Positions 1 to 64,000 of a stretch of 64,000 bases of DNA are shown here, piece after piece. The notes below the pieces were generated by a model. The model was not told the origin of the DNA, made no database searches, and saw only the letters and a list, made by a program, of their open reading frames with translations. The stretch is taken from positions 1,054,001-1,118,000 of the forward strand of contig NW_026781876.1 of assembly GCF_031769215.1 (NCBI RefSeq). Direction: 5' to 3'. Every line of letters begins with the position of its first letter. Positions within the stretch are counted from its first letter, which is position 1. This DNA comes from Ylistrum balloti (lineage: Eukaryota). A program made the translations under genes and the position numbers.

Positions 1-342
1 AAAAACAATATTCACAGTAAAATATATTAAAACAAACATGATATCCAGCAGCAGGTTCGGAATCAGGTCATATATAACAGTACCAATATACCTGTCATTT
101 TCTAGCATGATCATAATGAGGGGAAATGTAGATTCAAATTAGAGAACATCAGCTCGTTTTACTCATGGTGAATTTTAATTGGCTAAATGATATTGTGAAA
201 AGCTACAGTTTGAGACATTAAAGTAAAACAAATGAAATAAAGCAAAAATTTTCTTTTCGCTTCAAAAGTGAATGATGGGGGAGGGAGGTTGTTTGTAAAG
301 ATGTAGACAAGTACTGATACAGAAGGAAATGTTTAAAGTCAC

Positions 343-513
343 CAATGTCATTTTCAGGAAGAATCAGCATGCACTCCGTGTTTTTCTTAATCTCACCTCT
401 CTCGATCTGCTTGAGTTCGATAGTGGTAGCCTTAGGCCTTTCCATGGCTGAAACGAGCTCAACTGAGCGCATTTCAATTTTACGTCTGCGCTCAAGTTCA
501 ATTTCTAGTTCTC
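343..513 (-). CDS. Exon (GELEIELERRRKIEMRS...ENDI), last coding exon seen in the window
   Basis: tttcacag acceptor; donor G|GTGACT gives 171 nt, 1/1; donor uncertain. Confidence 0.75.
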
Positions 514-3500
514 CTGTGAAATGGGGAAGAAATGGGATTTGCAAAGATTAGAAAAAAAGCGTGACAAGAGCCAAATTACCTCCCTTTCATGACATGTTAA
601 TTAGCCCATTACCATCAAACCACACATGTGAGCAATTGTAATCATACCATTAGCAGGACACACTGTGCATAAAAAATACTCTTCTTTTTCACATTCAAAA
701 TTTCCTCTTTTTTTTATCTCTCTTTTTCTTGACGAATACAACGTATTATAATACATCAAATTTTAATTAAATGAAAATAATTAAACTTTTTCATCTTTGC
801 TTTTTCACTCCTTTATTTTTTGCCTTCATTTGACAATACTGATATATTTAATATTAAGCCATTCAGTTTTGAAAACAGAAGATTTTTTATCAATATATGT
901 AAATTGGTAAGCATTTTGAAATTCTTTCCACACTGTGTCCTAGCATAACAGCTCTAAATTCTACTAAAAGATTTACTACAGATTCCAAATTAAATGTTAA
1001 AACTTCCACCCTGACAGAAATAAGACAATCACATCTAAATCAACAAACCATGATGAAAAATGATTTCTAATGATTGAAATGAATTCTATGAATATTCAAA
1101 TTTAAGTAAATGAAATAATTAATTACAAAATTTTATAGTCAAGACTGAAAAAGATAAGAAATATTTAGTATGATACAAATACAAAGATTATGGATGAATG
1201 ATGAAAATTGCCAGAAGTTAGTGCAGAATTCCATATCACCTAAGAATTTTCTGTTTAAATAAGTTATACGATAAATCAAAACATGTTTAATTTATCTTGA
1301 ATCAAACACAGCAAAAATTGGGCAGGGACACGACTCATAAGTCTTGGGAACTCTGGAGTTAATGTGACCTTCAAAACGGATATTGCTGCAGGCAAGGTCA
1401 CAGAGGTCTTTTTTTGAGAATGACCTTCAAAATGTCACATGTGCTTTACGTCTTAAAAGATATTGTTGTGATAAAAATGATGTATCATTTTTGAGTTTTA
1501 TAAGGAAAGAAGATTGAAAAATAACACACCCCAAAGGTAAATCAAAGTAAACAAAGATCAGAATCCATTAATTCTGGCATCAGATGCCTAATACGTTCAG
1601 ATAAGAATTATCCTATTTTAGTCTGTGACAGAAGTCAGTACACAAGATGGTTCAGAGTTCAGAATCCTAGACCAGAAAAGTGATCTTCAAGAGGGCTGGG
1701 AACAACACACTAGTTGAGGTAATTTATCCTTTTTTTTGAGGTAGGAAGAGAAACACGCCAATTAAGACCAACTGTCAATCTCTTACCTGTGTAAACCTCA
1801 ACCACTTCCTCCTCATATTCTGTAAATTTCCAACAGTGATTTAATAGAGTTCAAAGGGCATTCACCAGAGGGGTCAAAGGGTCAAGAAGCATTCACAAGA
1901 GACATAAAAATACTACAACCTCATTTTATAGAAAATAGAAGAATTGCTTATTAATAAAATTAGGTTGCAGTTTTTTGTATAAAAATAATATTTGATGAAT
2001 ATCTCTTGAAAGCAACACATTCAATTACCGGGGATGGTGAATCAGCTCAAAGTCATACATAATCAGAAAATATATGGGTGTGTGTATGTAGGGCAACACT
2101 GCAAATGTACAGGAGAGAAAAGATCCTGTCACCGGGATAGTCAGAAACAGTTTGTATGACCTCTGCAATTAACATGAAGTCAGGGTCATAAGGATGCCTA
2201 AGGTAAATTGGATAGAAAATCTCACCACAGTGGTTGATAGAATTTAGTAGAATGAGAAGTGGCCTTTGAATTAATTCCAAAATAATTCCAGGGGGCTTAA
2301 TTGACTTTAATTATGTTGTCAGTGCGAAGGGAATGGAATGATGGGTAAAATGAATTGGAATATTTCTGCCTAGTTAAATCGGATACCAGGAAAAAAGGTA
2401 GTTTTCAATTATGAAAAACAATTTTTGGTTATTAGGTAAAAACTACTTAAAAACAAGTATTTTTTTTTATTTTCTGAAACAGATCTTTTGATCAAAGCAA
2501 TTCAGTTAGTAATTAATCAAGAAAATAATATTTTGTAACATAACGAATATTTCTATAATTTTTTAAAAGTAAAATCATGCATCAATAATTTATTGAGCAA
2601 GATTATGACAATCTTTTTAATGATATCTAACAAAACATCTGGTTATCTAATTTAGCAAAAGTTATATGTGTTAATTCTTCAATGATAAAAGTCTTTGTGA
2701 ATTTTTTCCTTTTCTACATCAATCAATTTAGTAACCAAATGAGTAGAAATTAATCTATAAATTCAACCAAGTGTTAAAGCATCAACTGACCAATACTACA
2801 AAGCAGTAAAATCAATCAGATATTTGCTTCATTTTAATTTTGTAAATAGAAGTATTTAAACACATGATGAATTGTAGTAAAATTAAGAAATCTTGCAGAA
2901 ATTTGATTAATGGATAATGGTGCGGGATGGACATGATGGTATCGTCGACATGTGCAGAGGTAGTAAGAGTTATTGGACTTGGTTCTAGGTAGCATGTCAC
3001 CAACTAACTTACCAACACTCTCTCCCTCTAGCTCCATCTCTGTAAAGTTAAGTTTGTTTTAACGTCCACCCAGGCATTGAACTTTAACATTTGAGGAGGG
3101 AACAATCGGGGGTGAAATCAATGGATGGTTATATAAATATTTATTGTGTCTCACAATTATCTCAAGAACATTCATGTTTTTTAAGCAAGAGAGACCATCG
3201 CCTTTACATCACCTTTCTGGAAACTAACTCAGATTTCCAAGAAATATATTCAAACTTTTTGCAGAATGTAATTCAAATACTCTCTGAGAAAATTTGGTAT
3301 GCATGTTCATGAAATACTGGAGATCTACAATATATATGTGCGGATACAAAATACAGTATATACAAGGAGTATAGAACATAGAAAGCTGTGCGTAATTTCT
3401 AAGCAGAAAAACAGACAAAAATTTTACATACATGTAAAGCATGTGTAATATAGAGGATACATGTAAATACAAAGCTTAGGAGTTAAGCTAAAGAGGAAGT

Positions 3501-6500
3501 CATTGTCGACCAAAAAATAAAACAAGGGAAGGAAGCCGAGCTTCAAATTTCTGCTGTATATTTCATCTTGTCGGGAAGAGGTAAGCTTTACTTCAGCCCG
3601 TACCTGTTGCAAAGAATACGACAAGCTTTAAAGATATTTACAATGTGATTAGAGTTATCTACCTTTGGGTGCTTGTCGTAGGTGTGACCTCCAGTCCTCT
3701 TTTGGCATCACATGTAATGTAGTACTGGCCTCGGCCTCACCCTCAGTGTTTTTGGCCACAACACGGATTTGTCCTGCATCATACTCTCGTACACGTGGAA
3801 TTTCAAGGTGGTGAATCATGCCATCGTAACGCAGTTTGAAACGTGTGCTCTGGAAGCCAGATATATTTAGGACATGTTAACTAGAACTTTTAGAAAAATG
3901 CTATATAAATACTTCCATACATGAGAACATCATATGTCAATCTGCTTAAACAATAATGCATTATCTTCAATAAGCTTGATGAGTGGGTGAATAGGGGTGG
4001 GTGGAGGGTGGTTAAAGGGGTCAACATCAGTATGTTTATAATTTCTCGACTCAAAGAAGAGTTTGTTTCTATATATAAGACAACAAAAAATCACTTTTTA
4101 GTATTCTCTGCTAATCAAATGTCATTTTATGGACACATACTACTAGCATAGTATGATGTCTGAACTGCTTTGTTTTTTACATTTTAATGTATTGTTCTGA
4201 GAACCGAACCTGTGGCAAATTAATTGTCAGAAGCAAATGAAACAAGAGGCCCATGGGCCTTAATGATCATCTGACATAAAAGATTTCAAATTTTGAACTT
4301 GAGAAGTCGAAAATGTGTTTTCAATATGGTGGCCATGACAGCCATGTTAGATTTCGGACCAACCCGAAATTAACAAACTTTGGTCAGGATCATGTCACGG
4401 TCATTTCAGGTAAGTTTCAACTCAATGACACATGTAGAACTTGAGAATAAGTTGGAAATGTTTACAACGGACGTCGTACGATTTCATAATTTACATTTCG
4501 TTAAAGTCAGAAATTACAAAAACTGGATTACATATCCACTATTTTTCTTGTTTAAGGATTCAAAGTAATTATTGCCATTATTAGTCACAAGCAGAATGAG
4601 TAAAATTTAAGCTTCCTCCACATTCAGTTTCCATTCAAATTACCAAACTGACCTTGAATGACCCAGAGTGACATGCGATATACTTACACCCATGATAACG
4701 GTTCCGTTGACCCACCAGTTGACACGGGGTCGTGGGTAACCGCTGACTTTGATCATGAACTTGGCGACCTCTCCTTCACCAGTTTCAACAGGTTCTGGTT
4801 TGAGATCAATTGAAGGTGGGAATCGCTCCCTCGGTTCATCAATAATTCTCTCTTCTAGGTACATGTTACTATAAAAAATCACTTTTAATGAGGTCGGTAG
4901 AATGTTTTAACAAAGAAATTATTACATGTATCTTGGTATATTTTCCATACAAAAATTCAAAGTATTTTACTATGGAAAATAGGAACTGGAATTTTTTAAA
5001 ACTTTAAAAACTTTAAATCAAATACAAAAAATAATCAGTCTGTTGCAGTCAATTAATGTAAAAAAAAAAGTGTTTTGTAAAATGAAAACAAATGAGACTT
5101 TTAAGAAATTTTTGAAATTATAATTAGCACAACTTTCAAAGAGGTAAATGTTAATGGCAGTGTTACCTTCTCCAGTATTCCTCCATCTCTTGAAGACGCA
5201 TGGCACCTTCTCCTGGAAGCTGTGTTTCCATGATGATGGACCGGCGTCCTGATAATAAAAACAGCATCATAATAAGCCTTATTTACATTTTACGCATCAC
5301 TTGATAATAACTAGACATTTTTCAGACGGAGTTTATGGTGGGGGTACATATTTTATTCAAAAATAAAATATTGATGTTTGAACATATTAAGTAAGACATT
5401 CTTACCTCTACATCGGAGAACAGCAGTTGTGGTTGCCTCCCCTTGAGAGTTGCGGGCAGTACAAGAGTATTCTCCAGAATCTTCGGGGTAGGTGTATAAA
5501 ATATCAAGGCAGACAAAGCCAAAATCATGCATGGGCTTGTAGCGATGACCTGGTTTGGAATAAAACAAGATTTTACATAAACTTAATAAAAAGTTTAAAA
5601 ATAAAGTATTTGTGATGATTAGCAGTCTGTCGTCATCACAGTTTTTTTTATATATTCTTCATACATGTATAGATATCCTGATGATTAGATAGATATTCTA
5701 TATATCATATAAAAATTCACATTTCAAAACAAATGTATTTTACATACAGTTATACAATACATTACCAGCTATTACAACTATGAGTGCATGAACCTGTATT
5801 TCTAATTTTCATTTGTCAAGTCTTGTTTAACAAGTCAAGTACAGTGAAGAAAAAAGGAGTTAAGTACAGTAGACAGTAGACAAAAGAGGAGTTAAGTACA
5901 GTAGACAAAAGAGGAGTTAATGGACCAATAATTTTATCAATCATGAAAATGATAATAGAACTCACCATGATGAAGTGGTTGTCCATCCTTAAACCACTCG
6001 ATCTCCATAGTAGGATCGCCAAGTGGAAGGAGCTTACACTCAAAGTGGGCGGAGTCATTCTCCTTCAGGCCCATCAGGTTCCTTATCTGTGTCTTGAACC
6101 AGGGTTTCTTGGGTTTATGTTTGTCATAGATGTCCTCTTGAGCAGGTGCTTCACCCTCGCGGCGGATGTACTCACGCACAGCGCTATCCTGATCTTCAAT
6201 TCTGTATAAATGGAAGAACTTATTTAATGTAAGATCATTTTAATTATCAAAGCACCTCTGTGACCTGAAGGAATGTAGTCAGTGTTTAGATGTTAGAAAA
6301 AAAGTAAAAAATTAATAATACAAATCACAAATCAAATGAAAAATATCAAAATAAAACTTTATAGTGCAAAAAATCACACGAAAGTGCAATACAATATATT
6401 TACATGATATATAACATCTTACTTATTACTTTATCACAGGCATTTTCTGCTGTGTTTGAAATTTCAGTGCTTATAAACATTGTACAATGTAGAATCTATA

Positions 6501-9500
6501 GGAAACCTGGTTCAAAAGAGGTAAATATTAGGACTGTAACAAAACATTAAAATGCAAAAGAAAAAGAATCACTCATGCAATTATATCATTAACAGTTTTC
6601 AACACATAAATGAACAAAACAAAATTAAGGAATATTTGAAATATCCAGTGTGGAAAAGCTTTCAAGGGAAATAACTCTTGAAATAAATCAGAGTAAAGAA
6701 TGACAATGTTTGTCAACTACAACCATTGCAGGGAGATAACTCTGAATAGAGTCAGAAGTAAGCATGGTTGCCCACAAAAAAAAAAAAATAACTGGGAGAC
6801 CACTCTGGAAAGATTTACAGTCTGCAATCAATATGGCTGTCTAAAACAACCATAAAAGGGAGATAACTCTTATAAGAGGTTAGTCTGGGAGTCAAACTGG
6901 TTGACAACATCTACAAAAGTGATAAAACTCTGGAAAGAAATCAAGATATTGAGGTAATTAAGGAACTGAAAAATGTCAAATTGGAAATAATGAATTTGAG
7001 GAGAAAATAAGAAGGTAAACGGATAAATAAATAAAGGAAGGAAACGTGACAAAAAACGGATTTTATTTCTATGCTTACAAAAAAAAAAAATTGTTTTCCC
7101 AGAAAAAATAATACATATATGTATATTTGTATTTTCAGATTCATTTTGAGGCTTTGAGGTTAGGGATGCATATCAAGGCTGCTGGCTTATAAAGGGAGAA
7201 GTAGAAAGTAGAGTTGACAGTTTGGGAGCTTTACACACTCCATGCCTTAGAGCGAACCTGACAAGAGACAACAAATCAGGGGCTCCCCCGATTACACCCA
7301 AATAATCCCTGTAGCAGAAATTCTCCGCGGCAAACACTCTGTGGAGGAAATCATATAACATTGTGTCAGCCACATTCAAAATCACTGAAAGCAAAGACAT
7401 AAATCATATTGACACTGGTTCTATACGACAAGAATATTGTACTAAGAACAGGTCAATTTGAAACATCTGTTATGTGTATACTGATAAAACAGAAATTTTT
7501 GATCGACCAGATCAAAGAAGAACAAATCTGTATTGATGTTGATATTTTTATCAGGTCATGAATTTTTTATACACAGCGTTTTATCATATATACAACTGCA
7601 AAAATAAAATCCTCTGTAAAGAAATCATCACGAAAAAGAAAACATACATGCTTATATATATATATATATGTACATCGTAGTTCATGCTGTAGACATGATG
7701 AAGCTATCACAGACAGTGTGTGTGAACATGGCGCAAGTCCACTGCAGGATATAAACTGATGAAACACAGAAAAGCAGTTAACTTTGTTGAGCATGACATT
7801 TGATGGGAAAAAAGGAATTTCAATCATTCAGGCACTTCTTCTATCAGATATAGTATCATTCCAAACTAAAGGTAATCGTGGGATCAGAGTGAAGACAGGT
7901 GTCGGAGTCTTATAGACATATCCTCTAGACAAAGGCAAGATTTCTGAAGCAATTTCAAACAACAGAGGTAGATACACAAAGTGACTATGATATACCTACA
8001 GGGGACATTCTGTGGTTAGGAAATTGATTGAAGTGAAAGTACAAGACTAGACAGGAATACTCATTAACCATCAACAAAGATTGAATATTTAGGATTGATA
8101 TAAAACATTCAGGTGTATATGGACAAGGTTGGTGTTTTTTTTATAAAAACATCACCAAGACATCAAAAGCATTCTGATTCAAATCAGATCTGCCTATTTT
8201 CACAAGGTGAAGTGAAGATTTCGGAACAAAGAGTGAATCTACTATCATTCTCTATAGGTGAAGATAACTCTAATCTCAGTGACGAAGGGAGGTAATTCAA
8301 ACCTCACATGCTATCTGGAGGTCTGCGCATAAAGCTAAGGACTCACAGAAGGAAATTTGATCACAAAGGGAGACAATTCAACATTCAGCAGCAACTGCAG
8401 TCAAGAGAGCTCTTCATACACAGAGGTAAGTATATCTAACCTATCCCATGTAGCTTCAATGGTTTCCTTGACTTTAATCACGTCCTTCCTCTCTGGTGAC
8501 CAGTATTCCCTGTCCTGGGACTCTCTGACAGTTGTGGCTGCCTTAGGAACTGTTGGAGCACGAACAGGTTCCCGCTGCCTAACTGGAGCGGGATCATGCA
8601 GTTGTTGTTCTTTAACCTCAATAATAAGTTTGTCCTTCGGCGGCTCAGACGTCTTGCGGACAATTCTAGCTGCTGGTACTGGTGGCTGCCCTCTACGCAG
8701 GACTGCCTGTTTGATTGTAATGGTAGCTTCCGACTTTTCTTTCTCAGAATCGGAGGGAACCATCACCATTTTTGTAAGTTCTAATGATGAGGAAGCCTCC
8801 TGTCCTTTAGGGACATAGAACTCCACTGGTGCAGGGGTTCCAGACACCGGTATATCAATTTGTGTTGCAACAGGGGACACCATTGGTGGTGATCTCCCTT
8901 GGGGCTTAGGGGACACTTTAGGGGCCACTTTCTCCTTTCTGTCACAAACAAAATCAATAGACAACACTGAATTAGCTCTGCCAAATTAGTGACCTACTGT
9001 ATTGTATTAAATATCACACTCCTACCTCCAAACCGTATCACCTAGTTCTACGATAATTGTTTATCAAGTGATCTATTTCTATATATATATTTTTTTTATC
9101 TCATTTTAATAAATTCATGTTTGCACCATATCTTTAACATTCATTTTTTTCCAGCAAAAGCTAACGAATCTATGTCAAAAATCTCAAAAGGTTTTGTTTT
9201 TTTTTTCCGTTCCTTTTGTAAGAAAAAAAAATGAATTTTGAAAGTGTGATATTTGAGAAAATCCTGAAATGAAGTGTCATTAATATTTGATCAGTGACCA
9301 ACATATAGACTTCTATACTAGACTAACAACTTTCATGCAATACAATATTTATCATAAAACAAAGTCGTTAACAATGAAACTAAAGGGCAGTTAACTCAAC
9401 ACTTAAAGAAGCAGAAATGAAAAAATATAGAAATGAAAATAAAGCTCATTTGAATGCAATAAAAAAAGTAGATTTTCTTGAGGGTGGAAACAAGAGAGAT

Positions 9501-12500
9501 TTCAAAGACAAGTGACAAACCTGTTAGATAGTATATAATAGTCCAACGATGGCTTAGAAAACCTATACATAAATTTTTTTGCACCTTGCAATTAAGTTAA
9601 GATTCCATTCTCAGTCACAACCTGCAGTTATTTTTCTAGATTTTAGATTTATCCATCAGCTATACAACATTTTTCTATTGCCCTATTCTATTGCTTTTTG
9701 TTTTCATATCACTTTCGTCCTCAATATTGTATAATATAAGGATATTGTCATTAATAATTCATAAAGAGGCTTCTGGGTTAAATAAAAGCAGTTTTAACAA
9801 TGCACACAAGCAGGCAGAAACCTATTCCGCACCTTGGCTCAAACATGGCAACTTTTGGTAGCTTTTGGACCTCTTGTGGCACAAAAGGTGGAGGTGCCAC
9901 TTGTGGTGGCGCAGGGGCCACTTGTGGTGGCTTAGGAGCCTGTTGTGGCACTACAGCAGGAGCTGGTGGTTGTTCCTTTGGTGGTGATGGTGTCTTAGAC
10001 TTCTTTTTCTTGCGTTGCTGCGGTGGTTTAACAGGTCTGATAGCAAGAGGAGAGAAAAGTTGTAGAGAAACAGTTTACAGGAATACAGTAGAAACACAGT
10101 AAATACAGCAGAAGTACAGAGATTTACAGTTTAGAGTTTAGAAAGACAATAGAGAATTCACTAATATTTCATACAGAAAAATTATTGTATTCTATCAATA
10201 TGAAATTACAATATCAAAAACAACATCATACAAAAACACATTTCTTAAACAAAAACAATACAATAAATCAGATAATATATTTAACAATTCTATAGATTGG
10301 AAAATAAATCTATTTGTAAATCATATCAAATCTGATAGCATGCTGTCTGTCATCTCATCATGCATGATGGGTATTTACACTTCAGAAATAGTAGGTGTTA
10401 GAAAATCTACTTAAATAAGAATCACAAAGAATTTTAATTTTAAAATATGGTGATTTTATAAACTGTAGACGGACCAAAATCAACCTTCTAAATTTCCAAA
10501 TGAGAAATATCACAATGAAATGTTGAAAGAAATCCAGAATTTACAAACAGATGGAAAAATTAACAAGGAAAAGCTCTCAAAACATACTGATGTAATCATC
10601 TTTGATGAGAAGGGAATTTTATCAAAACATAAAGGGAAGGGAGACAACTCCACATCAAAGTTTATAACCACCTGAACTGTTTGTACTTGGTCTGCAGTGA
10701 CGCGGGAAGCTGTGGTTCGTGTTTCGGTCTATCGTCATACCTAAGTATCAAAGTTAAAGACTAATGCACTGATCTTGCTACTCTAGGTTGAATCAACCAT
10801 GAACACTTGCCCAAAAATCAGTTATTTTTCCAAGTAATTATAATAAAAAAACTACTGGAAATCATCTCAATTTCAGCAACATTGCTGAAGCATTTCATTT
10901 CATAATAAATTCTGCTTCCAAAATAATAACCTAACATTTTAATTCACACAGGAGACATCAACTGAATTTCTATTCCAATTCTGTTGTATATTAGAAATGA
11001 GCGCTGAGTGTAGATGTTTAAAGAAGAAAATATTTCAACAACAGATATTTCACAATATATAAGATGATTTTCAGTACACTCTACATGAGATGCAGATGTA
11101 AGTCTGTTACATAATCTATTTATAGAATATAAGAACAAATCACATGATATCAAAATAAATAAAAGAGAAGTAATAGGTAACAAAATAACAATTTAAAAAT
11201 AAAAATTAACATTTATGAGTGAAATGGTTAAAAATTACCACAAAAGCTAAAATATGTTGGTAAAAAAAATCTTAAAAGCTTGAACATTTTTTCCGACTCT
11301 TTCAAACCAAGCATGATCAATTTAACCATTATGGAAACACGTATGAAATATATCTATTCTACCACACAAATTTAGATCAATTTTTTAAATGATTTTATAA
11401 AGATATATTATCAGTACAAGTGCTAGGTTTTTGAAGATCCAAAAGTTGTTAAGAGATTTAAGACATAACATATTGCTGATGTGGTAGGGCATCCAAAGCT
11501 ATAAAAATATCAATCATTTCTCACATCTACACATATTAATTCTTAATTAATTTCTAAAATGAAATTCTAATTTAATCATACTTTAAAATAATATAGGTAA
11601 CCACACTTCAAACATCACACAACCTAAAACTATTTCATAAAATTTAATTACTGAATATCATTCTGTATAACACATGTCTCCCATGTAGTAAAGCTAGTGT
11701 AATAACTACCGGTATGTATCTCGTTTAGTGACCAGTAAATCAATCAACAGTCAACATGCTTAGAGTATAATACACCCCTACCGGTCATATTCTTCCTCTG
11801 TGGATGACAGTACAGTCAGTGTCCTCGGTTTTGGCATTGGAAGGCGTGGTCTTTCCATAGACACAGATCTACAAGTGTCCAATCAGAATGTGCTTTACAT
11901 ATTTTATTAACCAAAGACACAGATCTTCAAGTGTCCAATTAGAATGTGCTTTACATATTGTATTAACCATAGACACAGATCTTCAAGTGTCCAATCAGAA
12001 GTGTCCAATCAGAAAGTGGTTTTAAGACTGAATTGACCAATTAAATCTCCTCTTGCAAATCATTACAGCGACTAAAAGATATCATCCAACATCTTTGCCT
12101 TCTTCCACTTTTCCATTTTTTTCAATTTTACAAAATTGACAAAAACAAAAAACTTAATTCCTCAAAACAAAACTGGGTCACGCTTTTATCATGGTGTCCT
12201 TCCAAACTTTGTTTTCAGCATCATATTTATTTGATGGCCCATGCAGATATTACTATACACACTCAGCCAAGATGGAATAGAGCATGCTTGGTAAATCTTT
12301 ATTCTCCAAGGAAACGTCATATTTTTCGGAAGAAAAAACAGGGGTATTTTGATAAAATATATCACCTTTTGGCATGCTTGTTAACAATGACTCATTTTTT
12401 TTTTCTTCTAAAAACAAATTTGATCTACACTGATCAAGTTGATGCTTCAAACATGCACATTGTTGAAAGCACATGTACAAATAGACTTCTTTTTACAAAT

Positions 12501-15500
12501 TCAAATTATCCTTCTTATTCCTTGCTGCAAAGCATGCTTGCTGTGACTGGCTATTTTTTCCGAATGTGAGCAACTAAATCATTCTGTCCACTAATTCAGG
12601 TAAAGCAGCCATCAGCTGTACGTACTGGCCATGTCTGACTAACTGCTGATACAACAGCCACAGTCTGTACTAACACAGGTTGCAAACTGACAGTATTTGT
12701 AACTTTATCAGTCAAGGAAAGACAAATCAAAGCCATGCAGATTTTGAAATCCTCAACAGCCAGTTCTTGAAATCCTCAACATGCAGATCTTCTTGAAATC
12801 CTCAACATGCAGATCTTCTTGAAATCCTCAACATGCAGATCTTCTTGAAATCCTACACAGGAAGATCTTCCTGAAATCCAAGCCATCAAATTTGGAATGG
12901 CTGCATGCAAGATCCACTAGAATAATGGCAGAGTTTTTCTTCCAGTAAATAATTTCTTTTCTCGATTTTATTCTCAACAACATGCTTTTTTTCATATTCT
13001 GTCAGATGTCACAATACACATACAACAAAGTTCAACATGCACATTCTGAGAATCAAAGATTGCCGCACCTTGATCGTGATGAATCAAGTTCATCCTCTGA
13101 CACAAGACGGAGGTAGCCAGCCTCAGTGTCTGATACATAGGTGATCATCTGAACTGGGCCTTCTGATTGGATGTCATAGCTGTTGAATATTCAATCAATG
13201 TCTTAGACTTTAATCGCTATCATCAAATTATAATTTTGTTTGTAAGTCATCATAAACAAAAACAAAATTGTTTGATGAAAAGTAGATACCTTGGAATTTC
13301 TAGTAAACCAGAAATTATATACAAGATATTTTTCAATTGCAGCTTCATGTAATTTTTATTTTAATTTTGTCATTGGAAACCAAATGTTTCAAAATTCAAA
13401 TTGAATAGTTCCATGCAGAATCAAAAATTGTATTTACGCTCCAGGTACGCCAGGTGGAATTGGGAGAACATCCATCGGTGATGGCTCCTTAGCCCTGGGG
13501 GCCTGGACATGTCTCACTGGTGATGGACTCGGTGGCTGGACATGTCTCACTGGTGATGGACTCGGTGGCTGGACATGTCTCACTGGTGATGGAGTCGGTG
13601 GCTGGACATGTCTCACTGGTGATTGAGTCGGTGGTACCTCGTCACGTTTTACTGTCTCTGGGCGGAACATTGGTTCCTGTGCCACAGGCTTAGGTGAAGG
13701 TTTGTGTGGTGCCACTGGTTTGGGTGATGCCACATGTTTAATTGGAGCCTTGGGTGGCTTACCAACAGGTGGCAATGATTTCTCTGGAGTTTCAAATCTC
13801 CTCTTAGCATCAGCCACATTCTGAGGCAGTACAGTTTCCTCCTCTTCCATTGGTTCCTCTGCGGTTGGTGGTGCTGCCTCAGGTGTTGCCATGGGAACCA
13901 TGGGTGGATGTGCAGGTGTTATATGTGCCTTTGTTACAATCCTAACAGGAACAAGGCAAGTCGATATCAGATATAACGCCAGCAAAAGGATATACCAAAA
14001 TATTTAATTCCTTTCATTATTTTAGTCATCAACGTGAAAAGTAATTACTTTAATCATACATTTGAAAAATCAATGAAAAGCTGCAATAAATAAAAAGAGA
14101 GAAAAAAATCACATTTGAATTCTCTGCGGAAAACCATTGACACACAAACACTGATTGAGAAGGAAAGATGGGTCACGCCACACCAGATAAACGGTTCACT
14201 CACATGCATTATCAAGAGATAACTGAAATAATCAAACATTGATTCCTCTATCACAGAAAACCACAGTTTTATGTAGAGCCTAAGCCCTATAGAATTCTGA
14301 TCATATCAGTACTAACTTGCGACGTTTGATGACAGGAGAGGATTCTACTGATGTGGAGGCTGGTGTAGGGGGAGGAACCCGTGGAAATGGGCGGTTATAC
14401 GTCTGCTCACTGGGTTTCTGAGTATGAGGCTTCGCCGCGGGGCTACACAGAGTCACAGTCACAAGAAGTCAGACAAGTGTCATGAAAACCTTCTGAATAC
14501 TCTTTGGTAATCTTTATAAAATATTCTGGATTCTTTGTAATTTCTAAATTTACCTAAATTCGATGAATATCTTTCACCTACATCATGTTTTTCAGAATAA
14601 CAGTTTCAATATTTAAGCATGAAATGATTACATAACAGAAGAAAATAAATGAAGATATGAAAGGACTAAAATCTATATTGTATAATTGACCTTGACTTAA
14701 TGTTTTGCTGACCTTGACAAGGTCATCATTTTCTATACTAGTTTTTCGTATCTGTCGATAGCTTTAGAGTTCAGCAACTGTTGGTGGTTAATCAGATATA
14801 TCTGCTTACATCTATTTACATTCAAAATTATTTGCATATTAAGTCTTCATGCTGCTGCAGTGCATTTTGGGATAAACTACCAGGCCATATGTGTTATAGT
14901 ATCACTTAAGGCAATACATGTCGGATCCCTTGTTTCTAATCTGCTACTAATTCGGCAAAAAAGCCCATGCTTGGTGAACTAATGCTGATACATTGTCCTG
15001 TAATAAGCCCATAACAATCCTGGAGTAATGTGTTGACTTCAAGCTTTATTACTGGAGATAGATATTAGCCAAACCTTGATATCACAGTAGAAATCAAATG
15101 AAATTACTTTAAATTCAAAATCCCATCACTATTTTAAGTCTAAGCTGAGTTGCAGTAACTAATATAAATATGAACAAAATCAACATGTAGTTGGCTATTT
15201 TCATATTGGAAATTTCTCAAATCTCTTTGTAGCTAAGTACCTACAATATTTATAATTACTCGTCTTTAATGTTTGATGTAGTACTAAATTGGGGCAAAAT
15301 AAAACCACTGCAAAACATAATGTATTAACATATTAAGCTATGAAAAATTGAAGTTGTCTTTAAATTTTAAATTGAAGTTGTCTTTAAATTTTGAATTGAA
15401 GTTGTCTTTAAATTTTAAATTGAAGTTGTCTTTAAATTTTTAGGAATCAAGGTTTTTCTGTAAATGTCTAAGAGTGGAAGAATGCTTTCATGCGATTAAA

Positions 15501-18500
15501 AGGATGACATAGCTTACGGACATATATTATGGTACAAACACGACGAGGAATTCTACAGTGATCATTCCTATTAACCCATTATGCACTGTTGCCATAGCTA
15601 CATGTGCTACTTCTGTCTTAGTGTTATTAGACGATAAGATTTAAAACTACATTCATATTAGTCTGCATTACAGCAGCCATCTCATTCACAAATTCTATAC
15701 TATCATACGAATTTATTTGACAAACATCAACAACAATTTTGTTAACTATACTACCAGGAAGTGGAAACTCTTAAATCGGAATATTTCAACTTCCATAACA
15801 AAATTAATTTACAATAGTAATCTAATTCATTTGCATGATCTTTTGAAAAATGAGTTGATAATTGAAATCCAGATTTAGGAGTTGTAACCACACAGTAGAG
15901 AAGCAACATCCAATCTAAGTACAAATTAAGTGTTAACAAACAACTAGAAAAAGACCACACACTGATTTGCTTTAAAATTTACTTATTCATGTGTTCTAGT
16001 GCGATATATATAGAGATCATACAACATGGTTATAACCATTTGTAAATTAAACCAACCTATCCTCTTTAGGTGGGGTGGGAGTACCCTTAAGGCGTAACGT
16101 CCCGCTTTCCAGTTCGGAAGCATACGATATCTGTTGTACGGGGCCCTCCTTATGTATATCATACCAACTAAAAGCAAAGCAGGTACAACATCAATGGAAA
16201 GGATTCATACAAACGTGGAAAACACATTTACAGTTAGGACTAGCTAACCTTAAAATGGCTTTTGCACTTCAAACTTAAAGAGGCAAATATTCAAATATAT
16301 TCAATATGGAATGGAAAGAGGGTTAAAAAATATCACGCAAATTCTTCTTCACACCAACCTAGGGTCAAAAGATATGAGCCACTTTCTTTCCAAAGTCATC
16401 TACATGCAGGACTTAAATATTGAGATAAAAAAAAAGGACAATCCGTTCTTCCTCTTTAATAGGATTTTGATAAAGAAATGGAACTACGGTGGGAAATTTT
16501 ATGTAGTGATTTTATGAAAAGATATTACTGAAAAACCTTCGTGTAAAATTTCCACACAACAACACATCTAAGAGTTAGCATGCCATGCTGATATGAACCT
16601 TGATGCATCCTCCTCCTTAATTAGACGCATAAGAGCACTTCCTGCCTCCGTGCTGTACGAGATCTGTTGTACCAAGCCTTCTGATTGGATGTCATAGTGA
16701 CTGTGGGGAAATTGACATACTTGTTACATTATCTGATTCAAGCACTGTGACAGGCTTTCATAGTGTCTGCATAAAGCATTCTGACTAACTGTTTTAATCA
16801 AGGTATTTGTAATGGATGGTGAGGGGATCAGCAAGGTTATTCCCAAAAATATCAAAGCTGGAAAGCAAACAAGTTATATACATGATGAAATGAATGCACA
16901 ATTGAGCATAAAGCAGTACATTACAAAGAAAGCTAAGGTATGATAGCGTAGAAGCTATACATCAAAGTGAGAAAGAGATGTGTAAGTTTGTAAGCAGACA
17001 TATATATATATATATATATATAGCTGTATAGTATGTGACTATTATCTCTGACAATCATCCCTGTTGATGTTCCAGAACTTGTCCATGCTTTCCCTCGCCT
17101 TCATCTCTATTTTTAAACAGTACTTACGGTGGTGACTGCGATCCTGGCATCCTTGCAGGGGGAGCTTTGGCTTGTTCCTGTGGTGCTACTTTTGGCACCA
17201 CCTGTGACGGTTTGGTAGCCACATGTGGTGGTGAAGAGACTTTGGGTATCGTGAACTTCTTCATAGGTTCCGGTTTTGGCATCTCAGCTGTTGACAAACG
17301 AAACGTTAACTCAACAATAATTAAACTGCATAAAATACAAAATGAAAACCAATATTCAATTGAAACAAGTCCAGATTGGAATTTGTTAGAATGTTATTTA
17401 TAATAATAATGAGAACTCATTAAAATAAGTGTCGTAAATAATATCAATTGAACAGTTTGATAAAGATCACAATATACGCTGATATCTACTGGTAGAAAAT
17501 AGAAAATGTTAACCTCATTATGATTAATTCCAAAGTTGGTGTAATAACACACAAATTTGCTTCAGTTTTTCCAAGGAATAACAAATAAAAAGTTTATAAT
17601 AAATAAATAACATTTATCTAAATTTGGTTCAACCAGACACAATAATAATGCAAGATACTTATACTGAAAGAGTTCAATAAATCCATGAACAAGACAAAGC
17701 AATTTCTGAAGGGACGAAAAAGATAAAATGTTTATACAGATATTCAAAAGACAATTACCTGGTACGACAACCTTGGCCCGTGTTGTGGCACTTCCAGCCA
17801 CATTGACGGCCGAGCACTGGAACCATGCTGAGTCTGCTGGCTCACAGCGTTCTATATACAATGTAGATCTGTTACCCTCTATGTCAATCCTGCAACATCA
17901 CAAAAAAAAAATCAATTTTTTATCAAATAAGCTTAGATAATGCACTATAGTACAATACATCAGTATCTAAATGCAGCCACAAAATCCTGTAACCTTTGAC
18001 CTTAAAGACATTAGTGTCTTTGACTGAAAATCACATAACTCAACCAACAATATCTCGTGACCTTTGACCTTATAAATTGTTCGGCGTCTTGGACTGAAAT
18101 TTATATACCTATGTAATTCAACCGATCATATCTTGTGACCTTTGACCTGAATATTTACATCTTTTGCTAATGATGATACATTCTCTCGTTCGATTGCTAC
18201 ACACCTGTATGGGCTGCTAGGAATCAGCATTTTTCCATCTTTCTGCCAGCTGATCATAGGGGTAGGTGTACCTGTGACGTCACAAGTCAGTGTTATAGGC
18301 TCTCCAGCCTTGGCAGTAATATTCGGTATTCTGTTCTGGAATTTCGGTGGCTGAAGCATTTCTTTCTCTGTTAAAACATAATAAATGTATTACAACAGAG
18401 TAACACATTGTCATACATAGCACATTGTTTTTGTTACATCGCATTACATCAAGCCTTTTTACAACAAATAACAGTGACATAATGTCCTCCAATATACTGT

Positions 18501-21500
18501 GAATGTGGCTATTTTTAAAGAGCTCTTTCTATAGCTATTTTAGATAAAGAAATAAAATAGCGTTAATTAGATAGATTAAGATTATAAAGAAGAGATAAAA
18601 CTATTGCTTATTTTAGGACTTCGGGGAAAAAAATCCTACTTGCTATGATCTTTTGATAAATCCTTGAAAATTTTGATCATCAGAAATGAAAAAACAGAAA
18701 AAAAAAAACTTTTTTTTTTATATGTCAACATTGTATTGTAATGACATACTAGAACACTGTGAGACTACTTACCTAGAATAGAGACGATAACATTGAAAGA
18801 ATTTTCCCCAGCTTTGCTCTTAGCTACACACATATAAGTTCCAGCGTCGTAGCGGCTTGCAGACAGAATGATAAGTGAATTCACTCCATCTTCATTGACA
18901 ACCGTCTGTAATTCAAACCAAAATCATTCCAGTTAATGTAACAGTATGATTTCAAACAATTACCAAACATTTCCTCAACTGACAGATTAGAATATATTAA
19001 ACATGAATTACATTATAAATATGTAAAAATGACCTTCACCTTATGATTCATGTCGTTGCGGACAGGCTGTCCATCTCTGTACCAGGTGAGCTCAGGGGCT
19101 GGGCGGCCAGACACAACAGTGTCCAGTCTGACTGTTTGACCTTCCCTGGCCTGTAAACTCTCAGGAACCTTTTTGAAGGTTGGGCGTAACAGTGCCTCAA
19201 GGATTCCACTTTGGTCCTCAGGCTTCTGGGCTTTGGTCTTGTCCCTACAAAGGTTCAATGATATTCAATTACAATTACATAATCATGTTGAAAGTCTTCT
19301 TTTGATAACCATTTTAAAAATGTCATATGCACAAAAGCTCAAACCCTAACCTCACCTCTAAAGACCAGATAGAACACTTACTTGGTCATCTTTTCTAGTG
19401 TGGTTGGAGCCACAAAAGAGGTGGAGTCAATCTGACCAACACCGTCCACATACAGCATGCTAGAGCAGGTGGCCTTGCCTGCTGCATTGACAGCTAAGAT
19501 GGTGAAGTGACCAGCGTCCTCTGGCAAGGCAATTCGGATACGGAGTGTGCAGTATCCGTCTTTGGTATATTTCATCTCATATCTGTTTGATCGTTTGATC
19601 CGGTGGCCATTTTTGTACCATGCAATCTGCAGTTGAAAGGAGCAGTTGGATAAGAAACAGGCAGGAATGATCAGTTATAAATTTTTTTCAGGAACACTTA
19701 ATGATATTATTTCACTTTTCATTTTTTTCAAATGTGAGATTTTTCTACATTACATGGGTGGGTTTGTTACCAGACGTGGGATAAGTATGCCATCTATATA
19801 ATAACCAATCAAATTATCGATAAAAAGAGATTACCATTATTTAGGTTTTTTAAAACCTAGAAACTGACCTTTGGCCTCGGACGACCTGTGACCCTACATA
19901 CAAAGGTTGCATCTGAACCCTCAATGAGACGGAAGTCCTTAAGTTTCTGGATGATTGCTGGGCTAGCAGGTGGCGCCGGTGGTCCACGGTCATCCTGAAG
20001 TTCAGATTCATATTCTGAAGTTTCTGTCTCACTTGAAATCTTGATGTGTCCATCACGCATGTAATTCTCACTCATCAGTCGCTGCTCAAACCCAACAGAC
20101 TGGAAGTCCTGCAAATATTAAACATATATTAGATATAAGATATCAATTTAACAGAATCTTTGCAAGTAAAACAGACAGACGACAAACAGATTTAACAGAA
20201 TCATTTCAAATAATACAGACAGACAATTAACAAGGACTTTTCTACTTTACTCACTTGTACAGGCGGTTGTTTCTTTTTCTCTGGTTCCTTTGACTGTCTA
20301 TACTGGAGGTTACTCTCAAGTATTTTCTCAGCACGAGTGACCACAAACTCCTGGGGCTGACGCTGTGGAGCCTCCATACGTGCCCTCAGCTCTGTCATGG
20401 GTGGTTCCCATGTCTTCTGAGGAGCAGGCTGTGGTTTCTGGACCTGAACAGGTTCCCATGGTTTCCTGGTTACTGGTTCCTGGACAGGAACATACTTCTC
20501 CTTTGGCTCAGCTGAGACCGGCTGCCAGCTCTTCAGCGGAGCCACAGGGATTGATGGTATCGGAGGAGGCGGTGGTGAGGGAGCCCTCACTGTAAAACAC
20601 GATGCAAATATAGTTTAAGGCAATGAATTCAGAATCAAAAAGTCACAGAAATCTGTTTGGTTGACGAACAATTTTAAAAAATGAGGATAAAAACTTGCTG
20701 CTTATCTAGCAGTGAAATTCCTTGTTTGAATAAATAGTAAACAAAGACCCATCAATGGATTTAATAAATGTTTTCTGCATTCATCCAAGATTACATCCCA
20801 CAAAGGAGACCAATAATCAAAAATGAGTTACTCTCAATAGTCTGAATCTGGTCTTCAGATAAATGTTTTCTTTGTTTGTATAAAAATATTGACATATATA
20901 TATATTATCATTATCCTGTTGTTATTTGTACCAATAACAGTGAGCTGACCTTCAGCAGGCAACAGAGTGGCTGTAACAGTATCTTCTCCAGCCAAATTGA
21001 CCGCAGTACATGTGTACTCTCCAGCATCATCAGGACGACAGTGAGAAATCGTCAATGAACAACGACCACTTAAGGTGTCAACAGTCATTCTGTGTCTGAA
21101 AAAGAAAAAACCTTACAATTAGAATCTATCTAAATCACAGCAACTTCTGTATCGATTCTGAATTATCAATTTGTACATTGTCTATATATCATTCATAGGA
21201 AGATATTCTATATGAATTTGACTTTTGTAAAGCATCCGTCATACAGCTTAATCATTTACAGTTTTAACAACTCATGGAACACTTACCACGATTTTTCCTA
21301 GATGGAAGTTTCTTTGCAGTAAATTAACAACACCAAAACTGACAGGAATGCAACATGTTACATATTGAAAACAATTGGCATCTCACCTGTTATCAGTTCT
21401 CATGGGGAATCCCCTCTTTTTCCAGGTGATTTCTGGGAAGGGCACTCCAGTCACATGACATTCAAAGATGGTGTTGGTAGCCTCAACAAGGCGTGAATTT

Positions 21501-24500
21501 CCAGGTTTGTCTGTGAATTGTGGACGGATAGGGGTCACCATTGGTGCCTTTTCTTCACGCTTCGGTGCCTTCATCTGCTGAACTGGTTCTTCCCTGATTG
21601 GAACGTCTTTCTCTGGCGTTGCCGCTAATGAGTTTTTTGATAAAAGAAAACATTTAGGACATTAAAATCACTGTCACAACACTTCCAAACAGGCTAAATA
21701 CCTACAGAGTAAATTAGAATTTTATGAAACTTTTGAAGCCAATTCTTCTTCGGCATTTAAGATCTTAAATGTATTTCACCAACACAGAGAGCTTACATAA
21801 TCATAACATTTTGCTGTTTGAGTAAGACTTACTTAAAACTGCAATTCATACGGGCAATTTTGTCTCAGTAAATCTTCAAAGGAAAACATTAGACAAAATT
21901 TTAATTTCTGTTATCTCCAATATTCCTTTGATTATTAATAGTTTTGATCCTTTATGAGATAAATTTTAACTTTTACTTCCTACATGACAACTTATTTCAA
22001 AATAATCATTCTTACGTTTGACTTCGAGTCTGGCTTCAGATATGGCACATCCCTCAGCGTTAGTAGCCACACATTTGAAGACTCCCGAATCTTCAGGGAA
22101 TATCTCAGCGATGGTCAGTCTGGCAGTGTTGTTCTCCCATGTGATCTCATAATCAGGTGAACTTGAGATCACTATTGTTTCTCTGAACCATTTGATAATA
22201 GGTTCTGGATGAGCAGATATGCGACACTCAAACACGACCCGTTCTCCTTCACAAGCAGAAATATTCTTCAATGTCTGTAATACAAAATAACCAAGGTAAC
22301 ATAAAAACTACACATTATTTTTTTTCAAAATCACAGATTAGACCTACAATATTTGTTAATTCGATTCCTTTGTGCAGGTAAGAATTGATGTTAACAGTTA
22401 TGTTGTTAATATTTCTCACTAATATTAATCCTTAAGATCCATCAGAGAGAGAATTTCTTTTTGTCCTATATCTATTTATTATTTATATTTTGTCTCACAC
22501 ATTGTATGATAACTATGAGTATTACCCCATAGATAAAAGTATTATCCTGTCGACATAAGTGATTACCCAGTAAGTATAAGTTTATACCAAGGATATACAC
22601 CACAGAGTAAATGTGTAAGTAAAACACGTGCTATTCTATATTGTGTTTAACGGTATGGAATTGTTCAAGATAAACTGATCCAGCATACCTGCGTGAAGCT
22701 AGGTTTCTCCTTGGTTGTCACAAACACTGGAGGTTTAGATAATGGTAGTGGTGGAGGTACGTCCTCCTCTGGTGCAGGTTCTTTGAAAAGCGGAATGCGC
22801 TTCTCAAAGGGAGCAAACTGTGGCTTGCTCTCTACGGGTACCTCCACCTTTTCTGTGAACATTTTCGGTTTTGGTTCTGGCCTTTTAACAAACTGTGATG
22901 GGCGTTGCAGCTTTGGAACCTTTGCGCTTGGTTCCTCTGTGGGCTCGAAAGGCTTGGGGGCTTCTCTAGGTGGGGCCCTCATCTGGTCAAAAGTCTCCTT
23001 TACCCCTATTACAGGCTTGTGTACAGGGGCAGGGGTCTGATCCATTGGGGCTACAAGATACAGCACATCAAACTGACGTTAATCAAATATCTTCAAAAGG
23101 TTAGAAAATTTCTTGAACAATTAACTTCAAACTATTTACATTTTTGGTATTCGAACCAATATTTTCATACTTTAAATATACTTTATTTTGCTTTATTACA
23201 CAGTACATTTTTGATTGGATATAAGTATGACATTTATAATTTAAGATTTCACAATTTAGTATTCTTCCTCAGAAATACTTCATTCAAGGTAGAAATTATC
23301 CTCGATACTCCATGGGTTACAATCATTTATGCTCTCTGTACCCCTGGAACATATCATGGCAAAATTGAAGATTCCTTGTGTAAAACTTTGTGGACAAGAC
23401 AAAATGACCAGTTTGATCCTTTGAGGTATATAAATAAATCTTGAGGTCATATAATATTTATTGTAATGGAGTGTTGCAGATTTGTAATCTTCCAAAGGAG
23501 TATATCAGCCTGTGATAGGTCAGTTTCTTTTCTCTTGAAACCAATCAAATGGTTTCACTTATGCCTTCAATTTTAACATGACATGTTCCAACGATGCAGA
23601 GAGCAAAGGTGGTTGTAACTCCAGGAGTATCAATGACGGGCAAAAGTTGCCAACAACAGTATCTCTATATAAGGATGATACTGACCCAGAATCCTGAGTT
23701 CAGTTGTACACTGGGCGTGTCCAGCAGGATTTTCGGCAGTAACAGTAAAGTTTCCGCCATCCTCTTGAAACACCTCTGGAATGTACAGAGTGTGGAGGTC
23801 ACCCTCCGTGATGATCTCAAAGTCTGGGGAGCTCACCACCTGGGCGCCTTCACGGTACCAGGTTACAGTTGGGGGTGGCTGACCTGACACGCGCACTCTG
23901 AAACGCACGGCCTGGCCTTCACGGCATTCTGTGATCTTTAGCTTCTCCGTGAACATTGGAGGAATCATTGTAGCTAGGACAGAAAACAATAATATAGTTA
24001 TATCATCAGAGTCAAAGACTACTGATTCAAACCCATCTTTTTTCCTTTTTTCCTTCTCTCTCTCATTTATTTTTTTATTTTATTTTCTCATTTTAAAGTA
24101 TAAAGCTTCAAAGTAAAGCCTCAGTTTTAAAAATGCAGAAATTTACAACATTATCAAAGTTTCATTCCCTCAAACTTTATAAAGATTTTGTATGAACAAA
24201 ATTACATTTCATGCATTTGAATGATGGATAATTATTTCACAAACACATTTTCATCCTTGTTTATGATAATCTTTGTATTTAAAGTTTTAATGACGTTGGT
24301 CGACTTGTACCTCTCACTACGAGTTGTGAAGAGCTAGTAGCTTGACCTCCTTCATTGTCAGCCTGGCACTCAAAACGCCCGGCATCCTCCTCAAAAACTT
24401 CTGGAATGGTAAGTGAGACACGTCCGTCTCTGTAGCCAATCTCAAAGTCTGCTTTGTCCGTGAGTTGTTTCCCTTCACGGAACCACTTGATAGTTGGCTG

Positions 24501-27500
24501 GGGTTTGCCTGAAAATTTATCATTGAAAGTTTGAAATATACATAAAGAAGACTTCATGTCCAGTTTGTGGTGACATAGACATTCTAATTCAACGTTTATG
24601 ATACACGACTCAGAACTTAGAAACATGATAATATTACACCACAACGAGGACTCACTGAGACACTGTCCATATTTTAAGGACAATTAAAAAAATTCATGAA
24701 TCCACAAGATATTGTCATTACATCAAATCAAGAAAATGTTCTTATCATCAACAAACATGTCGAAAAAAAGAATCAGTACAGTTTGGTAAAATTTAATCAA
24801 AATTAAATTTCGAACAGTTTTAATGATTATGTCTCATTTAAAACTTAAACGGGTTAATTCCAAATCAAAGAGAATTTTTTGATAACAGATCGGAGTATGA
24901 TTTGCTTACATGTTGATTTTACGTTATGAAATCGGGTAGTCTACAACAAAGATATTTGATTCCATTTAAATACATACCTGACACAACTCCCTCAAAAACG
25001 ACCTTACTGCCCTCCGCAGCCGTGATGTTTTTCAGCGGCTGGAGGAACTTAGGAGGGATTGGCACAGCAATTGTCAGATCCACCGGCTTGAAGGTGGGCG
25101 GCACGTCTGTCTTGAGAGTGGTAGCGTAATGTTCCGTTGCTCCGATCATTGGTACAGGCTCTGCGTCGGACACATCTGTCAGGATGGTGGTCGAATGAGA
25201 CTCGTATGATGGTATATATGTGTCTCTTTGTGTCGACTCAAATATGTGCTTGACATGTGTTTCGGTTGTTGTTGTTTCCGTACGAGACACACGTTTGGAC
25301 CTGATAACAACAATGCCATTAGTTTATATCACAAACATAAAAATATAAAAATCAAAAGCATCAAACTTTAATTTTAAACAATGATTAAATTTTCAAAATA
25401 ATCATATAAATACCTTCAAAATTAAACAGCTCCAAACAAAATTAAACTCTCTGTTAGTATTCTGAAATTTATGCACATCAATATTCAACCCTTTCTATGG
25501 TATTCTGTTATTTTAGTATAAAAATGCTTTTTAAATACTTACAACATCTCGGTGTTTCCAAATATTCTTGTTTTAGGTATAGTTGGTTCTTCGTCTACAT
25601 TCAGACAAGCTGAGCAAGTTGCCTTGCCCGATGGGTTCTCGGCAGTAATGGAGAAGCGTCCCGCATCCTCATCGAACACCTCCGGGATGTGTAATCTGTA
25701 CTTGCTTGACTCCATGGAGATTTGGTAATCACGGGAAACAACAGGTTCCCCATTGAAGTACCATGTGACCTGGAGACACATAAAAAGATTTGCTGTACAA
25801 TTTCATATAGATTTATATCTGAATACCAACACTACATTTATAATATCACCCTTATCATGCCCTTTTAAGTCCAGGTTAATAATTGTGACATTGTTTAATG
25901 TAAACATGACTTTCAAGCGGTTTTATTTTTTCGGTGTTTTCAGGAATAGACAAAAAAAACCAACATAAAATTAATGAAGAAAACAGAGTTTCTTGACTGA
26001 GTGAAAAATATCAGTTTGAATCAGGCTTTTTTGCTAAATCTACACAAATTAAAACATCAATGACGACACAATTCAATTAAACCATGCTCACTTCTCTATT
26101 TCTTTGGTGTAGCCATGCCCCTTTCCCAGTCAATTGCCTTGATTTCACCCTGCCCTTCAACCATGTTTACCTTACTTCAGCTATGTCTCCTTACCCTAAT
26201 TCCCTTAAATAAACCATGCCCCCTTGTATATTACCTCGATTTAGGCACACCCTCTTCCTGAGAAATTTCTTTGATTTAACCACGCCCCCGAGCTTTGGTG
26301 AAACTCCCTTTGTTTCTCATCTTTTACACTTACATTTGAAAACACACACCTGATGTGATTTCCTTACCTTTGGTTTAGGACTGCCAGTAATTACGCATTC
26401 AAATGTGACGTTGTCCCCGGCATTGACAGTCATGTCTTGGAAGAGTTTCTGGAACTCTGGCGGTGATTGTTCCAAACCATCCTCACGTTTGACGATCATG
26501 TTGGACTCCTTTGTTTCCACCACGCGTCGGATACGCATCACCTCAGCCTCCTGGATTGGCTGAGTTGGAGCCTTCACCGACAGCTTGGCGTAACATTTTG
26601 CCTCACCAGCAAGGTTCGTAGCACGAACCATGTAGTTTCCAGTATCTTCCTCAAATGTCTCGGGAATCGTCAGATTGTGAACGTCAGCAAAGGCAGTAAC
26701 CTTAAAAACATTATAGTATTACATTATCAACACACTTTCACAAGACACAGAAATTCTATGAGTCACACAATCAGTGTTCATATCGTGAGTAGCTGATATC
26801 AGTAAACCAGAAACCTTATACCAGGATCTACCGGAAAGTCGCCCAGGGCGGTTAAATGAAAAATCATGAAAATTTTAACAAAAAAAAGGGACAAAATAAG
26901 CACTAAGGGCCGATATGGTTGGTTGAGTATTCTTTGATTTTGTGGACTGATCATAAACCTTTGGCGTGTCAACATGCAAAGTATACCACAGGATCAGATA
27001 TTCAATGTGATTAGTTATAATCACCTGATAATCAGGACTGTTTTCAATGAGTTTGTTGTCCTTGTACCACTGGATGTCTGGGACGGGATGACCTGTCACC
27101 CGACATTGCAGACACACACGGTGACCAATTGGGATCGACAAGTCACGCAACAATTGCGTGAACTTCGGGGCAGCAACTTCTCCACATGAGGCGTCGCTCA
27201 ACTCACTTAATGCTGAAACCAACAACATCAAATACTGTACAGCATATATGCACATCATGTTAATTTTCAAGGCTCGTCTTCATTTATTTAACACTGTAAA
27301 TCATCATTCATGCTCAAATAGCAATTAATAATTCAGGATTCATGCATGAATGTTCAGGTTACTTTTGTGATAGTTTGGTAAAAACACCTTGCCATTTTGA
27401 TTACTTTCCTACCTGCTAATATCTATCCAAAAAAAATTATAATAAATATGTAATTCGAAATAAAATGCACTTTCTCAGATTTTTAATATTCTTTTCCTTT

Positions 27501-30500
27501 TTTTCCCCTCAACGTAAATAGAATTATTTAACCCTGAAGTTTAACTTACGTTCTACATGGAGTTTACAGACGCTCTCAGCCTCGCCTTGCTGGTTACGTG
27601 CCAAACAGCGATATAGACCGCTGTCCTCTAGATAAGCCTCACGGATACTCAGTGTACATCGGTCACCCTCGAACAGCAGCTGGATATCCTTAGACTCTTT
27701 CACTGGTTTGTCTTTTCGAAACCAGATCACCTAGGCAACAAAACAGGGAGATAACTAACATCTGATTTCAAAACAAACACAAAAAAATCTAAGTGATTAT
27801 CACCTGTAGCAGAAAACTTTATACATTTATTCAGAGAAATTATGTATATCAAAAGAACACTAAATCAATAGCATTTTGTTAAATTTTCATATAGATTTAA
27901 CATACAAGTTGTATTCTAAGTATTCTATACTTGTTTCAGGTAACAGCATGTTTTCAAAGTAAGATTTAGATGCATACCTCTGGTTCCGGGTGACCGGTTA
28001 TCACACAGTCTAATCGAACACGACTTCCTTCCATGACCTCACGTGCTGGGGCCAGGGGCTGCATGAAACTTGGTTTCTGGGGCTCTGCTTCCAATGATGC
28101 AATAGACATCTCCTCACTGAGACAATAAAGACAAAACATCACTCAATTTTAATTGGTCAAACATGTATATTGTGTTACAAGACTATCAAAAAAAGTATTT
28201 TATAAACTTAATAAATTCCTGCAAACTCGATCGATATGTTCCTTTATGTACATTTCTTTCTCCTTGTCCCAGGAAAAACGTTTTCTGTATTTTTACGATC
28301 TGTTATATTTTATTTTCTTGTCACATATTTTTTCAGACTTTTTAATCAACTGATCATTCCTCTTTAGCAGACAGCTCCATTCTCAAAGTGATTATGTTGC
28401 ACAAGATGTCAGTACTTACGCTGCACTAGAGTAGAAGTTTTCTACGTTGACCTGACAAGTTCTGTGAGTCTCGCCAGCTGTGTTCTGAAGCGTGACCTTA
28501 TAGGTCCCAGAATCCTCAGTATATGCTTCAGTGATTTCTAATACTGATCTGTTTAGCTCTATGGTGATCTGTGAAAAGCCAATACATCTTATTTCATATA
28601 AAACATTTTTGTACAAAAACAAAATGAGAATGAAAAGACTTCTTTGCATGAAATACGTTTGGAAAGTTATCAGATCAGCTAATTCAAAATTATCTACTCA
28701 AGTGCTTCATCGTAGAAACATACCGCCGAAATATCTTGCCTCTAGACCTTTTAGTTCATGGGAAGAAGCCGTTTAAAGGTTTTAACAAATCTGACCCCTG
28801 TGACCTTGAATATAGGTTAAGGTCATTTCTTTTCGCAAACTTTCATAGCATTTGGTCCATATATTATTGAGAAGAAGTTGTTTAAAGGATAAAGTTGACA
28901 CTGGATGATGGGCACTGTGCAACAGCATAAAAAGATTAATACAAATCAAAACAAATCAAATAGTTTCTCTATATAACCGAGAAACTTCTCAAAATAATGA
29001 AAACAAAGAATGAAATCTCAAGCCAACCTTCTTCAACTTGCTAATTCACATTGAACTGTACAAACCTTATACACAGAGCTTGGTGAGATGCGATCATCAT
29101 TTCGATACCATGTGACCTCTGGGGTCGGTGAGCCTGAGAAGATAATTTCCAGTTTGACGCTTTTGCCCTCAGGGATGTTGACGTCTTCCGACATACTGTG
29201 AATAACTGGTTTCTCAAGAGCTGTGAAAAGGTAATAAACATTTACTGACTATTTCTCTTTAACACTCGCTTTTACTTTCAGCATTTAATTTTGTATTGAT
29301 TATTTGTTTTGTATTAAAACATGAAACCTTTAGATGTTGGGTTTTAATTCTGGAATTCATAAACCTCTATATTTTGAAGCCATTGCTTTCAAAAATTGTA
29401 AACTGAATTTTATAAGATTTCGAAAATAAATGATATACTTGAAAAAAAAATTCTCATCATGGGTTTTGGAAAAAAAACTGTGGAAAAATTTACATCCAGT
29501 ATGATTTAATGTCACAATAAAAACTAAAAATAGAACATTCTGAATATTTCTGGAATCAACAGATTGTACATGCTAACAGGAACAGCAATTTGTGACCTGG
29601 TCACTGTTTAGGCTTAAACATAATAGACCAGCCTTGATAGAGCAGGGCATTCACAGGTCTGTTAGCTGATTACAGAGACACTGGGAGGTTATATAGTAAA
29701 GGCATTAGGTACAGAGAGGCAAGGGAGACAACTCAGACAGCAGGATAACAAACAGAAACAGAAAAGAAAATGGATTTTTTTTTTTGTTGATTTTAAAAAG
29801 AGTTGGAGACATGCCTATATTGAAAAAATAAACAAAATGGATTTTCAAAATGTCGATAGCGAATGAAAATAAGAGTAAACAATAATTAAGACTATAAAAA
29901 AAAATGGCATGCATGATTTTTATCAATTTGAAAACATAGACTGTAATAAAGTAGCATCTGTTGCTGTTGAAAAACTACAAGAAACAGATGAAACCATGCT
30001 TTTCCCAGTTCTGATTTATACAGGCTACATGGAAAGACAGCTGATCCAACCAGACTGACAAACCAAAATGGCAGCCTACAATGAATCATGCCGTAAATGT
30101 AAACTGCTGGTAACAAACATGCCAATTCAAACAACACGAGGGATGACAAGAAAAGGAAAAGATGAACAAAAAGGTTGCATATCAACCATGCCAGAATCAG
30201 AAAGAGGCTTACGGATGACAGTGAGGCGGGCTGATGAAGAAGCCTCGCCGCCTGGGTTGTTGGCCTGACATGTGTAACGGGCATTATGACTGCGAAGCAC
30301 TTTACGCATCTTGAGACAACATGTGCCGTTGATTTTAGTAATGACATACTCAGGAGAGCTGTCAATGTTAATATCATCTTTGTACCACGAAATCGTGGGG
30401 GACGGGATTCCCGTCACATGACATTCGAAAGCAAAAGAACCGCTTTCTAACACATCCACTGACTTCAGGTTACGAGTGAAGTCAGGGGGGATTATCTGTT

Positions 30501-33500
30501 GGTGTGTTTCTGAAAGAGTATTACAACCGCTGCATCAGAAATAATGTTAAAAGAGGAAAAAATGACAGAACAACAGAAAGAACATATAAAGACTGACGTT
30601 CGAATTCCGAACAAAAAAGTATCCGAAAGTAAACTAAGGCTTAAAAAAATAGTTAAGTAGATATATGGATGAATATTCCCATTCAAATTTGTCATATTTT
30701 CAACAAAATAAATTAAATACTGAAATGATGGAGCATTAAAATGCATCTTTACTACCAAGAGGCCATATTTAAAATAATGCACAAATGTAAAAAAATTACG
30801 TAGTTCATAAAACCATACAACAAAAAAAGATAATGCCTAATTGTAAAATGGAATCAGTTCTGGACGGAATTTTTGTAAAAATTTTCTTCTTTCATCGTAT
30901 TTTTTCATTTTTCAGTGTTTGTTTTTTGTAATTACATGGTAAGGAGGATCTGTAGGTTGGGCAATAGGAGGAATGGACAGAGCAGACTGTCAAAAAGGGA
31001 GCTAACTCTGTGATCAACCTTACCTCTAACATGTAAATATGATGAACTTTCGGCAACTCCGACTTCGTTAGTAAAACGACAGGTGTATCGGGCTGTGTCC
31101 TCAGAGAATGTTTCCTCAATGGTCAAGGTCGCACACCCAAGATTAAACTTGGTCTCATAGTCAGGGCTGTTAAGGGGCAGGTTGTCCTTGTACCATGTGA
31201 CCTCTGGTGGGAGTTCACTTTGTACTTGACATTCCAATGTGACCCTACAAAAGAAGTGAAGATTAATTATTTTTTCTGGTTGCCATGGTATTATAAATTA
31301 CACCTCAAAATGACATCATGCTGATTAAGATCGTGATTATTGTTACAATAGAAATGATATCTTACTTTTCACCCTCCATCACTTCTGCGTCCCTGAGATG
31401 CAGCGTGATTTTCGGTGGTTGCTTGGCAACAGCAGCAGATGCTGTCACGGTAACCTCCATGGGAACAACATCCTCTTGGACTGGTGGCGCCATCTGAATG
31501 TAATAATAATTGGTTAGCTATAACTCCCAACACTTCCATGGACAACTGCACCATTTATGAGATAACGGATATAGTTAGTAAATTATGTCGATTTTGAGAA
31601 AATCCATCAGACGATGACGTTTGGCTCAAGATTAAATCTTTTAACTATAATACTACAAGCCCTTCTAGTTACTAACCTGGTTGGTAAGGAAATGCATTAG
31701 CAATGTTAGTAGATATTACACCAAGCCAAGTGACTTTTAGCCAGGAAAAACTTATCAAATTCAAAAGAATAAAAGTTAGGAGAGTTAGAAAAGCTTAAAA
31801 ATGGAAATCTCCTTGGAAAAGACATTGAGGTATTGTTGGAGGGTTTCTTATTTTCAATGGTTCAAATTTCTGCTGTTTTTATGAAAAGCTTAAAGCAAAA
31901 TGACGCATTTTCCTAGACATCATGTTATTAACATAGTTTCTAAATGGCAAGTTATTCTCAAAAATGGCAAAACTCCTACGAACAATTCTAGATTGTGAAC
32001 CATCTCAACCTGTCTATTTACATCTGTATGACACTTCCATGGCTGGAGTTCACAAACTGAACACACTTGCAAAAATTCCGCACATCTATGTATTACACGC
32101 CATACAAGGAACTGACCTGTGCCTGTACCAGAGTTTGGTGTATTTTGGCGATCTCGGCATCCATCTGTTGGGCAGACGTCATCAGATCCTGGTTACTGAC
32201 AAAGAGGTGATGAACCTTGGTTGGTCCTTCATTACCGTACAGCTCTACAGCTAGCTCTGATATGTGTTTCAGCCGGTCTTCCTGTCGAGGTTTACCCGTC
32301 TCCATGAAAGAGTTGAGCGAGCGTGCGAGAGTTTCCGCATCCTCTGGATTACGGCACTCCGGCGTACGCCGACTGATGTTGATCAGAAGGGTGTTTCCCT
32401 CCCGAATCCATTGCTCTGACTGAAAACGTAAGATAAACTTATGGATAACTAGCATAATAATGTGTTCACAATTCTTACATATTTATCAAAACACCAAACA
32501 TTTTATAGAAAATACTGTGACCTTCTTTAAAAATATCTATTTGGTAGTCCTTTAGCATATACATAAAAACTGACTTAGAGTTTGAAATATGCTGACATGT
32601 TGGTATCTTGTTGTTTCCGTCAACTTGGGTTTTTAGTATAGTATAACAGTAACAGAGCTAGCCATCATTTCTATCGCAGAAATCAAAGATATCGATAAAT
32701 GTTATGTGATAATTTTAATGGATGTTATAAGGTAAGCAGGGCCGATACATTTGATCCTAAATGAGTTTACCTCTTCTATAAGGGTGAAGTATGTGATGGA
32801 AACATCGAGTAACATGCGGTAGTTGCCAACACTCGTATGGAATGTGCTCCATTTCGTCTTCAGAAGATCAATTTCGCGTCCTATATGGATCGCGTCATAA
32901 TGTTGGTCCTGTACCATCACCTGTGCAGTGCTGGTGAACATATCGATCTTCTTCTCTATCAACTGATGGATCAAACAAACAACATATCAGTGAATCAAAC
33001 AAAACATAAGCCAGTTTATACTGTGAGCAGTGATAGCACCAACAATCCAGTTAAGGCGACAATTTCGCTTAAAATAACATACTATCCTCTATTTTATTAA
33101 ATATAAATATTGTTTTTATGGATTCCATACCTGAACAGTCATTTCAAACTGTTTGAAGGCCTGTGATGTCATACGGGCAGCTGGTAGTGAGTTACCATAG
33201 CTACCGCGCCGGGCCTGGAGATGATGGTGGAGGTCATCAATCTCGGAGTGGATCTGGAATACAAGATATTAGAAATGAGGAAATGACAAAAATGCAACCA
33301 AGGTAATTTATGCCTGAAATTGCCATAAACTTAAATAGAAATAATTCCCTATAGTAATGTTACTATCAATTTGGGCCAGGACTTGACGAGATAGGACCTT
33401 CTATGAAGAGGGCAAAAATAAAAAAAATGAAAATTTAAAAAAAAAGGTCTTGAAAATGTAATAAAGAAATTGCCTAAATTTCTGAATAAAGTATGCATCA

Positions 33501-36500
33501 CCATATGGTCACCATTATAAGACAAATGTCAGAAATAAATGCAAAAACAGTCGAGAAGTGATCTAACCTGTCTGAGATCATAGTTAAATTGACAGATCTG
33601 GAGGTTCTGCTTGAGTCGTTTCTCTTGTTCCTCCCATGCTTGGTTCCACCTCTGCTTGTACTCGGCGGTCACCATGAGGACACGCTCCACATCCTCCTGT
33701 GCTGCTGCCTCAGCATCCTGCAAAAGGTCAACATTATAGGGTTAATGGTCATAAAATTACATGACAACAATATCTGACCATTAAATTTTCACTGTGATTT
33801 TTTTTAAGCCTTTCTGAAAATCAGCATTAAAATACACATCACTGAAACTTTTCATCCACTGTAAAAGGTATTAACATATTTACCGTTTGTCGTACACGGA
33901 CGACAATTTTCTCTCCCTCGCCTGAGGTGAAGTTTATGAGTGAGGAGACTTCTTTCTGTTTACGTTTGTGCTCCTCCAACAAACTCTCGGCAAGCGAAAG
34001 GTCAGATGGCAGTTCTGACTGAGTGTATTCCTTCTCTGTCTTCTCAATTAACTTGTCCAACTGAAAACACAGTTAACTCCTCATCAAATTAAAATCAAAC
34101 TCATAAATGCATATTGATTTCAAATAACACATTGCGAAGTACATCATCTTTCACAGCTTCCCTCACATTCTCACTTTTATTTAGCAAATTTCACATATGG
34201 AAGTTTCAGTTTGAGATATGTATCAATTTCTAATTATTCAAGCAAAGAGAGATTTGAAGTAATTATTTATGAAATATTATATTAATGTTTGATAATTTAA
34301 ACACTGATCTATTTATCCTGACAACTGAATTTTAATGTTCAGGCCAGCTACTGTCAATCAATTCATTAACAAGAAATGAGCGAAGATCTTGCCCTTCATT
34401 ACTGAGCCAGACAGAGAGAATATCATTTCAGTTCTAACTGACTATTATAAATCTGCAGTCCAACGTTAACTTCAGATATATGAAACCATTCTGCGTGACT
34501 ATATCCGAATAATGATACATACCTGGTCCAAGTTACGGAAGAACTGAATGGTCATCTTAATGAGTATGCGATACTCATGTATGCGCGCCTGGAAGCGCTG
34601 CCGAACCTTGACAAGCTCGTTGACAATCATGTCTTTTTGTCCTTTGGTATCTCCCTTCATTTCCATAAGCTCAGCGGTACTAAGATGCTTGTCAAGTTCT
34701 TCAATAGCACTCTGTAATCATGTCAACATGAGGTCACAACTGGGGTCGCAATTGGGGGTCACAACAGGGGTAACAACTGATGTCTATATAAATTTCAGTC
34801 ACATAAAAATAGAACAATGTTCCTTACCTGATTTTGCTTTCCAAAAATTGCCTCAAGATAAAAACCTTGAACTTTTTAATTGGATTTATATTTATTCCTT
34901 TGAAACGTTTTCATTAGCTTTGTAATATTTGATGTATCTACGACATAATTTCATCTCATTTTATTAAAGCTTTTAAACAATTTAGAACAAAAATCACCCA
35001 AACATTTAGCAGACATTAACAAATAAAACATCTGGCTGATGACGTTTTTCAAAATACCAAAACCTTTTTCTTAAGTTTTAGATTTTAAAAATAATATGAA
35101 AAGAACTTAAGGAAAAAACACTCGTAATTCAATGAACATACCTGTTGGTTTTGAATCAGAATAGAACTTTTCCGTGAAATAAATATTCACAAAGAAAGAT
35201 CAAGTATATAATTAATAAGAATAGGAAACAGGTTTTAAGACGATCACTACAAAAAGTCTTGTCTAAGTTTACAGCCAGACAATTTTATTCAAACTGATAT
35301 AAATATCTATACATTACACACAAAACATCCACAATTACATGTAAGATATATATATACATAGAAAAATTTAGAAAAGTTTATCAAAAGGAGATGAGGAGGG
35401 AATTCAAAAGGAAGATATGATTTTCCAATGGCAGAAATGCAGTTTGACAATTCAAAGGATAGAGGGTGAAAAACAACAAAGAAAAGTGTACTTCCATTCC
35501 AGATCAGAACCTGGGAGATGGGGTAGAAATGTGGGAAAGACTTGAAGATTACAACACCTACACACCACAACAACTTATCAAGAGGTACAGACTCAATAAA
35601 GAAATGTCAAATAGTACAGCGAGGTAAATGAGTACAAAAAGGTCATGCAGATTTTGGGGTATAATCCTCGTATCCTCACAATAATCAGTAGGGGAGTTTT
35701 TACTCACCAAAATGGATAGGAAAGGAAAAGTTTTGATTTTATCAAATAAATGCAGCTTTACACTGCAGATAATCTAATATTGATGTTTCCTCAAAATATC
35801 TGAGACACCAATTTCTAACCAAGTCATCTTTGGAAACTAAAATTGGGCATCTAGGGAAAATAGCAGGAAAACTCATAAACTAAAACACAAAAATAAAAAC
35901 AAAGTAAATAAAAGAAAAAGTTTCAAAATTCAAGTCAGATATCAAAAACTGACCATTCAGGATCAGGTGAAAATGTTTTTTTTTTCATTTTCCATTTTTG
36001 AATTTTCAGAAAATGATGTTCTGTCATCCCAAAATTGCAGCAATTACCTTAAATGCTGGTGTAAAATCATCAATTTTTTTCTGCAAATCTTCAGCCGATG
36101 TTGTAGAGTTACCTAGGTAACCGGCTATATTTGGGAAGAAGAATTCGTTCTCGGTCGTCATGACCCGATCTATGGTCTACAATGTGAGGACAAGAGATAA
36201 CAGGTGTTAAACTGACCAACCAATCAAACAACACTAACAATTTTCCTGCAATACCAGCTTTGGGGGCCACCAAGAGGCACAATAGATTTGTCTAGTGATT
36301 GAAGCATCCAATATATTTTTCACCCTTGTTACAGGACCTCAATTCACAGCTCTCAGAATATTGGGATGGGTTTTTTTTTTTTTCAAATGTGAAAAATTTT
36401 GAATATCAAATTTAACGGAAATTCTGGAAAATTGAAAAATTTAACGGAGAAAATAATTTTCTGTATAGATCTAAATCTTAATGAGTATACTAAAATCTGA

Positions 36501-39500
36501 ATGTAGTTAAGGAGAGGACTATTTTCCAGGAAACATCTGTTGAAAGCGAAAGGCAAAATTAGTGAAGCCAATATTGTATACAAATCACAGACATTTCAGG
36601 CACACAAAAAGCAATACTGACGGAGACTTATTACAAAGTCCACAGTCAGCTCTGATACAACAGGAAAACCGTCACCCAACTATAGATATACACATTAGGT
36701 ACCTCGAATGTAGGGGTAAACTCATCGAGTCTGTGCTGGAATTCATTGGCCGTCTCTATGGATGTACCCAAGTCCCCGCCAATTACGGGGAAAAAGTCGT
36801 TCTCAATTTTCAAAACCCAATCTATTGTCTGAAAAATATAACAATCTCCTATAAATTTCATTTTCACTGCCATATTTTTTCAGTCTTTGCACTGCTGGCA
36901 AAAAGCTGGCAGATTTCAACAAAGGAATCAAACAGAGTGACTTTATATAAATAATTGCATTTTAGTTTAAAGCAGCTATGTTAAAATCTATTATCTATTA
37001 ATCCTAAAAGTCAAAATTTGCTATGAAATTTGTCACCAAACACAGGTATTAGTATAAAAGCAAGTTTTAAAGTCTCTACAACACCCATGTTATTTTTGTT
37101 AAGCAAAATGGAGAACAACTTTTTCGCCGTTATCATTTTCTTGTGAGAAAGCAAAGTTGGGAGTTCCTTCTTGACTGCAATTTACTAACAAAATCTAATT
37201 AAGTCATCCTTCTTATGTCAATATAATTCTGAAAAGTTGAAAAATCAGTTCAATATATCTTGCTAAAACCATCCATACATTAGACATGCAAAAAGGTGTT
37301 CTCTTATATCAAGTATATATATTGAACAACATACTGCAAATCTGTTATTTTAGTGAACATCTTATTTTCAACTGTTAATCTACTGTCTTACCATGGAAGT
37401 ATGTTCATGACAGTAAAAACCATTAAAATTTTAGCTAAACTTATCAAATTGTAGCCTGTTGGTCAAATACTCAAAAGCTTAATAAGCTGTTGCAACACTT
37501 TTGAAAATTTACTAAAAATTATCCAAACATTTTGAAAATCAATTACAACATTAAGACATAAAAACTTTTCTTTTCAAACTTAAACTAAATGAAAATACTG
37601 AGACAGCTGGTTATTGAAGTTTGAAGATTTTGAATTTCCTTTCCAGTGAAACAAAATTAACCATATGTTGGTATAGTATGACATAGTCAACAGCTTATTC
37701 ATGTATAGGATTTTAGAAACTAATTCTTGTTAATTATCTATGTTAAACTATTACAAAAGTTTTTTAATCATGATTTTTACATAAAAAAGCAATAAAAGAG
37801 AAGACTTTTCCACTGAAATAAAAACGATGTTACCATATTTATCCTACAATAGACCCAACAAGCCAACACATCACAGGCACCATTTTTTTAAAAGTTCAAA
37901 CTTCAGCAGTTTTATTACATCAATATAAATGGTTGGCTGATTACCAGGCATGGGCTTATTACCGGGCATGGGCTTATTACCGGGCATGGGCTTATTGCCA
38001 GACAGATACAGTAAATTAAACAAAAGTTACTGTAACATAACTACAACCATTACCTACAGGTTAGACATGTACAATGTTAAACTTCAGCTATCATACGGCT
38101 GTTCATTATCTATGTAACAGTATATTCAATTTCAATTTTTTTACAAAGTGTCGTAAATTTGAAACCATACTGACAATGTATCCCATCATACCTTGCGGGC
38201 ATCCTGGACGAACTGATGCCACTGTGATTTGAACTGACGACTGGTGGATACCTTCTGTTGCCATGACTCCCACACCGTCTTTATGTAGTTCATACGTTCA
38301 CTGTATTCAGCGACTATCTTCTCCACAGTGAGGACAGACTCCTTTACGTTCAGCGTTGAGTCATCTGTAACCTGTAATTTTTTATAAGAAATTAGGTGAC
38401 GAAGCATGCAGCTTTTAAACTTCAACTACAGGCAAAAGTTATTAGAAACCTATACTCCTTATATAAATAATGTTTATACATGTTTATGGAAATCAATCAT
38501 TATCTTATTTATTTTTTTAACAGGTTGGATGTTTGCTATTACAGCCCTTCAGCATATATGTTGTTAGGAGATGTACAGAAGCCTGTACTTGAGAGACTGG
38601 GCTGCAGTATCTGTCAAAACACCCTTCACTGTGTGCTTGATAAGATTTATATAACAAGTATTCAATAAAATGTTCTATTTTTACCTTAATGTAATAATTT
38701 ATAACAAGAGGCCCATGGGCCTTAACGGTCATCTGACATAAAATTTTGAACTTGAGAAGAAGTTAAAAATGTGTTTTCAAGATGGCAGCCATTTTGGATT
38801 TCGGACCAACCCGAAATTAACAAACTTTAGTCAGGATCATGTCACGATCATTTCAGGTAAGTTTCAGCTCAATGAGACATGTAGAACTTAAGAAATTGAA
38901 AATGTTTACGACTGACGACATACGACGTACGACGCCGGACAAAAGGCGATCACAATAGGTCATCAGACCCTTCGGTCAGATGACCTAAAAATGCTTTACT
39001 GTGAAGAATTCTGAAAATATCTTAATGTGGAATTATTCTAGAAATGTCTTAACATTTAAGAAGTCTGGAAAGTGTCCTAATTCTTGAACTATTTGATTTG
39101 TGTCTAATAATTCTGAAAATGTTGTAGAATTATGTCTTACTGTAGAAGAATTCTGGAAGAATAATTTTCCTTTGTCTTGCACTTCATTGTACAGTTGGCT
39201 GAGCTTTGTGTACATTTCCTCTGTATGGCGCATAGCTTGGTCGGTGAGATCGTGCAAATTCTCAGTCTCCGACGTCAGAATGTGTTCTAGCCCACTCATG
39301 CTAGTAGTTAGCTGTAACAAGTCAAACAAAGATGATATCATTATATGTCCTCATGTTTCTATAGATAATCTATATGTATAAGCTGAACAACATATTATCA
39401 TGTAGTCTTTCAGTTAGCATTCAATAGCAATTATTTCATCACCGTAATTATTATGTTACCGACAAAAAAAAAACACATACTTATGTGTACAATTTCATTG

Positions 39501-42500
39501 ATTAAATTTGTCGGTTCTAGTACCTATATTTAAGCCAAGATATTTTGGTTTTACAAACACGTGCAAGTGCAAACACAAACATGAATGGACCTTATGTATT
39601 TATATCAGAACTCCATGAAAGAAAAAACTTGAAAAAAAATTTTGAGTTTATTGTAAATAATGAAAGAATGAAAAATTGTCTTGTCAAGAGAAACATCTTG
39701 GATTTGAAATTTCTGGTTAAACAAAAGTTTCCTTGATAAGAAAAGCAGAGTTAAAAGTCCAGAATTCTGTTGCTGTTTAATCTAGTCATTACATAATTAA
39801 TCTCTTCTATTAGTAAAACACTGGTTACTTTCAATACTTAAAATTTTCTTAATTACTAAAAATAAGAAGCAAAAAGGTTTTATTTTCCTGAAATCATGCA
39901 GCTGACTTGTATGTGTTCACTTTTTTTTCTCAAGTTTATTCAATCCTCAACAACGGTGAAAAAATGAACACCCAGAAAATAACAATCCAAAAAAGATGAT
40001 TTGCTCACCTGTTGCACAAGCTTGTGGAATGACAGGTAGACAAGGGACAGCTGAATGCGGACCTCAACAATACGATGCAGCTTCTGCATCTGTTTGTGTA
40101 GCGTGTCAACCTTCCCTGCAGCGGTCTGAGCTTCCTGGTCCCCTGACTTGACCAAGTTTACTCCCGCCTCAAACAAGGCTTCCAACTCCGCATTCTTGTC
40201 CTGTAACCACAACAACAGCACATTTTCACTGTTGAGAAATTTTTACTGATCAAAAGAAATTAACCATATTTTACAACTTTTTATTACATATGTCTTGAAA
40301 TTATATCAGTATGTAGACAAATTTTATTTCATTTTCCACCTAAAATGTCTATCTTCACAATATATATCTTTTCTTCGGTACATTGAAAACAAGATAGTAT
40401 ATCTACAAAAGAGGAACTATTTTTCTGACATTTTTTATACGTCATGAATTTGGTCCAATTAAAAATCACCAGAAATTTTCTTTTAAAGGTACCTTGATTT
40501 ATAAGAAATCTTTGTTACTGGGACTTACCCTTAAGTCTTGTTCTAGTTGTTCATGAATTTCTAAGAAGTCCTCCGCTGTTTCAAGGCGAGTTCCCATGTC
40601 CGCATGCTGGCTAAGGGTGGCCTGGCCAATTGATGTCAGCCATGTTTGTAGCTGTTTCAACAAAAGAAATTCAATAAGCGAAACCCTTGTCTTGTCAATA
40701 ATCAGTCAGAGCAACAAAGAAATTGAGGGTAAAAACAACTCTGCTTCAGTTTATCAGACATATGTTCTGAGCCATAGCAGCAGAAACTTGTGTATAAACA
40801 TTCCATCTATTAATATCAGCAAAGTTTTAAGGCAGAGCAAAAACATTTCAATTTGCAAAAAAAATATATATATATCGCCATTAAATTCAGCAATCATGAA
40901 TTCAATTTGTAAAAGTTTTAATTTCCCTACTTGTAAAAATAGTATATTCTCTCAAATAGATTTAATATAGACTAAAAAGTTGATCTCTATCTGTTGTGGA
41001 AATATCGGGTACAAGTTTCACTGTTGTTTCTTAATTCCAGAATTCTTTAAATTAATATTGCCATAGGAAAGAAAGCCTTAAAGATTTGAAGGAAAATTCA
41101 ATTAACAATTTTTTTTTCTTTCACTCAAATAATCCAAAGCAATCTTTAAGGAACAATCAGAAAATGGCTACCAGATGGAAAGATAAACTAACCAGAAGAT
41201 GCAGCAAGGAAGTGGAAAAAACAATTCAAACTAAATGAAGTTGATGAGTTTTATATCAAACTTACGCTGTTGAAGTGTTCCTGGAATTGCAGGTAGGCCT
41301 GGCTTCTCTCCCAAGCCTCTGCCCGTCGCGCCTTGCACAGGGACTCCAAACTAGCACAGCGATCTTGCAACAGAGTCATCTGTCAAAACAAAATGTTATC
41401 TTAGAAAGTTGTACCTCAATAAAAATTCAGTAAATGAAAAAAAATGTATATTCAGCAACAAGCCCAGGGGGCCTAGCTATCACCTCTGACACCCTGGGAG
41501 GCCCGCTTTCACCTCTGACACCCCAGGAGGCCTAGCTATCACCTCTGATACCCCATGAGGCCTAGCTATCACCTCTGACACCCTGGGAGGCCCGCTATCA
41601 CCTCTGACACCCCAGGAGGCCTAGCTATCACCCCTGACACCCCAGGAGGCCTAGCTATCACCCCTGACACCCCAGGAGGCCTAGCTATCATCCCTGACAC
41701 CCCAGGTGACCTAGCTATCACCCCTGACACAAAGAAGTTGGATAGCTGCAATCAAATAACCTTTGCAGGTAATTCAACTGAAGAGGAATCAATATCAACG
41801 GGCTAAATACTAGGTATTGTCTTAATACCAGAACAATACCATTTAATAATTATTATGACATGGAAGAATTTTTATCAACAAGCAAGAAACAGCCACATCA
41901 GAAATCTTTATCACTCCTAAACAGCTAGACAAGGATACTTACCCTGCGTCTGACGCCATCAGCTCCGGGGTCCTCCCTACTGACCCTCTCCAGTAGGATG
42001 CGCCCCTCTCGTAGAGCCTGGGTGGAAGCTTCCACGATGGCGTTAGACAACTGAGCATGCCTGTCTGCAAGCGCTGTACTATTCCTCGGTAAGTCCATGC
42101 TGTTTAATTGGACTTCAACCTGTTCCAATTTTGTTAGAGCCTGTGACAAAAGAGATGATCATTACTAGTAAAAGCCTCATGGTTAAGAATGCATTCTGTG
42201 TTAATGTTATCTTTTTAATGCTATTTCCTTTCCTGAAAACATACAGATCATTTATCACATTTTAACACCTCTATTTAACAGGTTTTACATCCACTATCAC
42301 AGCCAGTCGGCCTTTTAGTAGACAGGACTTTGACACAAAGCAGTAAGGATACAAACTTTGTTATATGAAACCTGTTTTTCGACTGAAGTATTCAATAAGA
42401 CATAAGTGTAATAATCATATAGGGTAGCTTTAAGCAGGTAGTTTTCATTATATTCTGAAGAATATGAGAAAAATATACTTTACACTCTCATGGATGGCTT

Positions 42501-45500
42501 TACTGAATTCTTCCGATTATTTGTTTGGGCCCAGACTTCAATACATCATTTAATCGACATTAATCAAGAAAACATTTCAAGAATTTCATTTACCGTTTCT
42601 GCCTGGTCAAAGAATGACGCAGCCATCATGATGTTTTTACGTCTGGTGTCCAGTTTATTTCTAAAGTCTTCACATTCACGGTCGACGGTCTGGAGGCGTC
42701 GCCTCACGCCCTCAGCGTCCATGTTGGCACGGCGCAAGAGCTGGTCGGCGTCACGCACCAGTCGCACAACCGTCTGTTGTATGTGCTGTAATGAGACACA
42801 GAGACATGATATTCTTGGTGAAATCAGTGCTTTGTTTTTCTATATCCTTTATATAAACCAGCTAATCATATTTATTATTCCGCAAACCCAGGAAACCATC
42901 GGACGTAACTTATCAGTCCAAGACAGGTGGTGAACTTATTTCAGAGCGATGAAAACCGTGTTACATTTTGGTAGGTTTATTATCAGACATGAGGTTATCG
43001 CTGAATAAATATTGTAAATAAAGACCGATTCATTAACAACATAAATCAAATATTGTGTCAGATAATTATTCTAATTTGCATGTCATGTTTTAATTCAGTC
43101 AAAGAGAGAAATGGTTCAGAATTATATACTTGTATTTGATGTTCTTTCGAACTTATCAGAAATATGAAAAGAATTTTGATTTTCCTCAGACGCTGGTAGA
43201 TTAGAAAGTTTTGGTCTTTAGCATCACTGACAGTTCCTAGAAGAATGAAACAGCTGTTTGATGCAATTTCATTCATTGTTTGGCTCTCTTTCTAAATTTG
43301 TATTGAAACATGCTATTGACTGGTGTGTCATTTGTAGCATCTTTATAAAAACATCATGTGACTTACTTTTGCTTGAGTTTCAAATCTGTAATGGTCTTCT
43401 TGCAGAAGCTGGACTTGATGGAAAGAATCGCCCAGTTCACTCTTCTGCAGATACGTGGATCCAACGGTTCTGTACCAGTCCAGTACCTTTGGGTCAAGGT
43501 CAAAGAAAGGTTAAAGTATATACAGGTCAAGGTCATACAGAATTAACAGTCATTAAGGAACTTCTCTTTGGAACAAAAGTTAGGATTTAACTTTTCTACA
43601 GATATATGATATAAAACCATCTCATCTGTACGGGTACCATGAAGATTTATCTGTCTCTATGGTAACAGGATCATATCTTAAATTTTGATGCAACTAAAGT
43701 TAGATGTTCTTCTGACAGCATTATCTCCCCTTTCCGTACCTTATTGACTTCCATGTCCAGTTGACACAGCTGGAAGCACTGTTCCAGTCGGATCCGACGC
43801 TGTTCCCAGATGTCCTCAAGTCTTCGTCTTCGGTCTTGCAGTAGTTCTAGTAGATGTTCTATTCCATAGCACGCGGCGGTGGTAGCGTGTCTATTCTGTA
43901 AGTCCGCATGCATACCCATTTCTCGTATGCGTGTGAGTAGTATATGTCCTTGATTCAGTGTCGATTTTGATGCTTCCAATATTCCTGTATAAGGAAACCA
44001 TTACCATATCACATACATTACTACAAAAAGTCAAATTAAACCAAATAGCAATGATCAATAAGTAATTTCTTCCAAACTGAAGGTTTTACAATATTTAATC
44101 AATTTTACAGAAAAGTTTTTTTCGATATCAAAGTCCTTACCGGTTTTGATTTCTTGGTGTTGTTGTAGCAGGTGGCGGGCGGTTTCAACGTCATGGGTTG
44201 GCACAGAGGTCGAAAATTTACCCTGTGCTTGCTCCATTTTTGACGAAAACTGAAAAACAGAAGAAAAATTGATAAAATATAAGATGAGGATATTTGCATG
44301 GAAAAAATGAGAAAACGGTAATAGTTGTAAAATATTTTTATACCATCTCAAGTAGAAATTCATAGAACCATACCTCGTGTGCACTTTTGTGGAATTCCAC
44401 ACTCTGCTCCAGAATGAGGCTACGAGCCTCGAGTTTTTTGTTGAGCTCTCTCCACGCCTCGCTGAGTGTGTCGGCCATGGCACTGTACACATCAGCCTGG
44501 GACGGGTTCTCAGTCACATATGAGTCAGCACTACACAGTATCTTCTTTACCTCGTCTTCCTTGGCCTTCAAAATCAACACAATAATTAAGAAACGTCTGA
44601 AAATGGTACATAGAGTCAAACCTGTCTATAAAAGTCATTTGGTGAACTTGAAGTCACACAATTCATTGTGACTAAACTATACAAAGACTTGTTTTATTTA
44701 CTCCCTTTAGCAGCCTTCATAAAAGGTTTATAAATAGTGGGGAGATGGATGCATGGTTTCATCAATGGAAGAAAAATGAGAATACATAAAAATTTTTGAT
44801 ATTGTTACAAGTGAGAACAATGTGTAATGTTAAGTATATAAATATATTTGAACAGTAAGTTGCTGGTTTGAGATCAAGTGTACCATTCTAAAGGGAGACC
44901 ACTCTGTTTTTACATATTAACATAAGTATACAATAAAGTAAACTTTAAGTATAAATAGTTTTTATTGTATAGTTGTGAGGAAGAAATGATAAATAATATA
45001 TAATACATCTTGTTTCAAAGAGAAAATATTCACTTTATCTCGATAGAGGTATAAATAAAATATAATCTAAAGGAATTATCTCCCTTTCAAATACACTATA
45101 CAAACAACTGTTATAGCAACTTAGTCTACATATATTCTTTCAGGTAAAATTATTTGAAATACAGTCCACCCTGTCATTTAGATCGCATATATATAAACTA
45201 GAATATGTCTGTTAGACATAAATGCACAAGCCACCAAGGCCATGACCTTCAACCCCAGAAACACAGCAATGTCCGAAGTATCCTTTGATACTTAATCCTT
45301 GATTAAATTCCATGAAATAATGAAGCTGCTAAGTGTTTAAATTCAAATCGGTCGATAATTTTCTATATATAGCAAGGGTAAGTATCCTTTGATACTTAAT
45401 CCTTGATTAAATTCCATGAAATAATGAAGCTGCTAAGTGTTTAAATTCAAATCGGTCGATAATTTTCTATATATAGCAAGGGTGACGTTGGCTTTGACCT

Positions 45501-48500
45501 TTGGCCCTTGAAACAGAAAAATGTCTACTAACAATTAATCTTTTTATAAAATTTGACTAAAATCCATGAAAGAATAAAGTTTTTAAGTATTTAAATTGGG
45601 ATAGAACACAACATGACAGGACATCATATATGGACAACATTTTACGCTCCCCACCCCCACCCCTTCCAATTTCATCGCAAGAGCATAAAAATTCTGTATA
45701 AAGGTCACTTATTTCAGTTCTCAATGTAATATAGATATATTTTGTACTCTGTATAATAATTCACAGATATCTAGTCCCTATATAAATTTCACCTGTTAAT
45801 AAAAGCTGTTTTTTCTGCTAATGTGAGTGGCCTTTATAAACAGGTTTGACAATTTAATTATACAGATGTTGATGTAACACTGACCTTTAGGAACCGTACA
45901 CAGTAGAGTTGATGATGATTGTCTAAACAGTATCACAGAATAAACTATTGGTTAATTATAAATTAATTTTATAACTTAAACAGTAACATAAACTGAAGTA
46001 CAAAATGATTCATAGTACAGATTTCTCGATGGAATTTCATTTTTTTTTTTTTTATTTCTGTGATGTTATTGAGTAGATAAGACCATGCAGAATACATCAC
46101 AAATACAGGGACTACTAGTCTCAATCCTTAACCTTCTCCTGTTTCAGTTGGCTGTCTTTAATCTCACTTCAAACTAGCTCTATCTCTATTCTATTTTTAT
46201 TTCATCTCAGATTTTTGCGACTTTCTGAGATCATTTTTTTTTCAAACAAGCTGACTGGAGGCAGTTCCTTTGACAGAAATCTACAGCATTCCTGACTAAG
46301 GAAGTTTGCATCAGCAGAGTAGAATCAGATAAATATCCCATATCTGTGGACTGCGTCATGCTAAAAATAACCCTCCAGTATGCTATTTCTGATATATATA
46401 GAATCTCTGCCCTGGTGTTGTTGTATTGAATGGTTGCCAGGCAGCCAGGCCTGAAATCCAATCCTCTCTGTCTTATGACCTTATATAGAGAGTGAGGCAT
46501 GCTGGGATTGGCTAAAGAGTTGTAGCAGTTACCATAGTGATGTGATACAACATCCTGTCTGTTATCTCACCACTGACTTATCTGTCAAGTAACTGCTAAG
46601 GAACATTAACTGTTTCTTCTGAGTTTAACACAAAAAACAAGCTATATTGAGGCCTATGTTACTGAAAATTCCTCTCTTTGTTTCAGAAACTCAAGATATC
46701 AGATGGTTAGGCATTTGATTTCTTCTTCTACATATGTACTAATTGATAAGAAATTCTTTTCCATTTTTCACTCAATCCTGATAAAAATTATAATATGATT
46801 ATTATCTTCCAACAAGAAAATCAACTTTGTTGTAAATAGCACAATTTATAATCTATTAAAATTATGGAAGTCTTGTTTAGACAGGGATGAAATCAAAAGA
46901 GTCTTTAGGAAAAAAAAAGTATTTGACAACATAAAGTGTAAGTTTTTATCCTGCTCTAAGAAACAGTCCTATGTAAATGGGTTGATATATCGCTTGGTAT
47001 AATTACTGGAGAGGTGCCTGTACAACTGCGTACTGTATAGAGCCTCGTCATGTGTGGGGGAGTATGGACACCTCAAGTTGGCTCACTCCCATCAAGTGAT
47101 GTCTGCGTTATCAATACATGTGCATTGCGTGTACATTTTTGACACATGTTGTGAGTTTTGCGTAGCCTCTGTTATAACACAGAGTTGGTGTGTATTGCAG
47201 CTCAGAAATCCCCACATGTTGGTGTTACATAAAGAACACACTATGCACGACGTACAAAACTTCAGAGAGAACTAATTAAACACAAAGATTATAGATCATT
47301 ATATTTAATGCCTAATTCTACAAGTCTGTATTCTATCATACAACAATAACATGATACATTTCAACAAATGCCTACCTCAGATTTTTTTTTCTCTACTAAC
47401 AACTACAAAACAAATGTTTCTGTGTGATCTTCGTGTGATAAAAAACAATATTTTTAACTTGTGTTGCTTTCTGTCTTCCTTAACAATACATAAAAAAGAA
47501 TCTGGTATGTTCTGTGCAGTTTTGGTAACTACATATCTCTCTAGTCTGAGCCTTAGGCAGTTTAATTACAGATTTCTACACTGCTCCCTCCTGTCTCACT
47601 ATGGTAAGAGCAACAGCAACAGAGGCAGGTGGCAAGCTTGAGGAGAGGAAGAAATGGGGAGGAGGGGGCATTTAAAGATATCTACCAAGACTCTCATTAA
47701 TGAATTACTTCTACATCAGCAGACGAGTGCATCAGGTTATCAACTAATGTCAATATAAACAACAGCTAATTTTTTCAGAAAAAATTCATTACATAATTAT
47801 TGATACTAACAAGTGTCTCAGTACAAGTCTTTTCTCCACAACTTCCCGTTTCAAATTTTGTATACATAAGTGAATCAAATGAAAAGTATTTTTGTCAAGT
47901 ACATAAAATTCTATTGACAACTTAACAAAAGCTCGGCCAGGAAAGGAATAAGATAAACCTAAATATTATTCTGAAACAGCTCAAAATTAAAAATTCTGTT
48001 ATCAGACCCATGATAGCATAGACGCTAAATATTTGAGAACTCTAGCTAACAAGTATATGTACAGCCCTCTGTGAGCTATTCTAAACTTGAAACAACACCA
48101 GGAGCTTAATCAGTACATATTTATTAGCATCACAAAGATCTAACTTTATCGAAATAAACATCAAGATGCTAAAATATTTGAGAATTATTCAAAGTTTTAA
48201 CATTCGTAATGTACCTTTGTATAGTTTTCAATGTAATCTACATCTATCTGAAATGAATTTGCCGTTAAGCTGTCGGCTGTAAATGTGTTTTTGTCAGCAC
48301 TGATATCCAACTATAATTAAGTATATAGTGGTTACACCCATCACAGCTTTACAATAATAGGTTCTCTACAGATATTTTAATGATTCTTTCACTTGTATGA
48401 AATGAAAACCTTTTTTATACATTGTATCAAGAAAAGATAATTCTATGTAAAAAACAACATCCATCTATGATGTTGCTATTTATATGTAAACATATATATA

Positions 48501-51500
48501 TAACAAGTAAATATTTCAAGGTTTTGAATGACTTTATGATACATTGAAAGGAAATTCAACAAAACATTGTTAATTTATCTATGGATATTGGTAAAATATC
48601 AAAATCAAGGATAATATATCTTCTTTTTTCTGGTATATGTAATATTCAACCTTGCCATGAATAAAGGGCAGACAACTCAATGCATTTCAGTAAAAATACA
48701 GGAAAAATTAGCAAGGAGATGTTGTTAATTGTTAAATACAACAATTTTATGTAACACAATTATATCAGAGCTGTATGTAGATAAAACACAAGCTTAAGAT
48801 GGATACAATATTGACAGTAGAGAAAGGCGTTGAGTTATACAAGTCTATACTGCTACCTGTGTATGGTATTAATCACGAGCCTTTGGTAAGATGACTAGCC
48901 CATGATCTTTATTATTATATATAACAATATCCCTTATGTACACCAGGAGGAATTCAGTGGCTGGGGAAAAGATGGCAGACTGAAGGGAAGATATCCCCAT
49001 CTGCTTGTAATTCTTCTGTAAGTATACAGCCAGTTAGCCACATACTTAGTGCTACCATCATTCCAATGTATACAAAGGACAGATAACTCTCAAACCTCCA
49101 CTGATATCTAACTTAACCTTGTTCATCAGCACCTGATTGTGAAATCCTCTCATGTAATTGGTTTTAGTGGGATTTACTTTGATAGCCAGCAAAGTGATGT
49201 TTTAGAGATATATGTATAGATAGGAACATCTATATGTTGATGTCTATGTTAACTGATATCTACAGATAGGAACATCTATATGTTGATATCTGTGTTTACT
49301 GATATCTACAGATAGGAATGTTGATATCTGTGTTTACTGATATCTACAGATAGGAACATCTATATGTTGATATCTGTGTTTACTGATATCTACAGATAGG
49401 AACATCTATATGTTGATATCTGTGTTTACTGATATCAACAGATAGGAATGTTGATATCTGTGTTTACTGATATCTACAGATAGGGACATCTATATGTTGA
49501 TATCTGTGTTTACTGATATCTACAGATAGGAACATCTATATGTTGATATCTGTGTTTACTGATATCTACAGATAGGAACAACTATATGTTGATATCTGTG
49601 TTTACTGATATCTACAGAGGATAAACAAACTTTTAAAATGATTTTCATATATAAACAAACTTTGACTAAAAGAACAATTGACATTCTTTTCACTGTAATT
49701 CTGTAAAATACATTTCCAGAAAATGTTATGGAGCTGTATATATTTCTAGAAAGTATCCTCACACTATCAAGCCACAGTAAAGATGAAATTTTTCTTAAGT
49801 CGCAAAAATGATCTTGTACATTGTAGACTTACCTGTGAGGACTAACTAGGAAGGCCTGGGTAGATATCAACAATATAGACCCACTAATCACAATCAAAGA
49901 TCAGGAATAAATGTGATAATTTCCATGAGAATCCTCTGAATGCTTTTCCATATTCAAAATTTTTCCTAGGGAAATTTACCACTTAAACACAATATATTCA
50001 CCTTTCAAAAGGACTCACTGATAGAAATTCCCATACTACCGGACAAGTTCTCCAACCTGACACCTTCGCTGGCCAAATTTGCTCTAATCAAGTCAAAACT
50101 TTTCCCAACCTGACCCAAGTTGGACCCCTACCCCTATTTTCATCCCCCACCCATGGGCTTGTAGATATCATGCATGTGTACTGAATATTTACAGATCCTA
50201 AACAAGATAAGGATGACACTCTCTGGAGGTTCCAGCCAAAACTTTGATGGAAGAGCTTTCTGTTATCTGACCTATCTAAACCCTATGGGATTTATCAGTG
50301 TCTAAAACCCATGGTGTATACTGTGTTCGTTTTAATTGTGATTGCTGTTCTGAGTAGAAACTACTTAACTGCTAAAGTTTAAAGAAATGTACCTAGCTAA
50401 TTCACCAGGATGATTGAAATGATAGGGAAATTTATGTTTGTCTAAACAAATTTTACAGTAATGAAGCGTTATAATCTACATAATTCCTCTAATAAATTTA
50501 TGTACTGTTAGAAAAGGTTTTTGAAGTAAAATTTAAAAAACATTCAAATACCAAACAGCAGGATATGTAATATTAGCAGAATCAATAAATCACATTACTT
50601 TGTATTTGGGCTTTGTTTGGTTTTTTTTTTTTTTTTCAATTTTTTATTTTTCTGTTGTAGATGACTATACTTGAGTATTTCATACACTAAAACAGTACAT
50701 ATTTGTTTACACTCTGACAGAGATAAGACCACGTCTGTGCCTATACTATCAGCAGGCCCGGTCTGAGAGAGAACAGCCCAGTGGCATATCTTTGATGCAG
50801 ATAGTGATCTGATAACAGATAAAAACATATGTTATCCAACAATGTCATTTTGGATTCTTTTTAAAATTTTTATTAGATTTATAAAAATTCAAAAATAAGA
50901 ATGACAAATTTTACATTTTTTTTTTAAATAATTGTTTCATGTTCTTCATATTAACATTAAAACACTGTTACTAGCATCAGGTTAAAAAAGTTATCCTGTC
51001 TTGTGTTTTGTATTTATCAAATTTCCCGGGAAATGATTTGTCCATGTTTATTCTGACTGACAATATCTTATCATTGTGTCAATCAAGATTAATGACAAGT
51101 CAAAAGTAAAAGTAATGTTTGAAATATGCTATCACTAAGTAAATCTTTTTTAAATCCGCATTTTCGGTTTAACATGCTCCCTCTAAAATCTCTCCTTACA
51201 TTCTTTTAAAGACTTTGAGTTTGGTCTAATCATGACCCAGCCTCATCTTCAGTTTTGAGTTTGACCTAACCCTGTCGATCTGTCCTTAACCCAGCCTCAC
51301 TTTGAGTTTGGAGTTTCATCTAACCTCACCCCAAGCCTCACCATGAGTTTGGAGATTGATCTAGCCCTAACTCAGCCTCATCTTGAGTTTGGAGTTTAAT
51401 CACAGCCTCACAATGAATTTGGAGTTATGAATCTAACCGTAGCTAGCCTCACCTTGAGTTTGGCCAACATCTCGTTGTGTTCTCTCTGATACTGGAGTGC

Positions 51501-54500
51501 CTCCTCGAGTGTGGACCCTACGTCCATCAGGTCTGGTTCCATTTGGTGTACGCGCACTCTGATCCATTCTGCACCCTACAACATAAACGGTCATTCAAGG
51601 TCAACCTCTGTTACACACTTGAGTCAATTAAAACACGTCATGAGTTCAGTGCAATGTGGTCACAACTGCATACAAGTTCAAGACAACATAAATAGATACA
51701 ATTTTAGATTAAAATAATAGATCAATCACAGTCACAGACGATGGAGCAAGCCAATTCAAGGTCACAAAATCGCACAACTTCAGAAAAGATCATTGAAACA
51801 GTAAACAGTTTTGTTAAGGATCATACTTGATCACTTCCAAACAAATTAAAAATCAAACAAACTTTCAGAGTTTTATTTTCTCTCTGAAATATGTTTATGA
51901 TAAATCAAGAAAGGTCAAATAAAGGTCAAGGTCATACAATATAACTCATCTGAAATTTGACCCTTACAATACATAATGTTACATATGTTACATTATACAT
52001 GCATATTTTACACTTAATGTTAGAACATTCATATAATCCCAAAATTCCGGGGTTTTTTTTATGAAGATTAGTCCAAGACGTACCAGATGTTATCCCCCCT
52101 CCCACCCCCCTCGAGCTTGGTATACCAGCAAGTTGTGCTGGGAAGTTGTAAACTGTCGAAGATGCTTACTTCTTCCTCTATCTATTTGTGGACTATCAGA
52201 CTAGAAGCCAGAAGAGTTTATCTAGTAAATCACGGAAAGCGCTATTAACAGCTGGTATAAAGCCAGTCCACATGATTAAGGAGAGGGGAACATCATCTAA
52301 AGAGTGGAAGTACTTCAAAATGAGGAACCGGCACCAACTACTGAATTAAACGTCTGAATATAACTATATACAAAATAATACTGGGCAGCTGAAGAAAACT
52401 CTTTACTATAGATAGAGTATGAGGAAAAATAGTTCTGTAAAATGTATGGTACACTATGGCAGCATGTTCTGGTTTCTGTTGGAGGAGATTTCACAATGTT
52501 TAATCTTCAACTGGGCCTGGTTTCTTTCAGAATAAAGTTAGGTAACACAGAACCCAGCTTATAGCAGTACGCTGTGGTGTACTGGCATCTGTAAATAGAA
52601 CAGGTAACAAATTTCCAGTACAGCTGTGAGGAGCTATTTTTTGTAGAACTGCAGGTAGGTGAATGCTCACTGGAAATTTCTTACCTTCATTTTACATGGG
52701 CATGAGATATACAACCGTATCACTATCTGCCCCTTACACCCCCCCCCCCCCCCCCCCACCCCCACCTCCCTCCTACTCTGGGCTATCCTTTCCTGGCATG
52801 TGAGGGCACAGATTAGTGGTACAGGATGACCAGAATAGTAGCAGGGAGGTGATTATATTGTCCTTATGATATATAGCAAGTATAAACCACATCAATTGTG
52901 CACTTTTGAAGGAAATCAGAGTATAACCCTGAGATAACTCACATGGTCGGGTCATAGAGTTTCATGTTATATCTGAGAATCAAACCAATAATTAACTATT
53001 TTGAGAGCAAGTGATTGACCACTGCATCACATACTTAGTAACACTTTTCACAAGGGCATAATGAGGCATTAGAACAAATCATAATGTTGTGGACAACATG
53101 ACTTTCAATGGTCAATTCCAGTATCCCAGGGCATTAACATTACTGTTCAAGAAAAATGTTTGATATAGCCTCAGGACGGAGAATGGGTCCAGAATATACA
53201 GAACTGAGTGGATAGGAGCTATGGAGTGGTGCCAAAGGCGAGCTGGTACAGAATCACTACTGATAAAACTCAAAGTTTAGCTTATATTGTTGTGTTAAAC
53301 CCTAACTCTGGAGATGATCAGTCAAACTAATAACATACCAATGAGTATATCAGAGGAAACCCAACACCACAGGGTAAAGAGTTGTTATGCAGGACTTTCT
53401 GTTAATATCACAGAAAAGCACTTGACTAGGAACTCTTTTATCTGGAAGTTTTTTAACAGATTGATTTTATTTGTGAACAACCTACTGAAAAACTATTAAT
53501 TTTAAACTGCTGAATTAGGTACAAGTTGATTTACTGAGCTGTAATCATCCACAGAATCAAGTGTCCATGAAATAAATTTTATTTTTGAAAAAGCATGAAA
53601 ATTGATCCGTTCAAAATGCTTTATATAATATACTGCTAATAAAGTAATACCAAGTCATCAGTGCTCGGTAGATTTACAGCTGATCAAGTAAAACCAAGTC
53701 AGCAGTGCTCGGTAGATTTACAGCTAATAAAGTAAAACCTAGTCATCAGTGCTTGGTAGGATAAAACCAGCAGCTGATCAAGTAAAACCAAGTCATCAGT
53801 GCTTGGTAGATTTACAGCTGATCAAGTAAAACCAAGTCAGCAGTGCTTGGTAGATTTACAGCTGATCAAGTAAAACCAAGTCATCAGTGCTTGGTAGATT
53901 TACAGCTAATAAAGTAAAACCAAGTCATCAGTGCTTGGTAGATTTACAGCTGATCAAGTAAAACCAAGTCATCAGTGCTTGGTAGATTTACAGCTGATAA
54001 AGTAAAACCAAGTCATCAGTGCTCGGTAGATTTACAGCTGATCAAGTAAAACCAAGTCATCAGTGCTTGGTAGATTTAAACAGTATGAAAATTCAATACA
54101 AAATTCTTATGCTTATGTACTAACATAAATTTTAGAAATGACCCTGTCATTTAAGGATAAAAATTAATTGAAAAGTCTGTAGACCACATGGTTTGTGATA
54201 TTCTATATTTGGTCATCAGTGCGATTTTTGTATGCTTATGTACTAACATAAATTTTAGAAATGACCCTGTCATTTAAGGATAAAAATTAATTGAAAAGTC
54301 TGTAGACCACATGGTTTGTGATATTCTATATTTGGTTCGTTTTGTTGGAAAAGAATTTTCGTTACTGTAACCTAAGTTGGATATCTACGAATATTAGGTG
54401 ATAAGTCTATTGAAACAGACAAGTGGTGTTCTATGGATGGTTTTGTGAAGTCAATTTTATTTCATAGGTAAAGAAAGAATTGGGAGTAAACAGGAGAGAA

Positions 54501-57500
54501 TTTGTACTTGTACTAATAAGGCACAAGCTGTTGAAGATAAAAACATGAATCAGTGGAGAAAGTTTCTTTAACAAGTCTTTATCGTCAGTCTTACATCATC
54601 CTTGTGATAGGTTCAAAACAAGACCACCATGCTAACCTGACCATTAAGTACAGACATCTAAAGATGCAGAGAACCACTCGTGGTAAAACAGTCAAACTCA
54701 AAACTCACTGAACTGTTTTCACCTAGACAATTCAAGCACTCGATCTAAATAGAGTCTGCAAAAACCAGATACCAAGTCACTGTTGAGATCCTGATTACAA
54801 ATCTGAAAATTTGGATTATTTTCAATATCTCACAACTAGTTTATCATACCATGTGATTTAAAGAACTTTTCTCAGTCCTGTTCTAAGATTATCTTGACTG
54901 TTGATAAATGACTGATGATACAACATATATCCCTGCTGTTACAGTGACATAAACCCTGCACCTGAAAAGTTTTTCTACTGAAAAAGCCCTAGAATGTTAC
55001 GTCCTGTTAACTACATATTTCCTCTTTGCCAACCCCACTGCCTCCACAAGAAGAAACCAAGTGTCAATGATACAAGATGATAAGACCAAAGGCCTGAGAT
55101 GCTGATAGCTCCACTCAACAATAAAACAGGGTTATGTAACCAAACACAGAGTTATGATATATCACCAGTTCCTTACTGTTACAAGTGATAAGATATAGCA
55201 CAGTGGACATGGAAGATTATCATTGCCATCTGATCTGACTGGGCACATGTTGGTATGACTGCACAGCCTCCTACACCCTAGAGAGCTGTCAATACCCAGC
55301 CAAAGGATTCTGTATCCCTTATCTATCTGTCTGACTCACACTTTCATCTCTCCTATATCTCTAAACTCCAAGACACACACACTTCTGTTACTATACTGAG
55401 GTACTCCTTGTCTGTCCAAGTTTACGACTTGAGCAAGTCTAGGCCAGCCTAATCACAAAACACGCATATTGATATTAGTCTGTGTTATCACTTCATTCCG
55501 AACTGAACCATAATACCCTTACCTCCTCCTACAAATCTGACTCAAGTTGATACATCCCATCTGTAAAATATTGATATAATTTCTACTTCTGGATTCTAAG
55601 TTCCATCCTTAACAGTTATATAGTCATCACTAAAGTCAATGACACTTAACATAACAAACTCAATTGCAAAACGATCATCTTTAATGGAAATTCCAAAATC
55701 CATCCCCTCACTCCCGTCATCTTCCTCTCCCCTCCCCAAACATATCAAAATTAACTTTTCAGAGTGAGAAAACAATAAACAAGAATGAAAACGTGTCAGA
55801 ACAAATAATATAAATTTAAACAGTCAGGCATTTAGGACTGGGCATTAGAATGTGTGGCGGATTGTAGGTCCCCCACAGTCTGTGTTATAACATAGATACA
55901 GTCTAGAATAAACATGACATAGTGATGAGGATCTTATATTACCCACTGAAGAGTCCGGTAATACTAATGCAGTGACTGTTTTCAATTCACATCAACAAGA
56001 AATCCTTTCACAGAAATCAGTAATGACCTTGACAGAACACCTTCTCTAGCTTTCCCCTACCCTCCCCCTCCCTCTTTGTAATAAGAGATAATTAGTATGT
56101 ATTAACACAGCACAACCCTTGTCCAAGAAAGCTATATTTAACTAGGACTACAGTAGCCATCAGCACTCTGTACCTTCTTGGATTACAGTGAAGTAGCTGG
56201 CCTATGTTATGAAATAAATTCTATCTGGAGTAGGGCCCATATTTTTGCCCTATAGAACTACCAGAAAATGCCCTGACTACTCTCCCTGGTTTAGCCCTGT
56301 ATCAAGTCTGGCAGTACTTTACCATAACCACTATATACACAACCCTTTGCAGATTGGACTGTAATAAAATCTGTACCAGGTATTATATAAATACCTACAT
56401 CCAATACTTGGCAGTGCCAGTATCCTAAGGTACACAGATTTTACCTCAGGGACTGGTGCTGTACTGGAGGAGGCTACCAACGGGAGATATCAGACATGAT
56501 GCCACTCACTGCAGGATATTTTTTTATCCTCACTATCTTTGAGATGGGATTCCTGCCAGAAACTGTCTACATTCCTGATATGTTTCTCATATGTTTGTGG
56601 TATGGGATGGTACAGGGTAGCAGTCACGGATTTATTGGCTAATTCTCTGTACCGACCATCACCAGTAACACAAGAATCTGATGATAAATATCAGACATTT
56701 TTTTTTGTAACCATCTCTCATCACTTCCATCTTTATTTTTGGCATAAGTTCATCTTTCAGAAACTGCGTCTTTAACTTGAAGACTAAGAACTATGATTAC
56801 ATAATGCCTATCTATTATTTAACAAACGTAGCACTGTTCATATGCATTTAATTTCTCCCTTTCTTCACAAAAGTAACATTTTGTAATCATTTAATGGGCA
56901 AGTGGCAACTCTTGGACATAACAGAACTCCTCAGTCAACTTATCAGTCAAAGACACTCTTTCAAAACAAGTTTTACTTCTGCCAAACTACAAGCAAATAT
57001 GGTCTCATCAAACAAATGGTCTTTCAAGACAGGTTTTACTTCAGTCAACTTACAAGCAAATGATGGTCTTACAAGCAAAAGATGGTCTTTCAAGACAGGT
57101 TTTACTTCGGTCAACTTACAAGCAAAAGATGGTCTTTCAAGCAAAAGATGGTCTTTCAAGACAGGTTTTACTTCAGTCAACTTACAAGCAAAAGATGGTC
57201 TTTCAAGACAGGTTTTACTTCAGTCAACTTACAAGCAAATGATGGTCTTTCAAGACAGGTTTTACTTCAGTCAACTTACAAGCAAAAGATTGTCTTTCAA
57301 GACAGGTTTTACTTCAGTCAACTTACAAGCAAATGATGGTCTTTCAAGACAGGTTTTACTTCAGTCAACTTACAAGCAAAAGATGGTCTTTCAAGACAGA
57401 AGATGGTCTTTCAAGACAGGTTTTACTTCAGTAAACTTACAAGCAAAAGATGGTCTTTCAAGACAGGTTTTACTTCAGTAAACTTACAAGCAAAAGATGG

Positions 57501-58990
57501 TCTTTCAAGACAGGTTTTACTTCAGTAAACTTACAAGCAAAAGATGGTTTTTCAAAACAGGTTTTACTTCAGTAAACTTACAAGCAAAAGATGGTCTTTC
57601 AAGACAGGTTTTACTTCGGTCAACTTACAAGCAAAAGATTGTCTTTCAAGACAGGTTTTACTTCAGTCAACTTACAAGCAAAAGATGGTCTTTCAAGACA
57701 GGTTTTACTTCAGTCAACTTACAAGCAAAAAAAAATGTTTTTTCAAGACAGGTTTTAGACAGGTTTTACTTCAGTCAACTTACAAGCAAAAGATGGTCTT
57801 TCAAGACAGGTTTTACTTCAGTCAACTTACAAGCAAAAGATGGTCTTTCAAGACAGGTTTTACTTCAGTCAACTTACAAGCAAAAGATGGACTTTCAAGA
57901 CAGGTTTTACTTTAGTCAACTTACAAGCAAAAAAAATGTTTTTTCAAGACAGGTTTTACTTCAGTCAACTTACAAGCAAAAGATGGTCTTTCAAGAAAGG
58001 TTTTACTTCAGTCAATTTGAAAACAAAAGATGGTCTTGTTACAAGCAAAAGGCAGTCTTTCAATGTATAATTCAATGTATGATGGACCTGTGTTAATATA
58101 GGTAGAATGTATATTCTACATGAATTTGTTTGGTTGAAAAGATTTAGATGGATTTCATTTCGTTTGGAAGGAGGAGGGTTATGTGTGGGTGTGTGGGTGT
58201 GCGGGGGAGTAAGTGGTGTAATTTTCATGCACTTTAAGATTTTATTCTCCACAAATGAGAAACAATTATATTCAGCATAATCTGGAAACCTTAAACATAA
58301 GACCATCACAAAAGGGCCTTTTTCTATAGTGATTTTAGATAGACTATGAAATCCTACATCCAGAAATATCTATATATAAACACAGGTAACCAGACCTACT
58401 GGTAGTTAGAACTTTGAAGAGACCTGGAAACACTGCGTTAAACACCCTCCTCATTACAGGTCTATATATAGTATCACAGGCAAAGGGTATAAAAATTCCT
58501 GACTAATTTGAAACAGGAAGTTGTTGTTTACATCAAAATACTGTGAAGATAGGAATAGAGGTAGATTGAGGAAACTTCCATAAGTAGATCTACACAGGCA
58601 CTTTAGTATGAAGCATGACAAAAATTAACCCATTTATACATGTATCACTTCTAAACACTTTGTTCTATATTCAGAAATTGTATGTATTGATAAACTTTTA
58701 TCAAAAGTTAAAATTATATTGAAAAAAATTCCTTATATATTTCAGGTATATCAATGTACAGTTATTGACCTCTAATGATATATGAAATTGAAAGGGTTCA
58801 TAAAACACATTAACCACACATTCCATGCATGTTATTTGCTATAACTAATGCTAGCAATCCTTGTGTTACTTACTCGTAATATTGCGAGTACAACTTTTGA
58901 GCGACCAGATTGTACTGCCACTGTACTAATAGTCGTTGTGGAGGGCGAAAGCTCCGAAAGGTCCGTTATATCCGATAAACTGTCCGACAT
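343..58990 (-). CDS. sls: Giant multi-exon titin/sallimus-like muscle protein (CCDC141/Zormin spectrin rod + Ig array + kettin-like Ig); 3' end lies outside the window
   Basis: About 60 GT-AG exons joined with consistent phases. The N-terminus STTTISTVAVQSGRSKVVLAILR-GAEW...EMLAKLK resembles remembered CCDC141 N-termini. 15 I-set Ig domains with W and D-x-G-x-Y-x-C cores. KPWFKTQIRNLMGLKENDSAHFECKLLPLGDPTMEIEWF is a kettin/titin Z7-type Ig. Confidence 0.85.
648..662 (-). CDS. Microexon 15 nt (VCPAN)
   Basis: ttttttatgcacag acceptor, ATG|GTATGA donor, 1/1. Confidence 0.4.
1787..1819 (-). CDS. Microexon 33 nt (EYEEEVVEVYT)
   Basis: tttacag acceptor, CAG|GTAAGA donor, 1/1. Confidence 0.65.
2133..2162 (-). 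CDS. Microexon 30 nt (EVIQTVSDYP)
   Basis: ctgac...attgcag acceptor, G|GTGACA donor, 1/1. Confidence 0.45.
3013..3039 (-). CDS. Microexon 27 nt (EMELEGESV)
   Basis: ctttacag acceptor, G|GTAAGT donor, 1/1. Confidence 0.6.
3663..3849 (-). CDS. Exon: Ig15 C-half + EDWRSHLRQAP motif
   Basis: 187 nt, 0/1. Confidence 0.9.
4241..4481 (+). mobile_element. 3'-truncated copy of the same HINE-like element
   Basis: Near-identical to 38703-38930 (gatttcggaccaacccgaaattaacaaactt...caggatcatgtcacg). Confidence 0.7.
4688..4868 (-). CDS. Exon: Ig15 N-half
   Basis: 181 nt, 2/0; KVSGYPRPRVNWWVNG. Confidence 0.9.
5167..5248 (-). CDS. Exon: kettin-type inter-Ig linker (RRSIIMETQLPG...EEYWR)
   Basis: 82 nt, 1/2. 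Confidence 0.85.
5406..5549 (-). CDS. Exon: Ig14 C-half
   Basis: 144 nt, 1/1; HDFGFVCLDILYTYPEDSGEYSC. Confidence 0.93.
5966..6201 (-). CDS. Exon: kettin/titin-Z7-like Ig14 N-half
   Basis: 236 nt, 2/1; AHFECKLLPLGDPTMEIEWFKDG. Confidence 0.93.
6664..6931 (+). repeat. Degenerate array of a GGGAGATAACTCT motif at about 64-bp period
   Basis: Motif at about 6666, 6731, 6794, 6858, 6919. Confidence 0.6.
7173..7338 (-). CDS. Candidate alternative terminal exon (VFAAENF...FALRHGVCKAPKL...SQQP*)
   Basis: Two phase-2 acceptors (exon starts 7338, 7257) in one open frame; stop 7173-7175; AATAAA at 7062-7067 followed by a U/GU-rich tract. Confidence 0.45.
8441..8938 (-). CDS. PEVK-like exon (KEKVAPKVSP...IEATWD)
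   Basis: 498 nt, 2/2 using donor AG|GTTAGA; read-through stops at TGA 8401-8403. Confidence 0.85.
9833..10036 (-). CDS. Pro-rich exon (PVKPPQQRKKK...MFEP)
   Basis: 204 nt, 2/2. Confidence 0.85.
10672..10740 (-). CDS. Cassette exon (YDDRPKHEPQLPASLQTKYKQF)
   Basis: 69 nt, 2/2, GC island in an AT-rich intron. Confidence 0.62.
11782..11868 (-). CDS. Cassette exon (SVSMERPRLPMPKPRTLTVLSSTEEEYD)
   Basis: 87 nt, 2/2, acceptor cttgtag, donor CG|GTAGGG. Confidence 0.65.
11855..12012 (+). repeat. 56-bp tandem repeat overlapping a splice acceptor
   Basis: Units start at 11855, 11911, 11967. Confidence 0.88.
12240..13041 (-). promoter_or_regulatory. Intronic cluster of RBFOX-type (U)GCAUG splicing elements
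   Basis: 12 CATGC on + (8 as CATGCA) in about 800 nt downstream of exon YDI-C. Confidence 0.6.
12760..12880 (+). repeat. 26-bp tandem repeat, about 4.5 copies, carrying UGCAUG on the sense strand
   Basis: cttgaaatcctcaacatgcagatctt. Confidence 0.9.
13069..13179 (-). CDS. Cassette exon YDI-C (YDIQSEGPVQMITYVSDTEAGYLRLVSEDELDSSRS)
   Basis: 111 nt, 2/2, donor AG|GTGCGG. Confidence 0.72.
13438..13941 (-). CDS. Pro-rich exon with 4x 11-aa SPVRHVQPPxP repeat
   Basis: 504 nt, 2/2, long open GC-rich frame, 33-bp coding repeat at about 13500-13625. Confidence 0.88.
14317..14442 (-). CDS. Pro-rich cassette exon (PAAKPHTQKP...VIKRR)
   Basis: 126 nt, 2/2, donor AA|GTTAGT. Confidence 0.75.
15346..15441 (+). 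repeat. 24-bp tandem repeat x4
   Basis: aattgaagttgtctttaaatttt(a/g). Confidence 0.88.
16057..16167 (-). CDS. Cassette exon YDI-B (WYDIHKEGPVQQISYASELESGTLRLKGTPTPPKED)
   Basis: 111 nt, 2/2, acceptor gcttttag, donor AG|GTTGGT. Confidence 0.72.
16599..16700 (-). CDS. Cassette exon YDI-A (HYDIQSEGLVQQISYSTEAGSALMRLIKEEDAS)
   Basis: 102 nt, 2/2; strong acceptor ttccccacag, weak donor GTTCAT; read-through stops at TAG 16568-16570. Confidence 0.65.
17128..17287 (-). CDS. Exon 45, Pro-rich linker (AEMPKPEP...SQSPP)
   Basis: 160 nt, 1/2, donor CC|GTAAGT. Confidence 0.85.
17759..17889 (-). CDS. Exon 44, Ig13 C-half
   Basis: 131 nt, 2/1. Confidence 0.92.
18205..18367 (-). CDS. Exon 43, Ig13 N-half
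   Basis: 163 nt, 1/2. Confidence 0.92.
18773..18905 (-). CDS. Exon 42, Ig12 C-half
   Basis: 133 nt, 0/1; DAGTYMC. Confidence 0.9.
19040..19244 (-). CDS. Exon 41, Ig12 N-half
   Basis: 205 nt, 2/0. Confidence 0.9.
19382..19626 (-). CDS. Exon 40, Ig11 C-half
   Basis: 245 nt, 0/2; IAWYKNGHRIK...LPEDAGHFT. Confidence 0.92.
19869..20108 (-). CDS. Exon 39, FEQRL motif + Ig11 N-half
   Basis: 240 nt, 0/0. Confidence 0.9.
20255..20589 (-). CDS. Exon 38, Pro-rich/PEVK-like linker
   Basis: 335 nt, 1/0, donor CAA|GTGAGT. Confidence 0.87.
20950..21095 (-). CDS. Exon 37, Ig10 C-half
   Basis: 146 nt, 2/1; DAGEYTC. Confidence 0.92.
21387..21624 (-). CDS. Exon 36, linker + Ig10 N-half
   Basis: 238 nt, 1/2. 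Confidence 0.9.
22016..22274 (-). CDS. Exon 35, Ig9
   Basis: 259 nt, 0/1. Confidence 0.93.
22689..23050 (-). CDS. Exon 34, PEVK-like linker + start of Ig9
   Basis: 362 nt, 1/0, P/E/V/K rich. Confidence 0.9.
23686..23973 (-). CDS. Exon 33, Ig8
   Basis: 288 nt, 1/1. Confidence 0.93.
24311..24508 (-). CDS. Exon 32, Ig7 C-half
   Basis: 198 nt, 1/1. Confidence 0.92.
24978..25300 (-). CDS. Exon 31, Thr-rich linker + Ig7 N-half
   Basis: 323 nt, 2/1. Confidence 0.9.
25543..25769 (-). CDS. Exon 30, Ig6 C-half
   Basis: 227 nt, 0/2. Confidence 0.9.
26368..26700 (-). CDS. Exon 29, Ig5 C-half + Ig6 N-half
   Basis: 333 nt, 0/0. Confidence 0.92.
27025..27212 (-). CDS. Exon 28, Ig5 N-half
   Basis: 188 nt, 1/0. 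Confidence 0.93.
27550..27730 (-). CDS. Exon 27, Ig4 C-half
   Basis: 181 nt, 0/1; DSGLYRC. Confidence 0.93.
27978..28116 (-). CDS. Exon 26, Ig4 N-half
   Basis: 139 nt, 2/0; VRLDCVITGHPEPE. Confidence 0.9.
28420..28568 (-). CDS. Exon 25, Ig3 C-half
   Basis: 149 nt, 0/2; DSGTYKV. Confidence 0.9.
28680..28935 (+). mobile_element. Degenerate HINE-like core fragment
   Basis: tgaccttga/ggtca and gaagaag...tttaaag core motifs shared with 61.9-62.2 kb. Confidence 0.4.
29066..29220 (-). CDS. Exon 24, Ig3 N-half
   Basis: 155 nt, 1/0; GSPTPEVTWYRND. Confidence 0.9.
30213..30509 (-). CDS. Exon 23, Ig2
   Basis: 297 nt, 1/1; FECHVTGIPSPTISWYKD. Confidence 0.93.
31024..31244 (-). CDS. Exon 22, Ig1
   Basis: 221 nt, 2/1; VTLECQV...WYKD...DTARYTC. 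Confidence 0.93.
31366..31493 (-). CDS. Exon 21, linker + start of Ig1
   Basis: 128 nt, 0/2; QPPKITLHLRDAEVMEGEK. Confidence 0.88.
32117..32419 (-). CDS. Exon 20, end of rod (SEQWIREG...LVQAQ)
   Basis: 303 nt, 0/0. Confidence 0.9.
32771..32962 (-). CDS. Exon 19, rod (LIEKKIDM...TLIEE)
   Basis: 192 nt, 0/0. Confidence 0.9.
33131..33253 (-). CDS. Exon 18, rod (IHSEIDDL...EMTVQ)
   Basis: 123 nt, 0/0. Confidence 0.88.
33568..33717 (-). CDS. Exon 17, rod (DAEAAAQE...YDLRQ)
   Basis: 150 nt, 0/0. Confidence 0.9.
33884..34060 (-). CDS. Exon 16, rod (LDKLIEKT...RVRQT)
   Basis: 177 nt, 0/0. Confidence 0.9.
34523..34711 (-). CDS. Exon 15, rod (SAIEELDK...RNLDQ)
   Basis: 189 nt, 0/0. Confidence 0.9.
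36048..36176 (-). CDS. Exon 14b (TIDRVMTTENEFFFPNIAGYLGNSTTSAEDLQKKIDDFTPAFK), duplicate of 14a
   Basis: 129 nt, 0/0, intact tgtag acceptor and AAG|GTAATT donor, open frame. Confidence 0.8.
36703..36828 (-). CDS. Exon 14a (TIDWVLKIENDFFPVIGGDLGTSIETANEFQHRLDEFTPTFE), candidate mutually exclusive exon
   Basis: 126 nt, 0/0, paralogous to 14b. Confidence 0.88.
37941..37998 (+). repeat. 18-bp tandem repeat x3
   Basis: ttaccgggcatgggctta. Confidence 0.85.
38192..38371 (-). CDS. Exon 13, rod (VTDDSTLNV...QDARK)
   Basis: 180 nt, 0/0. Confidence 0.9.
38703..38991 (+). mobile_element. Non-autonomous Helentron-type (HINE-like) element, apparently complete
   Basis: Starts AACAAGAGGCCCATGGGCC; subterminal inverted GGTCATCTGA/TCAGATGACC; 3' hairpin then TAAAAA; second copy at 4241. 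Confidence 0.7.
39141..39311 (-). CDS. Exon 12, rod (LTTSMSGL...FQNSST)
   Basis: 171 nt, 0/0, donor ACA|GTAAGA. Confidence 0.85.
40009..40200 (-). CDS. Exon 11, rod (DKNAELEAL...KLVQQ)
   Basis: 192 nt, 0/0. Confidence 0.9.
40529..40651 (-). CDS. Exon 10, rod (LQTWLTSIG...EQDLR)
   Basis: 123 nt, 0/0. Confidence 0.88.
41266..41379 (-). CDS. Exon 9, rod (MTLLQDRC...EHFNS)
   Basis: 114 nt, 0/0. Confidence 0.88.
41471..41730 (+). repeat. 29/30-bp minisatellite, about 9 copies
   Basis: gcctagctatcacctctgacaccccaggag. Confidence 0.92.
41943..42140 (-). CDS. Exon 8, rod (ALTKLEQV...GVRRR)
   Basis: 198 nt, 0/0. Confidence 0.9.
42594..42785 (-). CDS. Exon 7, rod (HIQQTVVRL...FDQAET)
   Basis: 192 nt, 0/0. 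Confidence 0.9.
43367..43486 (-). CDS. Exon 6, rod (VLDWYRTVG...FETQAK)
   Basis: 120 nt, 0/0, spectrin helix-A Trp. Confidence 0.88.
43740..43984 (-). CDS. Exon 5, rod (ILEASKST...LLELLQDRRRRL...EVNK)
   Basis: 245 nt, 1/0; LLELLQDRRR matches the remembered CCDC141 motif. Confidence 0.92.
44141..44249 (-). CDS. Exon 4, rod (FSSKMEQAQG...HQEIKT)
   Basis: 109 nt, 0/1. Confidence 0.9.
44374..44565 (-). CDS. Exon 3, spectrin-like rod (AKEDEVKK...FHKSAHE)
   Basis: 192 nt, AG/GT, 0/0. Confidence 0.9.
44611..45853. mobile_element. Possible TIR MITE remnant flanking the HINE-like insert
   Basis: Inverted match 44615-44637 vs 45828-45850 (20/23), TA at the left end. Confidence 0.4.
45195..45691 (+). 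mobile_element. HINE-like element with an internal 104-bp tandem duplication (45276-45483)
   Basis: AACTAGAA start, tgacctt core motifs, ...GCATAAAAA end. Confidence 0.5.
46350..46512. promoter_or_regulatory. Putative intronic muscle enhancer: MEF2 site, near-CArG, CCAAT
   Basis: CTAAAAATAACCC at 46361; CCTTATATAG at 46479; ATTGG near 46507. Confidence 0.3.
49219..49619 (+). repeat. 46/37-bp minisatellite
   Basis: gataggaacatctatatgttgatatctgtgtttactgatatctaca, with 9-bp deletion variants. Confidence 0.92.
51235..51463 (+). repeat. Degenerate 30-55-bp tandem array containing the exon-2 donor
   Basis: Recurrent gcctca(c/t)nntgagtttgg. Confidence 0.7.
51453..51575 (-). CDS. Exon 2 (GAEWIRVRVHQMEPDLMDVGSTLEEALQYQREHNEMLAKLK)
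   Basis: Not in the ORF track; tgtag acceptor, AAG|GTGAGG donor, 123 nt, 0/0. Confidence 0.88.
53636..54078 (+). repeat. 44-bp minisatellite, about 10 copies
   Basis: caagtcatcagtgcttggtagatttacagctgatcaagtaaaac. Confidence 0.93.
54108..54335 (+). repeat. 123-bp direct tandem duplication
   Basis: tatgcttatgtactaac...ttctatatttgg twice. Confidence 0.9.
56960..58065 (+). repeat. 47-bp minisatellite, about 23 copies
   Basis: caagacaggttttacttcagtcaacttacaagcaaaagatggtcttt. Confidence 0.95.
58874..58990 (-). CDS. Coding exon 1 (MSDSLSD...VVLAILR), CCDC141-like N-terminus
   Basis: aaaATG start, 117 nt, donor CGA|GTAAGT, phase 0. Confidence 0.88.
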
Positions 58991-59488
58991 TTTGCTGGAT
59001 GTCAGGACAGGGAAGCTATAGTTAATATCACACTTCGAAACATAAGTTCTTGAAAGTTCCAAAGTTCACAGATATTATCTTTTTTTTTAGATTTCACAAT
59101 TTTCTCAATATCTTCAATGAATATGCATGCGATTTACACACACTTCTTCCTTGGCTCCTAACAAATCCTACGTTAGTTCTTCTCGACAGATCTAAGCTTG
59201 TACACTATACTATATACACTTCTCCATGGGCCAGTCCATGTTGTCTGGATAGGGAGGGGAGAGAGACAGATGCCCTCAGTTTCAGCAGCCGAAGCCACAA
59301 AAATTCTTTTCCTATTACCCGACTATCATATAACACAGCGCACTTCCTGTGAGGAAAGGGAAAATTACACAGACAGTTAAACAGATCAGACACCAATTTC
59401 AACCATTGTTAAAGTTAAATTTCACACTTATTTTACTCTCGGCCACTCTTGTCTCCCCATTGAGGGATGAATGGCCTAGCCCACTCCC

Positions 59489-59498
59489 CCTTATTTGG
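59489..59498. promoter_or_regulatory. CArG box (SRF site) CCTTATTTGG about 500 bp upstream of the ATG
   Basis: Perfect CC(A/T)6GG; its reverse complement CCAAATAAGG is the cardiac-actin-type CArG; chance hits are common in AT-rich DNA. Confidence 0.4.
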
Positions 59499-59739
59499 AG
59501 ACTGCATATTGAGACTAAAGAGATAGTACAAACACACAAGGAATAGTCCTGAGGGGGGTCTACTGTACATGTACTGTAGGGAGTAGGGATTCAGGGACTC
59601 CCTGGGGTAGAGTAATGACAGACAGCATCCCTGGAAGCTTTGTTTACAGTTATTATCATAGCTATGTGACCTGATCATTGACATAAGCTAATGAAAAACA
59701 TGTTAAAATGTTATCTACTGAGTTAACAAATAGGTGAGA

Positions 59740-60108
59740 AGTTCCTTACAATTTCAATTTGTAAAATATCATACAATGTTCCTTACAGTATCAATTTGTA
59801 AAATATCATACAATGTTCCTTACATTATCAATTAGTAAGATATCATACAATGTTCCTTACATTATCAATTAGTAAGATATCATACAATGTTCCTTACAGT
59901 ATCAATTAGTAAGATATCATACAATGTTCCTTACATTATCAATTAGTAAGATATCATAAAATGTTCCTTACATTATCAATTAGTAAGATATCATACAATG
60001 TTCCTTACATTATCAATTAGTAAGATATCATACTATGTTCCTTACAGTATCAATTAGTAAAATATCATACAATGTTCCTTACAGTATCAATTGGTAAAAT
60101 ATCATACA
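59740..60108 (+). repeat. 37-bp minisatellite, about 9-10 copies
   Basis: gtaagatatcatacaatgttccttacattatcaatta. Confidence 0.93.
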
Positions 60109-61128
60109 TCAAACCACTGTTTTATCCTTTCAGTACTTTTCACTAATATCACTATGTGGAAACCAAGAAGGAATAACAGAAAAAACCTAACTGGCTTTAA
60201 TAATAATAATAATTATGTAAATTAGAGTACAAGAATGAAAGGGAAATGAAACCTTTATACAATATATAGATCTGTCTATACATTTTATCTCATTTTATTT
60301 CGCTAGAATTCACTCAACTCATTTGTATACCAAAAATCAGTAAAACAAGACATTTTAAACTTACTATGGTGATTTCGATTTTACCAAAAACTTTGATGCT
60401 GTTGTTTGAGACTATGCTTTCAATTCTTTATTTTTCAACATACTTAACAGAAACAATAAAAAACACATGTACTCTGTATATTGTTTAGAATTACATAACA
60501 TTCATCAAGCAACAGAAATTTTTAACTCTTATTTCTTCAAATCACAATTTTTGTAAGTTTAGAAATATGTATTTCAATTTCAGAAACTTTAAAGATCAGT
60601 CAACTTTCTTCATAATTAGATAATCAGCTCCAATTAATGATGTATAAGTCTGCCCCCTTGTGAAAAGTGGCATGCTGTTTGTGAGTGTAGTTAGGTATTT
60701 GACACATGTACGTAGACGATGCGGATGTAATACTTCAGCTACTGAGGCAGGTCACAAGTAGTCAATGTGTTTTGTAGATCATGGTTGTATTAGTGACAAA
60801 CTAATCTGATACCAAACTTGTCATCATGTTTTATCAAAAAACAGTTGAGTCCAATCTTTAACTGAAAGCCTATCAAAAGTCTAAAAAGATTTCAAAAAGT
60901 CCTGAGTATTGTGTATTCACATTCAAAAGTCCAAATAGGCCTGAGTCGCCCATCTGTTCTGCAGCTTACAAAACTGCTACAAACTTCAAATTTTCCCAAG
61001 CTACTACACATATATATATCATGGTCCAGTGGCTGGTTATTAATGAAGTTTATGAATACATTTGACCCATTTCTTGAATGTTGGTTACTGTATTTTCCAG
61101 GTTATAAGTTACAGGTCCAGTTTTTAGA

Positions 61129-61775
61129 GATTTTTCGATTTTATCCATATATAAGCCGCACCCTTTCTTACTAGATGGTGACCACTATTGTTGACGTTTG
61201 ATATACTGGTAACAGATAACGGAAGGCAGATCGTACTAAGTGATCACTGTTACGTTGACCAAACATTGTTTATATAACAGAGGGTAATTTACCAAAATCG
61301 TCAGTGAAACATTTAATAAATAATAGGACTTTGCATGATCATATTCTTATAGTCCCATATTATTTCTTCTTGTAAGTTAAAGGATGTCATATCATAAACA
61401 AGGACGAGGGGAGGGGGGGGGGGGGAATTTGACCTATAACCCGATGACCTATTGATCCCAGGCTATTGTAAACATCCATTATAGTCTATGGCAAAAGTCA
61501 AGAAGATATTATTGTAATTTATGTTAAAAGGTACGATTACTTAAATCCACCAGAATATTACTTTTATTTAATCTTCAAATCATCCTGTATACAACTGCAA
61601 ATGATGGATCAAGAAAATCTGTTTCAGTCAAAATACATGTGATGGGCAAGCACTTGTATAAAAACTTGTTATCGACTCGTACTGGTGTACTGATACACTT
61701 CCTAGTTTTTCTGGGTTTTTTTTTCCATCCTTCCGATTTTTTTTTGTCCACATATAAGCCGCATGGTATATAAGC
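61129..61775 (+). mobile_element. Two short pogo/Tigger-like MITE end fragments (61129-61165, 61733-61773)
   Basis: Repeated cca(t/c)atataagccgca preceded by gatttt. Confidence 0.3.
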
Positions 61776-61849
61776 AGTACACCCCGACTCATGAGGAAAA
61801 AAGGTGTGGCAGAGTGCTACAGACCCAATAGCAATATCTTGAGTCTTCT

Positions 61850-62201
61850 CGATATTTGAGAAGATTTGAACACATTTGACCCCTGACTTTTAAAAGTCAG
61901 TCAAGGTCATTAATTTGTACACACCTGGTCGCTCATCATTCTAGTATGCTACAGGCCAAATATTAGTACTCTGGCCCTTTTGGTTATTGAGAAGAAGTCC
62001 TTTGAAGACATCTGACCTATGTGACTTTAAAAGTTGGTCTTAATCATACGAACACACCTGGTCGCTCATCATTCCAGCATGCTACAGACCAAATATTAGC
62101 TCCCTGGGTCTTCCAATTATTGAGAAGAAGACGGATGACTGACGCAGGATGATGGACAATGTGCCACAGCAGAAGCTGCTTCTGGCAGGTGAGCTCATAA
62201 A
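61850..62201 (+). mobile_element. HINE-like element with 133-bp core repeats
   Basis: Duplicated acacctggtcgctcatcatt...attgagaagaag; 3' end gcaggtgagctcataaa. Confidence 0.5.
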
Positions 62202-62966
62202 GACACTAGGCCTTTGTTAACAGTTGTGCGATAAATCTTTTTCATCAAGATCTATCAAACTAAATGAAGGTGGTCTTTTAGCTATTCCGTTTTCCATCAG
62301 ACTCAAAATTAAACATTTAAAATACCAACCAAGGGGAACCTACGCGTAAAATATGCGAAAGATCTTATCAAACATATGTAAATAAAAAGTTAAAGCATGA
62401 ATTGTTTGCAGAACAATGACAAAATTGATAGACAGTGCAAGAAAACAGATTATAAATAACACACAGTTTCTACATAGCCTTCCACCTGCATAAGAAAGGT
62501 ACAGTGTATATATTTATCTCAGTAGTAGATATTGCTACACCAAATCTGTTTGATATTTTAAGAAAATAACTGGCAGTGAGCCACAGCACGATTTGTCTGT
62601 ATAAATGTTTTCTGTATCCACGGAAATGTTCCTTTCATTATATTGAGTCAGTAATTTTTTCTATCATTGTGCAGATTATGACTCGAATCCTTCCCTCAGG
62701 TGTACAGGAAATACCGAAAGATATCAGTAAGTCTGGGTAAAATTAGTTACCATGATGCACTGTCCATGTGGTACACATTTTATATAAACATTTATTTCGT
62801 TTATAAACCGAAGAAGCATTGCTCTACCTGTACCATACATGACTTTCCCAAATATCCATAATGTCCTGATATTCCTATTTCAATTTGTCTGCTGATTATC
62901 TCCTATGACTAGTGATTGTATCTTAAAGTATATGCCAGGTGATTCTACAACTTCCTATCCTTTTCC

Positions 62967-64000
62967 CCCTCCCTGTTGTCAGTTTTAGACTATCTGGCCA
63001 CACACACCCTCCCTGTTGTCAGTTTTAGACTATCTGGCCACACACACCCTCCCTGTTGTCAGTGTTAGACTATCTGGCCACACACACCCTCCCTGTTGTC
63101 AGTTTTAGACTATCTGGCCACACACACCCTCCCTGTTGTCAGTGTTAGACTATCTGGCCACACACACCCTCCCTGTTGTCAGTGTTAGACTATCTGGCCA
63201 CACACCCCCTCCCTGTTGTCAGTTTTAGACTATCTGGCCACACACACCCTCCCTGTTGTCAGTTTTAGACTATCTGGCCACACACACCCTCCCTGTTGTC
63301 AGTTTTAGACTATCTGGCCACACACACCCTCCCTGTTGTCAGTTTTAGACTATCTGGCCACACACACCCTCCCTGTTGTCAGTTTTAGACTACCTGGCCA
63401 CACAGACTCTCCCTGTTGTCAGTTTTAGACTATCTGGCCACACACACCCTCCCTGTTGTCAGTTTTAGACTATCTGGCCATACACACCCTCCCTGTTGTC
63501 AGTTTTAGACTATTTGGCCACACACACCCTCCCTGTTGTCAGTTTTAGACTATCTGGCCACACACACCCTCCCTGTTGTCAGTTTTAGACTATCTATAAT
63601 AGTTTGACTGTTGGTTTGGTGATGAAGCTGGCCACAGACCCTCCCTGTTGTCAGTTTTAGACTATCTGGCCACACAGACCCTCCCTGTTGTCAGTTTTAG
63701 ACTATCTATCATAGTTTGACTGTTGGTTTGGTGATGAAGCTAGCCACACAGACCCTCCCTGTTGTCAGTTTTAGACCATCTGGCCACACAGACCCTCCCT
63801 GTTGTCAGTTTTAGACTATCTGACCACACAGACCCTCCCTGTTGTCAGTTTTAGACTATCTACGGTAGTTTGACTGTTTGTTTGGTGATGAAGCTGGCCA
63901 CACAGACCCTCCCTGTTGTCAGTTTTAGACTATCTATGGTAGTTGGCCAGTTGGTTTGGTGATGAAGCTGGCCACACAGACCCTCCCTGTTGTCAGTTTT
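62967..64000 (+). repeat. 40-bp satellite with 74-bp long variants, runs off the window end
   Basis: ccctccctgttgtcagttttagactatctggccacacaca. Confidence 0.95.

What the first reader, a model, noticed from the sequence alone, without database searches (positions are those of the whole stretch)
343..58990. CCDC141/Zormin spectrin rod spliceable in frame into titin/kettin Z-disc Ig domains in one gene
Seen: the exons chain with matching phases from ATG 58990 through the rod, 13 Ig domains and the Pro-rich spacer into the kettin-type Ig14/15, with no obligatory stop. Known (from memory): the N-terminus aligns with vertebrate CCDC141 (STTT.S.VAVQ.G.SK.V.A; LLELLQDRRR), and Ig15 plus EDWRSHLRQAP aligns with titin Z8 (EDFRSVLRRAP). 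Human CCDC141 lies immediately upstream of TTN on the same strand, and Drosophila Zormin comes from the 5' part of the sls locus. Inference: a lophotrochozoan fused form would support an ancestral bilaterian CCDC141-titin gene, with vertebrate CCDC141/TTN adjacency being a fission relic.
Basis: partly seen in the sequence, partly recalled or inferred. Interest (0 to 1): 0.75.

Follow-up and report, generated by a model that had tools for sequence, protein, structure and literature searches.

The report
Scallop CCDC141-titin fused muscle gene
This scallop DNA holds the first 59 exons of one already-annotated giant muscle gene whose front end matches vertebrate CCDC141 and whose later domains match the start of titin, which supports an idea published in 2025 that these two neighbouring human genes were once one.

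Summary
The window is Ylistrum balloti (scallop) DNA. RefSeq protein XP_060064415.1 ('titin-like, partial', 7355 aa) is encoded exactly, residues 1-3794, by 59 minus-strand exons from ATG 58990 to about 397. All 58 junctions are GT-AG and in phase. Pfam finds a spectrin-type rod, 13 I-set Ig domains, a Pro-rich spacer, then Ig14 and Ig15.

It barely matches Trio or kalirin and does not match spectrin. Ig8-Ig15 match fish titin's second to ninth Ig domains in order. Ig15 best matches the solved titin domain 6dl4.

The same fused architecture is annotated in hemichordate, amphioxus, octopus, brachiopod, flatworm and arthropod models. The ancestral-fusion idea is already published ('connectitin', Hanashima 2025; fly sls/Zormin, Burkart 2007).

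No RNA run was available, so splicing in this species rests on the RefSeq model and on cross-phylum collinearity.

Verdict: correct, well read, and largely known already. It adds a lophotrochozoan member and some modest new detail.

The parts
58874..58990 (-). Exon 1: start codon and the conserved CCDC141-type N-terminal motif
   Evidence: Residues 1-39 of XP_060064415.1 match exactly. Identity is 62% to eel CCDC141 residues 10-35 and 60% to residues 1-42 of a Macrostomum protein.
32117..51575 (-). Exons 2-20: the spectrin-type rod (protein residues about 40-1112)
   Evidence: Pfam finds Spectrin x5, Spectrin_7 at residues 571-672, and DUF7799/Spectrin_SESTD1. The rod is collinear with CCDC141, Saccoglossus, amphioxus and arthropod proteins.
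36048..36176 (-). Alternative copy of exon 14 ('14b'), not used in the RefSeq model
   Evidence: It has an open frame and splice sites. The octopus protein matches this copy rather than 36828-36703. Saccoglossus matches both copies.
17759..31493 (-). Exons 21-44: Ig1-Ig13, with Pro-rich linkers at 23050-22689 and 20589-20255
   Evidence: Pfam finds 13 I-set domains. Ig8-Ig12 each best-hit fish titin's second to sixth Ig, in order. Introns here are 121-992 nt and many Ig domains are split across two exons.
7258..17287 (-). Exons 45-53: Pro-rich, PEVK-like spacer between Ig13 and Ig14; exons 46-53 are phase-2 symmetric cassettes
   Evidence: Exon lengths are 102, 504, 111, 87, 69, 204, 498 and 81 nt, and all start in phase 2. 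Composition is 18% Pro and 45% P+E+V+K. The same position holds about 53 residues in Saccoglossus and fish, and 350-880 Pro-rich residues in octopus and Lingula.
8401..8440 (-). Read-through tail of exon 52 ending in a stop codon; a possible end of a shorter isoform
   Evidence: If the GTTAGA donor at 8440 is not used, the frame runs 13 more codons to TGA at 8403-8401. This is an inference with no RNA support.
5406..6201 (-). Exons 54-55: linker and Ig14
   Evidence: Pfam finds I-set. The best hit is Saccoglossus 3114-3209 (53% identity), and in fish titin the eighth Ig (84 bits against 50 for the next best). Exon 54 has an AG acceptor and no usable start codon.
5167..5248 (-). Exon 56: short linker between Ig14 and Ig15
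   Evidence: Exact match to XP_060064415.1 residues 3606-3632.
3663..4868 (-). Exons 57-58: Ig15 with the KEDWRSHLRQAP tail
   Evidence: PDB 6dl4 (titin) is the best hit for the second half, E 6.5e-8. For the first half it scores E 5.9e-12, second only to a construct with several titin Ig copies. The best hit in fish titin is 2762-2861, 113 bits against 53 for the next best. The fish tail reads KEDFRTILRRAP.
397..513 (-). Exon 59: charged linker; the gene continues beyond the window
   Evidence: Exact match to residues 3756-3794, followed by a GT donor. The public protein continues for another 3560 residues with at least 14 more I-set domains.

Best explanation
The window carries the 5' half of a single scallop (Ylistrum balloti) muscle gene, already in RefSeq as XP_060064415.1 'titin-like, partial'.

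The gene product reads as follows:
- A CCDC141/Zormin-type N-terminus and a spectrin-repeat rod of about 1100 residues.
- An array of 13 Ig domains. The later ones are orthologous, in order, to the Z-disc Ig domains of vertebrate titin.
- A Pro-rich, PEVK-like spacer.
- Ig14 and Ig15, then further kettin-type Ig domains outside the window.

The spacer is built from phase-2 symmetric cassette exons. Exon skipping can therefore shorten or lengthen it without breaking the frame.

Shown here: the exon chain, the domain content, the orthology, and the existence of the same fused architecture in gene models of other phyla.

Inferred:
- Full-length transcripts exist in this animal.
- The product works as a sarcomere-associated filament, with an Ig-rich actin/Z-disc-binding part and a tunable spring.
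- The vertebrate CCDC141 and TTN genes arose by splitting such a gene somewhere between the equivalents of Ig1 and Ig8.
For: Gene structure and domains:
- The public protein maps exactly onto 59 GT-AG exons.
- Pfam architecture is as described.

Rod:
- The rod is collinear with three vertebrate CCDC141 proteins, 141-205 bits. Trio gives 44 bits, kalirin 39 bits and spectrin nothing.
- A single 1030-column alignment to the fish CCDC141 part gives E 4e-75.
- Spectrin_7 sits at residues 571-672 in both the scallop protein and eel CCDC141.

Ig domains:
- Ig8, 9, 10, 11, 12, 14 and 15 each best-hit the fish titin Ig in the matching order.
- 6dl4 (titin) is the best solved match for the second half of Ig15, and the best single-domain match for the first half.

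Other phyla:
- Saccoglossus XP_006823021.1 aligns collinearly over residues 34-3356 in 32 HSPs. Its Ig13-like and Ig14-like domains lie about 50 residues apart in one protein.
- Fused rod-plus-Ig models also exist in Branchiostoma belcheri, Octopus, Lingula, Macrostomum, Centruroides and insects.
- Assembled contigs too short to hold introns carry rod plus Ig1-8 in one ORF: 2519 aa on 8023 nt, 2132 aa on 6560 nt, and 2086 aa on 6580 nt.

Literature: PMC12198301 and PMC12657953.
Against: - There is no RNA evidence for this species. The only run that holds the stretch is genomic DNA.
- The RefSeq model is a computed prediction marked partial, and the evidence behind it is not visible here.
- The donor at 8441 is weak (GTTAGA), and read-through reaches a stop after 13 codons.
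- The 81-nt bridging exon 7338-7258 turned up in no other protein seen here.
- A search across the junction found no spliced fragment spanning it.
- Ig13, and the CCDC141 Ig domain, have no clear one-to-one partner.
- The fish reference is itself a merged CCDC141+TTN annotation whose first titin Ig is truncated.
Confidence: 0.82

Rival explanations
1. There are two products or two transcription units. A Zormin-like protein (rod, Ig1-13, spacer) ends by read-through of exon 52 at the stop at 8403-8401. A separate kettin-like protein starts from an internal promoter between 8.4 and 6.2 kb. On this view the joined form is rare or absent.
For: - The donor at 8441 is weak, and a stop follows 13 codons later.
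- Introns of 1.1 kb lie on either side of a non-conserved 81-nt exon.
- Fly sls and vertebrate titin are known to use internal ends and starts. This is established knowledge, supported by Burkart 2007 as cited in PMC12657953.
- Arthropod short isoforms of about 2500 aa exist.
- Pinctada and Elysia annotations contain short fragments that begin near Ig14.
Against: - Exon 54 starts at an AG acceptor in phase 2 and has no plausible start codon.
- In Saccoglossus and in fish titin the equivalents of Ig13 and Ig14 sit about 53 residues apart in one protein.
- Octopus, Lingula and scorpion models also run through this point.
- Short isoforms alongside the long form would not contradict the main reading.
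Confidence: 0.12
2. The fused model is an annotation artefact. The prediction software merged two adjacent same-strand genes, one CCDC141-like and one titin-like, as appears to have happened in a catfish record.
For: [quoted passage not shown]
- Branchiostoma lanceolatum annotates a separate 1712-aa rod protein where B. belcheri has a fused one.
- Lingula's model ends 119 nt before a second, 9807-aa gene on the same strand, which shows how arbitrary such boundaries can be.
Against: - Between the rod and the first titin-like Ig domains, introns are only 121-992 nt. Many Ig domains are split across two exons, which leaves no room for a gene end plus a promoter.
- Intron-free assembled contigs from relatives carry rod plus Ig1-8 in one ORF.
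- Spider and scorpion proteins align in one piece across scallop residues 6-2136 and 1-1957.
Confidence: 0.04
3. The rod is a generic spectrin-family segment (a Trio/kalirin, SESTD1 or spectrin paralogue) and not an orthologue of CCDC141.
For: - One exon (43984-43740) also hits Trio proteins in the whole-library search, 35-48% identity.
- Pfam reports Spectrin_SESTD1 weakly on the same stretch as DUF7799.
Against: - Trio and kalirin match only that one repeat, at 39-44 bits. CCDC141 matches collinearly from the N-terminal exon to the last rod exon.
- Mollusc spectrins give no hit.
- The SESTD1-like first 880 residues of a crinoid protein give no hit in the window.
- An arthropod rod query finds CCDC141 at E 1e-66 with 99% coverage, ahead of Trio at 1e-50 with 40% coverage.
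Confidence: 0.02

Closest known systems
RefSeq XP_060064415.1, 'titin-like, partial' [Ylistrum balloti]
   Same: It is the same gene. Residues 1-3794 are encoded exactly by the window's 59 exons.
   Different: The public name does not mention the CCDC141/Zormin-type front end. The model omits alternative exons present in the window, for example 36176-36048 and 16167-16057. It is a computed prediction whose evidence I could not inspect.
Drosophila sallimus (sls): Zormin plus kettin/D-titin isoforms from one locus (Burkart 2007, as cited in PMC12198301 and PMC12657953)
   Same: A spectrin-repeat-plus-Ig product lies 5' of kettin-type Ig arrays on one strand, with transcripts reported to span both. 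Arthropod sls-type models align to scallop residues 6-2136 in one piece. Ig14/15 match housefly kettin-like residues 3938-4204 at 39% identity.
   Different: The fly protein itself was not fetched or compared. Insects have many more Ig domains between the Ig13-like and Ig14-like positions. The scallop has a Pro-rich spacer there instead.
Vertebrate CCDC141 followed by TTN (Z-disc part)
   Same: The rod has the same length and repeat order, with Spectrin_7 at residues 571-672 in both, and the same N-terminal motif. Titin's second to ninth Ig domains are in the same order as scallop Ig8-Ig15.
   Different: In mammals these are transcribed from two genes (PMC12657953). CCDC141 keeps a single Ig where the scallop has several before the titin-like ones. 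There is no long Pro-rich spacer between the seventh and eighth titin Ig. Titin's FN3 repeats and kinase were not seen in the available scallop model.
Saccoglossus kowalevskii XP_006823021.1 'titin-like' (6732 aa), with similar models in Branchiostoma belcheri, Octopus bimaculoides, Lingula anatina, Macrostomum lignano and Centruroides vittatus
   Same: The same fused architecture in the same domain order: rod, Ig array, then the Ig14/15 equivalents.
   Different: The hemichordate has about 53 residues where the scallop has a spacer of about 600. All of these are predictions.
'Connectitin' (Hanashima et al. 2025, PMC12198301): a proposed ancestral SESTD1-CCDC141-titin gene, seen as one gene in cnidarians and placozoans
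   Same: The CCDC141 and titin parts are joined in one gene, which is the core of that hypothesis.
   Different: No SEC14/SESTD1 part is joined here. The protein starts at the CCDC141-type N-terminus, and nothing SESTD1-like lies in the 5 kb upstream. The paper describes bilaterians as having three separate genes and does not describe mollusc gene structure.

Membership tests
CCDC141 / Zormin | Conserved N-terminal motif at the very start of the protein | tested here: met
   Window 58948-58871 matches eel CCDC141 residues 10-35 at 62% identity. The motif is visible in eel and caecilian CCDC141, amphioxus and Saccoglossus.
CCDC141 / Zormin | A spectrin-repeat rod of about 1000-1100 residues, collinear over its whole length and with the same repeat types in the same places | tested here: met
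   Scallop 110-1114 aligns to the fish CCDC141 part 1-1015 at E 4e-75. Spectrin_7 lies at 571-672 in both the scallop protein and eel CCDC141. DUF7799 lies near residue 140-250 in the scallop, amphioxus and crinoid proteins.
CCDC141 / Zormin | Closer to CCDC141 than to Trio/kalirin, SESTD1 or spectrin | tested here: met
   CCDC141 gives 141-205 bits in 3-5 collinear HSPs. Trio gives 44 bits, kalirin 39 bits and spectrin none. The SESTD1-like part of crinoid XP_033111497.1 gives no hit. No phylogeny was made.
CCDC141 / Zormin | I-set Ig domain(s) after the rod | tested here: met
   13 I-set domains follow directly. Which of them corresponds to CCDC141's single Ig is unresolved. Ig7 scores best at 71 bits, followed by Ig11 at 65.
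CCDC141 / Zormin | Direct similarity to Drosophila melanogaster Zormin | not tested
   No fly sequence was fetched. Arthropod sls-type models named 'titin isoform' or 'unc-89-like' were used instead.
Titin/connectin Z-disc region (sls / I-connectin / kettin type) | Z-disc Ig domains orthologous and in the same order | tested here: met
   Seven of the eight domains Ig8-Ig15 have as best hit the fish titin Ig in the matching position. For Ig13 the matching domain ranks third. A collinear chain gives 944 bits.
Titin/connectin Z-disc region (sls / I-connectin / kettin type) | Match to an experimentally solved titin Z-disc-end domain | tested here: met
   6dl4 (titin) scores E 6.5e-8 and 5.9e-12 for the two halves of Ig15. 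The fish orthologue hits 6dl4 at E 1.2e-55. That 6dl4 is the domain called ZIg10 comes from my memory only.
Titin/connectin Z-disc region (sls / I-connectin / kettin type) | Pro-rich (PEVK-like) extensible segments | tested here: inconclusive
   Composition fits: 17-23% Pro and 45-56% P+E+V+K in three segments. Elasticity cannot be tested with these tools.
Vertebrate-type full titin | FN3 super-repeats and a C-terminal kinase | tested here: not met
   Neither is present in residues 3800-7355 of the public model. That model is partial and lies outside the window. I therefore file the gene under the sls/I-connectin type, not as a full vertebrate-type titin.
Vertebrate-type full titin | Alpha-actinin-binding Z-repeats and telethonin-binding Z1Z2 | not tested
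   Ig8 best-hits the fish second Ig, which matches the solved Z1Z2 structures. Binding motifs were not examined.
'Connectitin' (SESTD1-CCDC141-titin as one gene) | SEC14/CRAL-TRIO domain and SESTD1 spectrin repeats at the N-terminus of the same gene | tested here: not met
   The protein starts at ATG 58990, as does the Macrostomum orthologue. No SESTD1-like hit lies in 59-64 kb. A neighbouring SESTD1 gene further upstream cannot be checked from the window.
'Connectitin' (SESTD1-CCDC141-titin as one gene) | CCDC141 part and titin part joined in one gene | tested here: met
   Met at the level of the gene model and exon phases. Transcripts were not testable.

The most novel reading that the evidence does not exclude
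Scallops, together with other spiralians, hemichordates and perhaps amphioxus, still make one polypeptide in which the CCDC141 rod is covalently continuous with titin's Z-disc Ig domains. The vertebrate split then happened inside an Ig array, between the equivalents of Ig1 and Ig8, with loss of several Ig domains. That would make the reported CCDC141-titin binding in mouse heart a relic of a once intramolecular link. Separately, spiralians inserted an alternatively spliced Pro-rich spring of 350-880 residues between the equivalents of titin's seventh and eighth Ig domains. This would be a spring position not shared with vertebrates, and so an independent origin of titin-type elasticity.
Probability: 0.4. 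Interest if true: 0.5.

Novelty: new member of a known kind. Interest (0 to 1): 0.3.

Why it matters
The result gives an independent, lophotrochozoan data point for a hypothesis published in 2025: that CCDC141 and titin descend from one gene.

It refines that hypothesis in three ways:
- Many bilaterian gene models keep the two parts joined, so the split looks vertebrate-specific rather than bilaterian-wide.
- Titin's Z-disc Ig domains can be matched one-for-one with scallop Ig8-Ig15.
- The break point maps inside an Ig array.

It also shows that public 'titin-like' names in invertebrates hide a CCDC141 orthologue. That matters for anyone studying CCDC141, a human heart-rate and cardiomyopathy locus, in model invertebrates.

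It changes no major view, and the gene model itself is already public.

Tried and rejected
- RNA evidence. The look-up of sequencing runs returned one run only. Laying it on the stretch showed even depth of about 10 across introns, with SNPs, so it is genomic DNA from another individual. No splice information was obtained.
- Junction-spanning fragments. A word search with public residues 3380-3580 found nine proteins. Most were genomic single-exon ORFs or short annotation fragments that begin at or near Ig14. One partial Elysia annotation carries Pro-rich sequence directly upstream of Ig14. None bridged the scallop exon 52/53/54 junctions.
I could therefore not look for a SESTD1 neighbour on the scallop contig. 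The Lingula locus shows no called gene in the 10 kb upstream.
- Cluster look-ups of the closest short hits gave no organism names.
- A findings search by words found nothing.
- My own splice-chain finder recovered the overall chain. It mis-called several small exons, for example false exons at 52792 and 8334, and missed others. I replaced it with exact mapping of the public protein.
- Rejected readings: the rod as Trio, SESTD1 or spectrin, and 8441/6201 as the boundary matching the vertebrate CCDC141/titin split.

Full report
**What is there**

The window has about 35% G+C and no assembly gaps. On the minus strand, a long series of short open stretches translate to spectrin-like, Ig-like and Pro-rich peptides.

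A crude splice-aware chain search of my own linked 51 of these stretches in compatible phases, from an ATG at 58990 to the left end of the window. Pfam scans of single exons, given by reference, found the following:
- DUF7799 in exon 43984-43740 (E 3.5e-14)
- one Spectrin_7 repeat split over two exons (39311-39141 and 38371-38192)
- weak Spectrin hits
- clear I-set Ig hits

**Identity of the gene**

I searched one rod exon against the whole representative library. Besides many short fragments, it returned giant proteins carrying the match near residue 180. These included Saccoglossus 'titin-like' (6732 aa), Macrostomum Ig proteins (5074-6790 aa), arthropod 'titin' and 'unc-89-like' isoforms, and an amphioxus 1712-aa protein. 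Trio proteins came in at lower identity.

A word search with the first 3400 residues of the Saccoglossus protein returned XP_060064415.1, 'titin-like, partial' from the scallop Ylistrum balloti. Mapping this protein onto the window showed the following:
- Residues 1-3794 are encoded exactly by 59 exons from 58990 to about 397.
- All 58 junctions can be placed at GT...AG.
- The window is therefore this species' genome, and the fused gene model is already public.
- RefSeq adds an 81-nt exon (7338-7258) between 8441 and 6201, and an 82-nt exon between Ig14 and Ig15.
- Exons 46-53 all begin in phase 2 and are multiples of 3 in length. Skipping any of them keeps the frame.

Pfam on the public protein gives:

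| Residues | Pfam content |
|---|---|
| 1-1120 | 5 Spectrin, Spectrin_7, DUF7799/Spectrin_SESTD1 |
| 1100-2890 | 13 I-set |
| 2870-3800 | 2 I-set, after a spacer of about 600 residues |
| 3800-7355 | at least 14 more I-set; no FN3, no kinase |

**Is the rod CCDC141?**

A word search with an arachnid-like rod returned arthropod sls-type proteins first. Vertebrate CCDC141 followed at E about 1e-66 with 97-99% coverage. Trio came next at 1e-50 with 40% coverage, then kalirin and spectrins.

I then compared these proteins directly with the window:

| Query | Result on the rod region |
|---|---|
| Three vertebrate CCDC141 proteins | 3-5 collinear HSPs, 141-205 bits |
| Amphioxus 1712-aa protein | 552 bits |
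| Saccoglossus 'titin-like' | 814 bits |
| Mollusc Trio | one HSP, 44 bits |
| Kalirin | one HSP, 39 bits |
| Mollusc spectrins | no hit |

The two fish CCDC141 chains run from the first coding exon to the last rod exon. The first-exon match is 62% identical over 26 residues.

At protein level, scallop 110-1114 aligns in one piece with residues 1-1015 of the CCDC141 part of a catfish model (E 4e-75). Spectrin_7 occupies residues 571-672 in both scallop and eel.

**Are the Ig domains titin's?**

Catfish record KAF5903363.1 is a merged annotation of CCDC141 (residues 1-1500) and the start of TTN. Its residues 1590-1703 match the solved Z1Z2 structures, and its residues 2737-2851 match 6dl4.

Domain by domain, scallop Ig8, 9, 10, 11, 12, 14 and 15 each have as best hit the fish titin Ig in the corresponding order, from the second to the ninth. 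For Ig13 the expected partner ranks third. Ig15 and its tail align at 50% identity, and the fish tail reads KEDFRTILRRAP. 6dl4 is the best solved match for the second half of Ig15. For the first half it is second only to a construct holding several copies of titin Ig domains.

This means the titin-like part of the scallop gene starts upstream of the 8441/6201 junction, at Ig8 (23973-23686) at the latest. The vertebrate break point maps somewhere between Ig1 and Ig8. I could not place it more finely, for two reasons. The fish model's first titin Ig is truncated, and CCDC141's single Ig has no clear partner.

**One gene?**

No RNA run is available. The single run that holds the stretch is genomic DNA. 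A search across the junction found no spliced fragment. The case for one gene therefore rests on four other points.
1. The RefSeq model itself.
2. Exon 54 starts at an AG acceptor in phase 2 and has no plausible start codon.
3. Between the rod and Ig8, introns are only 121-992 nt and many Ig domains are split across exons.
4. Other species have the same order in single proteins.
   - Saccoglossus residues 34-3356 are collinear with the window in 32 HSPs. Its Ig13-like and Ig14-like domains are about 50 residues apart.
   - The same holds for Macrostomum, Lingula, Octopus, Branchiostoma belcheri and a scorpion.
   - Three assembled contigs too short to hold introns carry rod plus Ig1-8 in one ORF.

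A shorter isoform ending by read-through of exon 52 (stop at 8403-8401) is possible and untested.

**The spacer**

The segment between Ig13 and Ig14 has about 600 residues, 18% Pro, and is encoded by cassette exons. It has counterparts of about 350 residues in Octopus and about 880 residues in Lingula, both Pro-rich. Only about 53 residues sit there in Saccoglossus and in fish titin.

**What is known**

Hanashima et al. 2025 (PMC12198301) proposed that SESTD1, CCDC141 and titin descend from one gene, which they call 'connectitin'. They equated Zormin with CCDC141 and noted transcripts spanning the neighbouring genes in human and fly. A second paper repeats this (PMC12657953). The first paper uses oyster and octopus only in domain trees. 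It describes bilaterians as having three genes.

What is added here:
- a mollusc instance
- evidence that many bilaterian gene models keep CCDC141 and titin joined
- the domain-for-domain map
- the position of the spiralian spacer

**A limit I kept**

I did not send any joined translation of my own to a search tool. Exons were searched by reference, and for full-length comparisons I used the public protein.

**Verdict**

Novelty is low to moderate.

Noticed in passing
window 36048-36176 and 36703-36828: There are two paralogous copies of rod exon 14, 129 and 126 nt long, both phase 0. RefSeq uses 36828-36703. The octopus protein matches the other copy better, and Saccoglossus matches both. This fits mutually exclusive exons.
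   Followed up: partly
window 16057-16167, 16599-16700, 13069-13179; also Lingula XP_013393635.1 residues about 2860-3010: The short cassette exons in the spacer share a motif of the form Y-D/Q-I...I-S/T-Y-x-S/D-E...G. A similar motif occurs twice in the Pro-rich spacer of the brachiopod protein. It may therefore be a conserved binding or folding element and not filler.
   Followed up: partly
crinoid protein XP_033111497.1 (P0068): This protein is named 'triple functional domain protein-like'. Pfam shows CRAL_TRIO_2 and Spectrin_SESTD1 followed by DUF7799 and Spectrin_7. Its residues 881-1564 are collinear with the scallop rod. It is thus a gene model that joins a SESTD1-like part to a CCDC141-like rod in an echinoderm.
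   Followed up: partly
L001 (Lingula contig LFEI02000868.1) 56353-56472: The Lingula 'titin' model (4184 aa) ends 119 nt before a second same-strand gene of 9807 aa. This is probably one gene cut in two by the annotation.
   Followed up: no
window 4143-4504: Summed contig depth in the DNA run jumps from about 10 to 1400-3400 here, inside the intron between exons 57 and 58. This points to a high-copy repeat.
   Followed up: no
window 56890-58100: Intron 1 holds plus-strand ATG ORFs of 195 and 199 aa. On the minus strand it has a tandemly repeated peptide-like unit (57219-56950). This may be a mobile element or satellite. It was not examined.
   Followed up: no
window 41480-41760: The minus-strand translation shows a tandem repeat of about 27 nt (peptide unit like IARPPGVSGV) in an intron of the rod region.
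   Followed up: no
Branchiostoma proteins CAH1249860.1 (P0023), P0310 and XP_019626721.1 (P0284): B. lanceolatum annotates the rod protein separately, named 'MYLK' (1712 aa, with five Ig domains). A 5149-aa Ig protein named 'OBSCN' was seen on a contig of identical length, probably the same contig. B. belcheri has one fused 6752-aa model. The state in amphioxus is therefore unclear from annotation alone.
   Followed up: no

What the first reader, a model, noticed from the sequence alone, without database searches (positions are those of the whole stretch)
13069..16700. Three paralogous cassette exons encoding an unassigned YDIxxEGxVQxI(S/T)Y...(E)xG..LRL motif
Seen: exons at 16599-16700, 16057-16167 and 13069-13179 encode HYDIQSEGLVQQISYSTEAGSALMRL, WYDIHKEGPVQQISYASELESGTLRL and YDIQSEGPVQMITYVSDTEAGYLRL. 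All are phase 2/2. A and C share the DNA CTATGACATCCAATCAGAAGGC and both end TCAAG|GT. None appears in the ORF track in this frame. The motif is hydrophobic and beta-strand-like within a disordered Pro-rich spacer, and I cannot assign it to a known domain. Inference: a dosage-tunable short linear motif (beta-augmentation ligand for a filamin/Ig/PDZ-type partner) selected by splicing.
Basis: partly seen in the sequence, partly recalled or inferred. Interest (0 to 1): 0.7.

Follow-up and report, generated by a model that had tools for sequence, protein, structure and literature searches.

The report
Conserved hairpin motif exons in mollusc titin
Three small exons in the stretchy, proline-rich part of a titin-like giant muscle gene encode copies of a strongly conserved ~30-residue peptide found in no domain database; related animals carry 3 to at least 9 copies, and its partner and any regulation by splicing are still unknown.

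Summary
On the minus strand, exons at 16599-16700, 16057-16167 and 13069-13179 are 102, 111 and 111 nt long. Each is flanked by AG/GT, each is phase 2/2, and each encodes exactly the peptide quoted.

They lie in a Pro-rich, PEVK-like spacer of a connectin/titin (Sls-like) gene. That gene has a CCDC141/Zormin-like spectrin rod followed by a run of I-set Ig domains.

A profile built only from other organisms finds these three exons and nothing else in the window (E 7e-22 to 2e-15; next best 6.8). About 48 protein clusters from other animal contigs carry the motif, with the same exon borders and phase. Amino-acid identity to orthologues matches that of the Ig domains (about 60-77%), against about 35% for neighbouring spacer exons. 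dN is 0.17-0.28 with dS saturated. Copy number is 3 here, 3-4 in two relatives and at least 9 in another, where the motif alternates with a ~100-residue PEVK-like exon.

Pfam, PDB sequences, Foldseek and paper text searches gave no match. AlphaFold2 predicts a beta-hairpin plus a short acidic helix (pLDDT 77).

No RNA run exists, so cassette splicing is untested, and no binding partner is known. The motif is a real, apparently undescribed titin-spacer module. The filamin/PDZ-ligand and splicing-dosage ideas remain conjecture. Other readers of this scan noted the same stretch.

The parts
16599..16700 (-). Motif exon A (102 nt, phase 2/2). Its peptide has the form HYDIQSEG-LVQQISY-STEAGS-ALMRL-IKEEDAS. 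It is the orthologue of the 'HYEIQPEG...LIKEEDxxR' type found in L001, L002 and L005.
16057..16167 (-). Motif exon B (111 nt, phase 2/2). It belongs to the 'LRLK..PP' type, whose orthologue lies in L001 at 11250. No B-type copy is seen in L002.
13069..13179 (-). Motif exon C (111 nt, phase 2/2). It belongs to the 'SY[ED]IQxEGPVQQI[ST]YVSDTExGYLR[LI]VSEDELD' type, the commonest type elsewhere and the one amplified in L005 and L006.
17128..17287 (-). First spacer exon (160 nt, Pro-rich). It enters in phase 1 from the Ig exon, which ends CCA G|gt, and leaves in phase 2. It therefore sets the phase for all following spacer exons.
   Evidence: splice sites and frame only; no transcript
14317..14442 (-). 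Predicted Pro-rich spacer exon, phase 2/2.
   Evidence: prediction only
13438..13941 (-). E-rich/PEVK-like spacer exon just upstream of exon C (phase 2/2). It is homologous to L002 11375-11719 and to the ~100-residue partner exon of the L005 super-repeat ('..EAR.KFD..' followed by a KP-rich stretch). It holds a 33-nt x4 in-frame tandem repeat at 13503-13634.
9833..10036 (-). PEVK-like spacer exon (33% Pro), phase 2/2. It shows weak homology to L002 14427-14702.
8441..8938 (-). Last large spacer exon, phase 2/2.
   Evidence: prediction only
17565..31244 (-). Run of I-set Ig-domain exons with two further Pro-rich exons, upstream of the spacer. It is collinear with the Ig exons of L002 (57-85% amino-acid identity) and L001.
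3658..6239 (-). Ig-domain exons downstream of the spacer, orthologous to L002 17724-18854.
32096..51575 (-). Spectrin-like repeat exons upstream of the Ig run, giving the CCDC141/Zormin-like part of the gene. Pfam matches are DUF7799, Spectrin_7 and Spectrin.
   Evidence: literature PMC12198301, PMC12657953

Best explanation
The three exons are copies of an old, strongly conserved peptide module of about 33-36 residues. Its core is x-Y-[ED]-I-x-x-E-G-P-V-Q-x-I-[ST]-Y-x-[ST]-[DE]-x-E-x-[GA]-x-L-R-[LI]-[VI], followed by an acidic tail.

The module lies in the PEVK-like spacer of an invertebrate connectin/titin (Sls-like) gene. Other notes of this scan call the genome a scallop.

Shown here:
- The exons are coding and under purifying selection.
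- Each paralogue type (A, B, C) has its own orthologues in other animals, with the same exon borders and phase.
- The module is an ordered island in an otherwise Pro-rich, low-complexity spring.
- Copy number differs between lineages, from 3 to at least 9.

Inferred: the module forms a beta-hairpin followed by an acidic tail. I propose that it acts as a multivalent docking or cross-linking point for a sarcomere or dense-body partner, probably by strand addition. On this view the number of copies sets how many links the spacer can make. That number is fixed in the gene, and exon skipping could lower it, because every phase-2 exon can be dropped in frame. The arrangement resembles the exon-modular Z-repeats of vertebrate titin, but the peptide is unrelated.
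For: Splice sites, phase and frames come.

An independent profile recovers only these three exons. The profile search of 1.84e9 proteins returned 53 hits, of which about 48 are animal ORF fragments with the same motif ending at the same donor.

The related loci show an Ig run followed by the motif exons in the same order, with conserved acceptor and donor positions.

Motif exons are 59-77% identical to orthologues. Ig exons average 57-68% and neighbouring spacer exons about 35%. dN is 0.17-0.28 with dS above 1 or saturated. For example, 'YDIQSEG' is written with 7 of 7 different codons in L002.

L005 has at least 9 motif exons alternating with a ~100-residue PEVK-like exon.

The AlphaFold2 model has strands at residues 11-15 and 20-24 and a helix at 28-34, with pLDDT 77 overall and 88 in the hairpin core.

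The spacer is 22% Pro against 0-11% in the motif exons, and no exon-skipping junction creates a stop codon.

Gene identity rests and on PMC12198301 and PMC12657953.
Against: - No partner was identified, and no binding test is possible with these tools.
- The hairpin is a prediction for an isolated 36-mer (pTM 0.35). The single-sequence model of a natural 3-copy ORF was useless (pLDDT 31).
- Flanking introns are not conserved, unlike those of many regulated cassette exons.
- Synonymous-site conservation is only weakly and inconsistently raised.
- In some relatives the motif lies in one ORF with neighbouring spacer sequence, which argues against an obligatory cassette.
Confidence: 0.55

Rival explanations
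1. The module is a self-association ('zipper') element. The hairpins pair with each other, within one molecule or between parallel titin molecules. This would form reversible beta-sheet cross-links that shorten or stiffen the PEVK-like spring and break under load. No foreign partner would be needed.
For: The predicted hairpin has exposed edges. The module is repeated at regular ~135-residue intervals in L005. It sits inside an entropic-spring-like sequence.
Against: No model shows repeat-to-repeat packing. The 3-copy ORF P0001 folded with pLDDT 31 and no contacts between hairpins. The conserved charged and polar face (E, Q, D, T, E) looks more like a recognition surface than a sticky edge; this is my inference.
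Confidence: 0.2
2. The module is a phosphorylation-controlled stiffness switch. The turn [ST]-[DE]-x-E fits an acidophilic (CK2-type) S-x-x-E site, and 'SPSP' often precedes the motif in relatives. On this view the module mainly tunes spring properties by charge and is not a binding site.
For: The conserved S/T-D/E-x-E in alignment columns 17-20. A 'KSPSPR' ending on the partner exon in L005. Phosphorylation of titin spring segments is established knowledge in vertebrates.
Against: The conserved core, about 25 residues from Y2 to V27, is much larger than a kinase site, and the invariant V-Q-x-I lies outside the turn. No phosphoproteomic data are available.
Confidence: 0.1
3. The motif belongs to a repeat already described in the titin family (kettin spacer motifs I/II, Sls/Zormin unique sequences, Z-repeats or PEVK PPAK units) and is simply absent from the libraries I could search.
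For: Kettin has ~35-40-residue spacers with two conserved motifs proposed to bind actin (PMC3207145). Their sequences appear only in a figure, so I could not compare them. No long annotated titin-like protein appeared among the hits, so I cannot tell whether the library covers giant eukaryotic proteins.
Against: There was no Pfam hit at E<=10, including Titin_Z and PPAK. There was no PDB sequence hit at E<=10. No paper contains any of six motif strings. Kettin spacers lie between every pair of Ig domains, whereas these exons lie inside a Pro-rich spacer.
Confidence: 0.1
4. The similarity is chance, or the exons are non-coding pseudo-exons.
For: No transcript evidence.
Against: Profile E-values reach 1e-22 with an outside-only model. 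Exon borders are conserved across loci. dN is far below dS. Orthologues exist for each paralogue type.
Confidence: 0.02

Closest known systems
Titin Z-repeats (vertebrate titin; Pfam Titin_Z)
   Same: Both are short peptide repeats of roughly 35-45 residues. Both lie between Ig domains near the N-terminal part of a titin-family protein. Each copy sits on its own symmetric exon, and copy number varies. In vertebrates that variation arises by alternative splicing, and the repeats act as multivalent alpha-actinin docking sites (established knowledge).
   Different: There is no sequence relation (no Pfam hit at E<=10). Z-repeats bind as helices, whereas this motif is predicted to form a beta-hairpin. 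The partner here is unknown, and the copy-number variation shown here is genomic, not by splicing.
PEVK/PPAK exon modules of the titin spring
   Same: The motif exons sit among Pro/Glu/Val/Lys-rich exons that are all symmetric in phase, as in the vertebrate titin PEVK region. In L005 the motif alternates with a PEVK-like exon as a two-exon super-repeat.
   Different: The motif itself is poor in Pro (0-11%) and rich in beta-formers. It is far better conserved than the PEVK-like exons (about 70% against about 35% identity). It gave no PPAK hit.
Kettin spacer motifs I/II and MLCK/twitchin DFRxxL motifs (short actin- or myosin-binding motifs in linkers of Ig-family muscle proteins)
   Same: These are conserved short motifs in linkers of giant Ig-repeat muscle proteins, repeated many times and proposed to act as filament-binding sites (PMC3207145 for kettin; DFRxxL from established knowledge).
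   Different: Kettin motifs sit in every Ig-Ig linker, whereas these exons lie inside a long Pro-rich spacer. No DFRxxL pattern is present. I could not compare sequences with the kettin motifs because they are not in any searchable library here.
Connectin/titin-Sls locus with a CCDC141/Zormin head ('connectitin', Hanashima et al. 2025, PMC12198301)
   Same: The host gene has spectrin-like repeats (DUF7799, Spectrin_7) followed on the same strand by tandem I-set Ig domains and PEVK-like spacers. This matches the Zormin-plus-Sls arrangement in Drosophila and the CCDC141-TTN synteny in vertebrates.
   Different: That paper describes domain architecture and synteny. It does not describe this motif. 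The kinase and FN3 parts lie outside the window.
Filamin/PDZ/Ig beta-strand-addition ligands
   Same: The motif is a short segment with alternating hydrophobic residues in a disordered context, and it is predicted to form beta structure.
   Different: Known filamin and PDZ ligands are single strands of about 8-12 residues. This is a ~26-residue conserved hairpin with a further conserved N-terminal Y-[ED]-I. No partner has been tested.

Membership tests
Titin Z-repeat (Pfam Titin_Z) | Sequence match to the ~45-residue Z-repeat profile | tested here: not met
   hmmscan of the three exon peptides and five motif-bearing relatives against Pfam-A at E<=10 gave no Titin_Z hit.
Titin Z-repeat (Pfam Titin_Z) | Helical alpha-actinin EF-hand ligand | tested here: not met
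   The AlphaFold2 model shows a beta-hairpin across the conserved core. The only helix is the short, variable acidic tail. Binding itself cannot be tested here.
PEVK / PPAK repeat | Pro/Glu/Val/Lys-rich ~28-residue unit matching the PPAK profile | tested here: not met
   There was no PPAK hit. The motif exons are 18-33% P+E+V+K against 50% for neighbouring exons.
Immunoglobulin I-set domain (fragment of) | Profile similarity to an Ig domain | tested here: not met
   hhalign of the motif alignment A2 against a complete I-set domain of the same gene gave probability 0.1%. There was no Pfam Ig hit.
Connectin/titin-Sls gene (host gene) | Tandem I-set Ig domains | tested here: met
   I-set hits reach E 1e-21 on several exons. 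The Ig exons are collinear with those of related loci.
Connectin/titin-Sls gene (host gene) | PEVK-like spacer | tested here: met
   The spacer exons are 22% Pro and 50% P+E+V+K, and all are in symmetric phase.
Connectin/titin-Sls gene (host gene) | CCDC141/Zormin-like spectrin repeats upstream on the same strand | tested here: met
   DUF7799 at E 3.5e-14 and Spectrin_7 at E 1.5e-8, plus weaker Spectrin hits. The architecture is as described in PMC12198301.
Connectin/titin-Sls gene (host gene) | FN3 domains and a C-terminal kinase | not testable with these tools
   The 3' part of the gene lies beyond position 1 of the window.
Alternatively spliced cassette exon | Length a multiple of 3, symmetric phase, and skipping that keeps the frame | tested here: met
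   The exons are 102, 111 and 111 nt and phase 2/2. No junction between any pair of phase-2 spacer exons makes a stop codon.
Alternatively spliced cassette exon | Transcripts both with and without the exon | not testable with these tools
   No RNA run holds the locus. The only run found is DNA and shows no joints.
Alternatively spliced cassette exon | Conserved flanking intron sequence or raised synonymous conservation | tested here: inconclusive
   There is no intron-flank similarity to L001 or L002 (z<2), but those species may be too distant for this test. The same-codon fraction is 0.58-0.68 against 0.40 for Ig exons versus L001, yet 0.41-0.62 against 0.47 versus L002.
Short linear motif / beta-strand-addition ligand | A short conserved island in a disordered region | tested here: met
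   Conservation is about 70% against about 35% for the surrounding spacer. The context is Pro-rich.
Short linear motif / beta-strand-addition ligand | A defined folded partner domain that it binds | not testable with these tools
   No complex prediction or binding assay is available here.

The most novel reading that the evidence does not exclude
The module is a previously unrecognised functional element of invertebrate titin. It would be a beta-hairpin unit that cross-links the spring to a Z-disc/dense-body or thin-filament partner, or zips titin molecules to each other. The number of links would be set by lineage-specific exon amplification (3 to at least 9) and by muscle-type-specific exon skipping, for example striated versus catch adductor. 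That would make it the lophotrochozoan functional counterpart of the vertebrate Z-repeats, built from an unrelated peptide.
Probability: 0.15. Interest if true: 0.7.

Novelty: new variant of a known kind. Interest (0 to 1): 0.45.

Why it matters
Titin-family springs are usually described as Ig domains plus featureless PEVK-type sequence. Here the spring contains a short element as conserved as the Ig domains. It is kept as separate paralogue types across species and has been amplified in some lineages, so it almost certainly does something specific.

Molluscs have muscles with extreme passive properties, such as catch muscle, and scallop titin isoforms differ between striated and catch muscle (PMC5963113). 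A defined, testable module in the spacer gives a handle on how invertebrate titin is anchored or tuned.

The motif would also improve annotation. No hit from an annotated long protein appeared, so these small exons may often be missed in gene models. I could not test that.

Tried and rejected
- **RNA evidence.** The look-up of sequencing runs (kind rna) gave a single run with no RNA on record. Laying it showed genomic contigs of another individual and no joints.
- **Pfam.** The three peptides and five relatives gave only sub-threshold noise at E<=10.
- **PDB.** A sequence profile search at E<=10 gave no hits. Foldseek of the hairpin model against PDB gave nothing below E=4.
- **Second fold.** AlphaFold2 of the natural 3-copy ORF P0001 without an alignment gave pLDDT 31 and is unusable.
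- **Papers.** A full-text search for six motif strings found no paper. A search for run and assembly accessions, meant to learn the source organisms of the related contigs, also found none.
- **Rfam.** A scan of the window found no families.
- **Ig-fragment idea.** Rejected by hhalign.
- **Fourth or fifth copy.** I looked for a D- or E-type copy in the window. The only candidate, 'VLSSTEEEYDR' at 11781-11882, scores 6.5 bits (E 1.7) and is not significant.
- **Intron-flank conservation.** None between species or between paralogues.
- **Bacterial or phage-like hits.** Five hits of the big search (P0044, P0046, P0051-P0053) match only profile positions 10-25. I judged them unrelated.
- **Organisms of the related loci.** L001-L006 could not be assigned to species with these tools. 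'Scallop' comes from other agents' notes, and I did not test it.
- **Joined protein model.** All searches were done exon by exon or with natural ORFs.
- **The search for homologous proteins.** Not used. Its length window (0.55-1.75x) makes 33-36-residue queries blind to long proteins.


Full report
**1. Observation**

The gene runs on the minus strand. Reading that strand, the three stretches are clean internal exons.

| Exon | Coordinates | Length |
|---|---|---|
| A | 16599-16700 | 102 nt |
| B | 16057-16167 | 111 nt |
| C | 13069-13179 | 111 nt |

Each exon is preceded by AG and followed by GT. Each starts with the third base of a split codon and ends with two bases (phase 2/2). A and C share the quoted 22-nt string, and both end ATCAAG|GT.

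A profile made from the three peptides finds no further copy in any of the six frames (72-79 bits, against 6.8 bits for the next best).

The fairer test uses a profile built only from 44 sequences of other organisms. It finds exactly these three segments among 3467 six-frame segments (E 7.4e-22, 7.9e-16, 2.2e-15; next best E 6.8).

**2. The host gene**

Going 5' to 3' on the minus strand, the window holds four regions:
- Spectrin-like repeat exons at about 51-32 kb (Pfam DUF7799 at E 3.5e-14, Spectrin_7 at E 1.5e-8, and weaker Spectrin hits).
- A run of I-set Ig-domain exons at about 31-17.5 kb (E down to 1e-21), with two Pro-rich exons among them.
- The spacer at about 17.3-8.4 kb.
- Ig exons again at about 6.2-3.6 kb.

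This is the CCDC141/Zormin-plus-connectin/titin (Sls) arrangement. Hanashima et al. describe it as conserved synteny, or a single 'connectitin' gene (PMC12198301). A second paper calls Zormin the CCDC141 orthologue encoded by the Drosophila sls gene (PMC12657953).

Other agents' notes in this scan call the genome a scallop. I did not test that. Another first-reader note (s1-262809) reached the same reading of the gene, and my Pfam results agree with it.

**3. The spacer**

The Ig exon upstream ends in phase 1 (CCA G|gt). The first spacer exon, 17128-17287, converts phase 1 to phase 2. It is followed by nine candidate exons that are all phase 2/2:

| Order | Exon |
|---|---|
| 1 | A |
| 2 | B |
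| 3 | 14317-14442 |
| 4 | 13438-13941 |
| 5 | C |
| 6 | 11782-11868 |
| 7 | 10672-10740 |
| 8 | 9833-10036 |
| 9 | 8441-8938 |

These come, and they agree with note s1-262966. The two smallest exons (11782-11868 and 10672-10740) rest on splice-site logic alone.

The non-motif exons are 22% Pro and 50% P+E+V+K. The motif exons are 0-11% Pro. No pairing of a phase-2 exon end with a later exon start makes a stop codon. Any subset could therefore be skipped in frame. That permits combinatorial splicing but is not evidence for it.

**4. Relatives**

Five hits match only profile positions 10-25, and I set them aside. These are P0044, P0046, P0052 and P0053, which are Gly-rich proteins with '..RITYATDTATASVRG..' repeats, and P0051, which is Arg-rich.

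The other 48 or so are short ORFs called on eukaryotic contigs in metagenome and Logan assemblies. Each contains one motif, rarely three. The motif is typically preceded by intron-like Y-rich read-through. It typically ends at '..R' followed by 'FV' or 'LV', which is the AG|GTTTGT donor read through. None carries a name.

Four contigs gave usable context:

| Locus | Contig | Motif exons found |
|---|---|---|
| L001 | 467 kb | four, in the order A-type, B-type, C-type, then a fourth 'D' type |
| L002 | 31.7-kb Logan contig, short introns | A-type, C-type and an 'E' type |
| L005 | 5.3 Mb | at least nine in 20 kb |
| L006 | 2.15 Mb | at least five in 20 kb |

In L001 and L002 the motif exons follow a run of I-set exons, as in the window.

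The window and L002 are collinear exon by exon, from the Ig run through the spacer to the downstream Ig exons. Acceptor and donor positions, and therefore phase, are the same in L001 and L002.

Each of the window's three paralogue types has its own orthologues elsewhere:
- A: 'HYEIQPEG...LIKEEDxxR'
- B: '...LRLK..PP..'
- C: 'SYEIQEEGPVQQISYVSDTExGYLRLVSEDELD..R'

The triplication is therefore old, and all copies have been kept.

**5. Selection**

Amino-acid identity of motif exons to orthologues is 0.73-0.77 with L002 and 0.59-0.75 with L001. Ig exons average 0.68 and 0.57 respectively. The PEVK-like exons that could be aligned at all reach about 0.35.

dN is 0.17-0.28, while dS is above 1 or cannot be computed because of saturation. 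In L002 the C-type 'YDIQSEG' uses seven different codons from the window's C for the same seven residues. The constraint is therefore on the protein.

Similarity stops at the exon borders, both between species and between paralogues.

One detail is worth recording. The window's exon A begins 'YDIQSEG' with exactly the codons of the window's exon C, giving the 22 identical nt. All A-type orthologues have 'YEIQPEG'. The simplest reading is a short gene-conversion tract from C into A in this lineage. It does not need an RNA-level signal to explain it.

**6. Super-repeat in relatives**

In L005 the motif exon (36 codons) alternates with an exon of about 97-105 codons. That exon has an acidic start, a conserved '..EAR.KFD..' segment and a KP-rich stretch ending 'KSPSPR'. 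The unit totals about 135 residues. Successive motif exons there lie 1.35-2.1 kb apart, apart from one 4.3-kb gap.

The window's exon 13438-13941, just upstream of C, is the homologue of that partner exon ('..ADAKRRFE..' followed by KP-rich sequence). It has itself grown by a 33-nt x4 in-frame tandem repeat.

Copy number of the module is thus a lineage variable: 3, 3, 4, at least 5 and at least 9.

**7. Structure**

With the 47-sequence alignment A2, AlphaFold2 gives the following for exon C's 36 residues:
- mean pLDDT 77, with blocks of 66, 88, 82 and 68;
- strands at residues 11-15 (M-I-T-Y-V) and 20-24 (A-G-Y-L-R);
- a four-residue turn (S-D-T-E) between them;
- a short helix in the acidic tail (residues 28-34).

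The invariant or near-invariant positions are G8, V10, Q11, I13, Y15 and R25 (alignment columns). They lie in and just before the hairpin.

Foldseek finds nothing meaningful for so small a model. The PDB sequence profile search is empty at E<=10. hhalign against an Ig domain of the same gene is negative. Pfam is empty.

**8. What it most likely is and does**

Shown: this is a real, conserved, exon-modular peptide repeat of the titin/Sls spacer, and no library I could search describes it.

Inferred (about 35-40% for this specific mechanism): it is a docking or cross-link site that adds its hairpin to a partner's sheet, used multivalently. This makes it functionally analogous to the exon-modular Z-repeats of vertebrate titin but unrelated in sequence and predicted structure.

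Rivals are self-zippering hairpins that give the spring reversible cross-links (about 20%) and a phospho-switch centred on the S/T-D/E-x-E turn (about 10%). A further possibility is membership of a repeat already described, which I could not see (about 10%). For example, the sequences of the kettin spacer motifs of PMC3207145 appear only in a figure.

**9. Splicing**

No RNA run holds the locus. The only run is DNA from another individual. 'Cassette' therefore remains a structural possibility only.

In its favour: the exons have symmetric phase, all junctions are stop-free, and I-band titin/Sls exons are generally known to be alternatively spliced. In addition, scallop titin transcripts and proteins differ between striated and catch muscle (PMC5963113).

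Against an obligatory cassette: in some relatives the motif lies in one ORF with adjacent spacer sequence (P0023, P0034, P0011). Flanking introns also show no conservation.

**10. Limits**

- All related sequences are anonymous contig fragments, so the phylogenetic range is unknown. It probably covers molluscs and perhaps other marine invertebrates.
- No long annotated protein appeared among the hits. This may reflect the make-up of the library rather than biology.
- Other readers of this scan noted the same stretch (s1-262852, s1-262966).

Noticed in passing
window 16679-16700 and 13158-13179 (minus strand): The window's exon A starts 'YDIQSEG' with the same codons as exon C (22 identical nt). 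A-type orthologues in L001, L002 and other hits all read 'YEIQPEG'. This looks like a short gene-conversion tract from C into A in this lineage.
   Followed up: partly
L005:2699-19780 and L006:497-17112: In two large anonymous contigs the motif exon is amplified to at least 9 and at least 5 copies. In L005 it alternates with a ~100-residue exon (acidic start, '..EAR.KFD..', KP-rich, ending 'KSPSPR'), forming a ~135-residue two-exon super-repeat.
   Followed up: partly
window 13503-13634 (minus-strand exon 13438-13941): A 33-nt tandem repeat of 4.0 copies (97% matches) lies in frame inside the PEVK-like exon and encodes 'PSPSPVRHVQP' four times. It is a recent in-exon expansion of the spring.
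   Followed up: partly
P0044, P0046, P0052, P0053 (hits): These are Gly-rich proteins of 322-361 residues, apparently not from animals. They carry 4-6 repeats of '..VQRITYATDTATASVRGPL..' spaced by 'GW..GG'. They resemble the hairpin core of the motif (profile positions 10-25 only), probably by convergence on a hairpin.
   Followed up: no
window 11782-11868 (minus strand): This candidate small spacer exon ends '..TLTVLSSTEEEYD', which faintly recalls the tail of the E-type motif of L002 ('..TLRLVGYSTEDEPD'). The match is not significant (6.5 bits, E 1.7). A 56-nt tandem repeat (11855-12000) overlaps its acceptor, so the exon itself is doubtful.
   Followed up: partly
window 56957-58037 (+ strand reading): A 47-nt minisatellite (about 13-20 copies, 89-96% matches) stays open in all three frames for up to about 200 codons, which gives misleading long ORFs. 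Further arrays lie at 62967-63861 (40 nt x22.7), 53631-54078, 49210-49618 and 41463-41730.
   Followed up: no
window 17128-17287 (minus strand): The first spacer exon changes the reading phase from 1, as used by the Ig exons, to 2, as used by all spacer exons. It must be included whenever any spacer exon is used.
   Followed up: partly

Follow-up and report, generated by a model that had tools for sequence, protein, structure and literature searches.

The 64,000-nucleotide stretch of Ylistrum balloti DNA analysed here (the window) encodes exactly the NCBI model "titin-like, partial" of this scallop; it does not contain any N. The layout of the gene consists of N-terminal spectrin-type repeats (Pfam DUF7799 and Spectrin_7), then Ig domains and a titin-like Ig/proline-rich region. 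The same arrangement of spectrin repeats, Ig domains and titin-like sequence has been described for CCDC141 of vertebrates, Zormin of the Drosophila sls locus and 'connectitin' (PMC12198301, PMC12657953). Two related exons, 14a and 14b, belong to the part of this giant titin-like gene that encodes its N-terminal spectrin repeats of CCDC141/Zormin type. An exclusive exon pair in a CCDC141-type repeat is reported neither in these two papers nor elsewhere in the literature searched, and two supplementary lists of human tandem exons hold no entries for CCDC141, TTN or SESTD1.

When the NCBI protein (P0125) is mapped onto the window, its 14th coding block corresponds to exon 14a (36703-36828, minus strand), and 14b (36048-36176, minus strand) is absent from the model. 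Exon 14a has 126 nt (42 codons) and carries the a-type motif FFPVIGGDLG, while exon 14b has 129 nt (43 codons), the b-type motif FFFPNIAGYLG and one additional residue. Both have intact AG/GT borders, tttcag/ACA...GAG/gtacct for 14a and ttgtag/ACC...AAG/gtaatt for 14b. The preceding exon 13 (38192..38371, minus strand; Pfam PF25101 at E 9.7e-10) encodes residues 633-692 of P0125, in which one Spectrin_7 repeat ends and helix A of the next begins. Exon 15 (34523..34711, minus strand) encodes residues 735-797, which complete helix B and form helix C; both are exact matches. The 3' end of exon 13 is a whole codon (GCC CGC AAG/gtatga at 38192, ...FVQDARK; phase 0), as is the 5' end of exon 15 (ttacag/AGT GCT at 34711, the start of SAIEELDK; phase 0). 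Because all of these borders fall between whole codons (phase 0/0), any combination of 14a and 14b between exons 13 and 15 is in frame. The earlier note had described two adjacent phase 0/0 exons of 126 and 129 nt with intact splice sites and open frames that encode alignable peptides, and its translations match ours exactly.

The two peptides are identical at 21 of 43 residues (49%) with a single one-residue gap (BLASTP E 1e-13), and each retrieves the other at E ~1e-9 when the window is searched in all six frames. This search found no third copy (14c) in the window, the next match having an E of 0.09 or worse, and in the whole 648-Mb assembly 14a and 14b are likewise the sole two copies. When isolated, neither peptide matches a Pfam family even at E 10.

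In predicted structures, exon 14 covers the turn between the first two helices of a spectrin-type repeat. The a form was modelled with AlphaFold from P0125, and the b form from a natural Lingula protein (P0100). The repeat of P0125 (pLDDT 83.9) has helices at model residues 32-95, 107-144 and 150-202, so that exon 14, at residues 84-125, spans the end of one helix, the loop at 96-106 and the start of the next helix. The natural b-type of Lingula is predicted to have the same topology as the a form. Top Foldseek matches to the modelled repeat are spectrin repeats, although weak at E 0.01, and Pfam Spectrin_7 is found on the preceding repeat. An A-B loop of 11 residues is long for a spectrin repeat. 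According to the models, the exon swap would exchange three segments: the 12-13 residues that close helix A, the A-B loop (11 residues, conserved) and the 19 residues that open helix B. In the b version, helix A would end one residue later and the loop would carry other residues. As the exchange falls on a strongly conserved loop of a CCDC141-type repeat, the switch may change the binding partner of this end of titin.

Two structural claims had been made for the pair from the sequence of the window. The first, that inclusion of both exons would duplicate a helix, agrees with the AlphaFold models, according to which an extra helix-loop-helix would be inserted. The second, that the helix-A tryptophan typical of spectrin repeats is arginine in 14b, does not set the two types apart: across species, position 4 of either exon type can be W, R, K, M, L, H, Q or N, and the b exons of Lingula and of four further loci (L007, L010, L011 and L012) retain the tryptophan. 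The Trp-to-Arg change was therefore discarded as the key difference between the two exons.

The pair is not confined to Ylistrum balloti. A profile search yielded 98 real matches of two types, a with 42 residues and b with 43, and in a phylogenetic tree the two types are parted by one branch (support 80/83). At all eight other loci examined, that of Lingula anatina among them, an a-type exon is followed by a b-type exon. In six of them (L003, L006 from Lingula, L007, L009, L010 and L012) the exons have lengths of 126 and 129 nt where the exon is whole, together with AG/GT splice sites, and phase 0/0 borders and a near-equal length fit are also seen in six loci in which both exons could be read whole with their flanks. 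L008 has the same a/b pair as L007; in L004, from a related scallop, and L011 the b exon is complete and the a exon is represented by its 3' part alone. Judged from these sequences, the duplication predates the split between molluscs and brachiopods, and both copies appear to have been retained since; its age is at least that of the common ancestor of the two groups, because the a/b pair is also found in the brachiopod Lingula.

The Lingula model uses the b-type and leaves the a exon unannotated, the reverse of the scallop model, so that these public gene models each miss one exon. The five annotated Octopus isoforms that were checked contain b-type alone and the 14 checked from Lytechinus contain an a-like exon alone, with no a/b alternation in either. 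For the spectrin end of invertebrate titin, on which little work has been done, the pair represents an isoform switch that is deeply conserved and unannotated.

Since the sole annotated model of the Ylistrum balloti genome uses 14a, and the RNA examined came from relatives, 14b might be viewed as a decaying pseudo-exon in this species, with 14a as the only functional copy. This we regard as highly improbable. The reading frame of exon 14b is open and its splice sites are intact; three relatives splice it (see below), and the annotations of Lingula and Octopus contain the b-type. Furthermore, 14b shows 2-3 differences in 131 nt when compared with organisms D and A, as against ~6-10% in neighbouring exons, and its pN/pS relative to L004 is 0.28. 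The latter value answers the proposal in the earlier note that selection on 14b be measured in related species, and there is no sign of neutral decay in this comparison.

Evidence on splicing was obtained from three RNA-like runs (X11, X8 and X9), which represent three relatives of Ylistrum balloti that are 2-10% different in these exons; they were taken to be RNA on account of coverage confined to exons and CT..AC joints at the exon borders. None of the contigs retrieved for the analysis resembled human sequence. A joint between exons 15 and 14b (34711 to 36048) is present in X11, X9 and X8, and a joint between exons 15 and 14a (34711 to 36703) in X11 and X8. A 1588-nt contig of X9 (record 18) reads through exons 17-16-15-14b-13-12, and hence joins 13-14b-15 with 14a skipped. 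No joint between 14a and 14b occurs among the joints listed for the contigs of these runs; contigs omit rare variants, so that co-inclusion or double skipping at a low level would be compatible with them. The comparison of junctions that had been proposed to check an either/or switch thus gave, in these relatives, 13-14b-15 and 14a-15.

The structure of the contigs points in the same direction. Two alternative-branch contigs of 185 and 182 nt have variable parts of 125 and 122 letters with 30 shared letters on either side, lengths that fit a simple two-branch bubble between exons 13 and 15. The exon-13 contig stops two letters into exon 14, precisely where a and b diverge. The depths of the two branches in X8, 91.4 and 74.6, add up to approximately the depth of the flanks (167.8-190.2), although usage ratios from all three runs are biased, as these were picked for containing 14b words. 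The spliced proteins and transcripts seen in other animals contain exactly one type each. Taken together, the two joints with exon 15, the 13-14b-15 contig and the bubble lengths, all from relatives, lend support to the switch suggested in the earlier note: 14a and 14b are probably tandem-duplicated mutually exclusive exons, one of which, and no more, enters each mRNA between exons 13 and 15.

If 14a and 14b were instead cassette exons spliced independently of each other, transcripts with both or neither would make up an appreciable fraction. All such combinations are in frame and would not be removed by nonsense-mediated decay, and rare variants could be missing from the contigs, whose joints were judged among those listed. 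Nevertheless, independent inclusion seems unlikely. The absence of a 14a-14b joint among those listed argues against double inclusion, and a 13-15 joint would have prevented the exon-13 contig from ending two letters past the end of that exon. The 14a contig extends 26-28 letters into exon 15 and is unbranched, none of the spliced sequences seen in other animals contains two copies or lacks both, and in two species the intron between a and b is so short (24 nt in L007, 33 nt in L003) that it cannot be spliced out.

In Ylistrum balloti the 14a-14b intron (36177..36702, minus strand) is 526 nt long, and its two ends pair in the predicted fold. Comparison with L004 by blastn reveals one conserved block 3' of the 14a donor (36571..36702, minus strand; 71% over 189 columns, including 41 exon nt) and a second 5' of the 14b acceptor (36177..36314, minus strand; 80%). 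The 80% match, of 285 aligned columns, spans the second block, exon 14b and 7 nt past its donor; blastn gives no alignment with L004 for the central part of the intron. Positions 36177-36292 are also found under low-depth contigs of runs X9 and X11. The 5' arm of the predicted stem (36652..36674, minus strand; intron nt 29-51 after the 14a donor) is paired in the MFE and centroid structures and lies within the block conserved with L004, and changes between the species preserve its pairing. The 3' arm (36235..36257, minus strand) is located 59-81 nt upstream of the 14b acceptor, within the conserved block there.

The fold of this intron has a z of -2.44, and none of 100 dinucleotide shuffles was as good. 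Its end-to-end duplex (-65.8 kcal/mol, z -3.01) is stronger than that of all 41 control introns of the gene. The intron between 14b and exon 15 (34712..36047, minus strand; 1336 nt) shows nothing unusual, with an end-pairing z of -0.11. Three a-b introns, scallop included, were folded whole, with z values of -2.44, -2.93 and -4.27, and end-pairing z values between -2.9 and -5.3 were obtained for 6 of 7 longer a-b introns, again including that of the scallop. The control introns fall short of these values, namely the flanking introns (-1.98 to +0.78) and sets of further introns from the scallop (41) and from Lingula (43). The longer a-b introns reach 948 nt; the 123-nt a-b intron of L010 has no significant stem (z -0.16). 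The geometry of the stems is alike across species, in that a segment 24-57 nt past the a donor pairs with one 47-85 nt before the b acceptor, and substitutions within the stems leave the pairing intact, whether L004 is compared with Ylistrum balloti or L011 with L009.

In L009, the stem is similar to terminal inverted repeats such as those of a small transposon. A derivation of the stems from chance transposon inverted repeats was considered for L009 and is weakened by L011, which shares the GGAAAA/TTTTCC core and has compensating changes; it is further weakened by the scallop intron, of which the stem blocks are the sole conserved parts.

Tentatively, we suggest that exclusivity might be enforced by preventing the splicing of 14a to 14b, either through a short intron or through the stem. 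In the short-intron species, 24 or 33 nt would be too small to splice. At the long-intron loci (the scallop and five others), the stem would draw the a donor and the branch region of b together, so that they behave like the ends of a short intron. In the scallop the remaining path would be ~55 nt, made up of 28 nt before the stem and 27 nt to a likely branch A at -31, which is near the ~50-nt steric limit; this path is a hand count from the intron sequence and the helix positions, and the branch A is putative. More generally, and with the same degree of reserve, the a-b intron may have followed one rule since before the split of molluscs and brachiopods, being either unspliceably short (24-33 nt) or tied by a stem that is free in sequence and fixed in position. 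If this is true, an RNA helix is a functional stand-in for a short intron and has let the intron grow without loss of exclusivity. The series from 24-nt introns to stem-closed introns of 948 nt would then be a natural one on how two in-frame exons are kept exclusive.

Several observations speak against such a function of the stem. One is the 123-nt intron of L010 mentioned above; another is that donor-to-acceptor paths through the stem, at ~70-140 nt, are not obviously too short for splicing. Moreover, looping-out of an intron can also promote its splicing. It is possible, if less likely than not, that the exons are exclusive and the stem is incidental or has another role, for example masking the branch point or acceptor of 14b as a switch for the choice of b, with exclusivity maintained by regulator proteins or distant branch points. 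In the scallop MFE structure, the 14b acceptor is engaged in outer helices with the first 18-28 nt of the intron, and a local hairpin lies over the likely branch site, as might be expected of a masking role, and the stemless intron of L010 would also fit an incidental stem. Both kinds of enforcement have precedents: exclusive splicing of Rdl exon 3 is protein-driven and involves neither structure nor steric hindrance (PMC13762713), and in OGDH exclusivity is enforced by distant branch points (PMC7969005). The pattern across species, in which the a-b intron is found to be very short or else has a closing stem, argues against an incidental stem, and a pure choice function fails to account for it because the short-intron species lack any stem element. 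A distant branch point is also unlikely in the scallop, since the last AG before the 14b acceptor is only 41 nt upstream of it.

Enforcement by an intron that is short or closed by a stem can be compared with the classical steric arrangement, for which a threshold of ~50 nt has been described (PMC7969005). Plain distance is sufficient for this arrangement in L007 (24 nt) and L003 (33 nt). In the scallop, by contrast, distance does not provide it, the intron being 526 nt long, and closeness would need the long-range stem. As a further difference, decay of wrong products would give no backup in the scallop, where both skipping and double inclusion are in frame. A docking/selector model was also considered for the scallop and rejected: pairing of sequence upstream of b with sequence downstream of b has a z of -0.57, other such pairs are insignificant, and a repeat search for docking/selector pairs returned just short AT-rich pairs. 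Only in Lingula is a 9-mer present downstream of both exons, with its complement between them (z -2.68). Dscam exons 17.1/17.2 reportedly combine steric hindrance with RNA secondary structures (Yue et al. 2013, cited in PMC7969005 and PMC13762713). For exons 7a/7b of ATE1, competing RNA structures have been described (PMC7797038). The pair reported here resembles both systems in that conserved intronic pairing accompanies a choice between two exons, and in that this pairing is conserved in place and not in sequence. It differs from them in that, in the scallop, a single stem closes the intron between both exons.

The gene in the window is the titin-like gene of Ylistrum balloti. An NCBI protein of this species, P0125 ("titin-like, partial", 7355 aa), is 100% identical to the translations of exons 13, 14a and 15 and maps to 3663-58990 on the minus strand in 59 exact blocks separated by 58 GT-AG introns, which establishes the identification. 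Exon 14a is the 14th coding block of this model; exon 14b is missing from it. The name titin or titin-like is also borne by its relatives in Lingula, Octopus, Saccoglossus, Lytechinus and a weevil. The translated exons 5' of the pair match the Pfam families DUF7799 (E 3.5e-14), Spectrin_7 (E 1.5e-8 and 9.7e-10) and, weakly, Spectrin; exons from about 31300 downward encode I-set Ig domains with proline-rich stretches between them. The architecture fits that of connectitin (CCDC141/Zormin plus titin; PMC12198301), and the interval 3663-58990 is an uninterrupted gene of this style. Within a single transcript unit, some 20 CCDC141/Zormin-type spectrin-repeat exons lead directly to titin-like exons for Ig domains and proline-rich stretches. 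Intronic tandem repeats at 41483-41751 and 56950-57219 yield long repetitive open frames, with VIARPPGVSG-like units as well as units that start ERPSFACKLTEVKP and are about 22 residues long; these are probably minisatellites and not coding.

Exons 14a (36703-36828, minus strand, 126 nt) and 14b (36048-36176, minus strand, 129 nt) are each preceded by a pyrimidine-rich tract and AG acceptor and followed by a GT donor. The earlier note had reported intact splice sites and a peptide for each exon; the sites are present at both, and the peptides agree exactly with the translations. The two peptides align with one gap of one residue and 21 identities in 43 positions (E 1e-13), whereas the nucleotide sequences are only about 60% alike, as counted from the alignment. 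The window contains no N, and searches of both the window and the 648-Mb assembly revealed no third copy of the exon. A whole codon closes exon 13 (38192) and another opens exon 15 (34711), so that 13-14a-15, 13-14b-15, 13-14a-14b-15 and 13-15 are all in frame. Since every combination is in frame, frame-based decay is powerless on the pair.

The proposal that each mRNA takes either 14a or 14b was examined in sequencing runs ranked by an exon 14b query alone, and thus chosen for 14b content, four of which were aligned to 33450-39400. Run X10 covered every bin and is DNA. In X11, X8 and X9, from three differently coded organisms, coverage is limited to exons and joints with CT..AC ends lie at the exact exon borders; these runs are therefore spliced RNA from close relatives. 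Their neighbouring exons show about 6-10% differences over comparable stretches, with a maximum of 12-16% in two longer pieces of X8. Two stretches of intron, 37828-38026 and 38624-39021, resemble high-copy repeats, with very high summed contig depth (up to about 51,000) in all four runs and numerous loose ends and back-joints; within the first lies a short tandem repeat, one frame of which reads PMPGNK.

The joint from exon 15 to 14b (34711 to 36048) is found in X11, X8 and X9, and that from exon 15 to 14a (34711 to 36703) in X11 and X8. A contig of 1588 nt in X9 reads 17-16-15-14b-13-12, skipping 14a. In X11 and X8 the alternatives were assembled as separate contigs of 185 and 182 nt. Both exons begin with AC and end with AG, leaving variable parts of 125 and 122 nt, and each branch contig has the length of its variable part plus 30 nt on either side. 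With k=31, which we take to be the graph word size of these contigs, this is the expectation for a simple bubble of two branches with identical flanks. The exon 13 contig carries eight loose letters past 38198 that correspond, on the gene strand, to the last letters of exon 13 followed by AC, the precise point at which a and b diverge. A 14a-14b or 13-15 junction would shift these break points, and neither was among the joints listed for the relatives' contigs, which drop rare forms. Branch depths are roughly additive, being 91.4 and 74.6 against a flank of 167.8-190.2 in X8, and 61.3 and 29.1 against 55-101 in X11.

Over 131 positions, exon 14b shows only 2 differences from organism D and 3 from organism A, and 11 from organism B; 14a shows 8-9 over 128. 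Neutral decay of 14b in relatives had been named in the earlier note as part of what would refute the pair; the pN/pS between 14b and its counterpart in a related scallop (L004) is 0.28, and both copies are under purifying selection. A profile of the two peptides, run against 1.84 billion proteins, returned 99 matches, including one bacterial TPR false positive; the majority are exon-sized ORFs called on animal genomic contigs. The matches split cleanly in two. The a-type is 42 residues long and carries FFP-x-I-A-G-[ED]-L-G; the b-type has 43, the additional residue standing ahead of the proline, and its L-G is usually preceded by Y, N, H or D.

At the other loci examined, retrieved for several of these matches, both types are present, with a invariably preceding b. 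The borders are AG/GT wherever these were read (L008 excluded), and the lengths are 126 and 129 nt where the exon is complete. The intron between them measures 24 nt in L007 (513-536, GT...AG) and L008, which carry the same exon pair on two contigs, 33 nt in L003 (3114-3146, GT...AG), 123 nt in L010, 181 nt in L012, 419 nt in Lingula anatina (L006; GCA_001039355.2, contig LFEI02000868.1), 596 nt in L011, 630 nt in L009 and about 948 nt in L004; on the L011 and L004 contigs the a exon is represented by its 3' part only. In L003 the gene caller ran through both exons, taking TGA as a sense codon. The Lingula protein XP_013393635 uses the b exon, while an intact a exon with good splice sites (L006:12512-12637) lies outside the model, between annotated exon 13 and the b-type exon, mirroring the scallop model, which lacks b. 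In a maximum-likelihood tree of 18 exon peptides a single branch parts all a from all b (support 80/83). By this separation, and the occurrence of both types in scallop and Lingula, the duplication predates the mollusc-brachiopod split.

All spliced animal sequences seen have exactly one copy: a-type in Ylistrum, Saccoglossus, P0126, P0047, P0059, P0089 and P0085, b-type in Lingula and Octopus, and in Lytechinus an a-like form whose loop has a gap of 3 residues. P0126 (JGI, 4653 aa), a relative of the scallop protein, has a single a-type exon 14 and comes from a nearly intron-free contig of 14,292 nt in an environmental data set, apparently an assembled transcript of an animal.

P0125:610-860 was modelled with AlphaFold, with eight orthologue segments in the alignment; the mean pLDDT is 83.9 and helices lie at 32-95, 107-144 and 150-202. 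Exon 14a corresponds to model residues 84-125, which comprise the final 12 residues of helix A, a loop of 11 residues (96-106) and helix B as far as its 19th residue. The b-type segment of the natural Lingula protein (P0100) has the same predicted fold; its helix A is longer by one residue, and the loop likewise has 11. The best Foldseek matches are spectrin repeats, at E 0.01 only. In line with the argument of the earlier note against co-inclusion, both exons together would insert a whole extra helix-loop-helix. The Trp-to-Arg change does not serve as a mark of 14b, since the position varies in both types and many b exons retain Trp. As conservation in both types is highest in the loop, its a/b differences (an acidic as opposed to an aromatic or polar residue ahead of L-G, and the one additional residue) most likely constitute the functional difference.

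The a-b introns of 24 and 33 nt in L007 and L003 are too short for removal. Longer a-b introns were assessed by the pairing energy between their first and last 150 nt, relative to dinucleotide shuffles. The values are -65.8 kcal/mol in this scallop (z -3.01; 0/100 shuffles as good), -77.1 in L004 (z -3.58), -76.2 in Lingula (z -4.39), -50.1 in L009 (z -5.25), -64.0 in L011 (z -2.91) and -62.3 in L012 (z -3.73). Flanking introns 13-a and b-15 of the same loci gave z -1.98 to +0.78; 41 other introns of the scallop gene had a mean z of -0.02 (minimum z -2.56, minimum energy -51.1) and 43 other Lingula introns a mean of +0.24 (minima -2.85 and -59.2). Thus, the a-b intron has the strongest end-to-end pairing of the gene in Ylistrum and Lingula. 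Folding of the entire a-b intron gave z -2.44, -2.93 and -4.27.

In every case the main stem begins 24-57 nt past the a donor and reaches to a point 47-85 nt short of the b acceptor; its sequence is unrelated between lineages. The scallop arms (36652-36674 and 36235-36257, minus strand) lie within the sole two intron blocks that align with L004, and the pairs are kept despite substitutions; the L009 and L011 stems have a GGAAAA/TTTTCC core in common, flanked by compensating changes. Such a stem would bring the a donor and the b branch region near short-intron spacing, for which the steric limit is about 50 nt (PMC7969005), and a-to-b splicing would thereby become impossible. In scallop the path through the stem, read from the fold, is roughly 28 + 27 nt to the likely branch A at -31. 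That the stem enforces exclusivity through this closeness is a tentative reading, to which we give somewhat less than even chances: the 123-nt intron of L010 is an exception (-30.1 kcal/mol, z -0.16), and stems can promote splicing too. Alternatively, the stem might mask the b acceptor rather than block a-to-b splicing.

Tandem-duplicated exclusive exons, steric hindrance and control by RNA structure are established (PMC9013439, PMC7969005, PMC7797038, PMC6071210). No published account of this pair in titin-like, Zormin or CCDC141 genes was found in the literature searched; proteomics and transcriptomics of fast and slow scallop muscle report several titin isoforms enriched in either muscle, with exons unresolved (PMC5963113). 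In Lingula the 9-mer GGTGGATGG follows the a donor and the b donor alike at a distance of about 30 nt, and its exact complement precedes the b acceptor by about 50 nt (L006:12668-12676, 12997-13006 and 13219-13227). Such an arrangement, which recalls a docking site and its two selectors, was not found in scallop. The 24- and 33-nt introns of L007 and L003 represent the same solution as classical steric hindrance. The 14a/14b pair is thus real and newly recognised but of a kind already known, and the manner in which exclusivity is kept is possibly a new twist on these systems.
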